Assembly: GCA_965279515.1 (NCBI GenBank)
Contig: CBDIID010000003.1
Coordinates: 2,464,001 to 2,528,000 of the forward strand
DNA: 64,000 nucleotides
Direction: 5' to 3'
From: Turneriella sp.
GTDB taxonomy: Bacteria; Spirochaetota; Leptospiria; Turneriellales; Turneriellaceae
A program made the translations under genes and the position numbers. Under the pieces are notes generated by a model that worked only from the letters and a program-made list of their open reading frames with translations, did not search any database and was not told the DNA's origin. Of the stretch, positions 1 to 64,000 are shown one piece after another (positions within the stretch are counted from its first letter, which is position 1; every line of letters starts with the position of its first letter).

Positions 1-210
1 TCTGACCGTTTTGACTACCATGTGAGAACATCGACGCCCCCTGCTCTTATTATAGACCGGGCAGGGTGAAATCTGGCCAACTCTTTGTCAGCAAGAAAAC
101 GAAAACGTCTATATAGGCCAGCGAACTAAGTCACATATATTATTCTTACAAAATACATGCAATTTTTGAATATTGACTCCCAGTTGAAGATCGTATGAGA
201 CATAATTCCT

Positions 211-834
211 TTAATGAATAATTTCCATCTTGTCCTTTTGCATCATCTCCTGAATAGCCTTTATCTTTTTTTCTTCAAATTCCTTCTCCGTTACAATTTG
301 AATCTTTTTCCCAATTTGAACCTTAATGTCGTCCATAGAAAGCTTTTCCTTTTCAAAGGCTATCCGATTCTTTTCATAAAACTTTTCAATGGCCTTATTT
401 CCAGAGAATCTGACCTTGTTTGCTGCAAGAATCCGGGGATAATCCTGCTTCTTGTAGTGATAATACTCTTCTAAAACCTTTTCCATGCGTGGCCAAATAT
501 ACGCTTCCGCATCCGCATCCTTATAAATGCCCTCTTCATAGCCCCGCCGGATAATTTCACGCCGCAGGAGCTCCCGACGAAATACTTCTTCCCGGAGTGA
601 GGCAGGCATGTCCTGAACATCGCTAAACGTATAGACGCGCCCATCCACATTATGATAGGCAAAGCTCTTTCGCGAAATTGCCGCCTTGCCGAAAGCGCCC
701 AATTTGCCGTCTCCGCCCAATTTGGCCTGCTCCTTGACGTTTTTTCCCGCCATCTGATCGATCGGGGAACCGCAGCCGACAAAGCATGAGACAAAGAATA
801 CAAGAAGCTGAACATATCTGCTATTCTGTTTCAT
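211..834 (-). CDS. Lipoprotein, SurA/PrsA N-terminal-like helical chaperone lacking a rotamase domain
   Basis: Lipobox-like FVGC after a hydrophobic stretch; RRELLRREIIRRGYEEGIYKD and AIEKFYEKNR resemble SurA-N/PrsA helices; no parvulin motif. Confidence 0.55.
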   Translation of the reverse strand: MKQNSRYVQLLVFFVSCFVGCGSPIDQMAGKNVKEQAKLGGDGKLGAFGKAAISRKSFAYHNVDGRVYTFSDVQDMPASLREEVFRRELLRREIIRRGYEEGIYKDADAEAYIWPRMEKVLEEYYHYKKQDYPRILAANKVRFSGNKAIEKFYEKNRIAFEKEKLSMDDIKVQIGKKIQIVTEKEFEEKKIKAIQEMMQKDKMEIIH

Positions 835-840
835 ATTTCC

Positions 841-1611
841 TCAATAGCCAAAATCGGTATTTGAACTGACGGAGACTTTAGACACATTGCGTAACCGCTG
901 GAGCATCAGATTGCGTTGATTCTGAAGCTCTTGCGTAACGTTATTGCGCAGCATTTCATTTAGTGTGAAGCGGATGCTCTTCAATGCCGTATCCTTGTCG
1001 ATTTTTTTATCCGTGTACGCTTTTGCGTTTTTGATGTAGAATTGCATTACCTCTGCATCCGAAACCGAGGTTTTTATTTTTGCCCCGCTCTCTTTCAGTA
1101 GTTTCTGGAAATAGTAATCCGCCAGAGTTTTTCGAACAGATAACGAAAGCAGGTGCACTGCCGCGGGGTCACTAAGGATATTTTCCCGGAGAGCCTGATT
1201 TACGAGAATATCGATATTCAGGGATTCGCGCAGATAAAACTGTTTATCCTGGCTTTTCGGGTCGTTGGAGAAAATCCCCTGATTTTGCAATGTATCATAG
1301 AGCCTGTTCAGGTATGCCTTCGAATACTTAACATTGCCGATTTCGTAGTAAAAATCGGCAGCAGTCGCAGCACGCTTCTGGGCATCAAAGAAATGCTCCA
1401 GCAGCTTCTTCTCCTCTGGGCTATACAAAAATATGTAAAGATAGGGCGGGAGCATAATGAAGATAATGATGATTGCAAAAAAGCCCTGACTTATCCCTAC
1501 GAATTTTCGGAATTTAGATGCTGGCCTCGGCGGCTCTTCGCGGATAAAATCTTCGTCAGTCGGAGTATACTCTCCCTGCCCTGTGGTATTGCTGTTACTG
1601 CTATTGCTCAT
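841..1611 (-). CDS. Membrane-anchored SurA/PrsA/PpiD N-terminal-like protein without PPIase domain
   Basis: Single TM segment; LNIDILVNQALRENILSDP and SVSDAEVMQFYIKN match the SurA-N 'VSDEEI..YY..N' pattern; C-terminal LQRLRNVSKV. Confidence 0.6.
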   Translation of the reverse strand: MSNSSNSNTTGQGEYTPTDEDFIREEPPRPASKFRKFVGISQGFFAIIIIFIMLPPYLYIFLYSPEEKKLLEHFFDAQKRAATAADFYYEIGNVKYSKAYLNRLYDTLQNQGIFSNDPKSQDKQFYLRESLNIDILVNQALRENILSDPAAVHLLSLSVRKTLADYYFQKLLKESGAKIKTSVSDAEVMQFYIKNAKAYTDKKIDKDTALKSIRFTLNEMLRNNVTQELQNQRNLMLQRLRNVSKVSVSSNTDFGY

Positions 1612-1765
1612 GAAATAGGCTCCTTTTTGGTAGAGAACAAACTATTTATCCATTATCGACCGGCATTGTTGAAATTTCAAGTGGTATTCAAATTTGATTG
1701 ACTCGCCGATTTGCTCTGGATGACTTGCCTTTGTAGCTGAAAAAGCCTTTCCTTTAAGTACAGGT

Positions 1766-2638
1766 ATGCCCATGCAATTGATTAGATTTCTCTCCTTATC
1801 CGTGATAACCTCTGTTATGCTCGATGCTCAGGAAAAGAAGCCAGAAAAAAAGGCAGGAAAAGAAGGCGAGGGGTACGACTTCTTTCAGGAAGACGCGCTC
1901 AAAACGATGGAAAACGAGCTCGATACTTATGAAAAATCCCATGAAGACACCAAGGCCATCAAAGGAATGTTTATTCAGCGGAATTTTGACGAAAAGGAGA
2001 AAGATTCCGGCAAGAGAAAAGCACCTCCATTCTATCGAAATATTCTTGTTCGCAAAAAAGTAAAACTCCACCTCTCTGGTGGGGAAGTCATTCAGGGCGA
2101 AACCCCATTCAACGGGGATAAAATTACGATAATTTCTGAAAAAGACGGTAACAAGACAATCCATGAATTCCCTCGCTCTGAAATTACAACTCTTGAATTC
2201 TCCAAGTGGCAACCCTTCCGGGAAGCCACAGAACCGCTTCAGAACCTCGATTTTAAGGTTAAAAAGTATTATTACCTGCCTTCGGCGGCCAAACTCATTC
2301 TCGCGAGCGGGGCAAAAATCGAAGGGCAAATCGATCCGTTTGAAGTCTTGACCTTTCATATTCAAAGCGATACCGCCAAGTCGGCTTATGCAGCATATTT
2401 TTCGGACACCATGATTCCGACCAAAGATGCTAAAGACATCGCAGAATACCTGAAGGATAAGAATAAGCACAAAGCTGAGCTTGAATCCCTCGATTATAAG
2501 TGGCTGGTGGCAAATACCGCCGATAAGAAATACTACGAAAAAAATATGCCGAAACGGACGATTAAGAAGATAGAATTCATAGCGACCGTCGAGACTACCG
2601 GAAAAAATGAACCGCCCAAACCTTCACCGACCGAATAA
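1766..2638 (+). CDS. Secreted hypothetical protein
   Basis: 290-aa ORF with N-terminal signal peptide; divergent from the SurA-like pair. Confidence 0.7.
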   Translation: MPMQLIRFLSLSVITSVMLDAQEKKPEKKAGKEGEGYDFFQEDALKTMENELDTYEKSHEDTKAIKGMFIQRNFDEKEKDSGKRKAPPFYRNILVRKKVKLHLSGGEVIQGETPFNGDKITIISEKDGNKTIHEFPRSEITTLEFSKWQPFREATEPLQNLDFKVKKYYYLPSAAKLILASGAKIEGQIDPFEVLTFHIQSDTAKSAYAAYFSDTMIPTKDAKDIAEYLKDKNKHKAELESLDYKWLVANTADKKYYEKNMPKRTIKKIEFIATVETTGKNEPPKPSPTE

Positions 2639-3254
2639 CCTGAAACCTGCTTTATTCTTAGCGATAGCTTTTGTCAACCTCGCCCATGCGTGCAAGACTG
2701 AGGAGATTAAAGTGGTAAAGGTAAAAGAATCAGACCCTATTCCTTTGGCGACGGCGGCCGAAAATATGGTTTCGATCAGTACCGGAAGGGGTGTATTCTA
2801 CATTGATCGCTATGAGGCTTCTGAGCCGACACCAGGCGATTTTTTTTCCGTCCCAAACCAAACGCCAAAGACGAACGTAACGCAAGCTGAAGCGAAAACA
2901 ATCTGTGAGAGCCTCGGCAAACGGCTCTGCACTAGCCGCGAATGGGAGCTTGCATGCATCGGCGGTCATTTCTTGAAATACAGCTATGGCCATAAAAATA
3001 TTCCCGGCTTCTGCAACATCTCTGGCATACGCAATTCTCCTGCATACACAGGAGAATATACGAATTGTAAGTCGGATCTGGGGACCTTTGATCTGATCGG
3101 CAACGTCATGGAACTAACCGCAGACTTGTCGCCAGCGGGATTAGTCATTGCAAAGGGCGGTGACTACTCTACAAAAGAAGCGACGTGCTTTCAGGAATTT
3201 TTTGATCAACCTGTGGAAAAAAATGCAAAATTAGGATTTCGGTGCTGCAAATGA
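2607..3254 (+). CDS. FGE-sulfatase (SUMF1/EgtB/PvdO-type) domain lipoprotein
   Basis: FYIDRYEA, C..LGKRLCTSREWELAC, DLIGNVMEL, GFRCC motifs; lipobox LAHAC; alternative CTG start at 2640. Confidence 0.85.
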   Translation: MNRPNLHRPNNLKPALFLAIAFVNLAHACKTEEIKVVKVKESDPIPLATAAENMVSISTGRGVFYIDRYEASEPTPGDFFSVPNQTPKTNVTQAEAKTICESLGKRLCTSREWELACIGGHFLKYSYGHKNIPGFCNISGIRNSPAYTGEYTNCKSDLGTFDLIGNVMELTADLSPAGLVIAKGGDYSTKEATCFQEFFDQPVEKNAKLGFRCCK

Positions 3255-3796
3255 ATAAATATATCTTCTTTTTCGCTTCGTCATGCTTAATGTTAGAATG
3301 CAGTTCAGTAACTGTCACAAGTTATTACGACAAGAATACTTATAAAGACCCGGTTAAAGAAGTCGGCCTGGGATTTATCGAGGTCAGAAATCTCGATCTC
3401 AATACTTTTGTGAAAAAGAACCTTTACGATTCGATAAAATTCGAAATGGAAAAATTACGCTACCGCGTCAATGATCCCGAAACTATGAAAGCGGCTCGGA
3501 AGGCTTCAAATATAGAAAACGAAGAATTGCTCTCAGGAGCGGAAATATTTAGCCTGTCGAAAACCAGCAGTTTCGATCTTTACCTGCAAGGTTATGTGCA
3601 GGAGAACAAGGTCGGTGACGCTCTCTCCGAGGAACACCATTCTGTTATTGTCTTCTTTTTGTTTTCCCGCGATGGTAAAAAGGCGGGAGAAATACGGTAT
3701 TTCTCCAAAAAGAAAACTGTAGTTTCCGCCGAGAACCTTCAGGAAATGGCGCAAGGTGTAGTTCAGGAATTTCGCAAAACCGTACCGTCACTGTAA
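3251..3796 (+). CDS. Lipoprotein of unknown function (CsgG/LpoB-like alpha/beta fold possible)
   Basis: MNKYIFFFASSCLMLEC signal; ATGA overlap with upstream gene. Confidence 0.65.
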   Translation: MNKYIFFFASSCLMLECSSVTVTSYYDKNTYKDPVKEVGLGFIEVRNLDLNTFVKKNLYDSIKFEMEKLRYRVNDPETMKAARKASNIENEELLSGAEIFSLSKTSSFDLYLQGYVQENKVGDALSEEHHSVIVFFLFSRDGKKAGEIRYFSKKKTVVSAENLQEMAQGVVQEFRKTVPSL

Positions 3797-6700
3797 CCGT
3801 TTATCGAAGCGAAAGAAAGGCTTTCGCGGCAAAGAAATGATAATCTGTAGTATCGGAATCAGATATAGGGTTACCAGTAAAGAGAATGACGTTCCGACGA
3901 GAATGGTAAAAGCAAGCGGACGCCACAAATTACTCCCTTCGCCATAGTCGAAAATCAACGGTAACATACTCACGATAGTTACACTCGTCGTCATGGATAT
4001 CGGCCGAATACGTTCAAATACCGCAGCAAAAACAGCCCGAATAGGCTTAGCGCTCATTTTCTTACGCTTAATGGTACTCACCAACATGATGGCTCCGCTT
4101 ACCGAAATTCCGGCGGTTAGAATAAAGCCGATGTAGACCGAAACGTTCAGAGTTTTTCCCAGCAAGACTGTTACAATGAGGCTCATCATAATTGATGCAG
4201 GTACGGTGAGGATCACATACAGCGGCGTCGTGAAAGACTCGTAAAGGGCTCCCAGAAGAAAATAGATAAGTAATATTGCCGCCAAGGATGCAAACAGCAT
4301 CTCTCTTTGGCCCTCCAACTGCTTCTTATAACCCTCACCGAAATCATAATGGTAATTCTTTTCAAAGGGATATCGATTCAAGAATTCCTTAAGTCTTTGC
4401 CCTGCCGTACCCGTATCGATCCCGCTCAGTTTCGCGGTAATTGAGACAGTTTTTTGTTTATTCTTACGGTAAAGTTTAGTCTCTTCAGTTCCCTCCTGAA
4501 TCTTCAAAACGGAGGATATCGGCACGAAATCTTTAACATCGCCGGGAATATATAGTCCTTTTAGCTTTTCCGGCGTATTGATGAAGTTAGGGTCTATCTT
4601 CAGGCGAACGTCGACTTCCCGGTCTCCCTCATAGAATTTTGTGACCACAATTCCGTAAAGGGCGCCCCGGAACAGCTCGCCAATCCGCGCGTTCGTAAAT
4701 CCGAGACGCGATAGCTCAACATGTTTCGGCGAAATTTCCAGAGCCGGTTTCCCTTCACGAAATCTCAGAACGATCTCTCCAATACCGGGAATCGCCTGTT
4801 TTAGCTCCTGGGAGAGACTGCGTGCCAGCTTCTTGAGTTCCTTATGGTCATCGCCAAAAAGATCGATATCAATCTCTCTACTGTCCCCGCCATCGGAGCC
4901 TTGATTGAAGTAAACATAGGCGTTTTTAAATTGCCCGGTTATGCCTTTTAACTCAGACACAAAGGTATCGCTATCTAAAGACGATCTTAACTCCTTTTTC
5001 ATCCTAACAAATAAAGACGCATGCCACTTCTCAATCTTCGCCGTTATCTTTTCAACAGCAGGATGAAGGAGTAGTGCTTTTTCGATCTCCTTAACGGCTT
5101 TTTCCGTATGTTCGAGATTTATACCAGTATCCAATTCGACGCTTGCATTTATCTCACCCGAATCAATCGGATCGATAAATTCCTTTTTGGCAAAATAAAA
5201 GGCAACAATTCCGCCAGCGACTGTAAGCAAGAGCAGCAAAAGATTAAATCGAAAACTGCGACAACCGTTGAAAATTGCCTTCCGATACCGTGTTTTTAGA
5301 CTGATTGTTTTGTAACGATCGGCATATCGCAGGATGCCCGAAAGTTTCTCGCGTGTTTTCAAATACGGGCGAGAGGAGAAAATAAAGCTCCACATTCGTT
5401 CGAAAACCCCGTGAATTTTTTCTCCTAGAGATTGTGCTACACTCCCCTGTAATTGATGATAAAATGACGGAATAATTGTAAGGGATAAGAAAAGCGAAAC
5501 CAGTACAGACAACGAAAGCGAAATCGCCAGGTCTTTATACAAATCACGGGTATTCTGATTCGTGAAAAAGATCGGCAAAAAAACGATTACGATTGTGAGA
5601 GTTGAAGATAGAACTTCGAATTTGACTTCCGCAACTTTTTCCAGAATGCCGGCTGCCTTCGATAAGTTCTGCTGGTTTATATGAGCCATTTTTTCGACCA
5701 CAACGATAGCATTATCGATGATGAGGCCTACACCCAGCGCAAGCCCTGAAAGAGTCATCACATTGAGCTCTATCTTGAAAAAGAACAAAAATAAAAATGT
5801 CGTTAGAATCGACGCCGGTATAACGATAGACGTCAAAAAAGTGATGCTGGCTTGCCTCAGAAAGAGCCATAGAATTAAAGCCGCTATAATCGAACCCAGA
5901 ATGATTTCATTCGTAACGCGTTTGATCGCCTTTTCGATGAACTCTCCTTGATCATAATCCACCTCGATATTCAGGTCTGGAAAGTTCAGTTCCTTCAATA
6001 CGCGTCTACAGCCTGCCGTCACGGCAGCGGTGTTCGCGATCCCTGATTTCATTACATAAATTGAAACCTTTTCTGTCCCGTTCGAGCGCGAAATATTCTC
6101 CGGCTCTCTGAAATGGTCCTTGACATCTGCAACGCTCCGAAGAGGAATAATCTGGTCTTTGCCATAAGGTATGAGTGTCTCACCAATCTCTTTGACTGAT
6201 TTATACTTGAAATTCGCGATAATGTTCCGCGTCTGATTCAGTTCTCTTAAAGGTCCGGCCGGCATATATCTGTTATTTGCCTGCACCAAAGAGATGATGT
6301 CTGACAGAGAGATATTATACGAGATGAGCTTCAATGGATCGGCGAAAATTTGAATTTCACGAATAGTGCCACCGCCCACAAACACTTCGGAGACACCCTC
6401 TACTTTGGAAAAGTTATACTTAATTCTTTTATCAGCCAGACCGCGGATATATTTCAGATCATGACGCTTACTGCTCAACGATAAAATAAACACCGGCCGA
6501 TCAGACGGATCATAAGGCACAATATAGGGAGCTTCTACTTCCCGGGAAAAAGTCTGCCGAATCTGTTCGAGTTTTTCCTGCACTTCGATTATTTTGACTT
6601 TGAGATCGACATTGCTGCCAAAGATGACATTGATCTTCGACTCTCCATCCTCGGAAAGGGAGCTCAGCTGTTCTATTCCAGGCACCTCGGCGACTTTTTC

Positions 6701-6934
6701 CTCTATGGGCTTGGTCAGCAATTTTTCGATTTTTTCCGGTGCAACGCCGGGATAACGTGTGATGACCGACAGACCGGGCGTAACGGCATTCGGCAGAAGA
6801 CCGATTTTTAAGAACCCCGCAGCGTAAATACCCAAGAGTAATCCCGAGGCCAAAAGCATCGTGGCGGCAACGGGTTTCTGAAGAAAAAAAGCAGTAAGCC
6901 CCGAACCTGTCGAATCGCCGGGTTTATCCATCAT
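3788..6934 (-). CDS. RND family permease (AcrB/AcrD/AcrF-like)
   Basis: 1048 aa; YPGVAPEKIE, GLIIDNAIVVVE (TM4), ERIRPISMTT motifs. Confidence 0.95.
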   Translation of the reverse strand: MMDKPGDSTGSGLTAFFLQKPVAATMLLASGLLLGIYAAGFLKIGLLPNAVTPGLSVITRYPGVAPEKIEKLLTKPIEEKVAEVPGIEQLSSLSEDGESKINVIFGSNVDLKVKIIEVQEKLEQIRQTFSREVEAPYIVPYDPSDRPVFILSLSSKRHDLKYIRGLADKRIKYNFSKVEGVSEVFVGGGTIREIQIFADPLKLISYNISLSDIISLVQANNRYMPAGPLRELNQTRNIIANFKYKSVKEIGETLIPYGKDQIIPLRSVADVKDHFREPENISRSNGTEKVSIYVMKSGIANTAAVTAGCRRVLKELNFPDLNIEVDYDQGEFIEKAIKRVTNEIILGSIIAALILWLFLRQASITFLTSIVIPASILTTFLFLFFFKIELNVMTLSGLALGVGLIIDNAIVVVEKMAHINQQNLSKAAGILEKVAEVKFEVLSSTLTIVIVFLPIFFTNQNTRDLYKDLAISLSLSVLVSLFLSLTIIPSFYHQLQGSVAQSLGEKIHGVFERMWSFIFSSRPYLKTREKLSGILRYADRYKTISLKTRYRKAIFNGCRSFRFNLLLLLLTVAGGIVAFYFAKKEFIDPIDSGEINASVELDTGINLEHTEKAVKEIEKALLLHPAVEKITAKIEKWHASLFVRMKKELRSSLDSDTFVSELKGITGQFKNAYVYFNQGSDGGDSREIDIDLFGDDHKELKKLARSLSQELKQAIPGIGEIVLRFREGKPALEISPKHVELSRLGFTNARIGELFRGALYGIVVTKFYEGDREVDVRLKIDPNFINTPEKLKGLYIPGDVKDFVPISSVLKIQEGTEETKLYRKNKQKTVSITAKLSGIDTGTAGQRLKEFLNRYPFEKNYHYDFGEGYKKQLEGQREMLFASLAAILLIYFLLGALYESFTTPLYVILTVPASIMMSLIVTVLLGKTLNVSVYIGFILTAGISVSGAIMLVSTIKRKKMSAKPIRAVFAAVFERIRPISMTTSVTIVSMLPLIFDYGEGSNLWRPLAFTILVGTSFSLLVTLYLIPILQIIISLPRKPFFRFDKRLQ

Positions 6935-9900
6935 ACCTTGAAAAATTTTCGGCTAAATCTTTCCTTAAGTCTTTCAAATGCCAGATATAATGCTGGAAAG
7001 TATATGAGAGTCAGGAATGTAGAGATTGTGAGCCCTAGTACAACAACTATAGATAACGGGGCTTGAAATTCGCTACCTTCCCCTATTGCTAAAGCTGTCG
7101 GTAAATCGGCTACAATTGTCGTAAGCTGAGTCAAAACAATTGGCCGAATTCTCACCTCACCTGCTTTTTTGAGCATTGCGATTAGATCTCCCGAACTTGC
7201 GGAGACATGTTTTTCCTCCCGAAAATACAGAATGAATTCGTAGAGAACGATCGCAGTGCTAACAACAATTCCCACCAGCATGACGATTCCCATACCTGAA
7301 ATAACCGAAATCGAATTATTAGTAACGAAAAGCGCCAATGCGACACCGGGAATCATCAACGGAATGCTCAACGCAACGGAAATCGGCTGTAAGAATGATT
7401 CGAATTGCGCCGCGATGATCATGTAGATCAGAACAGACGAAAGAATAAAAGTGAGCAACAGTCCTTTAAGAGATTCCATTGTCTCATGATTTTTTTCCAG
7501 GAATTCAATTTCCAGTGAATCTCCGGGATTTTGGACTGCAACACCAGCCTGAACATCTGCTTGCTGCGTTTGATATTGATTCTTGAAATGCGCCAGCGCA
7601 TTCATTACCGCCAGTTTCTTACCATCAGCATACTTGATTTCGATAACTTCCATACGCCGGCTATCGCGACGCAATATCGTGCCACTACTTTCACCGGGTT
7701 CGAGCCGCGCTATTTGAGAGAGCTGTAGCATCGCCTTCGACGGGGCCTTTACATAAAGCGAAGAAATGGTATCGGGTGAAATCTTTCCCTCAAAGGCCGA
7801 ACTCATCTTTACCCGGACAGGCACCTCCCGATCGCCCTGCCTGAATTGCGTCGTAATATCGCCCTGTACGGCAGATTTCAGGGAGCGGCCGATTTGTACC
7901 GGCTGCAATCCAGTTGTCGCCATTTTTGTACGGTCGATCTGAATTTTCAATTCTGGTAATTTTCTGAGCGCGGTTGCATCTATACTGACAATAGTGCCGT
8001 CTTTGAACAGGGAGGAATCGCGCAGCGAGCTTAAGAAAAACTGAACCGCTTTCAGGTTAGCCCCGGCATTGTTCGAGCTGAACCGGGATTCAATTACGTT
8101 CTGCGTCTTACCAAGAACACTCTCCAGGACATCGCCGCGAGGCGAGAGAGAAAAGCTGATTCGTTGATTTTGGCCGATAAATCGGCTCAACTCCTCAATG
8201 AATTTTTCCGAACCTAACTCGGATCTATTGACCGAAAAATCCACTTCAATGTAGTTAGGCTTCTTCTTGCCCTTAACCATATCAACAAGGTTATCCTCAT
8301 CGTGACCGATGTGGAACACGCTCTGCGAAACCATTTTGTTCTTGGATAAATGTGCATGTATATTCCGGCACAGCTCAATACTTGATTCTATCCTCGTCCC
8401 AGGTTGCATTTCAATGAAACCCTCAACCCTGTAACGATCCGCTTTTGGGAAAAGCTCCTTTGGCAACATGTAGGCCATAATAATGCCGCCGGCGGTAATT
8501 ATAATTCCGATAGTGAATGTCTTCTTTAGGTTATGCAAAACAAGATCAAGCAATTTACTATACGAAGATTTCATTCCTTCAAGCTTTTTCTCGATGAACG
8601 CAGCATACCAATCCATGAACTTCCGATACCGTGTCGAAATACCGCTCAGACCTTGCGGCAGAGAAAAGCGAATCGGAATTTTCACACAGACGAGCATCGG
8701 AACCAATGTGAAGGAAAAAATCAGGGAAACGAGCAAGGCGACGGAAATAGTGATTGCTAATTCCTTAAAGATCTCCCCTGCGAGACTCTGTACAAACACA
8801 ATCGGAAAGAAAACAACAACGTTGCAAAGAGTCGCCGCGATATTTGAAGCCCTGACTTTTTGAACCCCTTCGTAGGCATTTTGAATCAATGTCCGCGTTG
8901 GATTCTCGACAATTTCCGTATCTATACTTTCCAATACGACGGTGCTCGAATCGACGACCATACCGACTGAAAGTGCCAAGCCCCCAATAGACATGACATT
9001 GATGGAAATGCCGGTCATATACATTACTACGAACGTTGCGATGATTGTGATGGGAATTGCAATACTGATGATGATTGCCGATTTGAAATTCCCAAGGAAC
9101 AAAAAGAGTAAAATGAAAGCAATGACTCCACCTACAATCGCGTTTGTTGTGACATTATCAATCGCATCGCGAATATAATTCGATTCGTCCGAAATGACCG
9201 TCATCTCCGCCGATCTGCCGAATCGACTATTCAAATCTTTGATTTTCGCCCGCAGGGCGTCTACGGCTTCTAACGTGTTTTTGCGGGGCTCTTTATATGC
9301 ATTCAGAATTATGGCTTCCTGATCATTAAATATCGTCGCTCCGAATTTCTCCCGGTAGGAATCCTGAATATCTGCAATAGACTTCAGGTAAATTGGCACG
9401 CCTTGCTCTGAAAGAAAAACAACGACCTCCCCGATATTTTGAACTTCCTTAAATTCTCCCATCATGCGAACTGTGTATTCTTTCTCTTGCTTATAAACGT
9501 TTCCGGCAGGGAAGTTGTAGTTAGCGGAGTTGATACTTTGGGCGAGATCGTCGAGGGTCAGGTTCGCCTGAAAGAGTTTTTGCGAATTGGCCATAATTTG
9601 AATTTCGCGTTTCTCCCCCCCCCTTATGATGATCGAGGCAGTTCCTTCTGACCGCTCTAATTCCGGTTTAAGGTTTTTTTCGATAAAACCACGAAGCTTT
9701 GGAAATGTAATGCCCACCGGCTTCACCAGTATACCCAGAACCGGTTGATCAGAAGGGTCGAATTTGAGGATTATCGAACGCTGAACATCCTGCGGCAAGG
9801 AACTCCTTAAAAGATCCAGTTTTTGCCGCATCGAAATCAGGGCCAGGTTAGCGTCGTACCCCCAGGATAGGGTAACGGAGATAATGCTCAAGCCCTCTTC

Positions 9901-10146
9901 AGATTTTGAATTAACTTTATCTACGCCGTTTACCGATGAGAGTGTCTCTTCAATCGGCCTTGTGACGAGATTCTCTATCTCGCTGGCTGACACGTTGGGA
10001 TAGGAGGTAAGGATAGTAAGACGGGGGATGTTAATTTCCGGCAGTAAATTTACCTGAATTCTCGATAAGCTCACTAATCCGAGAAGCAAAAGTGCGGCAT
10101 AAAACATCGAGACCGCGACGGGTCTCTCGATAGAGAAGCGGATCAT
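6931..10146 (-). CDS. RND family permease (AcrB/AcrD/AcrF-like), second subunit
   Basis: 1071 aa; MIRFSIERPV start, VTRPIEE, GMVVDSSTVVLE, RIRPIVLT. Confidence 0.95.
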   Translation of the reverse strand: MIRFSIERPVAVSMFYAALLLLGLVSLSRIQVNLLPEINIPRLTILTSYPNVSASEIENLVTRPIEETLSSVNGVDKVNSKSEEGLSIISVTLSWGYDANLALISMRQKLDLLRSSLPQDVQRSIILKFDPSDQPVLGILVKPVGITFPKLRGFIEKNLKPELERSEGTASIIIRGGEKREIQIMANSQKLFQANLTLDDLAQSINSANYNFPAGNVYKQEKEYTVRMMGEFKEVQNIGEVVVFLSEQGVPIYLKSIADIQDSYREKFGATIFNDQEAIILNAYKEPRKNTLEAVDALRAKIKDLNSRFGRSAEMTVISDESNYIRDAIDNVTTNAIVGGVIAFILLFLFLGNFKSAIIISIAIPITIIATFVVMYMTGISINVMSIGGLALSVGMVVDSSTVVLESIDTEIVENPTRTLIQNAYEGVQKVRASNIAATLCNVVVFFPIVFVQSLAGEIFKELAITISVALLVSLIFSFTLVPMLVCVKIPIRFSLPQGLSGISTRYRKFMDWYAAFIEKKLEGMKSSYSKLLDLVLHNLKKTFTIGIIITAGGIIMAYMLPKELFPKADRYRVEGFIEMQPGTRIESSIELCRNIHAHLSKNKMVSQSVFHIGHDEDNLVDMVKGKKKPNYIEVDFSVNRSELGSEKFIEELSRFIGQNQRISFSLSPRGDVLESVLGKTQNVIESRFSSNNAGANLKAVQFFLSSLRDSSLFKDGTIVSIDATALRKLPELKIQIDRTKMATTGLQPVQIGRSLKSAVQGDITTQFRQGDREVPVRVKMSSAFEGKISPDTISSLYVKAPSKAMLQLSQIARLEPGESSGTILRRDSRRMEVIEIKYADGKKLAVMNALAHFKNQYQTQQADVQAGVAVQNPGDSLEIEFLEKNHETMESLKGLLLTFILSSVLIYMIIAAQFESFLQPISVALSIPLMIPGVALALFVTNNSISVISGMGIVMLVGIVVSTAIVLYEFILYFREEKHVSASSGDLIAMLKKAGEVRIRPIVLTQLTTIVADLPTALAIGEGSEFQAPLSIVVVLGLTISTFLTLIYFPALYLAFERLKERFSRKFFKV

Positions 10147-10152
10147 CGTAGG

Positions 10153-11679
10153 CTAATTGTGAAAGAATAAGTAGTCGTTTAGCAGAGCATTACCCTGATT
10201 ATCTTTCGCTGTGCCCCCCGCTATCTTCAAGCGATGATACCCTGTGCCTGCCCAACCACGAATATAGACGCTCATAATCATTAAAGTGGCATCAAGCTGA
10301 ATATCAGTGATACCGACTGTTCCCGGACCACTAACAATGGCCGTATACGTTGTCGCCTGAACCAAGGATTGCAGATCCATGGGTCGATCAAAGTATACTT
10401 TTAATACGTGACGAAAATCTGTAGTTGCAGCCGTGTCGATATCTACTCTTTCGTCGACAATCAGGACCGAATTTTGGAGCAAACTCCCCGAATCCAAAAC
10501 TGCAGATAATGCCTGATTGTTGCAGACATCAGTAACTCCACCTACGCAGTTTGCGATCGCGGGACAAGTCGCAGGAGTTAGAGTACACGTTCCGGATGCT
10601 AGAATTGTATAAGCTTGTCTTACACCAGTAATTGTGGGCCGAATTGAATCAGCTGCGTTTGTAGTGAATTGATAGTTATAGTTCTGATTTAGAATATTAT
10701 TCGCAATATCCGTGGCTGAATTATTTACGGACAAAGTATACAAGGTTTCACTCTCCAATGCGGGTGAAAATGTTAAAGTCGCCACAGTCGATAAACCAAC
10801 AGTCGCAAAGACTTTTGAAAAACCTGCCGTTGGCGAAATGGTAATAGCGTTGGTCAGGGTGGTTGTGTTCATAAGTTCACTGAACGTAATCACAATCTGA
10901 TCGTTTCGGCTAATCAGGGGCGTTACCAAACCATTTTGTAAAGCGAGGGCACTCGGATTTGCCACCGTACTTGTAATCGTGGGTCTGACAAAATCAGTTC
11001 CGACGACAAAACTAATTGTCCTTCCCTGAAGAAGATTATTTCCGACTAAGTCCTGGACATTCGTGTTAATGCTTATCGTATAAACAGTCCCATTCAAAAG
11101 GTTCGATTGCGGGGTAAAAGTCACAGTCTCTCCGGTACCATTTACCGTGAAAGCACCAACGACGGAGGGCGTGATGGTTATACCCGGGATCAAAGTCGAT
11201 GGATTTACTGCCTCTGAGAAAACGAATGTAAATACTGAATTCGGCAAAATTCCGGTCTGACCATATACGGGGTTCGTTGATACAATCTGTGGTTTACCCG
11301 CATCTGGATTAACAGTAAAATTGATCTGAAAATCATCGCGGAGGTTATTGCCCTCACTATCTTCAGCTGACTTGCTGATCAATAAGGTATATGTCCTTCC
11401 GGTCGTGAGGGGGCCTCTGGGAATAAATCGCAGACGATTTCTTTCCCAGATAAACTGGCCTTTGGGGCGGTCCGTATCCGCAAAAAGACTGAAGGCTGTC
11501 TCCGTTTGCGAATAATCCATCGATTCAGAAAATTCAATCCAGACCTCCACGTTATTGCTGATTCCCGTAGCATTTTGGGTCGGGTAAGAAGCAGAAACTT
11601 CGGGAGGATTAAAGTCATCTCGGCAATTAAAACCAAGAAAAACTAATCCGAGAAGAACAATAAGGCTTGTTTTTTTCAC
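10153..11679 (-). CDS. Big_5 (SbsA-type Ig-like) repeat lipoprotein
   Basis: Lipobox FLGFNC; repeated P-x-V/I...P...FSE.M/V...Y(T)L/I.I...D..GN.L units; Cys-rich insert in last domain. Confidence 0.85.
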   Translation of the reverse strand: MKKTSLIVLLGLVFLGFNCRDDFNPPEVSASYPTQNATGISNNVEVWIEFSESMDYSQTETAFSLFADTDRPKGQFIWERNRLRFIPRGPLTTGRTYTLLISKSAEDSEGNNLRDDFQINFTVNPDAGKPQIVSTNPVYGQTGILPNSVFTFVFSEAVNPSTLIPGITITPSVVGAFTVNGTGETVTFTPQSNLLNGTVYTISINTNVQDLVGNNLLQGRTISFVVGTDFVRPTITSTVANPSALALQNGLVTPLISRNDQIVITFSELMNTTTLTNAITISPTAGFSKVFATVGLSTVATLTFSPALESETLYTLSVNNSATDIANNILNQNYNYQFTTNAADSIRPTITGVRQAYTILASGTCTLTPATCPAIANCVGGVTDVCNNQALSAVLDSGSLLQNSVLIVDERVDIDTAATTDFRHVLKVYFDRPMDLQSLVQATTYTAIVSGPGTVGITDIQLDATLMIMSVYIRGWAGTGYHRLKIAGGTAKDNQGNALLNDYLFFHN

Positions 11680-13154
11680 GGATTACTCCTGAAAAACAAA
11701 GAATAATCGCTTTGCAAATAATTATTGCTCCCGTCTTTTACTCCGGTATTGGTTCCGATGATTTTCAATAAATAGACGTTATTGCCCAATTGTCCAAGGG
11801 ACAAGCTTAGAACGGTGCGCGGGACATTCCAGCTAAACTGAGTCATTGTACCTACCAAGGCGGAATCATTCCCCAGAAGTCTGGTAATCGAAATATTATC
11901 AGGCACAGATTCCACTAACATGGGAGCAGAAAAGGTAATCACAACTATACAATTCCAGGGTGGCACGACAGCACCGTAAGATAATGTAAATATGGGTATC
12001 AAAACGGTATTCGTGATTGCCGTGCCCGGCGACGGGCAACCAGCCCCCTGAACCACTGAAGCGATAGTCACGTATTGTGAATTTGGACCGTTGACTACAA
12101 AGCTTGTGGCAACCTGCGATAGTAAAGGATTGCCAAAAGCATCTTTTGCATTTTCTGTTACGGTAAGATAATATTCCCGCCCAGGCGTCAGCAAACCTGT
12201 TGGTTGAAACGTAAAACCGGCAAAACTGCCTAGCCAACTGAAGGAACCAGCGATCGTATTGCCAAAATGTCCGTCTACAATACTAAAGGAGCTTTGTGAA
12301 GGACTATAATCCATAGCTTCGTCGAAAGTGACAACAAAGCCTTCGTTTTTCTCAACAGTTGTTGCAGCAGGGCCGGGAAAGATCGCTGTTCCACCCGTTG
12401 TCTGTACCGTTAAAACCTGAGGCTTAACAAAATCTGTACCCGCCTTAAACCGGAAAACATGATCTGACACCATGGGCATGCCACGGGCATCCTTGGCAGT
12501 TTTCGCAATCGTGACCGCGTATTGTTGATTAAAGGTTAATCCCTGAAAGGGTGTGTACGTGAGCACGGTATTTCCTACGCTCCAGGTAAACAGACCGGTA
12601 ACAGAGGGACTTAACTGAAAAGCAGCTTCTGTTTCAGTAATGGACATGGGTCTACTAAACGTGATGTCGATTGGAGTATTTAATGCCACGCTCATATTCA
12701 AGTCTATGGGATTAGTCGTCACGACTCGTGGCGGAGTTAGATCCGTGCCAGCATAAAAATGGGCGAGAAATGTCGTTAGATATTTGCTTTCGTCCTTTGC
12801 CTGAGCAGAAGGCAATAATTTTACCGTGTATCTTCCCCCATATTCAAGATCGCCTTCGAGCTGGTAGTACATCGTATTCCCGCTCCACACAAAAGCACCC
12901 TTCGGAATCGGCGAATCAGACGTCAGTGAGAACGCATTCTGCGTCAGTTCATGATTCATCTCCTTGTCGAACTTCAGATATATATTCGGCCGGACGTCGG
13001 TAAATCCGGTTCTTTCGGCAGGATAAGAATCAATGACCAGAGGTGATTCCAGGGATTTTAGCGCCGCGCAGGTGAGAAGAAATCCCGTGACCATGCCCGC
13101 GCAAAGCCATCTGAAAACGGATCGGGTTAAATTTCCTTTCGACTTCGTCAGCAT
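11676..13154 (-). CDS. Big_5 (SbsA-type Ig-like) repeat lipoprotein
   Basis: Lipobox-like FLLTC; repeated FDKEM/FSRPM/FDEAM...AKDA.G units. Confidence 0.85.
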   Translation of the reverse strand: MLTKSKGNLTRSVFRWLCAGMVTGFLLTCAALKSLESPLVIDSYPAERTGFTDVRPNIYLKFDKEMNHELTQNAFSLTSDSPIPKGAFVWSGNTMYYQLEGDLEYGGRYTVKLLPSAQAKDESKYLTTFLAHFYAGTDLTPPRVVTTNPIDLNMSVALNTPIDITFSRPMSITETEAAFQLSPSVTGLFTWSVGNTVLTYTPFQGLTFNQQYAVTIAKTAKDARGMPMVSDHVFRFKAGTDFVKPQVLTVQTTGGTAIFPGPAATTVEKNEGFVVTFDEAMDYSPSQSSFSIVDGHFGNTIAGSFSWLGSFAGFTFQPTGLLTPGREYYLTVTENAKDAFGNPLLSQVATSFVVNGPNSQYVTIASVVQGAGCPSPGTAITNTVLIPIFTLSYGAVVPPWNCIVVITFSAPMLVESVPDNISITRLLGNDSALVGTMTQFSWNVPRTVLSLSLGQLGNNVYLLKIIGTNTGVKDGSNNYLQSDYSLFFRSNP

Positions 13155-13156
13155 AG

Positions 13157-14788
13157 CTACTCCTCGCGCACCTTTTGCCGCGTTCTTTTCGGTTTTTTCT
13201 TGATAATCTGTGTCTTGCTTAAGTCGGTTTCTACGCCTTCCTCAATTGATTCTCCCGAGGGGTTATCCACCTGCGGAGATTCTGGCACTGATTCAGCTGC
13301 CGCTGGGCGCGCCTTAGATAGCTCAGCTACTATCTTTTTCCAGCGGTCTTCGCTATAGACTTTCGTCCCATCGTTTAATGCTTCTACGTTAGAGGTTGCA
13401 ACAATATCCTGATCAGACAAACCTTGCAGGATTTCATACTCATCACTATATCTGTTGCCGATCACGATTTCCTTCTTGAAAGCTGTCCCATTCTTTAATA
13501 CGAAACAGTAGCCATTTTTCTCTAGTTTTCCGGGTTTTCGATCCGTGATGATTATTGCTGTTTCAGGGATCGCCATAGCATTACCCTTCGACGCGAGTAC
13601 GATTTGAGTTCTGACAAACATACCCGGCCTAAAAATATGTTCAGGATTGCTGGCCTTAATCTTCACTTCGGCCGTCCGCGTCTGTGGCGCAAGGACAGGG
13701 GATATGACCGTTACCGTGCCGGTGAAAAATTTACCAGGTAAGGCATCCACGCCAAATTTAACCTCAAGGCCCTTCTTTATTTGGAAAAGATTCTCCTCGC
13801 TCACTGAAGTAACCAAATAAACGGGATTTGTACCAACGATTACGAAGACCGGGGTATCCGGTTTAACCATTTCGCCAATATCCACCTGACGAGCTGCAAT
13901 AACACCGTCGATAGGAGTGCGAATCGTTGCTTCCTTCAGAAGTAGCGCGGAGATTTTTTCCTGGGCTTCCGCAGATTTGATACTGGCTTCAGCAATGTTG
14001 AGTTCCGACCGCTCGATGGTCGTATTTAACTCCATAACAGATTTTTTCCATTCGGCTTTTGTTTTCGGCCGCTCGTATCCCGCTTTAAGGAGGTCTTCGA
14101 CCCGATAACCGACAGCGTTCATCTTTTGATCCAACATCAAACCATAGTATCGCGATTTTGTATTCATAATCTCGACTTGCTGGGCATTGTACTCTAAAGG
14201 TGTAACCCCATCAATATCGAGCAAAGTCTTCTTCGCTTTTTCATTAATCAAATCGTTATCGTATTTCGCCTTAACGGCCAAGACATCGATCTTCTCCTTC
14301 TCCATCGCCCAAACACGCTTTTCGACGTTACGCTTCGCAACATTATACTTTTCCTTGGATAGCTTCAACTGGGCTGTTGCCGAATTTAGGCTATTCTGAG
14401 CCTGAAGATGCTCCATCTCGAGGCGCTGCTTGTCCAATAGCGCAATGACCTCCCCTTTGGTCACAAAATCACCTACATCTTTCGTAAAAGAAGCGAGTCT
14501 CGCGTTCGCGAGGGATGTTATCTGCGCTTTCTGAATCTGGCTTACAGTCCCGGGGGTATCGAGAATATTTACGAGATTCTTTCGGTATATTTTCAGATAC
14601 TTGGTATCGCTGAAAATTGGCTCGTCGACCCGATATGTCTTAGGTTTCTTATAAACCAGAAAAGTCAGCAGGATCGCCGGCACAGCGAGTAGGGCCACGT
14701 AAATCAAGAGACGCAATTTGGGCGGCAGCTTTCTCAGCAGATTGTTGAGAATTGCCAGGGGCTTAAAGATTATTTTCAGGATATTCAT
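13157..14788 (-). CDS. RND periplasmic adaptor (membrane fusion protein) with long coiled-coil hairpin
   Basis: N-terminal TM; lipoyl halves VGDFVTKGEVIALLD / TIRTPIDGVIAAR; FRPGMF beta-barrel motif. Confidence 0.92.
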   Translation of the reverse strand: MNILKIIFKPLAILNNLLRKLPPKLRLLIYVALLAVPAILLTFLVYKKPKTYRVDEPIFSDTKYLKIYRKNLVNILDTPGTVSQIQKAQITSLANARLASFTKDVGDFVTKGEVIALLDKQRLEMEHLQAQNSLNSATAQLKLSKEKYNVAKRNVEKRVWAMEKEKIDVLAVKAKYDNDLINEKAKKTLLDIDGVTPLEYNAQQVEIMNTKSRYYGLMLDQKMNAVGYRVEDLLKAGYERPKTKAEWKKSVMELNTTIERSELNIAEASIKSAEAQEKISALLLKEATIRTPIDGVIAARQVDIGEMVKPDTPVFVIVGTNPVYLVTSVSEENLFQIKKGLEVKFGVDALPGKFFTGTVTVISPVLAPQTRTAEVKIKASNPEHIFRPGMFVRTQIVLASKGNAMAIPETAIIITDRKPGKLEKNGYCFVLKNGTAFKKEIVIGNRYSDEYEILQGLSDQDIVATSNVEALNDGTKVYSEDRWKKIVAELSKARPAAAESVPESPQVDNPSGESIEEGVETDLSKTQIIKKKPKRTRQKVREE

Positions 14789-14789
14789 A

Positions 14790-16211
14790 TCAGTTATTAT
14801 AATTGATTAGTCCCAAATAGTCTGCCTTTACTCCCATGGTAGTTTCAAGCACACCGATTGAAATCAGATAATCGGCTTTGGCTTTTATAAAGTTTTGTGC
14901 AACGCCAAGGTATTCGATCTCGGCAAGCATTAAGTCAACACGCTTCAATTGGCCTAATCTTACCTTTGCGGTTTGAATCTGAATTCTCTCAGACAGTACT
15001 TTCTCAGCCTCTTCTGCGATTTTGAAGATTTCGAAGTTGTGCTCTGCAGAGATCAAAGCAGTTTTCACTTCTATCGCCAGCTGGTCTGGTAGCCTGTCCC
15101 TTTCGAAGAGGCCTCGTTTTAGATTCATCCCTGATTCGATCTTCTGTCTACGGTAAGAAATATCCTCGAAAACACCAATCGACGTGTCCGTACTGTATCC
15201 TTGCGTATATCCGTTTGTCGCGACATTGCTTCGCGGCGTTTCCCGAACCATGTTGCCAAACATGTTTGAAGTCACAATAACGCCTACCCCCCATCCGTTT
15301 TCCTGCGGAAAAAACCGGTCTCCCGACAGATTGTAATTACCCGTTAGGGAAATACGAGGATAGAAATAACTTTCAGCAATTTCATACTCCTTTCTGAGGC
15401 GCATTGTATCAACACGTCTTTGTTCAACTTCTGGCCTGTTCGACATGGTAATAGCGTACAGATCTTCGAATTTTCTATCGATTTCCCTGAAGGTAAGCTT
15501 GTGTAAGGTTTCTTTATCCAGAACCAGTTCGACGCTTGGATTCAGGCGAAGCCCCTGCTTGAAGGTTAAATCCAGGGTTTCGTAATCACGCTTCTCTTTA
15601 ATCAAACTTGTTACTATCTGCTTATATTTGGAAACCACATCGAGGTAATCAATTTTTGTCAGAGTACCGACTTCAAATTCTTTCTGACTGAGCTTGGCCT
15701 GAAGTTCTGATCGTTCGGCGGAGCGCTGTCGGGATTCAACCGTGTAGATCGCCTGCAACAGGCGGAAAAAATTACTTCTGGTATCGAGAATGACCTTATT
15801 TCGCAACTGCCGGTATTTATAGTTGGCAAGAGTTACGTCCAATTTACTCAAATCGTATGCCAATGACATTCTGCCGCCGTCATAGACGGGCTGCGTAACA
15901 TCGACTCGCATTTGATGGCTGCGCGTATCAAAATCACGAATTCTAACTTGCTCGTTATTCAGGTACGAGAATCGCAATTGGGGCAAAAACGCCCGCCATT
16001 TTTCGATAATATTTGCCTGCATCATGCTTCGCTCAGAACTCTGAAGCTGAAGATCAATGCTGTTAGTTTGGGCTAATTGTTCCGCTATCTTCAAATCCAT
16101 GGGCATACGATTCACATCTTGAGTGAATAGCATGCTTGCCGAAAGCAGATAACCCCCTATGTAAAGGGGCCATCGGCTGCAAAAATCTAATTTGTCCGGA
16201 CTATTGGCCAA
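14790..16211 (-). CDS. TolC family outer membrane channel
   Basis: Two OEP repeats (AFLPQL...QPVYDGG; NRPEV...YFYPRISLTG). Confidence 0.9.
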   Translation of the reverse strand: MANSPDKLDFCSRWPLYIGGYLLSASMLFTQDVNRMPMDLKIAEQLAQTNSIDLQLQSSERSMMQANIIEKWRAFLPQLRFSYLNNEQVRIRDFDTRSHQMRVDVTQPVYDGGRMSLAYDLSKLDVTLANYKYRQLRNKVILDTRSNFFRLLQAIYTVESRQRSAERSELQAKLSQKEFEVGTLTKIDYLDVVSKYKQIVTSLIKEKRDYETLDLTFKQGLRLNPSVELVLDKETLHKLTFREIDRKFEDLYAITMSNRPEVEQRRVDTMRLRKEYEIAESYFYPRISLTGNYNLSGDRFFPQENGWGVGVIVTSNMFGNMVRETPRSNVATNGYTQGYSTDTSIGVFEDISYRRQKIESGMNLKRGLFERDRLPDQLAIEVKTALISAEHNFEIFKIAEEAEKVLSERIQIQTAKVRLGQLKRVDLMLAEIEYLGVAQNFIKAKADYLISIGVLETTMGVKADYLGLINYNN

Positions 16212-16235
16212 GGATCTGATCTCCGTCTGCTAATT

Positions 16236-16853
16236 TCATTTATCCCGGACTGCTTCCAATACCAGACGTCTTGCCTTGATTTTTTCGGCCCGCTCCGTAA
16301 GCTTATGTTGTACCAATAGGGCTTCGTAGCCTCGGTAGGCCGTCGCCAGTTCCAGTTCGGACATTAGAACTTTTTGATACTCAACCATAGCCTGGCGTAA
16401 GTTACCTGTCTTTGCGTAAAACCTTGCCAACTCGACATGCATGGCAAAGTCTTCAGGATGATTATTCAAACCATGCAGCAGATAACTTTCAGCCTGAGCT
16501 TCTGTTTTCTTTTCCGTCATCGCAATGCGCGCAAGCCAAAGCAACGCCCCTTGATGACCAGCTTCTTTTTTGAGAATAGCCGAGAATACCTGCTCGCTTT
16601 CTTTATACTTTTTGGTGTAGAAGAAAATTTTTCCCTTTAGCACTTGCGCTGGCAAATAGGCCGCATATGCTTTTATGATTTTTTCAGCACTTTCCAGCGA
16701 ACTATCAAACTTTCTCTCGATAAAATCCTGGTTTGCCTGGAAAAGATCTTTCTCGATAGCCGGTGGAATTTTTTGAACCGTCTTTTCTCCACAATAACTG
16801 AAGATAAGAATGACCAACAGTGTGATGATTTGCGAAATTCCGATTTTTTTCAT
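16236..16853 (-). CDS. Tetratricopeptide repeat lipoprotein
   Basis: Lipobox IFSYC; several TPR-like helices (KGKIFFY, LWLARIA, ELARFYA). Confidence 0.8.
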   Translation of the reverse strand: MKKIGISQIITLLVILIFSYCGEKTVQKIPPAIEKDLFQANQDFIERKFDSSLESAEKIIKAYAAYLPAQVLKGKIFFYTKKYKESEQVFSAILKKEAGHQGALLWLARIAMTEKKTEAQAESYLLHGLNNHPEDFAMHVELARFYAKTGNLRQAMVEYQKVLMSELELATAYRGYEALLVQHKLTERAEKIKARRLVLEAVRDK

Positions 16854-17842
16854 TTAAGCCTCTCTTCGCTACTCAAGCGAATTCTTCCGATGATTTTCTC
16901 TCCTGATGTCCTAATTCGATTCAAAACCGATTTTATGATGGCATCTAACCTGAGAGAGAAAAGCAGATAAATCATGTACATCAGCGGAATGAGATTCGTC
17001 ACTAGACCGAATTTAGCTGCTGGCAACAGACTCTTCTGAAGTTGGCTATCCGCATCCGAAATCAGACTATTCAGCATTTTGGCGGAGATTCCGGATGGTG
17101 ATTGCGCATAGGCCAGATTCAAAGTTTCTTTGAGATTTTGTGAGGTCCGCCTCTGGTATGCGCTGATGTCGACAACACTCCAAGTCGCCGAGGCTACCAT
17201 TATGAGATAAAACCCAGCCACTAAATGTGCAGCCCATCTCCATCCCGTAATACTAATAATGCCAAGTGCCGCGCTGCAAACCACCAGCGTGATACTGACA
17301 ACTCGCGCAACCTCCCCTTTGAAGATGCGCGCAAATAGATCCACAGCGGGAATTTTGGCAAATATCATCGGGATACTCGTTACCGCCGCCGTAACCAAGA
17401 GAATTCCGATGAGTTTCTGAAGTGGTCTGGATGTATCAAATCGCATGGGCACTAAATTGGGCGAGCTGTCAACGATGGCATCTGACAGATGGGCTGATCT
17501 TTTATTGAAGAAAAGATACAAAAACGGGACAAATAGGAGGAAAACGCTAATCCATTGGGATATGAATCTCAGCACCTCTTCAAACCAAGTCAACCGTTTA
17601 CCTTTGGTGTTTTTCCGAATGTTATAACCGAACAACCACATACCCATTGTTTGACCTTTAAGAAACAGTCTCGATGCAAAATAGGTGAGAAACACTCCAC
17701 CCAGGAAGGACAAGAGGATAACAGCCTTATTTGTGAGCCATGAAGCCGGGATGAAAATTGAAGCGACATCTAACAATAACCGGAAGATGGCAAGGTCTGT
17801 TATCGTCGATAAAAACCGGATCCAGGGTGAAACATTCTGCAT
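16850..17842 (-). CDS. RDD family membrane protein with extra C-terminal TM domain
   Basis: SPWIRFLSTITD, GQTMGMWLFG, R..HLSD RDD motifs. Confidence 0.8.
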   Translation of the reverse strand: MQNVSPWIRFLSTITDLAIFRLLLDVASIFIPASWLTNKAVILLSFLGGVFLTYFASRLFLKGQTMGMWLFGYNIRKNTKGKRLTWFEEVLRFISQWISVFLLFVPFLYLFFNKRSAHLSDAIVDSSPNLVPMRFDTSRPLQKLIGILLVTAAVTSIPMIFAKIPAVDLFARIFKGEVARVVSITLVVCSAALGIISITGWRWAAHLVAGFYLIMVASATWSVVDISAYQRRTSQNLKETLNLAYAQSPSGISAKMLNSLISDADSQLQKSLLPAAKFGLVTNLIPLMYMIYLLFSLRLDAIIKSVLNRIRTSGEKIIGRIRLSSEERLK

Positions 17843-17998
17843 GATTTAGTGGCTTTTCCTTGGCGTTATCCAATTCTAATATCTCCTGTCCAATATCGAC
17901 GACAGAGAAGCCTAACTTAAAAATCCGCGAGGACAGAAAAGAACAATGTGTATGCTAACCCAATTAACTATAAGTCAGATGGCGATCGACTTAAGGGG

Positions 17999-19387
17999 TC
18001 AGGATTTGAATTCAAATTCTCGGATGAGATGATCTAAGGCAGGATCATGTGACAATAATGCGGCCTGATCGGATAAAACCTCTATTAGGTCATCGCAAAT
18101 CAATTGGGTTATTCTTTCCAAAGATATGGCCTGAGATATGGGGTTATCGCTGTCTATGCTTGCTTCCTCTACTTCAAAAGCTACGCTTGAAATCCGATGA
18201 TTATTGATTAGGATTGCGGTTGATTCTGGTTGAAGGCGGCTATTAAATTCGATAGAGATTTCTTCGATAATCGTGCCTGTCGCCTGTATGGCCTTCATCC
18301 TACTTAAATTTACCGCAATACCCATGGCAACTTCATTCCCTACAAAGTAATCGTTCCAGAGTGTCCTGCCTAACTGCAGCTTAACGCGATTTTCAAGTTC
18401 AATCCGCTTCTCTTCCCTTTGGATGAACTCGGCATGTATTTCCAGGTGACCCGCATCCGTAGGCTCAACTACGTCTGATAAAAAGCCGGCTGCAAAGACA
18501 GCGCCACCGAATGCTACCAAGAATGCATTGGGAAAACCCGGAAAAAAAGATAGAACAACAAAAAAAGCGCCAATCAACATCGCCTTTCGGCGGTCTTCAA
18601 AGAGCATTTCCCGGAAATTCAGCTTGGCAACCCTTTTGGTGGCAAGTTGCGAGAGCCATTCTCTGATCGCAAAAAGATTGAGTGCTATCCCAGGCAAGAG
18701 ACATAAGACAGTGCTCACTATCAAAAGAGCCGAGGTTCTGATGGATTTCCCTAATGAATCCGGTGTAAAATGATCGCGATTCCATACTCCAAGAATCAAT
18801 GCGAAACACATAAATAAAGGGAATACATACAATTCGATCTTCGCTGTGCTTAGGAAGAACAAAGGAATTTTAGAACCTTGGCGAAAATCAGATTTCGATA
18901 AAATCTTTTCATCGGATTCTTCCAATTTCTCTATTTGAGGAAAATTTAATTCATTCCTGACCTGGATTTGCACATGAATATCATTTACAACTCGCTTAAT
19001 GGTCGCAAGGGATAAAAATCCAAGAGTTAGGTAAGTTGTGACCGCAATGGTCAGGTTTGATTCAAGGGTTTGGAAGTAAAAAAAGTCCGTTATTTTCCGA
19101 ATAATCTGACCGTCAAAGTTGGGGCCTGCAAGGCCGATCTTACGAACCGATGCGCCTAACATCATCATGCGCAATGTAAGTGTAAAAAAGCCAGCTACCG
19201 TCAGCCAGTAATAACGTGTATTTGGTTGAATTATCAGACTTGCAAGAGTAAAGATAACGGTACTAAAAACCGCAAAAAACAACAAGAAATCGAAGACCAC
19301 CGAAGGCATTGGGAGCAATAACATCATCGCTGATGGGAAAAAGCACAAGAAATAAGAGAATCTTTTTTGATCGGCCCAAGAATGCAT
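17999..19387 (-). CDS. Degenerate, truncated FlhA/SctV (FHIPEP family) paralog
   Basis: MMLLLPMPSVVFD, TLTLRMMMLGASVRKI, FDGQIIR, FFPGFPN, KLQLG, RLQPESTAILIN align by eye with FlhA; FHIPEP signature and distal cytoplasmic domains missing. Confidence 0.7.
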   Translation of the reverse strand: MHSWADQKRFSYFLCFFPSAMMLLLPMPSVVFDFLLFFAVFSTVIFTLASLIIQPNTRYYWLTVAGFFTLTLRMMMLGASVRKIGLAGPNFDGQIIRKITDFFYFQTLESNLTIAVTTYLTLGFLSLATIKRVVNDIHVQIQVRNELNFPQIEKLEESDEKILSKSDFRQGSKIPLFFLSTAKIELYVFPLFMCFALILGVWNRDHFTPDSLGKSIRTSALLIVSTVLCLLPGIALNLFAIREWLSQLATKRVAKLNFREMLFEDRRKAMLIGAFFVVLSFFPGFPNAFLVAFGGAVFAAGFLSDVVEPTDAGHLEIHAEFIQREEKRIELENRVKLQLGRTLWNDYFVGNEVAMGIAVNLSRMKAIQATGTIIEEISIEFNSRLQPESTAILINNHRISSVAFEVEEASIDSDNPISQAISLERITQLICDDLIEVLSDQAALLSHDPALDHLIREFEFKS

Positions 19388-19606
19388 GCGTACCTATTAC
19401 ATTATCGTGATTCTCTTGCCTAAAATTCAATCGTCATGGTTTTTTTTGAATACCTGCTGGATTTCAAAGCGTAAATTGGCCCGTAAGCACCTAAAACCCC
19501 CTAAAATCAAGAAACAAACTGACCAAACGCTAGGAGAAGTTTCCGAATCTGCAGTGCGTGAAGCAGGGAAGAGAATCAGCAGATTTCCAATTTCCGCCTG
19601 CCGAGG

Positions 19607-19661
19607 GCACACGATGTGCTGAGCGCCGCCGCTGGCACGGACGCCATCTTCGCGGCGGCGC
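19607..19661 (+). repeat. GGA-loop structured intergenic element, copy 1
   Basis: gcac-ACGAT-gtgc tga gcgccgccgc tggc-ACGGAC-gcca tcttc gcggcggcgc. Confidence 0.75.
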
Positions 19662-19723
19662 GAGGGCACATTCAAATCGGGCTTTACACCTTGCTCAGGC
19701 TAAAAGCCGCATTGTAAGCGGAT

Positions 19724-20860
19724 ATGATGCTCGTGGAAATATTAAGAAGAAAGATCGTTCTGCGCTTTTTGATTTCTGCGCTTTACGCAATCCCACTGGC
19801 ATTGCCGATTTCGGCAGGCGTATATACCGACGGTTCATCGGTGATGACCCTGAATGCCGGACAAGATGCTAATTTTGGCGGCAAGATGCCGGACTTACTC
19901 AATACGATCGCCGAGAAATACCAGCTCTCTGCCCTAAACGATATTACGCGGGGCAACGCGACGTCGCAATCTCTGGCAACCATGGGCGCAGGCACGGCAT
20001 ACGCCTCGGGCAATTATACTTTTATCGTGGGCGGCGGTGGGGGGCTGGGAATCAACGCTGTCAACCAGAGCCTCGGCGACGTGTTTACGAAACTCGGTGA
20101 TTTAGGCGGCGACGGCCTGCCGCGCTTTGGTGTTGGCGCACAGCTTTCGGCGATGGTGGGTATGAATCTCGGCAACCTGCGTACCCCGCGTTATCTCGGG
20201 CCCCTGGAGCTTTCGCGCATGACGGTGCTGGTGAATTTTATGAGCGCCTCTTCGAGCAGCCTGACTGGCGGATTGAACCTTTCGGCGACGGTCGCCGGCC
20301 TGCATGTACAATATCAACTTTCCCGTGCGCGCGGCTCTGCTTTTCAATACGGCGAAATTCTGCTGACGACGGGTTTTGATTATTCGCGGCTTGCAGCGAA
20401 CTACGATTCAGCCAACGGCAAGGGGTTGACTGCGGTTTCGATTGGGTCTGGTAGTGCAAGCGACCAGCAACTGACATGGCTACCCACTGGCACGATGTCG
20501 ATCACTTCAGGTTCGGGCACAGTACCCGTCGAAATTTCGACCAGCACCCGGCTGCTCTATTTCTTGTCTCTCTATGTCGGGGCCGGTGCGGATTTCAACG
20601 TCGGCAAAGCCACAACCGATATCAATCTCTCTGGCACAGTAAAAGGTAACAATGGCACTGGTGAAAATGTTGTAGGTTCAGGCTCACTCTCGGTAAGCAA
20701 GTCCGCATCACCGCAATTTGCCAGTGGCCGCGGTTTCGCAGGGGTACAGTTCAACCTCGTACCGGGGCGTACCGGTGGCGTCGTGGGAATTTTTGCACAG
20801 GCGAGCATCACCAGCCTGAATGGATTGGGCGGACAGCTCGGCGTGCGCGCCGCCTGGTAA
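19724..20860 (+). CDS. Outer membrane beta-barrel surface protein, Lsa36-like
   Basis: Signal peptide, Gly-rich amphipathic strands, terminal Trp; P..ISTS.RLLYFLSLY.GAGADF recalled from Leptospira Lsa36-family proteins. Confidence 0.6.
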   Translation: MMLVEILRRKIVLRFLISALYAIPLALPISAGVYTDGSSVMTLNAGQDANFGGKMPDLLNTIAEKYQLSALNDITRGNATSQSLATMGAGTAYASGNYTFIVGGGGGLGINAVNQSLGDVFTKLGDLGGDGLPRFGVGAQLSAMVGMNLGNLRTPRYLGPLELSRMTVLVNFMSASSSSLTGGLNLSATVAGLHVQYQLSRARGSAFQYGEILLTTGFDYSRLAANYDSANGKGLTAVSIGSGSASDQQLTWLPTGTMSITSGSGTVPVEISTSTRLLYFLSLYVGAGADFNVGKATTDINLSGTVKGNNGTGENVVGSGSLSVSKSASPQFASGRGFAGVQFNLVPGRTGGVVGIFAQASITSLNGLGGQLGVRAAW

Positions 20861-20861
20861 T

Positions 20862-21197
20862 TTATTTTCCGGCTTTTTTTGCAGCGGCTTTTGCAGGTTT
20901 AGCAGCGGGAGCTTCGACCTTGGGCGGTGTAACCACCGCAGGTTTTTGCACCTCACCGCTTTTCGGAGCTTCGTCGTCGGCGTGGATGATATTCAGATCT
21001 TTGCAGATAATATCTGAGCCCTGCGTTTTGCACTGCTCGATGCCGGTACTTTCGCTGCGGCCCGACGCTTTTGCCGAAGAATAATAGGTGCGCAGATAGC
21101 CGTTGGAGCCGTCGGAGCCGACATGCGAATTATACTTCACGGCGCTGCAACTTGCTGCCGCAAAGGTCAAAAGGGTTAAACCGAGTTTTAGCGGCAT
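20862..21197 (-). CDS. Small lipoprotein with C-x8-C motif and Pro/Ala/Lys tail
   Basis: Lipobox AAASC; CKTQGSDIIC. Confidence 0.7.
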   Translation of the reverse strand: MPLKLGLTLLTFAAASCSAVKYNSHVGSDGSNGYLRTYYSSAKASGRSESTGIEQCKTQGSDIICKDLNIIHADDEAPKSGEVQKPAVVTPPKVEAPAAKPAKAAAKKAGK

Positions 21198-21397
21198 ACA
21201 AGATCTCCTTTACTATCGGCGACGCAGATGAGTCCCAAAACCGGCCGCGACGAGAACACGCCGTTTTCCACCGCATCGACGCGGTAGATAATTTTATTGT
21301 CTTTATTGCTCAACACTTCAAAATTTGTGATTTCCAGACTGCGGCAGCCCGTGAAGAGCGCGGCTATGACCAGAATAAGGATTATGATTTTTTTCAT
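21188..21397 (-). CDS. Small lipoprotein (69 aa)
   Basis: MKK + hydrophobic core + FTGC lipobox; CVADSKGDLVC. Confidence 0.7.
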   Translation of the reverse strand: MKKIIILILVIAALFTGCRSLEITNFEVLSNKDNKIIYRVDAVENGVFSSRPVLGLICVADSKGDLVCR

Positions 21398-21699
21398 GGT
21401 TTTACATCCTTCTGAAAGTATTCAGGCGCTTGCCAGTACTGCGTGTCGATATTGAGGTTTAGCTCGCGGTCGCATTTGAGATCTTCGCCGCGCAGCTTGC
21501 AGTTGAGAATTACCGGAGTCGTGGAACTAAAAAGAATCCGTGACTGCACTTTAATCGCCTGCACATAGACGGTTCCGTCGGCACCAGGTACGGTGCGCTG
21601 GTACTGGTAGCGCGGTTTACCCGTCGCACAGTTCAGCGCCGCAAGACTCAGGACTAAAACAGCAAAACCGTAAACCTTTCGCATAGCGCCGACTCTCAT
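21394..21699 (-). CDS. Small lipoprotein
   Basis: Lipobox ALNC; CKLRGEDLKC; 4-nt overlaps with neighbours. Confidence 0.7.
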   Translation of the reverse strand: MRVGAMRKVYGFAVLVLSLAALNCATGKPRYQYQRTVPGADGTVYVQAIKVQSRILFSSTTPVILNCKLRGEDLKCDRELNLNIDTQYWQAPEYFQKDVKP

Positions 21700-22925
21700 T
21701 TCGCCCCCGCTTTGCCGAGCATTTCCACGATATCATTGCGCCCTTTGCGGCGCGCGGCTTCGATTGCCGTAAAGCCATCCCAGGTCTTGATGTTGACGTT
21801 TGCGCCAGCTGCAATCAGGTCGGCGAGAATTTCGCTGTGGCCCTCTTGTGCGGCATATAGCTGGGCGGTAAAACCGTACAGATCTTGCAGCGCACTGTTG
21901 GCCTTGCGGGCAATGAGCGCCTTCAGGGGTAATGCGCGCGCTTTGAATGCTGCCTGAATCAGAGGTGTCTTACCGCCGCCGATGCGGAAGTTCACGTCGG
22001 GCGCAACCTGGATAATCGCCACGGCAGTTGTGTCGTTGGCAAAGTTGATGGCATCCATGATATCGGCCTGATAGTCAGCGCCTGCTTTAATCAGAATCTC
22101 AGCAAGTGCGGTATGCCCCGCAGCTGCGGCAATAGCGAGCGGCGTGATATCGCCGCGGTCGCGCGCATTGACATCCGAAATCAATGCCATCTCCGAATTT
22201 TTCAGGCGGATGGCAAATTCGGCCGACGTATAATCTTTGATGCGGCTGACAATTTCCGCCGCGACCTGATTCAAGGCATCGAAGATATTGACGTCGAGGC
22301 TCGCGGTGATCTGGCTTTCGACGATAAGTTTTTTATCGGCGGGCGTAAAAACCTGTGTCGTAATGACAGCCTGTTTGCCGCCGGGAAGTGAGGTATACGA
22401 GCCGCTGATGATTACAGCTGCCTGGGTTTTTTCTCCCAGCTGGGTCAGTAGTTCGGGAGTATATTCGGTTTTCTTACCGATGACGCTGTCAGCCGCTTTT
22501 TGGGTCTGCTTTTCCGCTTTGCGTTTGAACTCAAAATTCTCGGCCATGAGCCCCTGTATCGCATCGGGCAGGCTGGCGCCGATCCAGCCATAATTTTTCG
22601 AACCGGTGTTGTTGAGGTAGTTCAGAATCGCGACACCTTCACGACTGGATTTTTTTGCCGCGAGCACAGCCTTGGGTTGCAGCAGCGCTTTCACCGCATC
22701 GGCATTCCCCGAAGCTGCGGCGAGATGCAGAGGCGTACGGCCACGCTCATCCTTCGCCAACGGATCTCCACCAGCGAGGACAGCCTGTTCGATACCTGCG
22801 GCATCGCCGGCGGTGGCGGCTTTTTTCAGGTCGGCGGTGGGGCCGGTCTCGGCAATCTTTTGTGTGCTGGAGCAACTGAGGATAAAGAGCCAAAACAATG
22901 TGGTGGGCAAGTAAATAGCGCGCAT
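21696..22925 (-). CDS. Ankyrin-repeat lipoprotein with inserted TolB-N/CsgG-like domain
   Basis: Lipobox ILSC; GRTPLHLAA, TPLAIAA, TPLIQAA repeats; central VAILNYLNNTGSKNYGWIG...IISGSY domain. Confidence 0.85.
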   Translation of the reverse strand: MRAIYLPTTLFWLFILSCSSTQKIAETGPTADLKKAATAGDAAGIEQAVLAGGDPLAKDERGRTPLHLAAASGNADAVKALLQPKAVLAAKKSSREGVAILNYLNNTGSKNYGWIGASLPDAIQGLMAENFEFKRKAEKQTQKAADSVIGKKTEYTPELLTQLGEKTQAAVIISGSYTSLPGGKQAVITTQVFTPADKKLIVESQITASLDVNIFDALNQVAAEIVSRIKDYTSAEFAIRLKNSEMALISDVNARDRGDITPLAIAAAAGHTALAEILIKAGADYQADIMDAINFANDTTAVAIIQVAPDVNFRIGGGKTPLIQAAFKARALPLKALIARKANSALQDLYGFTAQLYAAQEGHSEILADLIAAGANVNIKTWDGFTAIEAARRKGRNDIVEMLGKAGAK

Positions 22926-22990
22926 ACAGCAGTGCGGGGGTCAAAAAACACAGCGTCAAGCCGTCTCCGCGGGAAAAAAATCGCAAAATC

Positions 22991-23018
22991 TGTCACAAAC
23001 GGAAATCTCTTGTATCTA
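22991..23018 (+). promoter_or_regulatory. Putative ECF-sigma promoter (TGTCACA-n16-ATCTA)
   Basis: Sits just upstream of the DUF1304-ECF sigma operon; resembles TGTCACA...CGTC(TA) ECF promoters. Confidence 0.5.
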
Positions 23019-23026
23019 ACTTTGTA

Positions 23027-23401
23027 ATGAAAACAACAGCAAACATTCTCACCGGCTTCGTGGCCTTCATCCACTGCTACATTCTGGTGCTCGAAAGCTT
23101 TCTCTGGAAAAGTGCCTATGGCATGAAAACCTTCCAGCTCACCCCAGAACGCGCCGAACTGACAGCCGTCATGGCACAGAACCAGGGCGCGTACAACGGC
23201 GTCTTAGCCGTGGGCCTGATCTGGAGCTTCTTCGTCGCAAACCCTGAATGGAAGCGCAACATCCGCACATTCTTTTTGCTCGCCGTCTTTGCGATGGGCC
23301 TTGTCGGCGCTGCCACAGCGATGGTAAAGATTCTGTTCATCCAGTCGGTGCCGGCTCTTCTGGCGCTCATTGTGGTGAGACTGGCATACCGCAAAGCCTG
23401 A
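23027..23401 (+). CDS. DUF1304 family membrane protein
   Basis: VAFIH.YILVLE..LW, NQGAYNG, Q..PALLAL motifs. Confidence 0.9.
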   Translation: MKTTANILTGFVAFIHCYILVLESFLWKSAYGMKTFQLTPERAELTAVMAQNQGAYNGVLAVGLIWSFFVANPEWKRNIRTFFLLAVFAMGLVGAATAMVKILFIQSVPALLALIVVRLAYRKA

Positions 23402-23406
23402 ATAAC

Positions 23407-24237
23407 GTGAGTTGGATTGATACCGGCAACGACGAAGTTTTAGCCGCGGTCGGGGGTAACTCCGCCGCGCTCGAACGCATTCTGCAAGCGACGCAGGAAC
23501 CGGTATACAATCTCGCCTTAAGATTCCTCTGGCACCCGCAAGACGCGCAGGACGCGACACAGGAAATTCTCATCCGCATCATGACGAATCTTTCGGCGTT
23601 CCGCGGCGAGAGCCAGTTCGGTACCTGGGCCTACCGCATCGCGGTGAACCATTTGCTGCGCGCGAAAAAGTCGCGCGCGGAGCGGCGTGAAATTTCTTTC
23701 CGCGGCACTGCGATCGAAATGCAAAAACTCGATCCCGAACCGCTCGGCGAAAACGACGCCGACCGCATTTACGATATCAAGATCGCCTGTACGAATGGCA
23801 TCCTACTGGCGCTCAGCCGCAACTACCGCATCGCTTTTGTGCTCGGCGCTGTGATGGAAATGAAGAGCGAAACGGCGGCCGACATACTCGGTATCTCGGC
23901 GGCAAGTTTCAGGCAGCGCCTCAAGCGTGCGCGCACCGCGATGGCAGAATTTCTCGGCAGGCAATGCGGTCTTGTAAATTCTGCGGCCGCCTGCCGTTGT
24001 AGCAAGCGTGTGCGACCCGCAATGCAGCGCGGCGCAATCGAACCTTACATTGCTCTGGCCGCAAGTATGAAACGCAGCGGCGAATTTCAGACGATTGAGA
24101 AAAACCTGAGCGGCGAAATCTCAACCATCGAACGTACCGTCATGCTCTACCGACAAAATGCGGAATACCGCTCACCGGAAATCCTGAACCGCAAGGTGCG
24201 CCAGGTGCTCTCCGGAAATCTATTCGCCTCTGAATAA
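23407..24237 (+). CDS. ECF RNA polymerase sigma factor with Cys-rich C-terminal extension
   Basis: DAQDATQE, F.TWAYRIAVN (region 2); region 4 HTH; CGLVNSAAACRC; GTG start at 23407 preferred over ORF-track start. Confidence 0.9.
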   Translation: MSWIDTGNDEVLAAVGGNSAALERILQATQEPVYNLALRFLWHPQDAQDATQEILIRIMTNLSAFRGESQFGTWAYRIAVNHLLRAKKSRAERREISFRGTAIEMQKLDPEPLGENDADRIYDIKIACTNGILLALSRNYRIAFVLGAVMEMKSETAADILGISAASFRQRLKRARTAMAEFLGRQCGLVNSAAACRCSKRVRPAMQRGAIEPYIALAASMKRSGEFQTIEKNLSGEISTIERTVMLYRQNAEYRSPEILNRKVRQVLSGNLFASE

Positions 24238-24309
24238 ACCTGAACGATTGTTCATTTTTATCTTTACAAAGAGTCACCACCGGTTCCGAATGTGCCGGAG
24301 GACAAACCG

Positions 24310-25329
24310 ATGAGCGCAACACTTACCCTCAGTGAAAAAGACCGCGGCAGTAAAATTATCCAGTGGATTCGTTTTACCGACAAGCGGCTGAGGCGCAGGC
24401 ATCCCTTTCTCACGCGTTTTCAAAACCAGATCGGTCTCGCAATCACGCTAGGCTCTGCGGCGGGTATGATCGGCTTTGCGGCTCTCTACATTGTGGGATG
24501 GATTCCCGCGTGGCTGTGCATCACCGCGAATGCGGTCTTCGCCTCATTTCTGCACGAGATGGAACACGATCTCATCCATTCGCTATACTATAAAGAGAAT
24601 CTGAAGATGCAGAACTTTTTGTTCTGGATGGTGTGGCTATTCCGCGCGAACGTGGTCAATCCCTGGTTCCGGAAGGAAATCCACCTATTGCATCACCGTG
24701 TTTCAGGCAATAAAGAAGATGTCGAAGAGCGTTATATTTCGAATGGCATGCCGTTTGGTTTGAAGCGCCTCATGGTGATGCTCGACCCGATCATGGCGCT
24801 GAAATTTCAGGGGCCGCCGATCAAACGCGATGCAATTCTGCAACTGCGCAAAATCAAGGCGCCGCACAAAATTGGCCCGGTGCGCGAGATCTTCATGCTG
24901 CTCTGGTACTCATTCTTAATCTTCAGTCTCGTGCGCCTCGGCTTTTGGATTGCTGGTATGCAAATGCCTCTGCCTGCATGGGCGAATACTGCCGCAAATA
25001 TTCTCAATACGGCCGCCGTTGTTTACCTCATCCCATGCTGGCTGAGGCAAACTGCGATCCAGATTGTTTCATCCAACATGCACTACTACGGGGGCATTGA
25101 CTCGCTGTACCGGCAGACCCAGGTTCTGGATTCATGGCTGGTCTTGCCGCTGCACGTGTTCTGTTTCAATTTCGGGGCGACGCATGGTATTCACCACTTT
25201 GTCGTCAATCAGCCATTCTACCTGCGGCAATGGACGGCTCCGTACGTGCGGCCAGCGATGCGCAAGTACGGTGTGCGTTTCAACGATTTTAAGAGCATGC
25301 TGCATGCGAACCGCTGGCAAGAGGCCTGA
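24310..25329 (+). CDS. Membrane fatty acid desaturase family protein
   Basis: His boxes HEMEHDLIH, HLLHH, HGIHH. Confidence 0.9.
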   Translation: MSATLTLSEKDRGSKIIQWIRFTDKRLRRRHPFLTRFQNQIGLAITLGSAAGMIGFAALYIVGWIPAWLCITANAVFASFLHEMEHDLIHSLYYKENLKMQNFLFWMVWLFRANVVNPWFRKEIHLLHHRVSGNKEDVEERYISNGMPFGLKRLMVMLDPIMALKFQGPPIKRDAILQLRKIKAPHKIGPVREIFMLLWYSFLIFSLVRLGFWIAGMQMPLPAWANTAANILNTAAVVYLIPCWLRQTAIQIVSSNMHYYGGIDSLYRQTQVLDSWLVLPLHVFCFNFGATHGIHHFVVNQPFYLRQWTAPYVRPAMRKYGVRFNDFKSMLHANRWQEA

Positions 25330-25377
25330 TTCGCTAAAAGCTCTTTACGCTATCCGTAGCGTCGCGGGATGTCGGCC

Positions 25378-26307
25378 ATGAAGAAAAAGCTACTCATAGG
25401 CCTCGGAACAATCGCCGCGGCTTTCGCGGTTGTTTATTTCTTTTTCCCGGGCACGCTGTTCGGTGTGGTTGCGAAACTCGAACGCAACCGCGCCAACGTC
25501 ACTGTGAAGAAAATCGACGCGGGCGGCTGGCATACCCCGTACATCGAAGGTGGCCAGGGTGAGCATGTCATATTACTCCACGGTTTTGGCGGCGACAAAG
25601 ACACCTTCACCCGCTTTGCCCGGTTTTTGACGCCCAAATACCATGTCGTGAGCCCCGATCTGCCGGGCTTCGGCGAGAACGAACGCCGGCCGAGTGAGAA
25701 ATACTCCATAGCCGATCAGGCAAAACGCGTGCTGGCATTTGCTGCCGAACTCAAACTCGAAAAATTCCATCTCGTGGGTAACTCCATGGGCGGCCATCTC
25801 GCTGGTATTATCGCCGCCGATGCACCCGGCAAAGTTCTTTCGCTGACACTCATCGATAATGCCGGCATCCATGCGCCGCGGCCATCAGAGCGCGACGAGC
25901 TACTGAAGCAGGGCAAGAACGCGCTCGTCGTCGATTCCGAAGAGGATTTCGACCGGCTCATGGATTTTCTGTTCTTCAAACGGCCGTTTATTCCGAGGCC
26001 AATCAAAAAATATTTTGCCCAACGGGCGCTGGCGAGCCGCGAATTTAACCTGAAAATCTTTAAAGACCTGGGAGAAGATAAGTTCTACCTCGAAAAACGT
26101 TTCGCCGATATCAAGGCCCCCATCTTAGTGATCTGGGGCGACCACGACCGCGTGCTCGAAATCTCGAGCATCGACGTCATGAAAAAGATCAATCCCGCGA
26201 TCGAGGTCAAAATCATGAAAGACTGCGGCCACACGCCGCAGATCGAACGCCCTGAAGAAGCCGCGCAGCTGACGGAAAAATTCATGGCACAGACCCGCGC
26301 ACATTGA
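25378..26307 (+). CDS. Alpha/beta hydrolase (lipase/esterase)
   Basis: LLHGFGG, GNSMGG nucleophile, WGDHD, CGH. Confidence 0.93.
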   Translation: MKKKLLIGLGTIAAAFAVVYFFFPGTLFGVVAKLERNRANVTVKKIDAGGWHTPYIEGGQGEHVILLHGFGGDKDTFTRFARFLTPKYHVVSPDLPGFGENERRPSEKYSIADQAKRVLAFAAELKLEKFHLVGNSMGGHLAGIIAADAPGKVLSLTLIDNAGIHAPRPSERDELLKQGKNALVVDSEEDFDRLMDFLFFKRPFIPRPIKKYFAQRALASREFNLKIFKDLGEDKFYLEKRFADIKAPILVIWGDHDRVLEISSIDVMKKINPAIEVKIMKDCGHTPQIERPEEAAQLTEKFMAQTRAH

Positions 26308-28841
26308 AACCGGTAACCGTCACTTCGGCAACCCCGGTATTTTCTGCGCAGCCTGCCGCAGAGGTACTGGCACAGCTCGAGACCCGCAGTGATGGGCTGA
26401 CCAGCAGCGAGGCGACTGAACGCCTCAGCCGGTTCGGGGCAAACCGCCTCAAGCCGAAAAAAAATTCGCAGAGCCTGGCTATCCTCATCGGGCAATTCAA
26501 AAGCCCAATCATTATCATCTTATTATGCGCAACGATACTCTCATTCGTGTTGCGCAACCCCGTCGATGCGTTGATTATTCTCACCATCGTGATCGCCAGC
26601 GGCTTTATGGGCTTCTGGCAAGAGCGCGGCGCGTCGAATGCCGTCGCGAAACTGCTGGCGATGGTGCAGATCAGGGCGACAGCGCTGCGTGACGGGGCAC
26701 CGGTCGAGATTCACGTGGAAGACATTGTGCCCGGTGACGTCGTCAAACTCAATGCCGGGGATATCGTGCCCGGCGATTGCCTGCTCATTGAATCCAAAGA
26801 TATTTTCGCCGACGAGGGTACACTGACGGGCGAGACCTTTCCCGTAGAGAAATCCCCGGCGACCGTCACGGCGCAGACGCCGCTCTCGCAGCGCAGCAAT
26901 ACGCTGTGGATGGGTACACATATCGTCAGCGGCACGGGGCGCGCCGTGGTTGTACATACGGGTAAGGATACCGAGTTCGGCCGCATCTCCGAGCGGCTGC
27001 AGAGCAAGCCACCCGAAACCGATTTTGAACGCGGTATCCGCAGGTTCGGCTACCTGCTCGGTGAAGTCACGCTGATTCTCGTCGTTGTAATCTTTGCCAT
27101 CAACGTCTACTTCGAGCGGCCCGTGCTCGAATCGTTTCTGTTTTCCCTGGCGCTGGCGGTGGGGCTCACGCCGCAGCTCTTACCCGCGATTATCAGCGTC
27201 AACCTCGCGCATGGCGCAAAAAAAATGGCGGAAAAAAACGTCATCGTCAAACGGCTGTCTTCGATCGAGAATTTCGGCAGCATGAATATACTCTGCTCCG
27301 ATAAGACCGGCACACTCACGGAAGGTGTAGTTCACCTGAAAGCCGCGCTCGATACAAACGGAAGCGCCAGCGAGCGCGTCTTTCTCTACGCCTACATCAA
27401 TGCGTTTTATGAAAGCGGTTTTACGAACCCCATCGATACCGCGATCCGCAGCCATAAAACTCTCGACCTGACAGCCTACCCCAAGGTGGATGAAATTCCC
27501 TATGATTTTATTCGCAAACGCCTGAGCATCGTCGTCACCCACGAAAACAAGCGCCTGATGGCTACCAAGGGGGCATTGGCCAACATTCTGGAAGCCTGCA
27601 GCTTTGCGGAGGTTAAGGGCGGCGGCGTTGTTCCTATTGACTCTGTGCGGGAAAATATCGATCAGCAGTTCTCTGATTTCAGCGCACAGGGATTCCGCAC
27701 GCTGGGAATCGCTTTCAAGGAACTGCCCGATGAAGACGGCATCCAGAAAGACGATGAAAGCGGTATGACCTTTCTGGGTTTCCTTACATTATTCGATCCG
27801 CCGAAAGAAAATATCGTCGAGACCATTGCGGACCTCAGGGGTCTCGGCGTTTCGCTGAAAGTCATTACGGGGGATAACCGTCTCGTGGCGCAAAGCCTCT
27901 GCGCGAAGATGGGCCTCTCGCATGTAAATCTCGTCACGGGTTCAGACTTGCGTGACATGGGCGACGACGCTCTCGTGAACCGCGTCAGGGACACCGATAT
28001 CTTCGCGGAAATCGAACCCAACCAAAAAGAGCGGATTATCCTCGCGATTCGTAAGGGCGGTCATGTCGTGGGTTACATCGGCGACGGCATCAACGACGCT
28101 GCGGCGCTGCATGCCGCCGATGTCGGCATCTCTGTCGATACCGCGGCCGACGTCGCTAAAGACGCGGCCGACATCGTACTGCTCGAAAAAACCCTCGATG
28201 TTCTGATCGCCGGCGTGCGCGAAGGGCGCACCGTGTTTGCGAATACGCTGAAGTATGTCTTCATGGCAACCAGCGCCAACTTCGGCAATATGTTTAGCAT
28301 GGCAGGTCTTTCGTTTTTTATACCGTTTCTGCCGCTTTTGCCGAAACAGATTCTGCTCACGAACCTGCTCACAGACTTTCCCGAAATGACGATCGCCACT
28401 GACCGTGTCGATGAAGAGATGATCAACCACCCGCGCCGCTGGGACATCAAGGCAATCCGCAAGTTTATGATCACCTTTGGCCTCGTCAGTTCCATCTTTG
28501 ATTACCTGACATTTGGCCTGCTGCTGCTTTTTCTGCGTGCCAGCGAAATTGAATTCAGGACCGGATGGTTTGTCGAATCCGTTGTTTCGGCTTCACTGAT
28601 TGTGCTCATCATACGCACACCAAAGCCGTTCTTCAAAAGCCCGCCGGGCAAATACCTGCTGCTTGCAACGCTCGCCACGGTCGCAGTGACAGTAACGCTA
28701 CCCTTTACACCGATCGCGCCCTTTTTCGGCTTTGCTCCCCTCAGCCTCAAAACATATGCGTATCTCTTTTTAATAGTCATTGCGTATTTCGCCGTCGCTG
28801 AAGTCGTGAAGACGATTTTCTACCGCCGGGTACGGCTTTAA
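26304..28841 (+). CDS. mgtA: Magnesium-translocating P-type ATPase
   Basis: DKTGTLT, LAVGLTP, TGDN, GDGIND, SANFGNMFS. Confidence 0.92.
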   Translation: MKPVTVTSATPVFSAQPAAEVLAQLETRSDGLTSSEATERLSRFGANRLKPKKNSQSLAILIGQFKSPIIIILLCATILSFVLRNPVDALIILTIVIASGFMGFWQERGASNAVAKLLAMVQIRATALRDGAPVEIHVEDIVPGDVVKLNAGDIVPGDCLLIESKDIFADEGTLTGETFPVEKSPATVTAQTPLSQRSNTLWMGTHIVSGTGRAVVVHTGKDTEFGRISERLQSKPPETDFERGIRRFGYLLGEVTLILVVVIFAINVYFERPVLESFLFSLALAVGLTPQLLPAIISVNLAHGAKKMAEKNVIVKRLSSIENFGSMNILCSDKTGTLTEGVVHLKAALDTNGSASERVFLYAYINAFYESGFTNPIDTAIRSHKTLDLTAYPKVDEIPYDFIRKRLSIVVTHENKRLMATKGALANILEACSFAEVKGGGVVPIDSVRENIDQQFSDFSAQGFRTLGIAFKELPDEDGIQKDDESGMTFLGFLTLFDPPKENIVETIADLRGLGVSLKVITGDNRLVAQSLCAKMGLSHVNLVTGSDLRDMGDDALVNRVRDTDIFAEIEPNQKERIILAIRKGGHVVGYIGDGINDAAALHAADVGISVDTAADVAKDAADIVLLEKTLDVLIAGVREGRTVFANTLKYVFMATSANFGNMFSMAGLSFFIPFLPLLPKQILLTNLLTDFPEMTIATDRVDEEMINHPRRWDIKAIRKFMITFGLVSSIFDYLTFGLLLLFLRASEIEFRTGWFVESVVSASLIVLIIRTPKPFFKSPPGKYLLLATLATVAVTVTLPFTPIAPFFGFAPLSLKTYAYLFLIVIAYFAVAEVVKTIFYRRVRL

Positions 28842-28877
28842 TAACCAGCGCGAGACAGCGATAGGAATGCGTTCAGG

Positions 28878-29378
28878 TTACCAATAGCTTTCTATAGCAA
28901 AGTATGCGCAGCTTAAGTTACGGTAAAACGGCCTGGCACGAGCGTTCACGGCAAAGATTTCTATACTTTCGGTGAAACGGATGCCTTCCCACGTTAGTTC
29001 CGCATTTGTAACAAAATGCCAGCTGTGTTTTTCCATAGCTAATGTCACAAGATATAGCTCAATCGCCAGCCGGACAAACGCCGTGATTGTCAAACCCAGC
29101 TCCATCGCCGCGAGACGAATAATCTTTTCATCCTCTCCATAAAGACACATCATATGGCGGTGCATATCCTGCGCGATAGCAAGCCCCTCCTTAACACCCG
29201 TCTCAACTTGACGCAGCTTGGGCGTCCAGCGCAAGGAGCACTTATGCGCTAAGCGCATAGTGCAATAGCGTGTTATCGTTGAGTAGGTACGGCGGCGTTG
29301 CCATGAGGTCAGCTTAATCCGGTTCCAATGGATGGGAGCCAAACATACTTCGAGAAGGTGGGTGAAAAGATGCGCCAC
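28878..29378 (-). CDS. Hypothetical protein with RHH-like segment (start uncertain)
   Basis: 166-aa ORF; EKIIRLAAMELGLTITAFVRLAIE resembles a ribbon-helix-helix segment. Confidence 0.5.
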   Translation of the reverse strand: MAHLFTHLLEVCLAPIHWNRIKLTSWQRRRTYSTITRYCTMRLAHKCSLRWTPKLRQVETGVKEGLAIAQDMHRHMMCLYGEDEKIIRLAAMELGLTITAFVRLAIELYLVTLAMEKHSWHFVTNAELTWEGIRFTESIEIFAVNARARPFYRNLSCAYFAIESYW

Positions 29379-29442
29379 GATCTTGGCGTGCTTTTCAATT
29401 TTTATTTACGGCGCATCCCGCAGGCAAAAAATAATCCGTCTC

Positions 29443-29526
29443 ATGGTTAACAAACCGCAAGCACTTTGGCTAGTACCTGTAATGGTGGTCGTCGTGGTCG
29501 TGGTTATGCACGCCGTTGGGGCATAG
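29443..29526 (+). CDS. ilvB leader (attenuator) peptide MVNKPQALWLVPVMVVVVVVVMHAVGA
   Basis: 27-aa ORF with 7 consecutive Val codons ending 78 nt before ilvB. Confidence 0.85.
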   Translation: MVNKPQALWLVPVMVVVVVVVMHAVGA

Positions 29527-29534
29527 GTAATCTA

Positions 29535-29601
29535 TCCCCGCGGCGCCAGCCAGCGGGGACCCCACACAAACCACCGCTCGCTTGGCCCTCGGGAAAGAGG
29601 G
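29535..29601 (+). promoter_or_regulatory. Attenuator hairpins including an SD-sequestering stem
   Basis: tccccgc/gcgggga stem (29535-29559); ccctc/gaggg stem (29586-29601) covering the ilvB SD. Confidence 0.6.
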
Positions 29602-29604
29602 AAC

Positions 29605-31260
29605 ATGCGTAAAATCAACGGAGCCCAGCTCCTCATTAAATTTCTGGAAAGCGTCGGCGTGCGTTATGTCGCGGGCGTGCCTGGTGGCGCTGCGCTGCCG
29701 CTCTACGATGCGCTCGAAGGCTCGCGTCTCACGCACATTCTCGCGCGCCATGAACAGGGCGCGGGCTTCATCGCCCAAGGCCTCGCGCGCGCTACGGGTT
29801 TTCCCGCTGTCACGTTTGCGACCTCGGGCCCCGGCGCGACGAACCTGGTCACGGCCGTCGCCGATGCCTATGCCGACAGCGTGCCGCTGCTCGCCGTCAC
29901 GGGCCAGGTGCCACGCGCGCTCATCGGCACCGACGCCTTTCAGGAAGTCGATGCCTGCGCGCTTTTCCAGAAGATCACGCGCAAATCTTTTTTCGTAAAT
30001 TCAGCTGCCGAGCTCTATGACATCTTGCCCGAGGCATGGCGCCTGATGACCACGGGGCGTCCGGGGCCGGTGCACATCGATATTCCGAAAGACATTCAAA
30101 AAGAAGAGGTGGATTTACTCCCGTTCGCAAAGCCCAAACCCCGATCTGCGGAGATTGGCCCCGAAAAAATCGCCGAAGCCGCCCGCCGCATTCAGCAGAG
30201 CGCACGCCCGGTTTTTTACACGGGCGGCGGCATTGTCCACGCCGATGCTTCTGCAGTACTCGGCGCCTTTGCGCGCCGGCATCAGGTACCGGTGGTTTCG
30301 AGTCTCATGGGTCTCGGCGCTTTCCCCACCAGCGACCCACTGTTTCTCGGCATGCTCGGCATGCATGCGGCGCCATTCACCAACAGGGTCATGCACGAGG
30401 CCGATTTACTGATCGCCGTCGGCGTACGCTTCGACGACCGCGCGACAGGTAAGCTCGAGAAATTTTGCCCCGACGCGGAAGTGATTCACATCGACATCGA
30501 CGCGCGCGAACTCGGAAAACTGCGCAGGCCCGAACTTGCTATCGAGTGTGATGCCCGCATCGCACTGACAAAAATTTTTGCCGCCATGGAAAATCCGCGG
30601 CCACGCGAGGCCTGGCATGCCCGTATCGGCGGCCTGAGAGCGAGTCACGCGTTGCGCTTTCCCGCCAACGCCGACTCGGGCATGCATTTTATGCGCGAGC
30701 TGGCGCGGCACCTGGGCGGCGACGACTTAGTCGCCACCGACGTCGGCCAACACCAGATGTGGGCGGCGCAGCTTCTGGAGTTTGAAAAACCGCGGCGCTG
30801 GTTCACCTCGGGCGGACTCGGCACGATGGGTTTCGGCCTGCCAACCGCTATCGGCGCCGCGCTGGCGACCGGTGGCCGGCAAAGAATTATCTGTGTTTCG
30901 GGCGACGGCTCGCTGCTGATGAACATCCAGGAAATGGCGACGCTTGTGGAATGGAATCTGCCTGTGAAGATCATTCTCATCGACAACGGCCACCTGGGTC
31001 TTGTGCGTCAGCAGCAGGAACTCTTCTTTCAGAACCGCTTCTCGGCGTGTGAATTTAAGCGGCCAACGGATTTTACGCGGGTCGCGGCCGCATTCGGCAT
31101 CGGCGCCTATGCATACGACGGGGGAAATCCCACTATGCTTGAAGAGTTTTTATCGGCTGATGGGCCCGCGCTCATGCACGTTCGTGTGGCGCGCGAAGAC
31201 AAGGTTTTTCCGATGGTGGCGCCGGGGGCAGGCAACCTCGACATGATTGTCGGGGCATAA
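29605..31260 (+). CDS. ilvB: Acetolactate synthase large subunit
   Basis: ARHEQGA, TSGPGATN, TDVGQHQMW, GDGS...N TPP motif. Confidence 0.95.
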   Translation: MRKINGAQLLIKFLESVGVRYVAGVPGGAALPLYDALEGSRLTHILARHEQGAGFIAQGLARATGFPAVTFATSGPGATNLVTAVADAYADSVPLLAVTGQVPRALIGTDAFQEVDACALFQKITRKSFFVNSAAELYDILPEAWRLMTTGRPGPVHIDIPKDIQKEEVDLLPFAKPKPRSAEIGPEKIAEAARRIQQSARPVFYTGGGIVHADASAVLGAFARRHQVPVVSSLMGLGAFPTSDPLFLGMLGMHAAPFTNRVMHEADLLIAVGVRFDDRATGKLEKFCPDAEVIHIDIDARELGKLRRPELAIECDARIALTKIFAAMENPRPREAWHARIGGLRASHALRFPANADSGMHFMRELARHLGGDDLVATDVGQHQMWAAQLLEFEKPRRWFTSGGLGTMGFGLPTAIGAALATGGRQRIICVSGDGSLLMNIQEMATLVEWNLPVKIILIDNGHLGLVRQQQELFFQNRFSACEFKRPTDFTRVAAAFGIGAYAYDGGNPTMLEEFLSADGPALMHVRVAREDKVFPMVAPGAGNLDMIVGA

Positions 31261-31299
31261 ACCGCTGGACTTTCCAGAGTTAGCGTGAAACGTGCTGCC

Positions 31300-32211
31300 A
31301 TGAAAAGAATCGCCACTCTCGCTGCCCTGACGCTCGCCCTTGCCTGCAAGGAGCCGCCGAAAAAGCCGGCGGCGACGCATGCCGCCGCGGTGGTGTTTGT
31401 TGTCGGTAACGATGCAAAAATTGTCACGGCAAAGGGTCAGGTCGCTGCCGTAAAAGGCGCGATCTTACAGCAGGGCGATAGTATTCAGACGGGCCCGAAA
31501 TCGCAGGTGGATTTACTCCTGCCTGGCAAGATTCTGATCCGTATTGACCAGCACACGACGGTGGCGATGCGCGAATTCGCCGCAGCGGATGGCAGCCAGA
31601 GCGACAAACTCTATCTGCAGCGCGGCTTAATTTTCGCGAAGGTCACGAAACTCGGGGCGCATTCGTCTTTTGCTATCCAGACACCGACCATCGTCGCGGG
31701 TGTACGCGGCACGGAATTCATGACGACGAGCGACGAGAAGGGCGCGGGCAAGGTTGCCGTCACCGAAGGCACAGTCGCCGTTAAGTCAGATAAGGGTGAA
31801 GAGAAGGCCATCGACGCCGGCGAACAAGCCAATGTCAGCGATTCGGGCGGCGTGGCCGAGACCAAACTCGACGATGCGACCGCAGCGCAGATGAAACAAC
31901 TCTCGACTGTGGCCAATATCAGCGCGCAGCAGGTACAGATTTTTGAAGATGCACTGAAGCAGCAGAAAGAGGCGCTTGAAAAAGCCGGTGGCACCGACAA
32001 GATCAAGGGCATCATTGAAGAGAACGACAAAAAAATGCAGGAAAAACGCGACGAAAGCACTAAAAAAGTTGAAGAGCAGAAGGGCGCGACTGAGAACAAG
32101 ATTCAGGAAATGAATAAAGGCACCACCGAAAAGATCGATCAGATGAAGAACAACATTGAAGAGCAAAAGAAAAAGCGCGAAGAGTTGTTCAAGAAATTCC
32201 CTCAGAAATAG
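31300..32211 (+). CDS. FecR-domain lipoprotein (LipL45-like) with C-terminal coiled coil
   Basis: Lipobox ALAC; TPTIVAGVRGTEF FecR motif. Confidence 0.8.
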   Translation: MKRIATLAALTLALACKEPPKKPAATHAAAVVFVVGNDAKIVTAKGQVAAVKGAILQQGDSIQTGPKSQVDLLLPGKILIRIDQHTTVAMREFAAADGSQSDKLYLQRGLIFAKVTKLGAHSSFAIQTPTIVAGVRGTEFMTTSDEKGAGKVAVTEGTVAVKSDKGEEKAIDAGEQANVSDSGGVAETKLDDATAAQMKQLSTVANISAQQVQIFEDALKQQKEALEKAGGTDKIKGIIEENDKKMQEKRDESTKKVEEQKGATENKIQEMNKGTTEKIDQMKNNIEEQKKKREELFKKFPQK

Positions 32212-32222
32212 CGAGCAAAGCA

Positions 32223-32274
32223 GAGCTGTCTAAAAAGGCGCAAGAAAACCGCATACGCGCCTTTTAGACAGCTC
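32223..32274. repeat. Long inverted repeat between convergent genes (terminator or MITE-like relic)
   Basis: gagctgtctaaaaaggcgc ... gcgccttttagacagctc. Confidence 0.7.
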
Positions 32275-33349
32275 CTGGCTGAAAATCTTCGGGATAATAA
32301 ATCGTCACTTCTTCAGATTTACCGCGTACGGTACTTGTCTGTAATCTTTTGACTTTGAGGCGTTCGCCGCCGATCTCGCGGGTCTTTTCATCGATCAGAA
32401 TATCAACCTTCGCGTTTTTGGTCATCGCCTCAAGCCGCGCAGACAGGTTCACCGGATCGCCGAGAATGGTGTATTCCAGTTTGTGGACATTACCGATGTT
32501 ACCGGCAAAAACTTCACCCGTTGTGATTCCGATACCAAACCCAATCGGGTCCTTCACAGTCGCAGGACGTACTTCGTTATACATGGCAATATGCGAACGG
32601 ATTCTCATCGCGCAGCTGAGCGCATCGAGCGTCGATTCGGAGGTATAGTTTCTGAGGCCGAATGTCACCAAAAAACCGTCGCCGGTGAACTTGTTGATCG
32701 CCCCGTTACAGCTATAGATGAGATCTGAAATATCGGCGAAAAAACCGCTCAAAAACTGGAAGAAATTCGTCGGCCCCATCTGCTCGGCCATCGCTGTCGA
32801 ATTGCGCAGGTCGAACATGAGAAAGGTTGCGGTCATGGTCTCGCCGCCAGGGTCGGCGGCGATACTGCCGTCAAGAATCGCATGGATCAAATCTTTCGAG
32901 AAATAACGGCTCAGCTTTCTGAGATCGCCTTCGAGCTGCAACTGCAGCGCCTCATTCGATTTGCGGTAATTTCTGAGCTGCACCACCGCAGAAATGCGCA
33001 GCAGGTATTCTTCATGGTGAAAGGGTTTGCGGATAAAATCGACGGCGCCCTGCCTCAGAGATTCAAACGTCACTTCGGGGTTGTCATGTCCCGAAAGTAC
33101 GATGGTGTCTGGCCGCAGTTCAGGATCCCAGGTATTGATTTTTTTGAGTATGGTAATGCCGTCGGTATCGGGCAGCATGATGTCGAGCACGAGGACATCC
33201 GGCTGCCATTCTTCGACGAGCTTTAGACCCTCTGCACCTGTCTCGGCGTGTTTGGCATCATAGCCGCTTTTTTCGAGCAACATGGTTTGCACCATCGCTA
33301 TCGTGGTACTGTCTTCAATGACGAGAATTTTGACCTTGCTTTGTTCCAT
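32264..33349 (-). CDS. Response regulator receiver + class III adenylate/guanylate cyclase
   Basis: ILVIED, VLDIMLPD, KPF; FDLRNST, KFTGDG, EYTILGDPVNLSARLE; start at MEQSKVK. Confidence 0.93.
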   Translation of the reverse strand: MEQSKVKILVIEDSTTIAMVQTMLLEKSGYDAKHAETGAEGLKLVEEWQPDVLVLDIMLPDTDGITILKKINTWDPELRPDTIVLSGHDNPEVTFESLRQGAVDFIRKPFHHEEYLLRISAVVQLRNYRKSNEALQLQLEGDLRKLSRYFSKDLIHAILDGSIAADPGGETMTATFLMFDLRNSTAMAEQMGPTNFFQFLSGFFADISDLIYSCNGAINKFTGDGFLVTFGLRNYTSESTLDALSCAMRIRSHIAMYNEVRPATVKDPIGFGIGITTGEVFAGNIGNVHKLEYTILGDPVNLSARLEAMTKNAKVDILIDEKTREIGGERLKVKRLQTSTVRGKSEEVTIYYPEDFQPGAV

Positions 33350-33446
33350 ATCACTTACCTTCGAGCAACCTTGAAGCCAGTCGACAGTTGTGGACGAGGC
33401 CCGTTTTTTTCCTTGATACTGTAAAGTCCATTTCGGCGAATGAAGC

Positions 33447-33944
33447 ATGAAGCCGCACCAGCACTGCCACTTCTGCGGCACCGCATACCCGGCGGTAGCG
33501 TTTCCGAAAACCTGTCCCGAGTGTAAGCAGACCATCTGGTCGAACCCGCTGCCGGTGGCCGTGGTGCTTGTGAAAATGGACGGGGGCGTGCTGATCATCC
33601 AAAGGGGGATTGAACCCGCGAAGGGCCATTGGGCATTGCCAGGAGGCTTTCTTGAGACCGGTGAAAGCTGGCAAGAGGGTGCCGCGCGCGAGGTCCGTGA
33701 AGAGACGGGTTTGGTTTTGCCATGTGCAGAGATTCAACTGATCGATGCCCTGAGCGTGGCACAGAACCGGCAGATCATTTTGTTCTGCATGACCAAGGGG
33801 CACTATTCACGAAACGACTTCAAGTTCGAGCCGTGTGAAGAGACACTCGACCTGAGAGTGATGATACAACCGGAAGAGCTGGCGTTCTCGGCGCACACGG
33901 AGTACGCGCGGCGACTGCTCGCGGGAAAGATTGCGGGGCTGTAG
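33447..33944 (+). CDS. NUDIX hydrolase with N-terminal zinc ribbon
   Basis: CHFCG...[27 protein letters not shown]. Confidence 0.93.
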
Positions 33945-33955
33945 GCACGTAATTC

Positions 33956-34300
33956 CTAGGATATCAGAGATTCCGCCGGTATATTCAACTTCTTATTCAG
34001 GTTCCTTATCATTTCGACCGTCAAAGCGCGCTTCCGGGATAAAATTTCCGAAACCCGGTTATTCCCCCCAAGCAGCGGCGAAATGTCGGTCTTTTTTAAA
34101 CCCATCTGCTCCATTCTGAACTTTATTGCTTCAATTGGATCAGGAGGCAAGATATTATAATGGGTTTCTTCATACAGATCAACTAGTGTGGAAATTACAT
34201 CCAGTTCATCTCGTAATTTCTTGTCCTTAGTATCCCAAATTTCCTCAATACGCTTTAGCGTCCGCTTATAATCTTTCTCATTTCTAATCGGGGTTATCAT
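33956..34300 (-). CDS. higA: HigA-type antitoxin (HTH)
   Basis: PDPIEAIKFRMEQ, RVSEILSRKRALT..MIR. Confidence 0.9.
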   Translation of the reverse strand: MITPIRNEKDYKRTLKRIEEIWDTKDKKLRDELDVISTLVDLYEETHYNILPPDPIEAIKFRMEQMGLKKTDISPLLGGNNRVSEILSRKRALTVEMIRNLNKKLNIPAESLIS

Positions 34301-34599
34301 TAGACCTCCTCAGGGATTATTTTATCGTATTCCATATGCGTGCCGATGAAACGAATGAATACTATTCCGATTTGATAATTTATGGCGACGATCAGCCGGT
34401 ACTTATTGCCACATATGTTGAATACGACCCTCTTATTATTGATTATGCTTGCTGTTCGGTACTTCACCTTAATTTCAGCAGAGTTCTTCCATTTGGCAGC
34501 TTTGACCTCATAGAGCCAGGCTCTTAAGGCTTGCTCTGAATCACGTCTACCGGCCTTCTGCCAAAAGTCGCGCAAAGCCTTTCTGGAAATCACCCGCAA
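34300..34599 (-). CDS. higB: HigB-type mRNA interferase toxin
   Basis: MRVISRKALRDFW, RVVFNICGNKYRLIV, FIGTH.EYD. Confidence 0.92.
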   Translation of the reverse strand: MRVISRKALRDFWQKAGRRDSEQALRAWLYEVKAAKWKNSAEIKVKYRTASIINNKRVVFNICGNKYRLIVAINYQIGIVFIRFIGTHMEYDKIIPEEV

Positions 34600-34604
34600 G
34601 GGCT

Positions 34605-34656
34605 TAAATACGCCAGAAATGTCCGTTCGTCAATCTATTTTTCCCAAAATGGGAAA
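34605..34656 (-). promoter_or_regulatory. higBA promoter with palindromic operator
   Basis: Palindrome tttccca-aaa-tgggaaa (34640-34656); minus-strand TTGACG-n17-TATTTA just before the TTG start. Confidence 0.55.
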
Positions 34657-34681
34657 TATCTTCAAGGCATACATCCAACGA

Positions 34682-35002
34682 CTAATAACCAAACTCGCGC
34701 AGAATTTCGGGCGCCGTCACCTGCGCCCCGGCGTTGTACGCGCGCACACCACCCGCCGTGAAGTGCATCAGCGTAATTTTATCTTCGGGACAAAGATCGA
34801 AACAGGATGCATCCACCGCGCGCACCTTTTTCTTCAGATCGCGCTCCGCAATCAGCTCTTTGAGCGCAACGCGCAGCTTTGTCTTCTCGCCATCCATGGC
34901 ATTGAGCTTACCCGCACACTTCTGGCAGACTGCAATGCAACTTTGCCAGGGAGGCTCTGCTGCAACAATGTGCGTCAATGAATCTGTAGTGCGGTGTTCC
35001 AT
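34682..35002 (-). CDS. Thioredoxin-like (2Fe-2S) ferredoxin domain protein
   Basis: VCQKC ... SCFDLCP. Confidence 0.65.
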   Translation of the reverse strand: MEHRTTDSLTHIVAAEPPWQSCIAVCQKCAGKLNAMDGEKTKLRVALKELIAERDLKKKVRAVDASCFDLCPEDKITLMHFTAGGVRAYNAGAQVTAPEILREFGY

Positions 35003-35137
35003 GATTTACGAAGGCGTGCCTAACCTCAATTAAAGAGCCTAATACATAATACTCGCCCGAAGGAAAATAAACCACATTTTTATGGGTGAAATCTGCTTTT
35101 TATTGACGGTCATGTCTGCCGAAATTAATATATCCTT

Positions 35138-37723
35138 ATGTTCGATTTCACAAACCGCGTTAAGAAGATTATCAACGAGTATGCGCCCCGCGAGGCAAAA
35201 CGGCTCGGCCACGAGTTCCTGGGTCCGGAGCACATACTCCTTGGCCTTCTCAAAGCGCAGGATTCCGTCGCCGTCAAGATGCTCATGAACCTCGGTATCG
35301 ATTTGGGTGAGCTGCGCAAAGAAATCGAAAAACGCTCTGAGCAAGACAGCGCCACGCTGGTCATCGACCCCACCAGCAAAGATAAGGTGCAGCGTATTCT
35401 CGAACTTTCACGCGACGAGGCGCGCAAGATGCGCCACAGCTATATCGGCTCAGAGCACGTACTGCTCTCGCTGCTGCGCGACACGAACGGTATCGTCGCC
35501 GCGGCCCTGCAAACCTTCCAGATCAACTACCAGGTTATCCGCAATGAACTCAATGCGACGTTGGGATTACCACAGGCGACCACCACGCAGAAGACCGCAG
35601 CAGCGCAACCGAAGAAAGAGGCGTCGAAAACACCGATGCTCGACGAGTTTGCGCGCAACCTGTCACGCATGGCCGAAGAAAAACTAACCGATCCGGTGAT
35701 CGGCCGCGACCATGAAATCGAACGTGTTATCCAGATTCTCTCGCGCAAGACTAAGAATAACCCGATTCTCATCGGCGAAGCCGGTGTGGGCAAAACCGCC
35801 ATCGCCGAAGGTCTCGCGCAGCGTATCACCCAGAAGCGCGTACCCGAGCCGATGTTCAACCGTCAGGTCTATTCGCTCGATGTCGCCGCGCTCATCGCCG
35901 GCACAAAATACCGCGGCGAGTTTGAAGACCGCATCAAGAAGATCATGAAAGAGATCCGCACAAACCGCGAAGTCATTCTCTTCATCGACGAAGTCCATAC
36001 CATCATCGGCGCGGGTGCGGCCGAAGGCGCAGTCGACGCCGCGAACATTCTGAAACCGGCCCTCGCGCGGGGGGAGATCCAGTGTATCGGCGCGACGACG
36101 CTGCGCGAATACAAACGTTATATCGAACGCGATTCGGCGCTCGAGCGCCGCTTCCAGTCGGTCATGGTCGAAGAGCCGTCTGTGGAAGATGCGATCCGCA
36201 TTCTGGCGGGCCTGCGCCATGCCTATGAGAAACACCACGCGGTGTCTTTCAGCAAAGAGGCGATCATATCGGCCGTGAAACTCTCAGACCGCTATATCAA
36301 AGACCGGTTCCTGCCCGATAAGGCGATCGATATTATTGATGAAGCCGGCTCGCATGCCCGGCTGAAATCCGCCGTGATTCCAGAAGAGATCAAAGAGATC
36401 GAAAAAGAAATGCAGCAGCTGACGCGCGACAAAAACGAAATGGTGCGCCAGCAGGAATATGAAAAGGCCGCAAAACTGCGCGACCAGATCGGTGAGGCAA
36501 ACACGCGCCTCGCCGACGCGATGACTTCATGGCGCCGCAGCCAGAAAGAGGCGCGCGTTGAAATTACTGCAGAAGATATCAGCAAAGTCATCGCCGACTG
36601 GACAGGTATTCCGCTGCAACAGCTGAAAGACAGTGAGAATGAACGCCTCATCAAAATGCCCGAAGAGCTGGCTGACCGCGTCGTCGGGCAAAAGGCCGCG
36701 ATCGACCAGATCTCGCGTGCCGTACGGCGGGCGCGCATGGGTCTTAAATCCATTAAAAAGCCGATCGGCAGCTTTATCTTCTTAGGGCCGACAGGCGTGG
36801 GTAAAACCGAACTCGCGAAGGCGCTTGCGGAATTCATGTTCGGCGACGAAGAAGCGCTGATCCGTTTCGATATGAGCGAGTACATGGAAATGCACTCGGT
36901 CTCGAAATTCATCGGTTCGCCCCCGGGTTATGTTGGCCACGAAGACGGCGGCCAGCTGACCGAGGCGATCCGCCGCCACCCGCATTCGGTGCTGTTGTTC
37001 GATGAGATCGAAAAGGCACACCCCGAGATTCAGAATATATTATTGCAGGTGCTCGACGAAGGTGAACTCACCGACAACGCGGGTCACCACGTCGATTTTA
37101 AGGAAACGATCATTATCCTGACGTCGAATATCGGCGCGCGGTTTCTGCAAAAGGGCGGTAAGCTCGGTTTTAGCGAAGGCGACAGCAGGCAGGATGGCAA
37201 ACGCGAGCAGGTCCTGGAAGAGCTGCGCAAACATTTCTCCCCCGAGTTTTTGAACCGCATCGATGATGTGATCATTTTCGATCCGTTGACGCGCGAAGAA
37301 ATTCAGGAGATCGTCGACCTGACGATCGACGAAATCAACTACAATGCGCTGGCGAAAAACATGTACCTGACTCTGAAGGGCAATGCCCGCAGCTACCTGG
37401 CCGACAAGGGGTTCAGTGAGAAATACGGCGCACGGCCACTCAAACGTCTCGTGCAGCGTGAAATCGAAGACGAACTCGCGATGATGCTGCTCGAAAAAAA
37501 GATCACGCAACCCGTAGAGATCAAGATCTCCACGACGAAAAAAGACGGCGCAGAAAAACTCTCTTTCGCCTTTGAAAACCTCAGTGCTGAGAAGTTCCTC
37601 GAAATCAGGGGTGAATACTTCGAAGACGAAGCCTCCATCGACGAAATCTGGGAAAATTCACTGCTGGAAACAGAAGAGGGTGAAGCCGAAGACGAAGCGG
37701 AGAGCGAGGTCACGCAGAAATAA
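35138..37723 (+). CDS. clpC: ATP-dependent Clp protease ATP-binding subunit ClpC
   Basis: Two Clp-N repeats, Walker A GEAGVGKT and [11 protein letters not shown] middle domain, LGF loop. Confidence 0.96.
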
Positions 37724-37740
37724 GCGGCGCCGGCAAGCCG

Positions 37741-38691
37741 CTGGAAAGCGCCACACCGGCGCCTTTCCATAAGAGTATCCTCGTTGGGGCCGTGCTGCAC
37801 GCGGCGCAAAAGCTTCCCTACCTGCCGGCGGAGCATCGCAAAATCTGGGATGGCACCACCGGGCTTGGGGGACACCTCGAGGCATTTGCCTCAGCGTATA
37901 CCGATGCGACACTGCTTGCCTCCGATGCCGACGCCGAAATTTTAGACCTCGCGCGAAGCCGGCTCGGCGAGAAAGTCAGGGAATACCGCCACGAGAATTT
38001 TTCCAGTGCGCCTTTTGCCGACCAGGCGCCTCTGGGCTTCATCTTTCTCGATCTCGGTATCTCATCGGCGCATTTTGACTATTTTTCCCGCGGCTTCAGT
38101 TTCCGTTTCGATCAGCCACTCGATATGCGGATGGACATCAGCCGCGGCTCATCTGTGGCCGATGTACTGGCTTTTACCGAAGAGCATGAACTGGCGCGCA
38201 TTTTCTTCGAATACGGCGAAGAAAAACTCTCGCGCCGCATCGCACGCGAGATTGTCTCACGCCGCAAAACCGAGCCGGTCCGGACGACATTTCAACTCGC
38301 TGAAATCTGTGAAAAGATCTATCCGCCTAAATATAAGGCGAAGGGCCACGCGCAAAGGCATCCGGCTACCCGGGTCTTTCAGGCATTACGCATCTATGTC
38401 AATGGCGAGCTGAATGCCCTCGAAACCGCGCTGAAGATTCTGCCCCACCAGCTCTGTATTGGTGGCAGGCTGGCGATCATCACGTTTCATTCTCTCGAAG
38501 ACCGTATGGTTAAACGCGGCTTCCGCGACCTTTCACAGATTGCACAAAACGACCCGCATGCCAAGAGTAATTTCATACCGGGCGATTTTGAACAGATCCA
38601 CCCGGGTGGCGTCATACCAGAAGAGGCAGAAATCGACGCGAACCCGCGGGCGCGCTCGGCGCGGCTGAGAATTCTCGAGAGAATCAGGTAG
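37741..38691 (+). CDS. rsmH: 16S rRNA m4C1402 methyltransferase RsmH (probable CTG start)
   Basis: DGTTGLGGH, DLGISS, PLDMRMD, FQALRIYVN, FHSLEDR, NPRARSARLR; in-frame FHKSIL lies upstream of GTG 37792. Confidence 0.92.
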   Translation: MESATPAPFHKSILVGAVLHAAQKLPYLPAEHRKIWDGTTGLGGHLEAFASAYTDATLLASDADAEILDLARSRLGEKVREYRHENFSSAPFADQAPLGFIFLDLGISSAHFDYFSRGFSFRFDQPLDMRMDISRGSSVADVLAFTEEHELARIFFEYGEEKLSRRIAREIVSRRKTEPVRTTFQLAEICEKIYPPKYKAKGHAQRHPATRVFQALRIYVNGELNALETALKILPHQLCIGGRLAIITFHSLEDRMVKRGFRDLSQIAQNDPHAKSNFIPGDFEQIHPGGVIPEEAEIDANPRARSARLRILERIR

Positions 38692-39604
38692 TGGGCACGG
38701 GCTCGGCGATTGCTGCCAGCTCTTTGTAGAGAGTGACCGAGTTGCCTTTTTCGTTATAGGTGACCTGCGTCATATTGACGCGTGAGATAAAAATACCGCG
38801 GCCATTGAGGCGCTCGAGATTTTCCGAGGCATGGGGGTTAGGCACTTTACTGACATCAAAACCCTTGCCCTCGTCGGTGATCGTAAAGGCGATCGATCTG
38901 GCGTCATAGGTGTAAGATACATGGACCTTGCGGTTGCGGAACGGTTCTTCGTTCGCACGCTCTTGCAGGTAGCGCTGGTAGTCGAGCACCTCTTCGAGCA
39001 GGTTCTTTTTCATCTCGTAATTGATCTCAAGATTGCCGTGCTCCATGGCGTTGACGAGCATTTCATAGAGCGATAACCTGATCGTGAGCGTGGTTTTTTT
39101 ATCGATGCCGGTGAAACGCGAGATGATGTGCATGATTTCAGACATAAAGGTCGAAACAATGGCAAAATCCGTCGGTAACTGAAACGTGCGCGACTCTTCG
39201 ATGATGCTCGAATAGATGTCATAGTCGGCTTCGCGGTTGGCCGTGAGGGAAAAGAACTTCTCGACGATACGCGCGATGTCGTCGATCTCAAACGGTTTTT
39301 TGAGAAAGTCCAGGGCACCGTGCCTGAGCGCGGTAACAGCGTTTTCGACCGTGGCCTTATCGGTAATGACAATAAACTGCGTATTGGTTTTGCTTTTTTT
39401 GGTTTTTTCAATGTAAGCAATGGCGTCTTCGCCGGGTAAAACGAGCTCGATAAAGATCAGGTGAGGATCTTCACCTTTGAGAACAGCCTTACCCTCGGCA
39501 ATGCTATTGGCGACGAAAATACGGAAGCGATTCTGGAGAATTTCTCCGAGAATTTCCTGAAGGGCGACGTCGGGGTCGATGATGAGAACCGGGGGTTTTA
39601 GCAT
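38684..39604 (-). CDS. Receiver domain + RsbW-like HATPase (anti-sigma/kinase) protein
   Basis: Atypical REC (IFIE, KPF); EMLVNAMEHGN, DEGKGF, GRGI. Confidence 0.85.
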   Translation of the reverse strand: MLKPPVLIIDPDVALQEILGEILQNRFRIFVANSIAEGKAVLKGEDPHLIFIELVLPGEDAIAYIEKTKKSKTNTQFIVITDKATVENAVTALRHGALDFLKKPFEIDDIARIVEKFFSLTANREADYDIYSSIIEESRTFQLPTDFAIVSTFMSEIMHIISRFTGIDKKTTLTIRLSLYEMLVNAMEHGNLEINYEMKKNLLEEVLDYQRYLQERANEEPFRNRKVHVSYTYDARSIAFTITDEGKGFDVSKVPNPHASENLERLNGRGIFISRVNMTQVTYNEKGNSVTLYKELAAIAEPVPTT

Positions 39605-39662
39605 GAAGCTGTCAGCGGATATTCTAAAAAAGATTGCGTGTCAAGATAAAGTGCGATAAAAC

Positions 39663-39694
39663 CTCTCATGCCCGGGACAAGCCCGGACAGAGAG
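39663..39694. terminator. Hairpin downstream of lipoprotein gene
   Basis: ctctc-atgc-ccggg-acaag-cccgg-aca-gagag, T-run on the right. Confidence 0.5.
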
Positions 39695-39711
39695 TCTTTT
39701 TAGCTAATTTG

Positions 39712-40119
39712 TCAGTTTCTGAGGCTTTTGATCTTGTTCAAGGCTTCGAGAACTTCGGGTGATCCGGCAAACTTCTGCATGACTGCCTGTGTTTCGCCCG
39801 AGAAAACATTTTTCACGGCAGCCTGGAAGGCTTCGTTTTTTTCCTTGAGTTCGGGAGGCATCGCGCCCTTAGCCTTCATACCGTGTTTTTTTTCGAGTTC
39901 GGCGCCTTTGCTTTTCATTGTCGACATGGTATTGTAAACCTTTGTCAAAGCGGCTGCCACGGCGGGCGCGTCTTTGGCGGCTTTCATATCGGTAGCAGCT
40001 CCGTTTAATTCCTTAGTTGCATCATCGAAAAGGTTGCCGAAATCTTTCGTCATTGAACCTTTGCCGCAAGCGGCGAGTGTGAAAACTGCAACGGCAATGC
40101 ATAATCCTGTTTTTTTCAT
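39712..40119 (-). CDS. Helical lipoprotein
   Basis: MKK...LAAC lipobox. Confidence 0.75.
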   Translation of the reverse strand: MKKTGLCIAVAVFTLAACGKGSMTKDFGNLFDDATKELNGAATDMKAAKDAPAVAAALTKVYNTMSTMKSKGAELEKKHGMKAKGAMPPELKEKNEAFQAAVKNVFSGETQAVMQKFAGSPEVLEALNKIKSLRN

Positions 40120-40219
40120 GAATTTTCTCCTGATTTTGCGCCGCGGGATTTCCCGGTGTTTTTCGGGTCGCAGAGCCGGGCTAGCAAACTAAACGAAAGG
40201 ACGCCGTCAAGTCAAACCG

Positions 40220-40648
40220 TCAGGCGACACCCGGCGGCAGTACCCGGCACGACCCCTTACTCACCGTCTCACCCCGCTGGTTGCTCCACAGGATATTCAT
40301 TTCAACGACCTTCATGCGTTCGATTTTTTTGGACACCGTGACGGCAACCGTAACGGTATCGCCGAAATATACCGCATTCCGGAACTTCTGCGTCACCTCA
40401 AGGGCGACTGTTCCGAGGCCCGGCAATTTCATACCGAGCACATTGGCTAAGAGCGATGCCGCAAGGCCACCGTGCGCAATACGCGTTTTAAAGGGCGATG
40501 TCTTCGCGTACTCTTCATTCACATGCAGGGGGTTAAAATCACCGCTGATACCGGCGAATAAATAGACATCGGTTTCTGTAATGGTCTTGGTGAAGCTGGC
40601 GGTTTCGCCGATCTGGATCTGTTCAAAAGTTTTGCCTTTCTCGTACAT
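40220..40648 (-). CDS. MaoC family (R)-enoyl-CoA hydratase
   Basis: FAGISGDFNPLH, IAHG, LPG.G. Confidence 0.92.
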   Translation of the reverse strand: MYEKGKTFEQIQIGETASFTKTITETDVYLFAGISGDFNPLHVNEEYAKTSPFKTRIAHGGLAASLLANVLGMKLPGLGTVALEVTQKFRNAVYFGDTVTVAVTVSKKIERMKVVEMNILWSNQRGETVSKGSCRVLPPGVA

Positions 40649-40695
40649 AGGGTTTAGTCGGATTTAAAACACCGGGCGTCGATGACTAACCAAGC

Positions 40696-41895
40696 TCATA
40701 CACATTTCTGCTTCTTCAGTTCTTCGATCTCGGCGGCCGAGAAACCGGCTGCGGTAAGAATTTCGTCGGTGTGCTCACCCTGCGTCGGCGGCGCACTGCG
40801 GTAGGTCACCGGCGTTTCCGAGAAATGGAACGGCGAACCGATCACAGTGACTTTGCCCAGGCGGGGATGATCCATCTCACGGATCATGCCGCGTTCGCGC
40901 AGGTGGCGATCCTGCACCACTTCGCCCATAGAGCTGAGGCCTGAAAAACAACTATCTGTGTTCTCGAAGAGCGGCGACCATTCGGCATAGGTCTTTGCCT
41001 TGAAGATCTTTTCCAATTCGGCATGCACGGCCTTAAACCCCGCTTCGTCGCGGCTCATGTTTTCGAGCAGATCGACACGATCGATCTGGCGCAGGAATGT
41101 CTTAAAGAAGTTTTCTTCCAGCGCCGCCAGCATCACGTACTTACCATCTTTGGTTTCATAGACCTGGTAATTGGGCAACATCCCCGAAAGCGCCTCGTTG
41201 CCACGCTCGGGCTCTTTGCCGCTGGCGATAAACTCTCCCATATAAAGAGACAAAAAGGGCGCCGAGCCATCCTGCATCGAGATATCGAGAAACTGGCCGC
41301 GGCCGGTTTTCTCACGCGCATAGAGCGCCGCGAGAATTGCCGCCAGCGCCGTCAGCGTACCGCCGCCGATATCGGCGACCTGAAAGCCGGGCACCACAGG
41401 CGGGCCACCTTTGACGCCGTTCAGGGCCAAAAGGCCCGCACGCGCAATGTAGTTGGCATCGTGCCCGGCGTGTTCCTTATAAACTCCAGTCGCCCCATAA
41501 CCCGAAATCGCGCAGTAGATCAGCCGCGGGAATTTCTCCTTGAGCTGTTCATAGCCGATGCCCAGCTCGTTCAATGTGTCGGGGCGAAAACCTTCGAGCA
41601 GAATATCACAATCTTTCAGCAGGCGAAAAATTACATCACGGCCGCCCTCGCGCTTGATGTTGACCGTAATCGATTTTTTATTGCGGTTGAGCTGCAGAAA
41701 AAAACCGGTTTCTGAAAATTCTCCCTTCGTGACCTTAGTGCCCATGTAGCGCGTCAGGTCACCCATGCGGGGATTTTCCACTTTGATAACTTCGGCGCCC
41801 ATATCGGCGAGATGCTGCGAACACAGGGGGCCAGGCAGCAGCAACGACAGATCGAGAATTTTTACACCGGTCAGCGGGCCGTTTTCCATTTTCAT
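40696..41895 (-). CDS. CaiB/BaiF family III CoA transferase
   Basis: PGP...LADMGAEVIKVE, NRNKKS, EGFRP, GHD.NY. Confidence 0.95.
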   Translation of the reverse strand: MKMENGPLTGVKILDLSLLLPGPLCSQHLADMGAEVIKVENPRMGDLTRYMGTKVTKGEFSETGFFLQLNRNKKSITVNIKREGGRDVIFRLLKDCDILLEGFRPDTLNELGIGYEQLKEKFPRLIYCAISGYGATGVYKEHAGHDANYIARAGLLALNGVKGGPPVVPGFQVADIGGGTLTALAAILAALYAREKTGRGQFLDISMQDGSAPFLSLYMGEFIASGKEPERGNEALSGMLPNYQVYETKDGKYVMLAALEENFFKTFLRQIDRVDLLENMSRDEAGFKAVHAELEKIFKAKTYAEWSPLFENTDSCFSGLSSMGEVVQDRHLRERGMIREMDHPRLGKVTVIGSPFHFSETPVTYRSAPPTQGEHTDEILTAAGFSAAEIEELKKQKCV

Positions 41896-41943
41896 GTTCG
41901 TTGTATTTTTTCTGCGAGAGTCAGCGAAAAGAAAAATGGTATG

Positions 41944-42645
41944 TCACCCCCCTGACTCCCCCCTAAGGCTTACGATCGTCTGGTTCAAATCTTCCAGGTC
42001 TGCATTGCGCTCTTCCGCTTCGAGTTCGCGCAGTATCCGCGTAAAATCTTTGGCGCGGTCCAAATCGGTAACCTTGCCGCGCACCACAACGGGAATGCCC
42101 GCCTGTTGCAAAGCCCTGATCTGATCGGCGCCTGCCGACGAGGTACTCCAGCGGATGCGATCGAAGGCGGCGGCAGAATATTTTTCTGCCGCGAGCGAAA
42201 GAAATGCATACCCGCCGTCGCGCGCGAGTGTAATCACGCTTTGCGGAAAGAGGGCGATGGCCTGGTCAAAAACGCCGGCCGGTAAACAGGGGATATCCGC
42301 TCCCCAGACCAAAGCAAGATCGTGGCGGCTGAGAACTTCAGCACAGGCATTCTGCAGCCGCGTGCCGAGATCGCCTTCGCTCTGCGCACGGAAACGCAGT
42401 TTCATGCCCGCAAGATCGGGCGAAAATTTATAGCGCGCCACGAGCGCAGAAGCACCCGGCGCAAAGTAAACATAATCGGTATAAGAGTGCGCCGGGGCGC
42501 GCGGCAGCGAAAAAACGCGCGACTGCACGCGCAAGAGCCAGCGGTAGATTTCAAGGGCGGCAGTTTCAGATAGTTCGGCGGCCAGGCGGCTCTTGACCTT
42601 ACCGCGTTCGGGCAGGCGTGCAAAGAGGACGCGGGCGACGCGCAG
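41944..42645 (-). CDS. DUF2064 / TIGR04282-type nucleotidyltransferase-like protein (probable CTG start)
   Basis: FARLPERGKVKSRLA, Q.EGDLG.RL, GADIP, DGGY, WST, DLD motifs. Confidence 0.8.
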   Translation of the reverse strand: MRVARVLFARLPERGKVKSRLAAELSETAALEIYRWLLRVQSRVFSLPRAPAHSYTDYVYFAPGASALVARYKFSPDLAGMKLRFRAQSEGDLGTRLQNACAEVLSRHDLALVWGADIPCLPAGVFDQAIALFPQSVITLARDGGYAFLSLAAEKYSAAAFDRIRWSTSSAGADQIRALQQAGIPVVVRGKVTDLDRAKDFTRILRELEAEERNADLEDLNQTIVSLRGESGG

Positions 42646-43440
42646 TTACATCACCGCGGGCTTGAGGCCCTTGCTGTCCGCGAGTTGCAGATAGGCTTTT
42701 TCGACCACCGCACGGATGCCGATCAGCTTTTCTTTTTCGGTCAGCTTGCTCGTCGCGTTTGCGGGATGCAGCTCATGATCGGGCAAGATCGGGTCAAGTA
42801 CCTGGATAGCAATGCGATGCGGAAACAACAGGACATTCGAATGCATGGGCCGTGTTTCCTGCGTACCATACAGAACAATCGGAATAATCGGAAAGCCGCC
42901 TTTTTCGGCGACCTGGAATGCCCCCGCCTTGAACGGCAGAATCTTGCGCGCATCTTTACTACGCGTACCTTCGGGATAAATCAGCACCCGGTTGTTCTCA
43001 CGCACCTTAGCCTCGACGACCTCTAGCGAGCGGGCTGCCTGGCGCGGGCTTGAGCGGTTCACCGAGATGTATCCGATCTTGCGCATGGCGAGACCGATAA
43101 ATGGAATTTTGAAAACTTCTTCCTTGGAAAGAAATAGAAAGTCCAAAGGATAGAATCCTAACCCCGCCAAAATGTCAAAGAGGGATTGATGGTTGCTGAT
43201 AACAATGCCGGGTTCGTTTCGCGCCTTTTCCGCTCCGTAAACGTAGACCGGACAAAATGTAATGCGAATACCAAGCCAGCCCCAGAACTCTGCAAAGTAG
43301 CGCAATTTGCGGCTATGCTTTTTGGGCCAAACCGGGGCAAGCAGGATCACGAGGGTGGCGATGAGAATAGTGAATGGAATGAAGGTCGCCAGAAACCAGA
43401 CATAAAAAAGAAAGCCAACCGGAATCAACGCGTACCGCAT
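42646..43440 (-). CDS. plsC: 1-acyl-sn-glycerol-3-phosphate acyltransferase
   Basis: NHQSLFD, YPEGTRS, FKAGAF. Confidence 0.9.
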   Translation of the reverse strand: MRYALIPVGFLFYVWFLATFIPFTILIATLVILLAPVWPKKHSRKLRYFAEFWGWLGIRITFCPVYVYGAEKARNEPGIVISNHQSLFDILAGLGFYPLDFLFLSKEEVFKIPFIGLAMRKIGYISVNRSSPRQAARSLEVVEAKVRENNRVLIYPEGTRSKDARKILPFKAGAFQVAEKGGFPIIPIVLYGTQETRPMHSNVLLFPHRIAIQVLDPILPDHELHPANATSKLTEKEKLIGIRAVVEKAYLQLADSKGLKPAVM

Positions 43441-43554
43441 GGGGGGCCGTCTCGTTTTTGAACAGAACGTCAATGGTTTTTGGTTAACGAACAATGACGC
43501 AAAACCGGACATTTATTGATTGACCGCGAGCTAACGCAGGAAACTTAGCTTTAG

Positions 43555-44289
43555 ATGCACCGCGGAATACTCGAAACCGTATTCTGTGCCGGCGTTCATG
43601 GGAGCGCCGACAACTTCAGGCAGTGGGCGACGATGTACCGCCAACTCGCTGCATCACCCTTGCCCCCCAATCTCAGCGAATTTCAGGCCGCGCTCGATGA
43701 GCAGGTCGGTGATGCGGCAAAGCAGACGAGCGTAGATCTTTCTGACGATTTTATGCAGAAAGATATCATGCGTCTTTTCGATGCGGGCGCAACCGAAGTG
43801 ATATTGCCGTACAGCGAACTGCGGTGGCGTAACCATAACGAATGGGTTTTTCACACGGATAACTCAGAGAGTTTTTTTGTCGCGAACGATATGAAACTTT
43901 CACCGCTGCAATATATCCGCTCGCGCGTGCAGAATTTTTGCGACGACAAGGGTGTTCTGAACGCTCACCGCGACGAAATTGTCATCTCAGTCACCGAAGC
44001 GGCAGAGAACGCGATTAAGTACTCTAATGTGTTACCTGTTTTTATCCACCACGGCATCGAAAAAGAAGAGTATTTTATCCGCGCCATCAACTCAGTCAAC
44101 GACCTCAACCTTAAAGACGAAATTTCACGCGGCAAATTTTCTGAGGATGTCTCGCTGATGCGCGGAGTTCTGGTGATGTCAAAGCTGCTCGACTTTCTCG
44201 ACATCGTGCGCGACGTCGAGAAAAAACGCGTGGAGTTTATCGGCCGAAAGAAGATTTCGCTGAAACCTTCAAAACTAGTATCGGCCTGA
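43555..44289 (+). CDS. RsbW-like HATPase domain protein (degenerate)
   Basis: ISVTEAAENAIKYS N-box; MRGVLVM G-box-like; no DxG motif. Confidence 0.65.
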   Translation: MHRGILETVFCAGVHGSADNFRQWATMYRQLAASPLPPNLSEFQAALDEQVGDAAKQTSVDLSDDFMQKDIMRLFDAGATEVILPYSELRWRNHNEWVFHTDNSESFFVANDMKLSPLQYIRSRVQNFCDDKGVLNAHRDEIVISVTEAAENAIKYSNVLPVFIHHGIEKEEYFIRAINSVNDLNLKDEISRGKFSEDVSLMRGVLVMSKLLDFLDIVRDVEKKRVEFIGRKKISLKPSKLVSA

Positions 44290-44318
44290 ACCGCTGCCGG
44301 CTAACAGATTTTCCGAAA

Positions 44319-45257
44319 TCAATACTTACCGGCTGAGGTGCTCAATGCCCCGATCGGGTGCCAGATCGTTTTATATTCCTGAAAGTCCGTAATGTAGTCG
44401 AGTTTTTCACCCGCTTCACTGTAGAGATCCGCCGCAGTTTTCCAGGACTTGATGCGCACGCGCTTCAGATTTTCTGTTGCCGCTGTTTCGGCGGTTTTAC
44501 GTGTCTCGTCGGAAATCACGGCAAGATCGAGCGCGTTGACATCCATGTGCTGCGCGAGGCCGGGTAACAGTTCTTTATGATAACCCGTGAGCACATTCAC
44601 GACACCGCCGGGTAAGTCAGAGGTTGCGAGCACTTCAGCAAGGCTCAGGACAACCGCTGGATTTTCTTCGGACACAAGCGCGATCACCGAATTACCACCC
44701 GCAAGAATCGGCGCGATCTGGGAAATAAAACCCAGCACCGGAGAAAAATTAGGGCAGAGCGCCACAACAACACCCATGGGTTCCGGAATAGTGAAGTTAA
44801 AATACGAACCCGAAACCGGGTTATGGTTACCCGAAAGCTGTTGGAATTTATCGCACCAGCCGGAATACCAGACAAGGCGATCGATGGAGGTCTCGACCTC
44901 ACGCGCGGCGTCAGAGGGCTTCGCACCGGAGACAAAAGAAATCTCAGCGCTAATCTCGCCGGCGCGCGCTTCGAGCATCTCGGCCATGCGGTAGAGAATC
45001 TGGCCGCGGTTGAAAGCGGTTTTCGAGGCCCAGCTATTGGCACCCTTGCGGGCGGCCTCCACAGCGTTGCGGGCATCTTTGCGGCTGCCCTGCTGGATAT
45101 TCGCGTAGAACTTTCCCGATTCTTTTGCACTCAGGGGAAACGAACGCCCCGATTCAGAGCGCGGAAACTCGCCGCCAATATAGAGTTTTTTAGTTTTGGC
45201 GACCGCAAGGCGCACCGACTTGGTGTCCGCGGCTTTTTCTTCGACGGCTTCTGGCAT
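44319..45257 (-). CDS. Short aldehyde dehydrogenase family protein (NAD-binding domain only)
   Basis: KLYIGGEFPRSESGR, EPMGVV, DLPGGVVNVLTG, EYKTIWHPIG; no catalytic Cys domain. Confidence 0.85.
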   Translation of the reverse strand: MPEAVEEKAADTKSVRLAVAKTKKLYIGGEFPRSESGRSFPLSAKESGKFYANIQQGSRKDARNAVEAARKGANSWASKTAFNRGQILYRMAEMLEARAGEISAEISFVSGAKPSDAAREVETSIDRLVWYSGWCDKFQQLSGNHNPVSGSYFNFTIPEPMGVVVALCPNFSPVLGFISQIAPILAGGNSVIALVSEENPAVVLSLAEVLATSDLPGGVVNVLTGYHKELLPGLAQHMDVNALDLAVISDETRKTAETAATENLKRVRIKSWKTAADLYSEAGEKLDYITDFQEYKTIWHPIGALSTSAGKY

Positions 45258-45291
45258 GCTTTAAGTTTCGGCGGGCCGCAGCCGTGTCAAA

Positions 45292-45870
45292 CTATTTGCA
45301 AAGCTCGGCATTCCCCATAGGGTCCGCTTCGTTGCCGAACCAGGCGACAGCATAGCCGCCCTTGATGCCAACGCCAAAGGCATTCCAGGCCCTGCTCCAC
45401 ATGCCTTGGTTCACCATAACCGCATTATGTCCCGAAGACCCCTGCCAGACGCGCAGCGCCGTTGCCGAGTCGATGCCGCCACTGCCGCCGGCCGAAATCT
45501 CAAAGCCGCTTCCCTTATAGTCACTAAGTTCCTGCGGCTTTTTCCACATGCACTGCGCCTTCGCATGATCGCTCGTATAACAGCACGAAGACCACGGGCC
45601 GGCATTCGACCAGCTGTGCATATTGCACATACCAGAGGCAGGGCGATTATCTGCAAGGTCAGCCGCATGCGTCTTTGCCACATAGCTGAGCGACTTTGTC
45701 GCTTGCAGTGTGGGCAATCCTTTGCCGCGGCGGTAGGTATTTATGGCCTCGACAAGTTTCATCTCTTCAGCCGTCAGGCAGACCTTGGCCGCAGGTCTTG
45801 CAAGCGGCGCTTCGCTGCGCAAGCCCAGAGAGGTGACGGCAATCAGTACCGCTAAAATAGTTTTTTTCAT
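45292..45870 (-). CDS. CAP (SCP) domain secreted protein
   Basis: INTYRR, A..HA.DL, HSW, E, WQGSSGHN. Confidence 0.88.
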   Translation of the reverse strand: MKKTILAVLIAVTSLGLRSEAPLARPAAKVCLTAEEMKLVEAINTYRRGKGLPTLQATKSLSYVAKTHAADLADNRPASGMCNMHSWSNAGPWSSCCYTSDHAKAQCMWKKPQELSDYKGSGFEISAGGSGGIDSATALRVWQGSSGHNAVMVNQGMWSRAWNAFGVGIKGGYAVAWFGNEADPMGNAELCK

Positions 45871-47255
45871 CAGTAGTTTACGCTCACCTTTTCGAGAACC
45901 CCGAATGCCTCGAAAACCGTTTCTGACAGCGTCGGGTGCGGCATAACTGCATGCATAAAGTCATCCGCCAAGAGCTCTGACCCCATCGCGAGGGAAACCT
46001 GGCCGATCAGTTCGGCGGCATTTTCACCGACGATCTGCGCGCCCAGGATTTCACCGGTCTTTTTGTCAGTAAAGACACGCGTAAAAGCATTCTGCTCGGC
46101 CGCTGCCAGCGCCATGCCCGAGGCAATCCACGGAAATTCGCCGACGGTAAAATCACGCTTCGCTTCGGTCAGCTGTTTTTCGCTGAGCCCGATCGTCGCC
46201 ACCTGCGGGGATGTATAGATGCAGCCGGGAATCTCGCCCACAGCTGCGGGCTTTTTACCCGCAAGGCTTTCGGCGACAAAGATGCCCTGGTGTGCGGCAC
46301 GGTGCGCGAGCAGTTTTCCGGGCGTCACATCGCCGATCGCAAAAATATTCTTCTCTTTGGTTTGCAGCTGTGCATCGACATGGATGAACTTTTTTTCGTC
46401 GAGAATTCCAAAAGCGTCGATGCCCAGATCTTCGGTATTCGGCTGCACGCCGATCGCGACAAGCATTGCCGCCGACTGGACCTTTTCTTCTTTGCCATCC
46501 GCGGTCTTGAGCTTAGTTTCCACACCCTGGGCATTCTCCGCATTCGCGGTGATCTGCGCGCCTTCAAAGATCTGCATCCCCCTTTGTTCGAGGGCTTTTC
46601 TGAGGTGGCTCGCGACCTTGAGGTCGTCGTTCGGCAGAATGTGCGGCGCCATTTCAATGAGCGTCACCTTGCTGCCTAAGCACTGGTAAAAATCGGCGAA
46701 CTCGAGGCCGATGGCGCCACCGCCGATCACGGTGAGGCTCGCGGGCAACTCTTTCGCTACAAGCGCATCGCGGTACTGCCAGACTTTTTTCGAAAAGGGT
46801 AATTGCGGCAACGCCCGTGCCCGGGCACCGGTGGCAATGCAGGCATTTTTGAAATTCACCTGCGTCTCACCCGCCGCGGATTTTACCTTCAGCTGTGTTT
46901 TAGAAGTAAAGGCGGCATTCCCTTCGAAGAGTGTAACACCGTATTTTTTAAAGAGCGACTTGACGCCGGTCTGCAGGCGCGTCGCCACCTGGCGCGAACG
47001 GTCGATTATCGCGGGCAGGTCGGCGGCGATTTTACCCTCAACCGTGATGCCGAGTTTTCCGGCCTGTACCTTGTGCAAAAGATGCGCAGAGGTCAAGAGC
47101 GCCTTCGTCGGTATACATCCCCAGTTGAGACAGACACCGCCCGCGTTTTCGCGTTCGACCACAGCGGTCTTAAGCCCTAGCTGCGCCGCGCGTATCGCCG
47201 AGCTGTAACCGCCGGGCCCCGCACCGATCACAACATAGTCAAAGCTATCTGCCAT
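45870..47255 (-). CDS. lpdA: Dihydrolipoyl dehydrogenase
   Basis: GAGPGG, GGVCLNWGCIPTK, GGGAIG, HPTLSE. Confidence 0.95.
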   Translation of the reverse strand: MADSFDYVVIGAGPGGYSSAIRAAQLGLKTAVVERENAGGVCLNWGCIPTKALLTSAHLLHKVQAGKLGITVEGKIAADLPAIIDRSRQVATRLQTGVKSLFKKYGVTLFEGNAAFTSKTQLKVKSAAGETQVNFKNACIATGARARALPQLPFSKKVWQYRDALVAKELPASLTVIGGGAIGLEFADFYQCLGSKVTLIEMAPHILPNDDLKVASHLRKALEQRGMQIFEGAQITANAENAQGVETKLKTADGKEEKVQSAAMLVAIGVQPNTEDLGIDAFGILDEKKFIHVDAQLQTKEKNIFAIGDVTPGKLLAHRAAHQGIFVAESLAGKKPAAVGEIPGCIYTSPQVATIGLSEKQLTEAKRDFTVGEFPWIASGMALAAAEQNAFTRVFTDKKTGEILGAQIVGENAAELIGQVSLAMGSELLADDFMHAVMPHPTLSETVFEAFGVLEKVSVNY

Positions 47256-47321
47256 TACACATGGACGTACGGGCATCAGTGGCGGCAAGAATGTTCGGAT
47301 GCGGGAAAACAGCTTTTTAGT

Positions 47322-47352
47322 TTGACTTTTTGATGCTATGATGCTGTGATGC
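47322..47352 (+). promoter_or_regulatory. vapBC promoter with three TGATGC direct repeats
   Basis: TTGACT at 47322; TGATGC at 47331, 47339, 47347 (8-nt period). Confidence 0.6.
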
Positions 47353-47356
47353 GCGC

Positions 47357-47578
47357 ATGCGGACAACGCTGCACATCGACGACGACATCTACGCTTCGGT
47401 GAAAACTCTCGCTGAAACGAACGGTGTTCCGCCAGGCACTCTCATTAGTCAGTTGCTGCGCAAGGTTTTGTCGCAGACACCAATTGGCAGCGAAAATAGC
47501 CTGCCCGTATTTAAAGTAAAATCGAATGCACGTATTATACCCGGCAATCGGGCAAATAAATTACTTTCAGAAGAATAA
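47357..47578 (+). CDS. VapB-type RHH antitoxin
   Basis: MRTTLHIDDD start; 1-nt overlap with PIN toxin gene. Confidence 0.85.
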   Translation: MRTTLHIDDDIYASVKTLAETNGVPPGTLISQLLRKVLSQTPIGSENSLPVFKVKSNARIIPGNRANKLLSEE

Positions 47579-47982
47579 TGGCATTACTTGACGTCAATGT
47601 GCTCCTGGCCCTCGCATGGCCAAACCATCAATTCCACAATGCCGCAGCAAAATGGTTCTTAAAAAATAAAGCAAAAAAATGGAGCACCTGCGCCCTGACA
47701 GAACTGGCCTTTATCCGTCTCAGTTCGAACCCTGCTTTCACGGAAGAATTCGTCAACCCGGCAACGGCAGCGGCGCTCCTTGAAAAAATGAAAGACAAGA
47801 ACCACGTTTTTTTGGATAAAGAGCGGTCGCCTGCAAAAATAACCTGGGACAAAATCCATTCCCATAAGACGGTAACGGATTTTTATCTCTTGCATCTCGC
47901 TGTAACCCATCGCGTAAAACTTGTGACGTTCGACGCGGGAATCGCGGCGATCAATAACTCGCACACCTTGTTGTTGGCATGA
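47578..47982 (+). CDS. vapC: VapC PIN-domain toxin
   Basis: LLDVNVLLAL.WP.H, TE, TD.YLL.LA, LVTFD. Confidence 0.9.
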   Translation: MALLDVNVLLALAWPNHQFHNAAAKWFLKNKAKKWSTCALTELAFIRLSSNPAFTEEFVNPATAAALLEKMKDKNHVFLDKERSPAKITWDKIHSHKTVTDFYLLHLAVTHRVKLVTFDAGIAAINNSHTLLLA

Positions 47983-48524
47983 CTTTTATCATGTGGATCA
48001 TCGAGCTCGACAAACAAATCTTCGAATACCTGACCCTCTACGCCAACCCACCCTGGCTATCGGCCTGCGCCGAGCGCATCGGCAATCTCTCTACCTACAC
48101 AATACCCGCGCTCATCTTCTGCGTCCTCTACTACTGGCTCAACAGCCCGCGCTTCCTGCGTTTTCTTCTTTTCGTAATCTGCCTGTTAGTGCTCAGTGAA
48201 GGCGCAGCGTACCTGCTGAAAAATCTTATCGCCCGCCCCCGGCCGGCAGTCGACTGGCTGATCTATGTTGATCCCAAAGCATTAGGATTTCCCTCGGCGC
48301 ATGCGGTGAACTCGATGGCGCTGGCGGCTTTCCTGTCGCGTTGGTTTGAGAAATCGATCTTGTGGTATTTACCGATACCCCTCATCATCGGCGCCTCGCG
48401 CGTGCTGGCAAACTACCACTATCCGCTCGACGTTATAGGCGGATGGATCATCGGTTTCACAGTCTTCTGGATCTACTGGAGGCTGACCGACCTTTCATGG
48501 GCGGCGCACCTTAAAAAAATGTAG
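47979..48524 (+). CDS. PAP2 family phosphatase
   Basis: K...ARPRP, FPSAH, SR....HYPLDV. Confidence 0.92.
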   Translation: MTFIMWIIELDKQIFEYLTLYANPPWLSACAERIGNLSTYTIPALIFCVLYYWLNSPRFLRFLLFVICLLVLSEGAAYLLKNLIARPRPAVDWLIYVDPKALGFPSAHAVNSMALAAFLSRWFEKSILWYLPIPLIIGASRVLANYHYPLDVIGGWIIGFTVFWIYWRLTDLSWAAHLKKM

Positions 48525-48541
48525 TGTTGTGCTTTACACCA

Positions 48542-48554
48542 TGTGCGCCGCACA
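48542..48554. promoter_or_regulatory. PhaR-box-like palindrome TGTGC-gcc-GCACA
   Basis: Perfect 5-bp palindrome upstream of a phasin-like gene. Confidence 0.5.
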
Positions 48555-48604
48555 AAATCTGCACTCAGGTACGTTGCTGCGCAAGAGCAATAGGATTAAC
48601 CAAA

Positions 48605-48657
48605 GGAAGCGGTACAGAGCGCATCCGTGCGCACCGCTTCCCTGATACCTCGTGTAC
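48605..48657 (-). repeat. GGA-loop structured intergenic element, copy 2
   Basis: minus strand: gtac-ACGAG-gtat cag ggaagcggt gcgc-ACGGAT-gcgc tctgt accgcttcc. Confidence 0.75.
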
Positions 48658-48671
48658 CAAAGGAGCTTAAC

Positions 48672-48992
48672 ATGGAACAAAATGTAAATAAAGTCGTCAG
48701 CTTCGGCATCGGTGCTTATGAGTCTGCCCGCGCAGGCGCTGAAACACTGCTGAAAAACCTCGAAACAGAAATCAACGCGCTCATCTCACAAGGTGAAAGC
48801 GTTAAAAGCGAAAACGCCGTAAAAGTGCGTACAGCCGTAACAGATGCTTCAAAACAAGTTTCTACCCTCGTTGAGCAGGCAAAAGCTCAATACACAGACC
48901 TCAGCGCAAAAGCGCAAAAGGCATTCTCTGACCTGCAAGCTAAGGCGAGCGAACTCGCTGCAAAATTGCCTGTCGGAAAACAAGCAGCTTAA
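48672..48992 (+). CDS. Phasin-like helical protein
   Basis: AAGGAG SD; FGIGA...LISQGE pattern of PhaF/PhaI-like phasins; Ala/Lys-rich amphipathic helices. Confidence 0.65.
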   Translation: MEQNVNKVVSFGIGAYESARAGAETLLKNLETEINALISQGESVKSENAVKVRTAVTDASKQVSTLVEQAKAQYTDLSAKAQKAFSDLQAKASELAAKLPVGKQAA

Positions 48993-49014
48993 GTCTTAAC
49001 GACTTGATCTGGTG

Positions 49015-49045
49015 GAGGCCCTTCCGCAAGGAGGGGCTTTTTTTT
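49015..49045 (+). terminator. Rho-independent terminator
   Basis: gaggcccttcc-gcaa-ggaggggc followed by a T-run. Confidence 0.85.
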
Positions 49046-49505
49046 AGGTTAAACCAATAATCGCGTTACCCGAACAGCCTTCCCAGGTGAACGGAATGAC
49101 GAGCGTAGGCTCAGCCAGCAAGAACTTGAACTCTTCAGGCACTCCGACAAAAACGCTCGGCACTGAAATATCAAAACCGCTGCCGAAATGCACGCGCGCA
49201 TTACCGGCAATCGTATTGGCCATTTCGCCAATCATCGGGATAATATCATCTTCAGCGGGGGTCTGTGTCTCGAGCACAATCGTCACCAGCTTCTCGACAA
49301 GTTTTTTTTCGCAGGTGATAACCAGTCCGCCCTTGTGGCTGCCGGTGATACCGATGTGACCCGTATAATCAAAGAGCGGCTGCCGCGTCGCTTTCATATC
49401 AAGATTATACGGAACACCAAACTCGGGCTTCACCGCTTTGATGCTGAGAAAATACCGCTCGATACATTCGAGCAGCCCCTGAATGTCTTCGGTTTTGATT
49501 TTCAT
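49044..49505 (-). CDS. cheX: Chemotaxis phosphatase CheX
   Basis: GEMANTIAGNA (E-x-x-N), ISVPS. Confidence 0.9.
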   Translation of the reverse strand: MKIKTEDIQGLLECIERYFLSIKAVKPEFGVPYNLDMKATRQPLFDYTGHIGITGSHKGGLVITCEKKLVEKLVTIVLETQTPAEDDIIPMIGEMANTIAGNARVHFGSGFDISVPSVFVGVPEEFKFLLAEPTLVIPFTWEGCSGNAIIGLT

Positions 49506-49514
49506 AAGATTTCA

Positions 49515-49568
49515 GTCCGCGACAAAGAGGGCATCCATGCCCGTCGCAGACTAAGCGCCTCCATGCGC
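49515..49568 (-). repeat. GGA-loop structured intergenic element, copy 3
   Basis: minus strand: gcgc-ATGGAG-gcgc tta gtctgcgac gggc-ATGGAT-gccc tcttt gtcgcggac. Confidence 0.75.
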
Positions 49569-49569
49569 A

Positions 49570-50016
49570 TTAATCAATCCCCACGACGAGGAAAGCCTGG
49601 TGGCCTTTCCAGTTGATCGGTAATACTACGACGGGTGTTCTAAGAATGATACGGAAATTGTTCGGCTTGCCCTTAAAAATTGTCGGCACCGAGATATTGA
49701 ATTCTGCACCAAAGGAAGTGCGCGCGTTACCGGCAATGGTGTTTGCGATCTCGCCGATCATATCAAAAACCGATTGGTCGTCGACTTCTTCCGTCAGAAG
49801 AATCTTGCGCGTGATTTCTTCGAGCATACCGCGCGAACAAGTGATGTAAAGACCGCCCTTACGGCTGCCTGATATACCTATGTGACCTGAATAATCGAGA
49901 ACGATCTGCTCTGCACCCTTTGTGTAAGGGATATCGAGTTCGGCCTTACTGCCGGTAACTTCTTCAAAATAACTGATCGTTCCGCGGATGAATACCTGAA
50001 TTTCTTCTTCTTTCAT
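49570..50016 (-). CDS. cheX: Chemotaxis phosphatase CheX (paralog)
   Basis: GEIANTIAGNA, ISVPT. Confidence 0.9.
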   Translation of the reverse strand: MKEEEIQVFIRGTISYFEEVTGSKAELDIPYTKGAEQIVLDYSGHIGISGSRKGGLYITCSRGMLEEITRKILLTEEVDDQSVFDMIGEIANTIAGNARTSFGAEFNISVPTIFKGKPNNFRIILRTPVVVLPINWKGHQAFLVVGID

Positions 50017-50062
50017 GATCGGCTCCGGGTTCCCATCTTGGTTTAGATAGCCTCAATAAGCG

Positions 50063-50422
50063 TTAATCCGCAACGACCTGATCAAATGCTTCTTTAATAC
50101 TTTCCGGGGTAAAGGGTTTGCCGAGGAAACTGCGCGCGCCTTTTTTCAACGCCTCGAGCGCTGTGGCTTCGTCTTTGAGCGCCGAAACCACCATCACGCG
50201 GATATCCGGCTTGATTTTAAGAAGTTCTTCGAGGCACTGCAGGCCATCCATCTCGGGCATGGTGATGTCGAGCGTGACCACATCGGGCATCGCTGTCTTG
50301 CACATTTCGACCGCTTGCTTGCCATCGGCAGCGGTGCCGACGATCTCAACGTTAGCGCTGGCGAGATATTTCTCGATAGCCTTGCGCATAATACTCGAGT
50401 CGTCCACAATCATCAGCTTCAT
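50063..50422 (-). CDS. cheY: CheY-like single-domain response regulator
   Basis: IVDDS, TLDITMPEMDG, VSA, KPF. Confidence 0.88.
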   Translation of the reverse strand: MKLMIVDDSSIMRKAIEKYLASANVEIVGTAADGKQAVEMCKTAMPDVVTLDITMPEMDGLQCLEELLKIKPDIRVMVVSALKDEATALEALKKGARSFLGKPFTPESIKEAFDQVVAD

Positions 50423-50590
50423 AGGCTTACCTTGAGTCTCTGACAACGGCGTCACCCGTTTTTCCGGTTCAGTTTATACGAGTTAGTGAACTTTTGTGCG
50501 CAAGCCGGGCGACATAATGAATCTTCCGACCGCATGGTTGCGAAAGCACTGAGGTTCTTGCCATGGCACCCTTTACCGTGAAGCTGGCTC

Positions 50591-51169
50591 ATGGCAACCG
50601 CAAGCGAATTACAGAATTTTTTCGGGCCCCTTTTTCCGCTGATCGGTAAATGGGAAGGCGACAAGGGAATGGATGTATCACCCGAAAAAGACGGTGAAGA
50701 AATGTCTCCCTATTTTGAGACCATAACCATCGAGCCTGTCGGTGACGCCACCAATGCCGGAGAGCAAACGCTTGTTGTTCTCGCCTACAAACAAGTTGTC
50801 AGCCGCAAGTCCAACAACCAGGTTTTCCATCACCAAACCGGGTACTGGTATTTTGAGAAAAAAACCGGAGAAATTTTGTATTCGCTGACGATTCCCCGCG
50901 CTGTCTCTGTGCTTGCGAAAGGTAAAGGCGTTCTGAGCGGCGGCAAGATGGAATACAATGTCAAAGCCGATGCTTCCGATAAAAACCACGGCATCATTGA
51001 GTCTGCATTCATGGCAGAGAAAGCCTCAACGCGCAGTTTCTCCATGCAGGTTGTGGTCGAAGGCGACGCTTTGCGCTATAAAATGAATACCGGCCTGCAT
51101 ATCTACGGGCGTGATTTTGACCACAGCGACGAAAACTCGCTGACGCGCAAAGAGCTCGCACACATATAA
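50591..51169 (+). CDS. Heme-binding beta-barrel (nitrobindin/DUF1794) protein
   Basis: GPL..LIG.WEGDKG.D, FHHQTGYW, FDHSDEN. Confidence 0.8.
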   Translation: MATASELQNFFGPLFPLIGKWEGDKGMDVSPEKDGEEMSPYFETITIEPVGDATNAGEQTLVVLAYKQVVSRKSNNQVFHHQTGYWYFEKKTGEILYSLTIPRAVSVLAKGKGVLSGGKMEYNVKADASDKNHGIIESAFMAEKASTRSFSMQVVVEGDALRYKMNTGLHIYGRDFDHSDENSLTRKELAHI

Positions 51170-51348
51170 ATACACGGTATTTTTCGTCACACCGCCCCTG
51201 ATTTAGTACATTCCGACAGAAGCCGCCAAAGCTATGAATTTTGGTTTTATCTGGGGAGCGGTCCTCATCTAATGCAAAAACTCATGGTCCGGAGGGTTCG
51301 CTGCGCGTAGATTTTTTCTGCGTGCGTAATAAACTATCCGAGGTAAAA

Positions 51349-51963
51349 ATGAAGACAATTTCTAAATTATTTGTATTGGCAGCTGCGGGCCTGGTTCTCG
51401 CTGCCTGCGAAAAGCCCCCTGTAGCTCAAAAAGCCGAAGCCGTATCAACAGCGCCTGTTGCAAAAGCAGAAGGTAAAGAGTACCAGATCGACGCGACTAA
51501 AAGCTCAGTTCTGTGGGTCGGCACCAAAAAAATCGGCAAGCACAACGGCACCATCGCCCTGAAATCGGGTTCTGTGTTCGTTAAAGACGGAGCGATCGTT
51601 GCGGGTAAATTCGTCACCGACATGAAAACACTCGACGACAAAGACATGACGGGCGAAAACCACGACAAACTCGTAAAACACCTCAAAAGCCCTGACTTTT
51701 TCGACGTTGAACAATTCCCCGAAGGCGTTTTCGAAATTACCAGCGTATCAGGCAAGACCATCAACGGTAACCTGACACTCAAAGGTAAACCTTACGGCAT
51801 CAGCTTTGACGCAGATGTGGTATTCGAAAAAGACGCACCGAAAAGCGCGAAGACAACATTCAATATCGATCGTACAAAGTGGGGTATTGTTTATCCGGGT
51901 ATGCCAGACAACCTGATCAACGATACAATCAACCTGACACTCGATCTCAAAATCAAGAAATAA
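51349..51963 (+). CDS. YceI family lipoprotein
   Basis: LAAC lipobox; W.G.K..G.H.G, HLKSPDFFDV..FP, IDRTKWG. Confidence 0.92.
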   Translation: MKTISKLFVLAAAGLVLAACEKPPVAQKAEAVSTAPVAKAEGKEYQIDATKSSVLWVGTKKIGKHNGTIALKSGSVFVKDGAIVAGKFVTDMKTLDDKDMTGENHDKLVKHLKSPDFFDVEQFPEGVFEITSVSGKTINGNLTLKGKPYGISFDADVVFEKDAPKSAKTTFNIDRTKWGIVYPGMPDNLINDTINLTLDLKIKK

Positions 51964-51985
51964 TCTTCCCTAAGGTTATTTGACG

Positions 51986-52009
51986 AGGGCGGGTAACCGC
52001 CCTTTTTTT
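51986..52009 (+). terminator. Rho-independent terminator
   Basis: agggcgg-gtaa-ccgccct followed by a T-run. Confidence 0.85.
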
Positions 52010-52014
52010 ATGCC

Positions 52015-53085
52015 TTAACGAACCAGAAGCTCGTCGAGTGAAAAGATTTCGATTTCCTGCATCTTGCCGCGCACACCCGAATGTTCGACTTTGCGGCATT
52101 TGATGAGATTACCCAATCTGTGGCGCGTATTGCCGTCGATGAGGATATCCACCTTGGCTTCTTTGGTCATCGATTCAAGGCGGCTCGCCGTATTCACGGG
52201 GTCGCCTAACACCGTGTATTCCATGCGCCGCACCGAACCGATATTGCCGGCAAAAACCTTACCCGTAGCAATGCCCATGCCGACGCGAATCGGCTCGATG
52301 ATGTAGTCAGGCCGAACGTCATTGAATGTGGCGAGATGATTGCGAATCTGCAGCGCACATTTGGCCGCGTTCAGCACATCGTTTTCCGTCGGAACCGGGC
52401 AACCGAATGTAGACATGATACCGTCGCCCAGCATCTTGTTCACAGAGCCTTTATTCCCGTAGACAAGATCCATGATGTCGGTGAAAAATTCGCTGAGGAA
52501 TTCGGCAAAAATCTGCGGCTCGAGATTCTCTGCGATCGTTGTCGAGCGGCGTACGTCGAAGAACATAATCGTCGCTTCCTGGTGGCGGCCGCTGAGACTG
52601 TTGGCGTGCTCGTCCTGTAAAATACCTTCGACGATATCTTCGGAAAAATATTTTGTCAAAAGCTTGCGGTCGTTCTTTAGCCGCTGTTTCATCCAGGTCA
52701 GCTCGAGTTTGGCACGTTTGAGTTCGAGCAGATTGGTCAGGCGGTGCGACAGCTCGGTTTTCCCCTGGTCGGTACGCACGACATCGTCGTACTGCGATGC
52801 GCTTGCCCCAGCCGATGCGCTGCTGAGCAATACAAAACTTGCCCCGAACATGTGGCTTGCTTTTTTCAGCTCTTCAAGGCTATCGACCTTCGTTACATAT
52901 TCAGACGAAACGAAAACAAAATCGGGCTTGAGCTCATTCGCTTTCTGCACAGCGGCAACGATGTCGTTCACCGTCGTCAGTTCGCAACCCGTATCGGGCA
53001 AAAGCGGCTGAATGAGATCGCGCTCGTGTTTCTCTCCTTCGACAAGAAGAATTTTGGTAATCTGCGATTCGAGTTCTTCGCTCAT
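52015..53085 (-). CDS. Degenerate receiver + class III adenylate/guanylate cyclase
   Basis: FDVRRST, KMLGDG, EYTVLGDPVNTASRLE; REC lacks acceptor Asp (FVFVSSE). Confidence 0.92.
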   Translation of the reverse strand: MSEELESQITKILLVEGEKHERDLIQPLLPDTGCELTTVNDIVAAVQKANELKPDFVFVSSEYVTKVDSLEELKKASHMFGASFVLLSSASAGASASQYDDVVRTDQGKTELSHRLTNLLELKRAKLELTWMKQRLKNDRKLLTKYFSEDIVEGILQDEHANSLSGRHQEATIMFFDVRRSTTIAENLEPQIFAEFLSEFFTDIMDLVYGNKGSVNKMLGDGIMSTFGCPVPTENDVLNAAKCALQIRNHLATFNDVRPDYIIEPIRVGMGIATGKVFAGNIGSVRRMEYTVLGDPVNTASRLESMTKEAKVDILIDGNTRHRLGNLIKCRKVEHSGVRGKMQEIEIFSLDELLVR

Positions 53086-55667
53086 TTTTTAGCCGCCCCA
53101 TCCGGTAGGAATATTTTAAATTCGCAGAACTTGCCCGCTTCGAAGCTGAGCTCGACCTTTCCGCCGAGTGAGTGCACCTTTTCTTTTATGATGTCCATGC
53201 CGATACCGCGGCCCGCGTTGAGCGTGGTCTGCTCGGCGGTGCTGATGCCCGGGATAAAAATCACACCAGCCACCGTGCCTGCATCCCACTTCGCGACTTC
53301 TTCGGCGGTATATTTGCCGGACTCAATCGCTTTGCGCCGCAGTTTATCGATCTGCAGGCCGCGTCCGTCGTCACGGAAAATCAGTTCGATGCCCGATGCA
53401 GCTTTTCTTGTCGCGAGCTGTATCTTACCTGTCTCGTTCTTGCCGGCCTTTTTCCTGTCTTCGGGGGATTCGAGCCCATGCGACAGGGAATTCCGCGTCA
53501 ATTGAATGAGAATATCCTTCATGAGTTTGCGGTGAGCCGCAGGCACCATGTCAGGATCAAAATCATCGAAGTTGAGTTCGGCCTTCTTGTTCATCTCTGC
53601 GGCGAGCTTCTGCACGTTCGACTCGACTGCGCGCACGAGTAAGTCGACGTTCTTCTTCTCACCGGAGAATGTTGCCTGGAACTGTGTGATACGCTGGATC
53701 AGGGATTTCACCTCGCGCAGTGTCTCTATCATTTCGTTGAGCTTGAGGACCAGCGGCAAGAAGTCCTGACCGCTCAGGTCGGTCTTCTGTTGCAGCTCGC
53801 CGACCTTTTCTTCGTACTCATGCGCTTTACCGGCGAAGAATTTCAGATTGAGAATCGACGCATTGCCCTTGATGGTGTGCATCGCGCGGTAGATGATCGC
53901 GAGTTTTTCCTTGAGTGGCAGGTTTTGGCCGCCCGGCTTTAAGGTCTCGTTGATGAGAGTGATATCCTCTTCCATGTCGGAGATAAACTCGCTCAGCATA
54001 CGCGGTTCAACATGCAGAATGCCGAACAGCATTTCCATCTGGCCGGCGTTCTTTTCTTCGGTCTCTTTCAGTTTTCTGTCAAGCAACACTTGTTTTGTCA
54101 CATCGGTCACGGTCGACATCAGGTGTTTGATGGCACCCTCAGCCATAATCCGCTGGAATTTAAACTGCAGGAATTTTTGTTTAGCGCCGCCCGAACCCTC
54201 GAAGTTAATTTCTGTCTCGCGGAGCGGGTTAATATTATTCATCACCGCTTCTTTGATTTCAGGCTTAAACATGAGCTCGAGATAATCAGTGGTCTTCTTC
54301 ATGGAAGATTCGGGCAGGCCCTTTTTCAGAACCGCGAGAATATCTTTATTCCCGAGCCCCTGGCTTGCAAACATATCTTCCAGCGCCTTCGAATACTGGC
54401 TGCCGATCTTATAGGAATTCCCGTCTTTTTGAACCAGAAAGAGCCCCTGGCCGACAGTATTCATAATCCTGTCGGTTTCTTCTTTTGCCGTGGTGAGAGC
54501 TCCGTTTGCCTGGGATAATTCCGTTGTACGCTCTGCGACCTTCACTTCGAGATTTTCTGCGTAATCTTTGAGCCCCTTCTGGGCATCCCTGAATGCAATC
54601 CGCAACGAGTCGAACATATCAGAAAGAAAACCAATCTCATCTTTTGAAGTTGAAATAATCTGGTGCTCAAGGTTGCCCTGTTTTACCTGTTCGACATCTT
54701 TGACGAGGTGGTTTACCGATCGCGTGAGACCACGCGAGAAAAATACCGCCATGACAAAGGCAAAAATGATACCGCCAATACCGGTAACAATAATGATAAA
54801 TTCGATGCGATAGAGCAGCGCCAGCTGTTTATCTTTAGAAGAGGCGATGATGAATCCCGCCTCGGGTACATTCTCGATGCCCCCCGCGATAGCGAGGTAC
54901 GATTCGCCGCCAACACTCAGCGAAAAAGTCTGTGAATGTTTGCTTTTACCTTCGCCGGTTTCGTTTTGAATTTTATCCTTCACTGTCTGTAAGATCTTCA
55001 CGACATCTGGCGCGAGTTCTTTCGAGAAAGCAGATGCGACGATTTTATCTTTGCTGAAAAAAGTAATGCGGTTACCGCTGAGCTCCTCGATTTTATAGGC
55101 GAACTTATCGCCGACTTCGTTACCCGCGAGCAGAACGGCGTCAGACCCGAGAAGCGGCAATGCCACGAGTTGATACAGTTTTCCATCCTCGTTCCACATG
55201 CCGAGGTAACGGCCATTTTCGACGGTCTTTTGCAGTAGCCCCTGGTACTGGCTGGGTACGGTCTTGCCGAGATTTTCAGGATGGATGCTGTCTATAAGCA
55301 CACGGCCAGAAAAGCTGACTGCCATTAGAAAATCGTATTCCGTGAGTTTTTTGAACCCCGCGGCGATCTTTGCGGAAGTCGCCGGAGCCGCTTTTAGATC
55401 TCGCTGGAAATTCGGGTTTTGAATGAAAAATTGCGTACGCGCGAGTACCTGTTCGAGTTTCGCGTCGTTGAGCTCTATATACGCCGTGGCAGCCGCATCG
55501 AGTTGGGTGAGAATATTCTTATTAACCTGACTGCGCACACCCTGGTCGATGAACAGCAGGCTGACCGCAGACAGAATGAGGACGATCGTAACGATCGCGA
55601 CAAGAATCTTACGCCGAAGGCCTGCCTGAGACAGGCCCTCGATGAGCGCTCTAATATTCTTTGTCAT
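53082..55667 (-). CDS. Membrane sensor kinase: periplasmic (Cache-like)-HAMP-Hpt-CheA-type HATPase, no CheW domain
   Basis: 2 TM, DEIGFL HAMP, MHTIKGNA Hpt, RNSLSHGLE, DDGRG, PGISTA, AGRGIGMD. Confidence 0.88.
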   Translation of the reverse strand: MTKNIRALIEGLSQAGLRRKILVAIVTIVLILSAVSLLFIDQGVRSQVNKNILTQLDAAATAYIELNDAKLEQVLARTQFFIQNPNFQRDLKAAPATSAKIAAGFKKLTEYDFLMAVSFSGRVLIDSIHPENLGKTVPSQYQGLLQKTVENGRYLGMWNEDGKLYQLVALPLLGSDAVLLAGNEVGDKFAYKIEELSGNRITFFSKDKIVASAFSKELAPDVVKILQTVKDKIQNETGEGKSKHSQTFSLSVGGESYLAIAGGIENVPEAGFIIASSKDKQLALLYRIEFIIIVTGIGGIIFAFVMAVFFSRGLTRSVNHLVKDVEQVKQGNLEHQIISTSKDEIGFLSDMFDSLRIAFRDAQKGLKDYAENLEVKVAERTTELSQANGALTTAKEETDRIMNTVGQGLFLVQKDGNSYKIGSQYSKALEDMFASQGLGNKDILAVLKKGLPESSMKKTTDYLELMFKPEIKEAVMNNINPLRETEINFEGSGGAKQKFLQFKFQRIMAEGAIKHLMSTVTDVTKQVLLDRKLKETEEKNAGQMEMLFGILHVEPRMLSEFISDMEEDITLINETLKPGGQNLPLKEKLAIIYRAMHTIKGNASILNLKFFAGKAHEYEEKVGELQQKTDLSGQDFLPLVLKLNEMIETLREVKSLIQRITQFQATFSGEKKNVDLLVRAVESNVQKLAAEMNKKAELNFDDFDPDMVPAAHRKLMKDILIQLTRNSLSHGLESPEDRKKAGKNETGKIQLATRKAASGIELIFRDDGRGLQIDKLRRKAIESGKYTAEEVAKWDAGTVAGVIFIPGISTAEQTTLNAGRGIGMDIIKEKVHSLGGKVELSFEAGKFCEFKIFLPDGAAKK

Positions 55668-56319
55668 ATGCCTTGCCGTATTTGTTTTTATGCTTAATAC
55701 TGAAGACGCTTTCCTCCACCTCAAAATTTATGTTAATTGTTTTGCCGTCGACAACCGCGATACCGCGCTTTTCTGAAGCGCCCGTCGGTTGCCATGCAAC
55801 GAACGTATATTTACCTGCGGGAATGTTGCTGATCCGGAACTTGCCATCCTTACCGGTTTTGGCGAAGTACGGGTTCGGCACTACAAGAACATCCGCCACC
55901 ATGTTGGAGTGGATGTTGCAGTAGACGCGCACCGCGCCCGATTTGGCAAAGCGCACGTTCTTAGACTTGCCGGTGCCATAATAATCGAGATCAAACTTAT
56001 ATTCGGGAGTCGGTGAGAAAACATTATGGTTGAACGGGTCATCGTTGGGAAACTCGACCACACCGCCCATGACAATCGGCAGCACCCGTGGTGAGAACTG
56101 TTTACCTTTCTGTACAATCTGCGCCTTACCGTTCGGGTTCGGTTGCTGCAGCTCTTCGAGGAAGATAACGACATTCGATGAATCACCTTTCGCACCTTCT
56201 TTACCGAAGAGGCCCTTCGATTTAACTGTAACCTGACCTTCGATATTACCGCCGGCATAGACCGTGCCGCACAGCGCCAGGGCGCATACGGTGATGAGTT
56301 TCTTATTTATCTGGAACAT
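55651..56319 (-). CDS. Secreted cupredoxin + carboxypeptidase-regulatory-like domain protein
   Basis: FPNDDPFNHNVFS and YCNIHSNM (type-1 Cu His/Cys/His/Met). Confidence 0.85.
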   Translation of the reverse strand: MFQINKKLITVCALALCGTVYAGGNIEGQVTVKSKGLFGKEGAKGDSSNVVIFLEELQQPNPNGKAQIVQKGKQFSPRVLPIVMGGVVEFPNDDPFNHNVFSPTPEYKFDLDYYGTGKSKNVRFAKSGAVRVYCNIHSNMVADVLVVPNPYFAKTGKDGKFRISNIPAGKYTFVAWQPTGASEKRGIAVVDGKTININFEVEESVFSIKHKNKYGKAYDKEY

Positions 56320-56457
56320 TTCCCCTCCGGAATTGAATAATAGGACACGTCACCCGGACGCCTTCCGGGTTACAATCTTTTTTTGTGGAAAAATAGGCTG
56401 TTTTAGCTATACCAACGAAAACATTTACGCCCGGCCATGGCTTTAGAGCGGTGACCC

Positions 56458-58155
56458 ATGATCCAAAGCAACTACTTCACCGATAATACTGACCTGCAGC
56501 AACAGTTCCATGAAATCGTCGACTGGAATGAAATCATCGCCACTTACGAAAACGGTTTTGCCGACGCGGCCGAATTCCAGAAAAGTAAAAATCCGCGCCT
56601 CGAAATGGCGCCGTCGTCGAATGAAGAGGCCCTGCAATATTACAAAGAGATTCTGCATTCGGCGGGCGAGATTGCCGGCAAGCATGTCTCGCAGGCCGCG
56701 CGCGACATCGACCGCGAGGGTTTAAGATTTGAAAACGGCAATGTCACACATCCACAGAAGATGATGGATGTGATTAACAAATACCGCGAAGCGGGATTAC
56801 CCCCGATCGCGTTTCGGCGCCAGTACGGCGGCCTGGGTTTGCCCAGCGTCATCAAGGCATTGGCTTCCGAACTCATGTATCGCGGCGACACTTCCACAAC
56901 GATTGCCATGGGCAGCATGGGTCTCGCCGGCATTCTCGAAAAACACGCCTCCGAAGAAGCCAAACAAAAGTGGATTCCTAAACTCATCAGTGAAAATTAC
57001 TGCGTGGCGATGGGACTCTCCGAACCCGACTTTGGCTCCGACCTGCCCTCTGTTCGCACAAAGGCCGTGAAACGCGACGGCAAATGGTATCTCACGGGCA
57101 CCAAACGTTTTCAAACCGTTGCCTGCGGCCTCAACGGCGGCCCGGCGATCATGCTCGCGCTCGCGCGCACCGGCGAAGGTTCGGGCGGCGCACGGGGGTT
57201 ATCCTTCTTTATAGTGGAACGCAAAGACTACAAGATCACCGGCATCGAAAAAAAGCTGGGATTAAAAGCTTCGGCAACCTGTGAAGTCGCGCTCGAAGAC
57301 TCGCCGGGCGAACTTGTGGGCCAGGAAGGTTATGGCCTCGTGCGTTATGTCATCGGCATGCTGAACGGCGCGCGCATGGGCATCGCCGCGCAGGGTGTCG
57401 GCATCTCCACAGGCGCGTACATGGAAGCGAAAAAGTACGCCTCTGAACGCATCCAGTTCGGCAAACCCATCGACCAGATTCCCGCCGTGGCGCGCATGCT
57501 GTCGCGTATGGAACGCGAGATTGCGGCGATGCGTTGCCTCATGATCGAGGGTGCCTCGATCGTCGACCGCTACCAGTGCCCCGAGTTCAGCGGCAAGGTC
57601 AGCGAAGACTCGAAATTCTGGGAAAAAATCGCCAACACGCTGACTCCCATTTCGAAGTATTATAATTCCGAAATGTGCAATGAGCTCGTCGACGATGCGC
57701 TGCAGGTATTCGGTGGTTCGGGTTATACCGAAGACTATGACCTCGCCCGCCTCTACCGCGACGCACGCATCACGAACATCTATGACGGCACGACGCAGAT
57801 CCAGGTCAATGCAGCGATAGGCGGAGTGATCGCCGGCATGGCGCCCCATGGCCAGTGGCGGCAATACCTCGATTCATTGACAGAGCTTGTCGGCAAAAAT
57901 GAAACCATCGCTGAGATTCGTGCCCGGTTTGAAGACGTGGTAGAAGCGTGGCGCAAGTTCGAGGCGCGTGAAGTTAAAGAGGGCATGTCATTCGAAGTCG
58001 TCGAGTCCGCGGCGCGGCTAGTCAACAGCCTGCTACTCGAAAAGGCTGCGCTCAGGGCAAAAAATCCCGAAGCGCGCAAGAAACTCAACCGCGAGTACCA
58101 TATCGACTCGCTGGCGATTGTGACGGGAAATGGGATCAGGCTGAGGGCGGCGTAG
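56458..58155 (+). CDS. Acyl-CoA dehydrogenase
   Basis: LSEPDFGSD, KLG.KASATC, RIQFGKPI, ALQVFGGSGY, IYDGTTQIQ. Confidence 0.93.
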   Translation: MIQSNYFTDNTDLQQQFHEIVDWNEIIATYENGFADAAEFQKSKNPRLEMAPSSNEEALQYYKEILHSAGEIAGKHVSQAARDIDREGLRFENGNVTHPQKMMDVINKYREAGLPPIAFRRQYGGLGLPSVIKALASELMYRGDTSTTIAMGSMGLAGILEKHASEEAKQKWIPKLISENYCVAMGLSEPDFGSDLPSVRTKAVKRDGKWYLTGTKRFQTVACGLNGGPAIMLALARTGEGSGGARGLSFFIVERKDYKITGIEKKLGLKASATCEVALEDSPGELVGQEGYGLVRYVIGMLNGARMGIAAQGVGISTGAYMEAKKYASERIQFGKPIDQIPAVARMLSRMEREIAAMRCLMIEGASIVDRYQCPEFSGKVSEDSKFWEKIANTLTPISKYYNSEMCNELVDDALQVFGGSGYTEDYDLARLYRDARITNIYDGTTQIQVNAAIGGVIAGMAPHGQWRQYLDSLTELVGKNETIAEIRARFEDVVEAWRKFEAREVKEGMSFEVVESAARLVNSLLLEKAALRAKNPEARKKLNREYHIDSLAIVTGNGIRLRAA

Positions 58156-58158
58156 CAA

Positions 58159-59619
58159 CTATGGCCAGCCGGTAGTCGTACCGCAGATATTTGCAGTTCC
58201 TGAACAAGGGCCTGTTGTCAGCGAGGTTGATAGGGCTTCACCCTCAAGCGCTTTAAGGAAATTCACCAGATCTTCCATTTCCTCATTCGTCATATGGCGC
58301 GTCGTGAGAATTGTATCTTTAGTACCCGGGAAGTTTCCTGCATTTCCTGCAAAGTTATAAAAATTTGCGACGTCCCAGAGACTCGAAAAAGTTCCATTAT
58401 GAAAGTATGGCGGGGTTTTGTTAACGGACCTTAATGTCGGCGTTTTAAACGCTCCGGTATCTGAGGTAGCTGCGGTCAAACTACTAACCTTATCGGTTGC
58501 GGCACCAGATGAATCGAAGGTAGTTGTCGTATTAAAGGCTCCGTTATCCGCAACACTCTTGAGCTTTTCAATACCCGAAAACCGCCCTTGATCGTTCGAA
58601 CCTGACAAGCCACCAACCTGTGGTACTCCTAAGTTATGAAATTTACCATCTGAAAAATTACTTCCACTATGGCACCGGATACAATTCCCCTTACCAATAA
58701 ATATCTTCAGACCACGTTTTTGTGAAACGCTCATGGCATCTTCATTTCCATTCGCCCATTGATCAAAGGAAGAGTTCTTAGAAACTAACTTGCGCTCATA
58801 GGCGGCTATAGCCTTGCCAAAATTTGCAAACATGGTATTCACGTGTACTTCATTGGCAGCACTCAGGCTATCAAAAGTAGTCGTACCGGTAATCAGGTTA
58901 CCACTGGTATCGTAATGTTTACCGTAAGAATTGGTTGACGTTGGCTGGCAATTAGTCGCTCCATTGTTACATAAGGTATCTAGGACTACGGAAGTTTGAA
59001 GCGGGCAAAGCGCTGTAGTTTCAGGCGTTGAGACTCCGCCGCCAAAAACGTTTATATATTCATCGTGATATACAGTATTTTTGCAAATGACCCAAGCCAC
59101 CCCCATTCTGCCAAAGTTTTGGGGATTACCCTCAATAGCGGGTCTTGCCACAGCCCAAACAGAGTCTGCAGAGCCGTCCCATAAAGAATACGTATTGTGC
59201 GCTGTGTTCAAAATAGTCGGACTATTTCGCGAAGTAAAATTTGCGCCTAAAGAAACATCATTGGGTTTCGAAGTATTATCCGCCCAACCAAAACTGGGGT
59301 TGTGGCAGGTGACGCAGCTTATTTTCCTTTCCTGAGCGACAGAAAAATCCGTGCTTGAATTGGCGGGTGTTGTCGTTCTGTTTCCAGTGATAGATATTGA
59401 TCCCGAAAACTGTCTATCCCAGAAAAATTTCTGTCCTAATGTCGCGGCGGTATCGCTCTGATCAAAATTATTCGTCGGATCATCCGGCGGATCGGTATAA
59501 ATCAGGGTCTTGATTATTTCCCTATCCGTATCCGAAAAAAGCACATCCCCGTCGTCCTGTGTCGCGCAAGCCGACAGCAGCAAAAGGGCCGCAGATGATA
59601 CCAGTAGTTTTTTCTTCAT
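58159..59619 (-). CDS. Di-heme cytochrome c peroxidase family lipoprotein (CcpA/MauG/MbnH superfamily)
   Basis: LLSAC lipobox; CVTCH and CIRCH; RNSPT, WDG, FKTPTLR..PYFHNG. Confidence 0.9.
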   Translation of the reverse strand: MKKKLLVSSAALLLLSACATQDDGDVLFSDTDREIIKTLIYTDPPDDPTNNFDQSDTAATLGQKFFWDRQFSGSISITGNRTTTPANSSTDFSVAQERKISCVTCHNPSFGWADNTSKPNDVSLGANFTSRNSPTILNTAHNTYSLWDGSADSVWAVARPAIEGNPQNFGRMGVAWVICKNTVYHDEYINVFGGGVSTPETTALCPLQTSVVLDTLCNNGATNCQPTSTNSYGKHYDTSGNLITGTTTFDSLSAANEVHVNTMFANFGKAIAAYERKLVSKNSSFDQWANGNEDAMSVSQKRGLKIFIGKGNCIRCHSGSNFSDGKFHNLGVPQVGGLSGSNDQGRFSGIEKLKSVADNGAFNTTTTFDSSGAATDKVSSLTAATSDTGAFKTPTLRSVNKTPPYFHNGTFSSLWDVANFYNFAGNAGNFPGTKDTILTTRHMTNEEMEDLVNFLKALEGEALSTSLTTGPCSGTANICGTTTGWP

Positions 59620-59629
59620 ACCATCCCCC

Positions 59630-61105
59630 TTAAAATTTTGCCACCAGCGATGACGTGAAGATATTGTTATTGAACGAATAATTGCTCAGCACACCGACCT
59701 CGAGATTCACGGAATACTCCGCCTTGAAAATGATATTTTCTGTAATATCGACACGCACACCCGGCGTAATCTGAGCGACGTCGACCACGAATACATACTT
59801 CGGATCGATCTCGCGCGCTACGCGGCGGCTGAAACGAGTGTAAATGCCAAAGGTATTCACGAGATCAAAGAGTCCCGGAAAGGAGTACATCCCCTCGATA
59901 TACCATGCCTCGGCCACGTAGTTCTTCGCTTCGTTGATGCCACCGCCATCGGTGTTGATCTTGAACCACTGCCCGCGGATCTGCAGTGCCTTCCAGGCTA
60001 CTTGCAGATCGGGACCGAAATCCCATTGTTTGGGATTGTTCGATGACTGCGCGTCCTGCGGCCCCCACGAGCCGGATGCACCGATTTCGAGCAGCGTGAT
60101 GGGCCCGAAGGCAAAATCATAGCTGAGGCGGCCCGCAACCGTTTTTCCGGTATTGCTCTCGACGGACTCAAAGATGCGCGTATCGGGTGTGAAAGAATTG
60201 CCGTTGGTGAGACCCACGTTCCAGACGAAGCGTTTGTCAAAATGTTTTCCGCGCACCTTTACCCCGATCGGGTTACCGTCCATATAACGACCGACCAGCG
60301 TCGGCGTTACTGTCCAGCGGTCGGGGGCGCGACGCCAGCGGTATTCGATACCGGTGATGCCGATGAACTTACCGGCGGTGAGAGTGATGTCGTACTGCTG
60401 AAAAGGTTTGTAGTCGATAAAGGCCATGTCGAGATTTACAAAGTTACCGTTACCGGTGACGTTCTGCACGACATTCTGGCGCAGCAGAAACTCTGTCGAA
60501 ACCTGCATGCGCACCTTTTCGTGGATCTCGGCAATCATGTCGATGGTAGCGCTGTTAATGGTCGCCATCGGCGCACCCTTGCCCTGCATCGTATCAAACG
60601 CGAGGGGAAAGTTACCCGCCTCGCCCAGATCATGCGCTTCATGGCGCGTGTTCATATAAGTTGAGGCAGGGTCGCCGAGAAAAACCGCCGTCTTATCGGC
60701 GTACTCGGGAAAATAGTTATTCACATCTTTTTGGAAACCCACGCCCTTATTTTGCGCGAAGGAGAAACCCATATCGAGAAAGCCCGTAATAAGAAACGAC
60801 GGTGCTGCCTTAGCGGCAGGCGCGCCGGGGGTGACTTCCGCTTCGGCAACGACATTGGTGCCGCTACCGGGTATAATTTCATCTGAAGCAGGATTTACCG
60901 CTGCGGGAACTGCTTTATTTGCAGAAGCAGCATCGACCGGGGCCGTGCGCGCCTCGGCCTTTTCAGTCTGGGTGGTCTTTTCGGCGACCTTGCGCTGTCT
61001 CGCCTTACGGCGGCGGCGCGCCGCCGAAAGCGCATCGCCCACGAGAATGAGAATGATTACAGCAAAAAATAACCTTTTGGCGGTATGTCCGGTCGATCTG
61101 AGCAT
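59630..61105 (-). CDS. Outer membrane porin-like beta-barrel
   Basis: Signal peptide, low-complexity linker, alternating strands, AGKF...GIEYR, terminal Phe. Confidence 0.7.
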   Translation of the reverse strand: MLRSTGHTAKRLFFAVIILILVGDALSAARRRRKARQRKVAEKTTQTEKAEARTAPVDAASANKAVPAAVNPASDEIIPGSGTNVVAEAEVTPGAPAAKAAPSFLITGFLDMGFSFAQNKGVGFQKDVNNYFPEYADKTAVFLGDPASTYMNTRHEAHDLGEAGNFPLAFDTMQGKGAPMATINSATIDMIAEIHEKVRMQVSTEFLLRQNVVQNVTGNGNFVNLDMAFIDYKPFQQYDITLTAGKFIGITGIEYRWRRAPDRWTVTPTLVGRYMDGNPIGVKVRGKHFDKRFVWNVGLTNGNSFTPDTRIFESVESNTGKTVAGRLSYDFAFGPITLLEIGASGSWGPQDAQSSNNPKQWDFGPDLQVAWKALQIRGQWFKINTDGGGINEAKNYVAEAWYIEGMYSFPGLFDLVNTFGIYTRFSRRVAREIDPKYVFVVDVAQITPGVRVDITENIIFKAEYSVNLEVGVLSNYSFNNNIFTSSLVAKF

Positions 61106-61107
61106 AG

Positions 61108-61689
61108 TTATTGCGTGGCAGGCCTCTTCACAGTATCGACGAAGATATATGCACACATAACCGTAATGGACAACGAAAGCAATCCCCCGCTGACCCGAAG
61201 CAGCATGGCAAAGAGTTCCTTATGCATAAAGAACAGCCCGAAGGTATGGAGCACAACCGAAAAAGCCAGTACCACACCCCAGAGAATCTTCATCTTCTCA
61301 GAGGCACTGGACCAAAGGAAAAGGATAATCAGTGAAAAATAAACCAGGCTTTGTCCGTTCAGGTGCGTATGCCCCAGCTTGAAATTTTCATAGATGAACC
61401 AGTCGACGGCCTTAACTTTGACAGATTCCGTGTCGGCCTCAATGACTACACCGGAAGATTGCCCGTCGTCAGCCTTTTGTGCCGCCTTCATCGCCGACGA
61501 GGGGTCGATGGGCGCTGAGGCCGCATTACCAGCGACACCCTTGCGTTCGATCGATTTATCGCTCGTCAGGCCGTGGTGCCATGAGCTGAGTATTAAGGCT
61601 ACAACCAGAATGCTGCCCATAAGCATTGTGTAGATCGCGATCAGGGTTTTTGCGGACCCCGGAAAATTGCGGATATTCGGCCAGTTCAT
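61108..61689 (-). CDS. Membrane protein with GHTHLNG motif
   Basis: About 4 TM segments; His in or next to TM helices. Confidence 0.65.
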   Translation of the reverse strand: MNWPNIRNFPGSAKTLIAIYTMLMGSILVVALILSSWHHGLTSDKSIERKGVAGNAASAPIDPSSAMKAAQKADDGQSSGVVIEADTESVKVKAVDWFIYENFKLGHTHLNGQSLVYFSLIILFLWSSASEKMKILWGVVLAFSVVLHTFGLFFMHKELFAMLLRVSGGLLSLSITVMCAYIFVDTVKRPATQ

Positions 61690-61778
61690 GGCGGCAAGCG
61701 TACATTCGTGGGTGCATAGGACAAGCCTTTTTCCCGATTAGCAGCCCGGATTTTGTGCACAGTTGTTACGACATGAAT

Positions 61779-63197
61779 TTAATCGCTCTTCACAACCTTA
61801 GCCAAAAGGTTGACTTCGGCAGCGGTTAACTCTTCAATCGGCCGCCCGCGCGTCAGTTCTTTGATTGCCTCGGTGGATTGTTTGAGCCGCGTGCGCAGCG
61901 ACGCCGCCAGGGATTCTTCTGTGTAATAAGACGCCCTGCGCAGAATGCTGCGCGCCATCCACAGGGTGCTTACTGTGACAATAAAGGTATTGATAGTGAT
62001 CTGTAACCATGTCGGCATCAGATTGATATTGGGGCGGCCCGCGAAAAAATAGAAGGTGTTAAACGTCGCCCATGCGCAGATAATGAGCATGCGGTGTCGT
62101 ATATCTTCCTTTGTTGTGTGCGGATTGATACGGACCGCGATTTTCGCATAGACCCATTCGATCGCGCGCCAGGCAAGATAACTCAGCAGAATACTCGCTG
62201 CCATCGCCAGCGGAGCCGCGATAATTTTCGGGATATCGATACTTTGTCCCAGAATAAAAAAGCCGGGGCTTAAAAGCTGGTTCAGCTGCATGTTTTCTTC
62301 ATGCGTCCAGGCGCCTGAAAAGTAATAATCCCAGCCGCCACTATAGAGAAAGTAGTAGAAATAAAACATAAAAACCATACCGAAATAGCCGTAGTAGGCA
62401 AAACGGGTACCGGGCTGCAGATAGGTTTCCCAGTGGCTGCGTTCGAGATCAATATCGGGGCATGGCGAGGCGCAGGCGACGCAGACCGATTGATCGCCGT
62501 CTTTGCCCGGTGCACGGCACATCGACTGGCTCACAGGCTGCTTCGGTACATGCGCTTTCGATTCCAAAAGGCCGCGGGGGGATGTATAGATTTTCTGGAT
62601 CGGCGCGATCGGGCAGAAATAATTACACCAGGTTTTGCCGCCGTAGATGAGGCCAACCAGAATTGCCGCCGAAATAATGCCGATAAAAAATGCCCCGAGC
62701 ACCCAGCGGTCTGAGTTGATAAACAATAGCCGCGCCGTGACCCCGGTACTCAGGAAAATAAACTGAATGGGAAAATGGTATTTACTCAGAAAGGAATCCG
62801 CGGCAATCGTCGCTGGCTTTCTTTCAATCTTACCCGTCTGGCGGTTGAAAGTCTTCTTCAGCCACTGGATGCCGAGATAGTAGGGAATGCGTGAAGCGAA
62901 GGAAAGCGGGCAGATACGGCGCCATGCCTCGTGACCCAGCAGCATGATAATCATCGGCACGCAGGGGAGCACCATCGTCCAGAACATGCGAGCGCCCATC
63001 GCATACGGCTTCTGCTCGAGCACCTGCCCCTGCACCGTGACGGGTATATCTTTGATACGGAACGGAGTGCCACTGTCAGCCGCCGTCAGCTTAATCGTTA
63101 CCGGGTCCCAAAATAATGAGACGATGAGCGTAGCCCAGGCGGCAAAGAGTATAAGACGGACGGTGAGCATCCTGCGTTCGGGAGCCTTGGCAAACAT
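61779..63197 (-). CDS. Polytopic membrane 4Fe-4S-binding protein (NosR/NapH-like CxxxCP)
   Basis: WRRICP, WCNYFCP, CVACASPCPDID. Confidence 0.8.
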   Translation of the reverse strand: MFAKAPERRMLTVRLILFAAWATLIVSLFWDPVTIKLTAADSGTPFRIKDIPVTVQGQVLEQKPYAMGARMFWTMVLPCVPMIIMLLGHEAWRRICPLSFASRIPYYLGIQWLKKTFNRQTGKIERKPATIAADSFLSKYHFPIQFIFLSTGVTARLLFINSDRWVLGAFFIGIISAAILVGLIYGGKTWCNYFCPIAPIQKIYTSPRGLLESKAHVPKQPVSQSMCRAPGKDGDQSVCVACASPCPDIDLERSHWETYLQPGTRFAYYGYFGMVFMFYFYYFLYSGGWDYYFSGAWTHEENMQLNQLLSPGFFILGQSIDIPKIIAAPLAMAASILLSYLAWRAIEWVYAKIAVRINPHTTKEDIRHRMLIICAWATFNTFYFFAGRPNINLMPTWLQITINTFIVTVSTLWMARSILRRASYYTEESLAASLRTRLKQSTEAIKELTRGRPIEELTAAEVNLLAKVVKSD

Positions 63198-64000
63198 TTA
63201 AACCTCGATCTCTACGTAGTTTTTAGCGCGGGAAACGCAGGTCAGTATATATCCCGCTTCACGATCCACGTCGGTCAGCCCGGGCGTGTCTTCACATTCG
63301 ACTTCGCCCTTGATTTTCATAGCACGGCACGTGCCACAGGTGCCGGCACGGCATGAGGATGGTATTTCGATACCTACCTCTTCAGCCAGTTCGAGTATTG
63401 GAATATCCATGTCGCCACCGAAGACTTCGAGGGCCGAGAGGGAAAAATGCACGATCGGGTTAAGGCCCTTTTCACCGGGGGTCGCCCTGGCGGGACTATG
63501 GCGTGCCGCCGGTGCAGGAACCGTATCGACCTTGGGCTCTGCTGCCGTCGGGGTCGCATCAGCCTTGGGCGCACCGGAACCAAAACTCTCCTGGCGGAAG
63601 CGCTCCTTAACGGGAAAGTTGTTTTTTTCGAGAAGGAGTTTTACGTTCTTCATGAACGAATCGGGGCCGCACGTAAATACCATGCGCTCGGATAAATCAG
63701 GAGCTATCTGAAAGAGTCTTTCTTCATTGAGACGCCCCTTCATGCCGGGCCAGCTATCGGGTATCGAGGTCGAAGTGAACGACGTCATATACCTGAAGTT
63801 GCGGTTCGCCGACGTAAAGGTAATCATATCCTCCGCAAAGACCGCATCTTCAGGCTCGCGTATCGAGTGAAAGAATATGACATCCGGGTGGGCACCGGTA
63901 TCATGCCACCAGCGCGCCATCGACAGCATCGGTGTGATGCCGCTGCCGGCGGCGAGAAACAGGTACTTGTCAGATGTCGTATCGAAACAATGGAATTTTC
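63198..64000 (-). CDS. FNR-like NAD(P)H oxidoreductase with C-terminal 2Fe-2S ferredoxin (5' end outside window)
   Basis: AAGSGITPM, TCGP, ESF, CRAGTCGTC...LTC; frame open to the window edge. Confidence 0.9.
   Translation of the reverse strand, partial: KFHCFDTTSDKYLFLAAGSGITPMLSMARWWHDTGAHPDVIFFHSIREPEDAVFAEDMITFTSANRNFRYMTSFTSTSIPDSWPGMKGRLNEERLFQIAPDLSERMVFTCGPDSFMKNVKLLLEKNNFPVKERFRQESFGSGAPKADATPTAAEPKVDTVPAPAARHSPARATPGEKGLNPIVHFSLSALEVFGGDMDIPILELAEEVGIEIPSSCRAGTCGTCRAMKIKGEVECEDTPGLTDVDREAGYILTCVSRAKNYVEIEV

Follow-up and report, generated by a model that had tools for sequence, protein, structure and literature searches.

Polymorphic toxin systems are characterized by a conserved N-terminus, swappable tips, a downstream immunity-like gene and orphan cassettes, with PT-HINT and the Ntox8–Imm16 pair among their elements (Zhang et al. 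2012; PMC3482391, in excerpt). The giant proteins considered below share all these traits, but the stalk of the giant from the present locus is predicted to be helical and matches no Pfam repeat family. The export routes listed in the same excerpt comprise T2SS/Sec, T5SS, T6SS, T7SS, PVC, TcdB/TcaC, PrsW and MuF; TolC and Leptospira are not mentioned in it. Very long Leptospira proteins with a pre-toxin HINT are represented by TIGR04388 (Lepto_longest) and LA_3725/LIC10502, to which no export machine is assigned in the excerpted sources (PMC4751964, PMC2387172). The giant described here is a distant relative of TIGR04388: it scores 23.2 bits (under the family cut-off of 45) and shows no HINT match, but the A5 profile matches at E 1e-9 to 1e-15.

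Type I secretion (HlyBD-TolC, SiiE), a precedent in that a 595-kDa protein exits by such a system (PMC6272769, in excerpt), shares with the locus the TolC exit, the long-hairpin adaptor and a giant cargo gene beside the machine. It employs an ABC transporter, whereas a putative RND heteromer is encoded here together with Ig-repeat and TPR lipoproteins, and the giant starts with a Sec-type signal and lacks RTX repeats (no GGxGxD motifs). MacAB-TolC export of heat-stable enterotoxin II is a precedent for Sec-dependent toxin exit in two steps, i.e., Sec followed by a periplasmic tripartite TolC pump, but it is ABC-driven with a cargo of at most ~10 kDa, against RND and 2,000–5,000 aa here (PMC8277102, in excerpt). 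MdtABC-TolC likewise has two different tandem RND subunits and one adaptor; it differs from the present module, which has its own TolC, an Ig pair and a TPR protein, no adjoining BaeSR-type regulator, and permeases (R1 and R2) grouping elsewhere than MdtB/C. The RND entry tunnels known so far suit small molecules. SecDF, a proton-driven RND-superfamily protein, pulls polypeptides at the Sec channel without an adaptor or TolC; it has the RND fold and the presumed proton drive in common with the module permeases, whereas adaptor and TolC are found only in the module.

The block described here is probably, as judged from its sequence, a dedicated RND–adaptor–TolC machine exporting the neighbouring giants as a second step after Sec. 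This reading rests on the sequence and on genome comparisons: a conserved module, its tight link with the giants, their conserved head and variable tip, the downstream gene and the orphan cassettes. No description of such a system was found in the literature covered, most subscription journals and bioRxiv supplements lying outside that coverage.

The block in the Turneriella sp. window

The window, i.e., the whole analysed stretch of Turneriella sp. DNA, is 64,000 nt long, and all the ORFs named in an earlier note on it were present in their places. Their order and tight spacing were confirmed, the gaps from the RDD gene to the second RND gene being -4, 24, 1, 2, -4, 6 and -4 nt. This series, located on the minus strand, encodes an RDD-family membrane protein (16850..17842; PF06271), part of the same operon in this genome; a near-core TPR lipoprotein (16236..16853); a dedicated TolC-family outer-membrane channel (14790..16211; PF02321); a periplasmic adaptor (13157..14788; TIGR01730 above cut-off); the core Ig-repeat (Big_5) lipoproteins A (11676..13154) and B (10153..11679), each with three PF13205 stretches; and the RND permeases R1 (6931..10146) and R2 (3788..6934), both matching PF00873. 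Overlooked earlier were three plus-strand genes (1766–3796) and a 4,790-aa ORF starting at window base 31. The former code for a 290-aa exported protein without a family match (1766..2638), a protein with an FGE-sulfatase domain match (2607..3254) and a near-core LIC10494-family lipoprotein (3242..3796; NF033169, 73.6 bits vs. a cut-off of 70).

The block, with a GC content of 0.444 vs. 0.530 in the remaining window, is the lowest in GC among 965 sliding 19-kb windows of the chromosome, in line with the AT-richness reported earlier. No tRNA was found at the edges of this low-GC island (three stretches scanned), and promoter and terminator counts were at chance level. The earlier note saw no TetR/MarR regulator; no regulator family was recognised among the 14 block ORFs scanned with Pfam and NCBIfam, nor were an ABC family or, besides TolC, an outer-membrane export gene.

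Two minus-strand genes at the far end, encoding a SurA/PrsA N-domain-like lipoprotein (211..834) and a further SurA-N-like protein, whose N-terminus contains a membrane segment (841..1611; TIGR02925, E 0.007), are candidates for accessory holdases. Scanned individually, neither matched a Pfam family, and SurA_N_3 was matched weakly by one of eight SurA-like members. A profile of the eight orthologues matched H. pylori HP_0175 (5ez1) over its N-terminal chaperone region at E 3.8e-5, the alignment skipping the region of the parvulin PPIase domain, which these proteins lack. Hence, the SurA-like label given earlier probably stands at the family level, but without the PPIase domain.

Both permeases retain the equivalents of AcrB D407, R971 and T978 and lack D408 and K940, so the HAE1 relay D407-D408-K940-R971-T978 is incomplete in each. 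D407 is present in 20/20 R1 and 17/21 R2 sequences, so that the second subunit cannot in general be regarded as energy-dead. Still, energisation is uncertain because D408 and K940 are missing from both permeases and D407 from 4/21 R2. In a FastTree phylogeny of 51 rows with few outgroups, R1 and R2 each formed their own side, apart from AcrB, MdtB/C and CusA. Their best NCBIfam matches were multidrug RND models (533–557 bits vs. a cut-off of 1250); SecDF models matched weakly, and with TIGR00914 below cut-off and no grouping with CusA, they do not qualify as HME metal pumps (CusA/CzcA). The spacing between the lipoyl halves of the adaptor (the hairpin) is 173 residues in 39/39 complete copies, as compared with 82 in both AcrA and MdtA.

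Module and giants across Spirochaetota

Profile searches for the module were confined to Spirochaetota, and the survey spanned 401 genomes of this phylum, kin genomes included, so the counts below are not independent. The Ig-pair profile served as the marker because RND profiles failed to separate divergent members from ordinary pumps; it also picks up unrelated proteins of the Big_5 kind, with values as low as about 1e-33. The combination of TolC and an adaptor with an Ig-lipoprotein pair and twin RND permeases is encountered repeatedly in the phylum: all 20 of the 40-kb loci around tandem Big_5 matches carry two RND genes and TolC, and 10/20 contain a giant. The view that the block differs from ordinary drug-efflux operons, being instead a syntenic set of a Big_5 pair, twin RND, TolC and adaptor, is thereby borne out. 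The accessory genes are less constant in these Spirochaetota loci: TPR is found in 15/20, the LIC10494-family lipoprotein in 11/20 and SurA-like orthologues in only 5/20 (plus the genome G324). The RDD, 290-aa and FGE genes have no orthologue in the other module loci searched.

The earlier note had counted an FlhA-like protein (17999..19387, minus strand), along with RDD, among the parts of the system. Its gene, 156 nt upstream of the RDD gene, codes for a degenerate FlhA derivative matching only a part of FHIPEP (residues 255–409, E 6e-13); as an FlhA/SctV export gate it scores 35 bits vs. a cut-off of 772. It is 19–20% identical to the genome's own FlhA and is missing the conserved motif of the cytoplasmic loop as well as most of the C-terminal domain; the hallmarks of an FlhA/SctV export gate (full length, loop, ring-forming C-domain, other gate genes nearby) were not found. 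Two full-length orthologues are known, but the gene was not found in 33 other genomes of the order or in the metagenome scan. Since neither FlhA-like nor RDD genes were found in any other module locus searched, they are not core, and the FlhA-like gene belongs to the low-GC island and not to the conserved module.

These findings bear on the earlier proposal of a machine by which the Big_5 lipoproteins or a surface polymer would be exported or anchored and in which the FlhA-like protein would act as a gate. The Big_5 genes always reside inside the module, and the FlhA-like gene with its two orthologues shares the island, but the truncation and the distribution just described speak against a gate. 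The Big_5 proteins have an invariant lipobox Cys, are fixed in number and are always paired or fused, so of the two roles once suggested for them, scaffold or cargo, they look more suited to the former, as fixed machine parts. No polymer synthase was seen, and the surface polymer gives way to the polymorphic-toxin-like giant as the likely cargo. On the whole, the earlier proposal is highly improbable.

The link between module and giants is tight. The Ig-pair profile was matched in 94/96 genomes with a giant head, whereas a giant head occurred in only 2/237 genomes without an Ig-pair match, both of them fragmented. In the family f4 (75 genomes), a strong giant match was obtained in 17/18 genomes with a strong Ig-pair match, distributed over three subgroups, and in 0/57 others. 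The giant and the Ig pair lie within 20 kb in 37/67 mappable genomes; in the other 30, they are on different contigs (29) or 90 kb apart (1). Among loci chosen by the giant, the whole module is directly upstream in 3/5 Treponema-like ones. In the own order of this Turneriella sp., a giant was detected in 1/34 genomes, the module's Ig pair was not found in four congeners, and the block forms a low-GC island; module and giant are thus present together here and were not found in the relatives searched.

A strong Ig-pair match without a giant match was encountered in 14/69 genomes. Nine of ten such genomes retested with a wider profile still yielded no giant, and TIGR04388 was not found in 5/5 checked; these are drafts of 60–730 contigs, in several of which the contig carrying the module breaks off just behind it. 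Intact module flanks without a giant are seen in G164, G004 and G273. Under the loose Ig threshold, matches also occur in 70 genomes that have no giant, so the loose marker is not specific. The 14 genomes, together with the multidrug RND matches (though these are far below the cut-offs), would be expected if the block were a heteromeric pump akin to MdtABC, for efflux or envelope lipids, equipped with Ig- and TPR-type accessory proteins, and the giants merely shared its island. This explanation is quite improbable, considering the rarity of giants without the module across many families with reshuffled gene order, the separation of R1/R2 from MdtB/C, the lack of a regulator and the adaptor hairpin twice as long.

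Giants as putative polymorphic toxins

The suspicion that a large cargo gene lies beyond the left edge of the window proved right: only the first codons of the giant gene fall inside it (1..31, minus strand), and the whole gene (G000:C3:2449659-2464031) runs for 14.3 kb to the left of the window from base 31. The 4,790-aa product, the likely cargo, starts with a signal-peptide-like sequence (hydrophobic segment 12–41). Its conserved N-terminal domain, the head, is predicted to be all-helical (pLDDT 81, pTM 0.47); no Foldseek match at E 0.001, no PDB sequence match and no usable match in the Atlas were obtained for it, so no mechanism can be read from the fold. Neither the whole giant (Pfam, NCBIfam) nor any of 12 related giants (NCBIfam) matched a family. 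The tip appears papain-like (C39/C70 clan) by language-model features only, and no homologues of it were found among longer proteins; a fold predicted for the final 399 aa from the single sequence reached pLDDT 49 and was left unused. The giant gene is followed, with an 11-nt overlap, by a gene for a 375-aa exported SH3 protein (C3:2448542-2449669), a candidate immunity gene; no orphan tip-immunity cassette was seen at this locus. The GC3 of the giant (0.59) is closer to that of the genome (0.60–0.71 in six control genes) than to that of the module (0.42–0.53), and therefore the module and the giant may have different histories.

The giants very probably behave as polymorphic toxins. Grouping by head places the 97 giants together, whereas grouping by the final 200 aa splits them into 57 sets. 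In the present genome, the two giants are 81–95% alike across the first 1,350 columns, as against ~20% in the last 500 residues. A co-oriented gene for 125–346 aa lies within -38 to +68 nt of 28/31 complete giant ends. The tip domains include PT-HINT (4), M23 (3), Ntox8, C39, DUF7587 and a weak NlpC/P60; recognisable toxin domains are a minority, and 35/46 tips scanned had no Pfam match to a toxin, peptidase or HINT family. One tip, Ntox8, is followed by a DUF2750 gene, Ntox8 and Imm16/DUF2750 being a listed cognate pair (PMC3482391, in excerpt), and Imm-NTF2-2 is found behind another tip. Orphan tip-immunity cassettes with HINT, M74 or M23 were detected in G310, G267, G037, G370, G323 and G212. 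If only this reading holds, the giants are a further case of an already known kind; it is firmer than the export mechanism.

The TolC–RND unit could also be regarded as a kin receptor, i.e., the entry route of the toxin tip into related target cells. Colicin E1 uses TolC in this way, and one CDI toxin uses AcrB. Such a role would account for module-only genomes as targets and for tips with cytoplasmic targets (Ntox8, DUF7587), but toxin-less cells would lose a pure entry port, giant and module often share an operon, and periplasmic holdases fit export better; a kin receptor is, therefore, very improbable.

Proposed export route

Under the export reading, Sec would carry the giant over the inner membrane via its signal peptide, and the SurA-N-like, TPR and LIC10494-family lipoproteins may keep it export-competent. 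An R1–R2 heteromer, proton-driven through the retained D407/R971/T978, would then engage the helical head and feed the chain via the long-hairpin adaptor into the module's own TolC. The two Ig lipoproteins could surround the channel as a fixed scaffold or retain the giant at the surface as it emerges. Eventually, the tip would attack neighbouring bacteria. For this locus, the tip is predicted to be a cell-wall peptidase whose immunity protein is exported; alternatively, a tip may be a nuclease or an ADP-ribosyltransferase-like domain with cytoplasmic immunity and HINT release where present.

The co-occurrence and synteny would fit equally well a module serving the giants without carrying them: the giant might exit by another route (type II secretion, vesicles or lysis), and the task of the RND-TolC unit might be to anchor or mature it or to export a lipid or small partner required by it. 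The Sec-type start of the cargo, which sets it apart from type I cargo, and the small substrates known for RND pumps favour this possibility, as does MacB-type cargo, which reaches only ~10 kDa (PMC8277102, in excerpt). It is nevertheless rather unlikely: the module's own TolC and the doubled, length-invariant adaptor hairpin point to a sealed conduit, no further outer-membrane export gene was recognised in the block, and no small-substrate biosynthetic genes recur in the loci examined.

There is about an even chance that the export reading extends to a new secretion class, in which a proton-driven RND heteromer, joined by a long adaptor of fixed length, a TolC of its own and an Ig scaffold, threads 250–550-kDa Sec-exported toxins out of the periplasm, as the main interbacterial weapon in ~1/5 to 1/4 of spirochaetes, the fused-Ig subtype being the missing export route of TIGR04388 in pathogenic Leptospira. 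RND-TolC pumps are viewed as small-molecule exporters, so a mover of giant proteins, if true, would constitute such a class and link efflux pumps to SecDF and type I secretion. Spirochaetes would thereby also have a defined means of competition, with an ample stock of toxin and immunity domains yet to be typed. Long-orphan Leptospira genes would acquire a testable role, namely the TIGR04388 giants, the LIC10494 family and the TolC LIC10496 (by locus-tag adjacency only). In the fused-Ig Leptospira subtype, the Ig pair is replaced by one Ig protein of double length (1,216–1,227 aa), and TIGR04388 giants lie near this subtype; its named carriers include L. borgpetersenii, L. weilii, L. alstonii and L. 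noguchii.

A twin-RND module across Spirochaetota

Matches to the Big_5 Ig-like lipoprotein were detected in 127 of 401 Spirochaetota genomes, often as tandem pairs (the Ig pair). At 20 tandem-pair loci of 40 kb each, picked for long contigs and family spread, two RND permease genes (R1 and R2) and a TolC gene were present without exception, as the earlier note had anticipated; among the accessory genes it had listed, TPR recurred at 15 loci and SurA-like genes at 5. An adaptor was labelled at 18 loci, the ORF filter having retained a longer overlapping frame in the remaining two (G370, G057). The LIC10494-family lipoprotein gene occurred at 11 loci, and 10 harbored a giant, i.e., a very long signal-peptide protein with a conserved N-terminal head and a variable C-terminal tip. 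Gene order and strand differ between the loci. The FlhA-like and RDD genes, previously counted as parts of the system, were found at no other module locus, and neither were the 290-aa and FGE genes. The originally proposed export of Big_5 proteins or a polymer, read with the FlhA-like protein as a gate, is judged extremely improbable, even though the Ig pair recurs with the pump.

In a Leptospira subtype, a single Ig protein of 1,216–1,227 aa replaces the pair (four loci from the genome set plus six named or binned records), and three giants near this subtype exceed the TIGR04388 cut-off. This subtype (L085–L094, L157–L162) also possesses a gene for 225–243 aa after R2; both Ig subtypes occur together in G061 and G114.

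By sequence-level tests, the module belongs neither to type I secretion nor to drug or metal RND pumps; it is real and phylum-wide, and no account of it was found in the literature searched. Judging by the family name of NF033169 and by adjacent locus tags, the L. interrogans LIC10494–LIC10502 region may represent the same system. LA_3725 has been described as a large protein carrying a pre-toxin HINT domain (PMC4751964); PMC2387172 and PMC9586249 equate LA3725 with LIC10502 and describe LA3733/LIC10496 as TolC-like.

Giant proteins associated with the module

The giant-head profile (first 500 aa) matched 96 of the 401 genomes at E 1e-6 and, separately, 423 clusters at 50% identity; the Ig-pair profile matched 164 genomes at 1e-25. 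The latter include 94 of the 96 head-positive genomes; the 237 genomes without an Ig-pair match contained giants in two cases, both fragmented. These co-occurrence counts include kin and hence are non-independent. Within one family of 75 genomes (f4), giants (<1e-70) were found in 17 of the 18 genomes with an Ig pair at <1e-100 and in 0 of the 57 others. Where both positions were listed (67 genomes), the giant lay within 20 kb of the Ig pair in 37, at 90 kb in one and on a different contig in 29, and Treponema-like loci chosen by their giant displayed the whole module directly upstream in three of five cases. Of 34 genomes from the order to which the window belongs, 1 gave a match to the giant, and four congeners gave no full-length Ig-pair match.

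By the head profile, 14 of 69 strong-module genomes gave no giant match, and a retest of 10 such genomes again revealed none in 9; three giant-less genomes (G164, G004, G273) have intact flanks. Efflux unrelated to the giants, which these genomes might bring to mind, is judged quite improbable. Since all the giant-less genomes are draft assemblies and 9 of 40 fetched giant ends ran off contigs, assembly loss is a plausible account of the missing giants.

The 97 giants examined (matches of at least 2,500 aa selected by head, some possibly cut short) fall into a single group by residues 250–450 and into 57 groups by their C-terminal 200 residues. A co-oriented gene for 125–346 aa was situated at −38 to +68 nt behind 28 of 31 complete giant ends, the other three being followed by a contig edge, by no small gene and by a 777-aa gene, respectively; most of these small genes begin signal-like, as judged by eye. 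Pfam searches of 46 tips returned PT-HINT (four), M23 (three), and Ntox8, C39, NlpC/P60 (weak) and DUF7587 (one each), with no such match in 35. DUF2750 follows the Ntox8 tip, a pairing (Ntox8 with Imm16/DUF2750) that appears in the list of Zhang et al. (PMC3482391), and Imm-NTF2-2 follows another tip; orphan cassettes with HINT, M74 or M23 were present as well. PT8, a Leptospiraceae-specific toxin tip that might be linked to these giants, was validated by Nachmias et al. (10.1101/2021.10.19.465003). Overall, the giants are polymorphic-toxin-like, displaying at the sequence level the features of a polymorphic toxin system.

Three downstream proteins (L131, L135, L136) match PF25302 (NADase_transloc F5/8 type C domain), and further ones include four LRR and three MORN proteins; all these are candidate new immunity families. 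At L127, L133, L135 and L136 the tips gave no Pfam match; visual inspection shows in them an H-x(8-13)-GC motif reminiscent of L,D-transpeptidase-like toxins. A rapidly evolving exported gene of 220–550 aa, showing likeness only within kin pairs, overlaps or abuts the giant's start in several genomes (L038:17084-17986, L050:9389-10186, L037:12663-13466, L059:12395-13276, L089:3188-3853); no counterpart was found at the window's locus.

Pump, adaptor and the putative export route

In a FastTree phylogeny of 51 rows, labelled by best matches and with few outgroups, R1 and R2 occupy their own sides (support 88 and 97), separate from AcrB, MdtB/C and CusA; six other RND proteins of the window's genome also fall outside them. 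The window's R1 and R2 retain D407, R971 and T978 (AcrB numbering) and miss D408 and K940. D407 is retained in 20/20 R1 and 17/21 R2 sequences, being lost in R2 of G139, G186, G150 and G245; the R2 of G245 is strongly degenerate, and a shorter, 1,929-aa giant-like gene is located elsewhere in that genome. The lipoyl halves of the adaptor are spaced by 173 residues in 39/39 complete module adaptors (one copy truncated at a contig end is omitted); the corresponding values are 82 for AcrA and MdtA, 59 for CusB and 152 for two adaptors from outside the module. That the length is doubled and does not vary speaks for a defined geometry; the same spacing is present in genomes without a detected giant.

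As a signal-bearing giant is tied to a dedicated TolC conduit, the simplest reading, which we consider reasonably probable, is two-step export: the giant would be carried by Sec, via its signal, into the periplasm, held there, and then passed outward by RND–adaptor–TolC. The head, predicted to consist of long helices with conserved tryptophans, could pass the TolC channel by analogy with type I cargo, and Sec-dependent exit via MacAB-TolC is described for small toxins (PMC8277102). An accessory role, in which the module serves the giants without carrying them, would fit the genomic association equally well but is judged unlikely; the module as an entry route into target cells is judged very improbable.

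The window's block and the giants of its genome

The ORFs, families and spacings reported for the block (window 211–19387) were all recovered, and its AT-richness holds: GC is 0.444, the lowest among 965 sliding 19-kb windows (chromosome mean 0.530). Three plus-strand genes, one encoding a LIC10494-family lipoprotein, separate the permeases from the SurA-like genes. The SurA-like label has to be narrowed, as the match covers the chaperone N-domain only and was obtained solely with a family profile. The FlhA-like protein (window 17999–19387, minus strand) is indeed FlhA-derived but, at 462 aa, without the conserved cytoplasmic-loop motif or most of the C-terminal domain, and does not qualify as a flagellar gate; it shares 19–20% identity with the genome's own 694-aa FlhA. 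This derivative keeps the membrane part; two proteins from assemblies match it over its full length (64% and 32%), and a search of 33 further genomes from the order gave no match. At the right edge of the island lies an Lsa36-family surface protein (NF047512; window 19724–20860, plus strand), where GC returns to the genome level. A PDB search with the Ig-pair profile (window 10153–13154) gave weak matches (E 2e-5 to 1e-3) to TssM and to L,D-transpeptidases of mycobacteria, in each case in their Ig-like domains.

A candidate for the large cargo gene that the earlier note proposed to look for past the left edge is a 4,790-aa ORF running from window base 31 leftward for 14.3 kb. It follows the last SurA-like gene on the downstream side, after a gap of 179 nt. 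Its start is signal-peptide-like (hydrophobic segment 12–41), no RTX motifs were found, and Pfam and NCBIfam returned no family for the giant; its tip is papain-like (Atlas 0.93–0.94; 10/10 family matches in one clan), and a gene for a 375-aa exported SH3 protein overlaps its end. A second giant of 4,840 aa is encoded 210 kb away (G000:C3:2673650-2688172; L074/L075), ~9 kb downstream of the true flhA and with no module alongside. The two are 81–95% alike across the first 1,350 columns and ~20% across the last 500 residues. The second tip is DUF7587, which from motifs inspected by eye reads as ADP-ribosyltransferase-like, and a 114-aa gene overlaps its end by 4 nt. Near-identical DUF3024 gene pairs are situated behind both giants (L001:179-1051, L074:1621-3829), with an 88–89-aa gene in two copies besides at L074, a picture that suggests duplication or exchange of the whole tail.

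Follow-up and report, generated by a model that had tools for sequence, protein, structure and literature searches.

Repeats with twin CsrA-type loops have been catalogued since 2010 in several phyla, and neither their function nor their mode of spread is established. The Desulfotalea-1 motif has 229 representatives in Proteobacteria and stands without an Rfam number in the table of its source (Weinberg et al. 2010, PMC2864571); Rfam 15 contains no model of it. Bacillaceae-1 (RF01690, reverse strand) and TwoAYGGAY (RF01731) also carry two hairpins with CsrA-type loops, for which CsrA binding is described as proposed and not validated (PMC4333381). A preprint presents both as multi-copy, with large copy-number variation, 1,693 of 16,086 matches in CDS and a suspected but unresolved mobility; for TwoAYGGAY it leaves the link between mobility and regulation unresolved as well (bioRxiv 10.64898/2026.09.22.753630). 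The Rickettsia palindromic elements (RPE) are palindromic repeats lying in frame in unrelated genes, nearly half of them in ORFs (PMC10969869).

The window, a 64-kb stretch of a Turneriella genome (G000), contained three short folded units of one layout. A covariance-model scan of the window returned these three and nothing else. The features are as follows.

19602..19611, plus strand: perfect 10-nt direct repeat, left copy, which overlaps unit 1 at its start
19607..19661, plus strand: unit 1, 58 bits in the covariance-model scan, sense; the ORF at 19724 begins 62 nt downstream
19607-19619, plus strand: hairpin A of unit 1, loop ACGAT without GGA; the linker follows
19623-19632 and 19652-19661, plus strand: outer-stem arms of unit 1, 10 nt each
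19633-19646, plus strand: hairpin B of unit 1, loop ACGGAC, followed by the bulge (19647-19651)
19661..19670, plus strand: right copy of the 10-nt repeat, 59 nt beyond the left copy
48599..48607, plus strand: one copy of a perfect 9-nt direct repeat, providing the end of the 3' arm of unit 2
48605..48657, minus strand: unit 2, loops ACGAG and ACGGAT, 62 bits, antisense in the leader of a phasin-like gene
48656..48664, plus strand: other copy of the 9-nt repeat, 57 nt from the first; single in the empty allele
48672..48992, plus strand: phasin-like gene, with a weak match to Pfam PF05597 (E 3e-4, below cut-off)
49044..49505, minus strand: downstream cheX gene
49515..49568, minus strand: unit 3, loops ATGGAG and ATGGAT, 70 bits, sense
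49570..50016, minus strand: upstream cheX gene

The original prediction had placed three copies of one RNA architecture here, two sense to the downstream gene (units 1 and 3) and one antisense (unit 2). Coordinates, architecture, orientations and folding on the given strand were all verified. Fold z-scores for units 1-3 were −3.2, −3.2, and −4.5 on that strand and −1.8, −3.0, and −4.5 on the opposite one. Unit 3 lies between the two cheX genes, with a stop 1 nt before it and the next start 9 nt after it. The 9-nt repeat copy at 48656..48664 overlaps both the Shine-Dalgarno sequence of the phasin-like gene (48660-48665) and the 5' strand of hairpin A of unit 2.

Beyond the window, the covariance model found 87 units at 79 loci in the Turneriella genome, which supports the predicted dispersed family with conserved structure. 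Congeners had 32-85 units in each of 13 genomes, and 17 other relatives had 0-2. A count of two-hairpin units gave 66 in the genome and 0 in each of three Markov-3 shuffles. The geometry was constant (4-bp hairpin, 3 nt, 9-bp arm, 4-bp hairpin, about 5 nt, 9-bp arm), as were the C-A(N)GGAN-G loops and the 25-27-nt loop spacing, while the stems covaried. With a strict descriptor, a 5-nt bulge gave 20 genome matches, against 0-6 for seven other lengths. When loops alone were selected and no pairing was demanded, 28 pairs of CANGGANG were found at 26 nt, against 0-3 at seven other spacings; all three stems were present in 24 of these 28, and a second selection by sequence only gave 32 of 37 fully paired. 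In an alignment of 59 distinct units from relatives, which was fitted to the model, 95.5% of the cells were paired and double changes occurred in 14 of 17 pairs. G-U pairs outnumbered A-C oppositions (50 vs 20), which fixes the folding strand. Left arms were distinct in 87 cases among 105 units. BLAST had been expected to miss the family; it did find some siblings at about 80% identity, but the median nearest-neighbour identity was merely 0.70. Flanks were not conserved and consisted of host sequence. Head-to-tail arrays with a 57-nt period and 26/31 loop spacing occurred in many genomes.

No window match was obtained with Rfam at the gathering score, and the literature searched gave no relevant description of a Turneriella 57-nt family. 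The core is nevertheless shared with Desulfotalea-1, Bacillaceae-1 and TwoAYGGAY, so the novelty is below that first assumed. In the Desulfotalea-1 rows that we compared by eye, the reverse strand showed a 4-bp ANGGAN hairpin, 3 nt, an 8-9-nt arm, a second 4-bp ANGGAN hairpin, a bulge of about 4 nt and the return arm, with 25-26 nt from loop to loop and many copies per genome (PMC2864571). The same rows had fixed flanks, an interrupted long stem and stems largely fixed within a genus, whereas the Turneriella unit has variable stems and no fixed flanks, and forms head-to-tail arrays and in-frame inserts. The best score of the Bacillaceae-1 model in G000 was 22.5 bits, on the reverse strand of a unit and short of the 35-bit threshold. 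The TwoAYGGAY model gave no match in 21 genomes at 43 bits or more, and none in G000 at E<=0.1, among up to 81 candidates scored per genome. Two hairpins with AYGGAY-type loops were present in the unit, but not the common basal stem that surrounds both in TwoAYGGAY; that family also has long extensions and divergent doublets, in contrast to a bare 57-mer with direct tandem arrays, empty sites and junction duplications. RPEs resemble the unit in their in-frame palindromic insertion into unrelated genes, but they are about 150 bp long with a conserved peptide; the unit is 57 bp long with a variable peptide in several frames and on both strands, and has CsrA-type loops. In E-value mode, Rfam gave chance matches only at two array loci, one of them a 16-nt piece of RsmV. 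The architecture itself is not new: the 26-nt core recurs in Desulfotalea-1 reversed, and Bacillaceae-1 and TwoAYGGAY have a similar build. What is new is the flank-free monomer, the empty sites, the stems that overlap target DNA and the insertion in frame into proteins.

The loops match the CsrA consensus RUACARGGAUGU, and csrA was present in all 14 genus genomes. In Leptospira, CsrA binds flaB leaders at a GGA hexaloop (PMC8668096), and one CsrA dimer spans sites 10-55 nt apart (PMC6028588), a range that includes the 25-27 nt of this family. The units and their host combine short hairpins with GGA loops, paired sites at such a distance and a csrA gene. A CsrA motif had been predicted for the hairpin loops of the three window copies. 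GGA is indeed present in the second loops and in both loops of unit 3, but the first loops of units 1 and 2 (ACGAT, ACGAG) contain none, so these units have one canonical CsrA loop each, not two. Across the genome both loops carried GGA in 43 of 66 units, one loop in 21 and neither in 2 (at least one loop without GGA in 23 of 66); the types seen were ANGGAN, AGGAN and the common GGA-less ACGAN. Both GGAs were retained in 18 of 27 antisense and 25 of 39 sense units. Motif, closing C-G pair, spacing and csrA presence make CsrA binding by the loops plausible, and the loops were not better kept in sense copies. A fliW-like gene adjoins csrA, as read by eye. A flaB-leader twin hairpin with 26-nt spacing was considered as a native spacing model, but it was seen in only 2 of 5 orthologues (G000, G001) and was not counted. 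One genome, a csrA-carrying Verrucomicrobia bin, contained a twin-loop repeat that is unrelated but also has its loops 26 nt apart.

The loops might instead be the recognition mark of a DNA-level mobilising protein on single-stranded DNA, with the CsrA likeness incidental or ancestral and CsrA binding playing no part. The occurrence of both orientations (15 of 44 in-gene loci antisense), the frequent ACGAN loops and a loop conservation that is no better in sense copies would suit this explanation. We consider it unlikely: the invariant C-G closing pair, the ANGGAN hexaloop and the AGGAN pentaloop all fit CsrA sites, the flaB Shine-Dalgarno sequence was covered by the same hairpin type in 5 of 5 orthologues seen, the Verrucomicrobia repeat has the same spacing in a bin that carries csrA, and neither a lagging-strand nor any other replichore bias was seen (leading strand 37 of 79 loci).

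Mobility was indicated by alleles lacking the unit. An empty allele was found in a relative at 11 of 20 G000 loci tested, 8 of them shorter by exactly 57 nt, one by 54, one by 60 and one by 65/68. Reciprocally, a syntenic G000 site could be identified for 27 of 51 clusters from relatives; the lengths differed by exactly 57 nt at 6 of these sites, by 114 at 1 and by 60 at 2. In the window, the G001 site without unit 2 is shorter by exactly 57 nt, and unit 3 was missing from G001, G003, G006, and G008 (sites 65-68 nt shorter). Unit 1 had a usable orthologous site in none of 5 relatives. At the conserved RecF-like and RNB-domain genes the empty state was common to several relatives (6 alleles each), which polarises these sites as insertions. 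Some sites were shared or decayed in relatives, so single empty alleles could be explained by deletion between repeats.

The junction identity of 65 solo units was 4.2/11, compared with 3.39 ± 0.17 in 5000 permutations (max 4.06). The junction duplications were short and imperfect (about 2-16 nt), with a longest exact run of at most 3 in 45 of the 65. In 13 of the 16 filled/empty pairs that could be used, the join point overlapped positions −4 to −2, and in 3 it lay outside; 3 more pairs were excluded for misalignment, and 1 yielded no result. Join points are blurred because the relatives are merely about 70-85% identical. Target duplication and empty alleles, both expected of a MITE, were thus present, and the conserved terminal inverted repeats of DDE-type MITEs were absent, the arms being internal and variable. 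No dispersed unit had a near-identical parent copy (maximum identity 0.89), so any recent copying is conjectural. No circle or excision joint appeared in contigs of four runs compared with the window stretch and an array. Empty sites, junction duplications, tandem arrays and in-frame insertions were absent from the original prediction, which as a whole was partly supported.

Of the 79 G000 loci, 44 lay inside predicted genes, an approximate count from home-made gene calls, as inserts of roughly 19 codons. The inserted peptide varied, with several frames and both strands in use. Pfam domains were carried by 9 of 11 host proteins checked, and in-frame hosts included RNase P protein, sirtuin, RecF-like, RNB, RibD-like and class III cyclase proteins. 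The host might keep the units because they act as CsrA operators or, together, as a dispersed CsrA sponge; the lineage would control CsrA through FliW and lack CsrB/C, and mobility would be secondary. The fliW-like neighbour of csrA, the description of csrB and csrC as absent from Leptospira (PMC8668096) and the sense bias in genes (29 vs 15 loci) agree with this. Location also agrees: of 20 sense intergenic units, 8 lie no more than 6 nt from a stop, and one array of three units is bounded by a stop codon and a terminator-like hairpin; the largest intergenic array also begins at a stop codon. The proposal is nonetheless quite improbable, as the sites were mostly lineage-specific, the hosts were unrelated housekeeping genes and many copies were antisense. 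CsrB, CsrC, RsmY and RsmZ share GGA loops on short stems (PMC4333381), but they are single, independently transcribed genes with many sites, while the Turneriella units are dispersed two-site units within or antisense to other transcripts. No stand-alone sRNA gene with its own promoter, terminator and many sites was found, and none of the arrays inspected was a stand-alone gene with an evident promoter of its own. Most likely, CsrA binding either benefits the element itself or is a by-product, and is not site-specific host regulation.

The search for a mobilising enzyme covered RAYT, reverse transcriptase and IS110, and found no association. No transposase-like neighbour was seen by eye in genes adjoining about 45 loci and 10 arrays, and the IS110 domain was present in 3 of 14 genus genomes and absent from G000. 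REP and REPIN sequences end in a fixed tetranucleotide and form inverted doublets. The original prediction had suggested REP-like elements and a RAYT (TnpA-REP); short, palindromic, dispersed and sometimes tandem units would fit a REP/REPIN family of this kind, and Y1 transposase domains occurred in 12 of 14 genus genomes. Among the matches listed, no unit at E<0.01 adjoined any of 25 Y1 loci, and the G000 gene is flanked by a different palindrome. The ends are variable without a fixed tetranucleotide, the arrays are direct head-to-tail and not inverted, and target duplications are present, which leaves RAYT mobilisation scarcely credible. A reverse transcriptase, such as a DGR or group II intron enzyme, that copies the units via RNA and primes at loosely matching sites is a very unlikely mobiliser. 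The G-U bias speaks for it, as do three units that lie no more than 5 nt from the 3' end of a tRNA. So does another spirochaete, where the same architecture follows both a DGR-like template repeat and the end of a DGR-like target gene, in the same position each time. Against it, RVT_1 was found in only 6 of 14 genus genomes (some of the other 8 are >97% complete) and not in the other spirochaete, no unit adjoined any of 11 RT loci (E<0.01), and unit length was constant, with no 5' truncation.

We favour, with some confidence, a 57-base folded repeat that spreads as a non-autonomous mobile element and whose loops are both predicted to bind CsrA when transcribed sense. The intermediate would be a single-stranded folded copy of one unit, whose joined ends would give a dumbbell with a loop at each end. 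The dumbbell would open close to the final bases of the 3' arm, and a trans-acting enzyme would join the opened copy to a chromosomal site loosely resembling that junction. The 3' arm and hairpin A would each incorporate duplicated target, so the stems may drift with each host site. Mobility would be retained only in copies whose partner strands still pair, and together these two steps would explain stems that are unrelated yet fully paired. Inserts in protein loops would survive because 57 nt equals 19 codons.

A bolder extension, to which we give little credence, is a minimal 57-nt dumbbell element that targets itself. The segment between the loops (3' strand of hairpin A, linker and left arm) would have the reverse-complement sequence of the junction and serve as a guide by pairing with the target; both loops would be held by a CsrA dimer or by a host enzyme that CsrA recruits. 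If this were true, every insertion would rewrite the stems, retarget the element and add 19 residues to a protein, and Desulfotalea-1, Bacillaceae-1 and TwoAYGGAY would be larger members, with this unit, of one unrecognised class of CsrA-dependent mobile elements.

The Turneriella family represents the bare core of such repeats, and its filled and empty alleles define the unit and the join point. Because of this core, these alleles and the in-frame inserts, the mobility question becomes directly testable with a 57-mer. It also shows where new protein loops and scattered candidate CsrA sites can come from, in a lineage for which no Csr small RNAs are known.

The three copies named in the original prediction were all present in the window, had the stated layout and folded as drawn.

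19607-19661, plus strand: copy 1
48605-48657, minus strand: copy 2, followed by a phasin-like gene (48672-48992, plus strand)
49515-49568, minus strand: copy 3, between two cheX genes

Each unit comprises hairpin A, a 3-nt linker, a long-stem arm, hairpin B, a bulge of about 5 nt and the 3' arm. The first loop lacked GGA in two of the three copies. At the copy 2 site, relative G001 was exactly 57 nt shorter and had a single copy of the 9-nt repeat found on both sides of the unit in this genome; relative G011 carried a different unit at this spot, and decayed remnants were observed in several further relatives. Four relatives lacked copy 3, and in them the stop of the first cheX gene overlapped the next start. 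The region at 49044-50455 encodes a response regulator and then two tandem cheX paralogues, an arrangement conserved in congeners.

The predicted dispersed, structure-conserved family was recovered in the whole genome, G000 (4.9 Mb, three contigs). A covariance model built from 22 units gave 94 matches at E ≤ 0.01 and 87 at E ≤ 0.001, the latter at 79 loci, and 66 two-hairpin units were counted against none in each of three Markov shuffles. A strict descriptor showed 20 matches with a 5-nt bulge and 0-6 with other bulge sizes. Hairpins with ANGGAN loops were enriched 2.4- to 2.9-fold over eight control loops, the excess lying in the C-G-closed ones (231 of 332). Selection by loop sequence only yielded 28 pairs at 26 nt against 0-3 at other spacings, and 24 of these 28 were fully paired. 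Units at positions 908461, 2971783 and 3546103 of G000 contig C3 formed a subfamily with an outer-pair mismatch in hairpin B and a 2-3-nt bulge.

Covariation of the stems was strong. In the seed alignment, whose units were chosen for pairing, 97.1% of positions were paired, with double changes in 15 of 17 pairs; 59 distinct units from relatives, in an alignment fitted to the model, gave 95.5% and 14 of 17. G-U pairs outnumbered A-C mismatches by 50 to 20 (97 units), which indicates that the GGA strand is the folding strand.

All 13 congeners showed 32-85 covariance-model matches (among up to 150 candidates scored per genome), and 17 further genomes from the family and order had 0-2 each. Under stricter filters, seven genomes of a phylum-wide sample of 150 had 1-6 matches, and none was found in 18 genomes of a sister family. 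Pattern scanning with each species represented by one genome gave 76 matches in 72 stretches, with all three stems present in 32 of 37 spirochaete matches versus 0 of 39 non-spirochaete ones. The repeat is real and genus-wide. In G047, from another spirochaete family, units of the same architecture occupied the same relative position in two DGR-like settings, following an AAC-rich template repeat and following the end of a target gene (minus strand of stretches L383, near 354, and L387, near 708); RVT_1 had no match in this genome. A csrA-carrying Verrucomicrobia bin (G031, stretches L110-L166) contained, on at least 20 stretches, a distinct repeat, conserved in sequence, whose two CANGGANG loops are spaced by 26 nt.

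An empty allele was found in a relative at 11 of 20 G000 loci tested, shorter by 57 nt in eight and by 54, 60 and 65/68 nt in one each; two loci had no comparator and seven were shared, replaced or poorly aligned. Among 51 unit clusters from relatives, 27 had a syntenic G000 site, with length differences of exactly 57 nt in six, 114 in one and 60 in two. Arrays had a period of 55-60 nt and alternating loop spacings of 26 and 31. By our own gene calls, 44 of the 79 loci lay within predicted genes (29 sense, 15 antisense), the host proteins including RNase P protein, sirtuin, RecF-like, RNB, RibD-like, MBOAT and cyclase; in several genomes one loop of class III cyclases bore units, in tandem runs of up to five. 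The repeat is very likely mobile. No dispersed unit had a near-identical sibling (nearest identity median 0.70, maximum 0.89), which counts against recent copying. Three units (C3: 896002, 2702442, 4279498) had their start no more than 5 nt from the 3' end of a tRNA (Ser, Leu, Thr). Of the intergenic units antisense to the upstream-facing gene, 11 of 18 lay no more than 25 nt from that gene's start codon; in such start-proximal units the junction often coincided with the complement of this codon or of the ribosome site, an example being window 48656-48674.

The duplicated stretch lies within the element, where it takes in the terminal part of the 3' arm, the linker and hairpin A's first strand. 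In 65 solo units the left and the right junction agreed at 4.2 of 11 positions, versus 3.39 ± 0.17 in permuted pairs; exact runs were mostly short (≤3 nt in 45, ≥6 nt in 10). Native codons already gave about 13 nt of junction in a RibD-like gene, about 16 nt were native in another host gene and only two bases in a third. The join point overlapped positions -4 to -2 in 13 of 16 usable filled/empty pairs (three misaligned pairs dropped, one without result). A perfect-array monomer modelled as a circle was predicted to fold into a rod with one loop at each end. We propose that a folded single-stranded unit would be opened at its long-stem base and then joined to sites of loose similarity. Host bases would thereby enter the stems, accounting for their variability, and either selection for mobility or template-switch repair would preserve the pairing. 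We lean towards this full mechanism.

A mobiliser was sought among Y1 transposases, reverse transcriptases and IS110, without success. The REP-like reading with a RAYT was not supported: at E < 0.01, none of 25 Y1 transposase loci had a unit next to it. The units showed no replichore bias in G000. A short palindrome of its own lies on either side of the single G000 Y1 gene (stretch L002, 1455-1475 and 1880-1900), which makes a candidate RAYT/REP pair unrelated to the 57-nt units. The sole reverse transcriptase of G000 (L187, 775-2313, 512 aa) looked defence-type, and congener G012 (L190) held an apparent DGR cassette of accessory gene, template repeat and reverse transcriptase.

Together with the closing pair, the unit loops have the sequence CANGGANG or CAGGANG. 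The CsrA consensus in E. coli is RUACARGGAUGU; in Leptospira, CsrA binding to GGA hexaloops of flaB leaders depends on the GGA (PMC8668096). The loop spacing fits one CsrA dimer by the range in PMC6028588. The same hairpin type covered the flaB ribosome site in all five orthologues seen, with a second hairpin 26 nt upstream in two (G000, G001). Near the G000 flaB leader (C3: 3984955), a weak antisense unit lay about 150 nt upstream (3984737-3984800). Sense copies are probably able to bind CsrA, as predicted from these loops. All 14 genus genomes had csrA, and so did relatives with almost no units, so csrA is not sufficient for unit presence. Self-guided, CsrA-dependent targeting appears improbable. 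GGA was missing from at least one loop in 23 of 66 units, and both GGA were kept equally often in antisense and sense units, which argues against the units serving the host site by site. A sponge gene was rejected as the class of this repeat.

No Rfam family reached its threshold, and no description of the spirochaete family was found in the literature searched (Additional file 1 of PMC2864571 and the supplement of the TwoAYGGAY preprint lie outside it). Desulfotalea-1 likewise combines two hairpins at a distance of 25-26 nt, with a bulged stem carrying the second, and has many copies per genome (alignment rows in the supplement of PMC2864571, reversed and compared by eye). Bacillaceae-1 (reversed) and TwoAYGGAY are also similar, and both have been proposed as CsrA binders (PMC4333381); TwoAYGGAY varies extremely in copy number, its mobility being left unresolved by the authors (bioRxiv 10.64898/2026.09.22.753630). 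In-frame insertion is shared with Rickettsia palindromic elements (PMC10969869). The core of the unit is already in print as Desulfotalea-1, and the 57-nt repeat, neither a REP/RAYT system nor a sponge gene, is a variant of twin CsrA-loop repeats.
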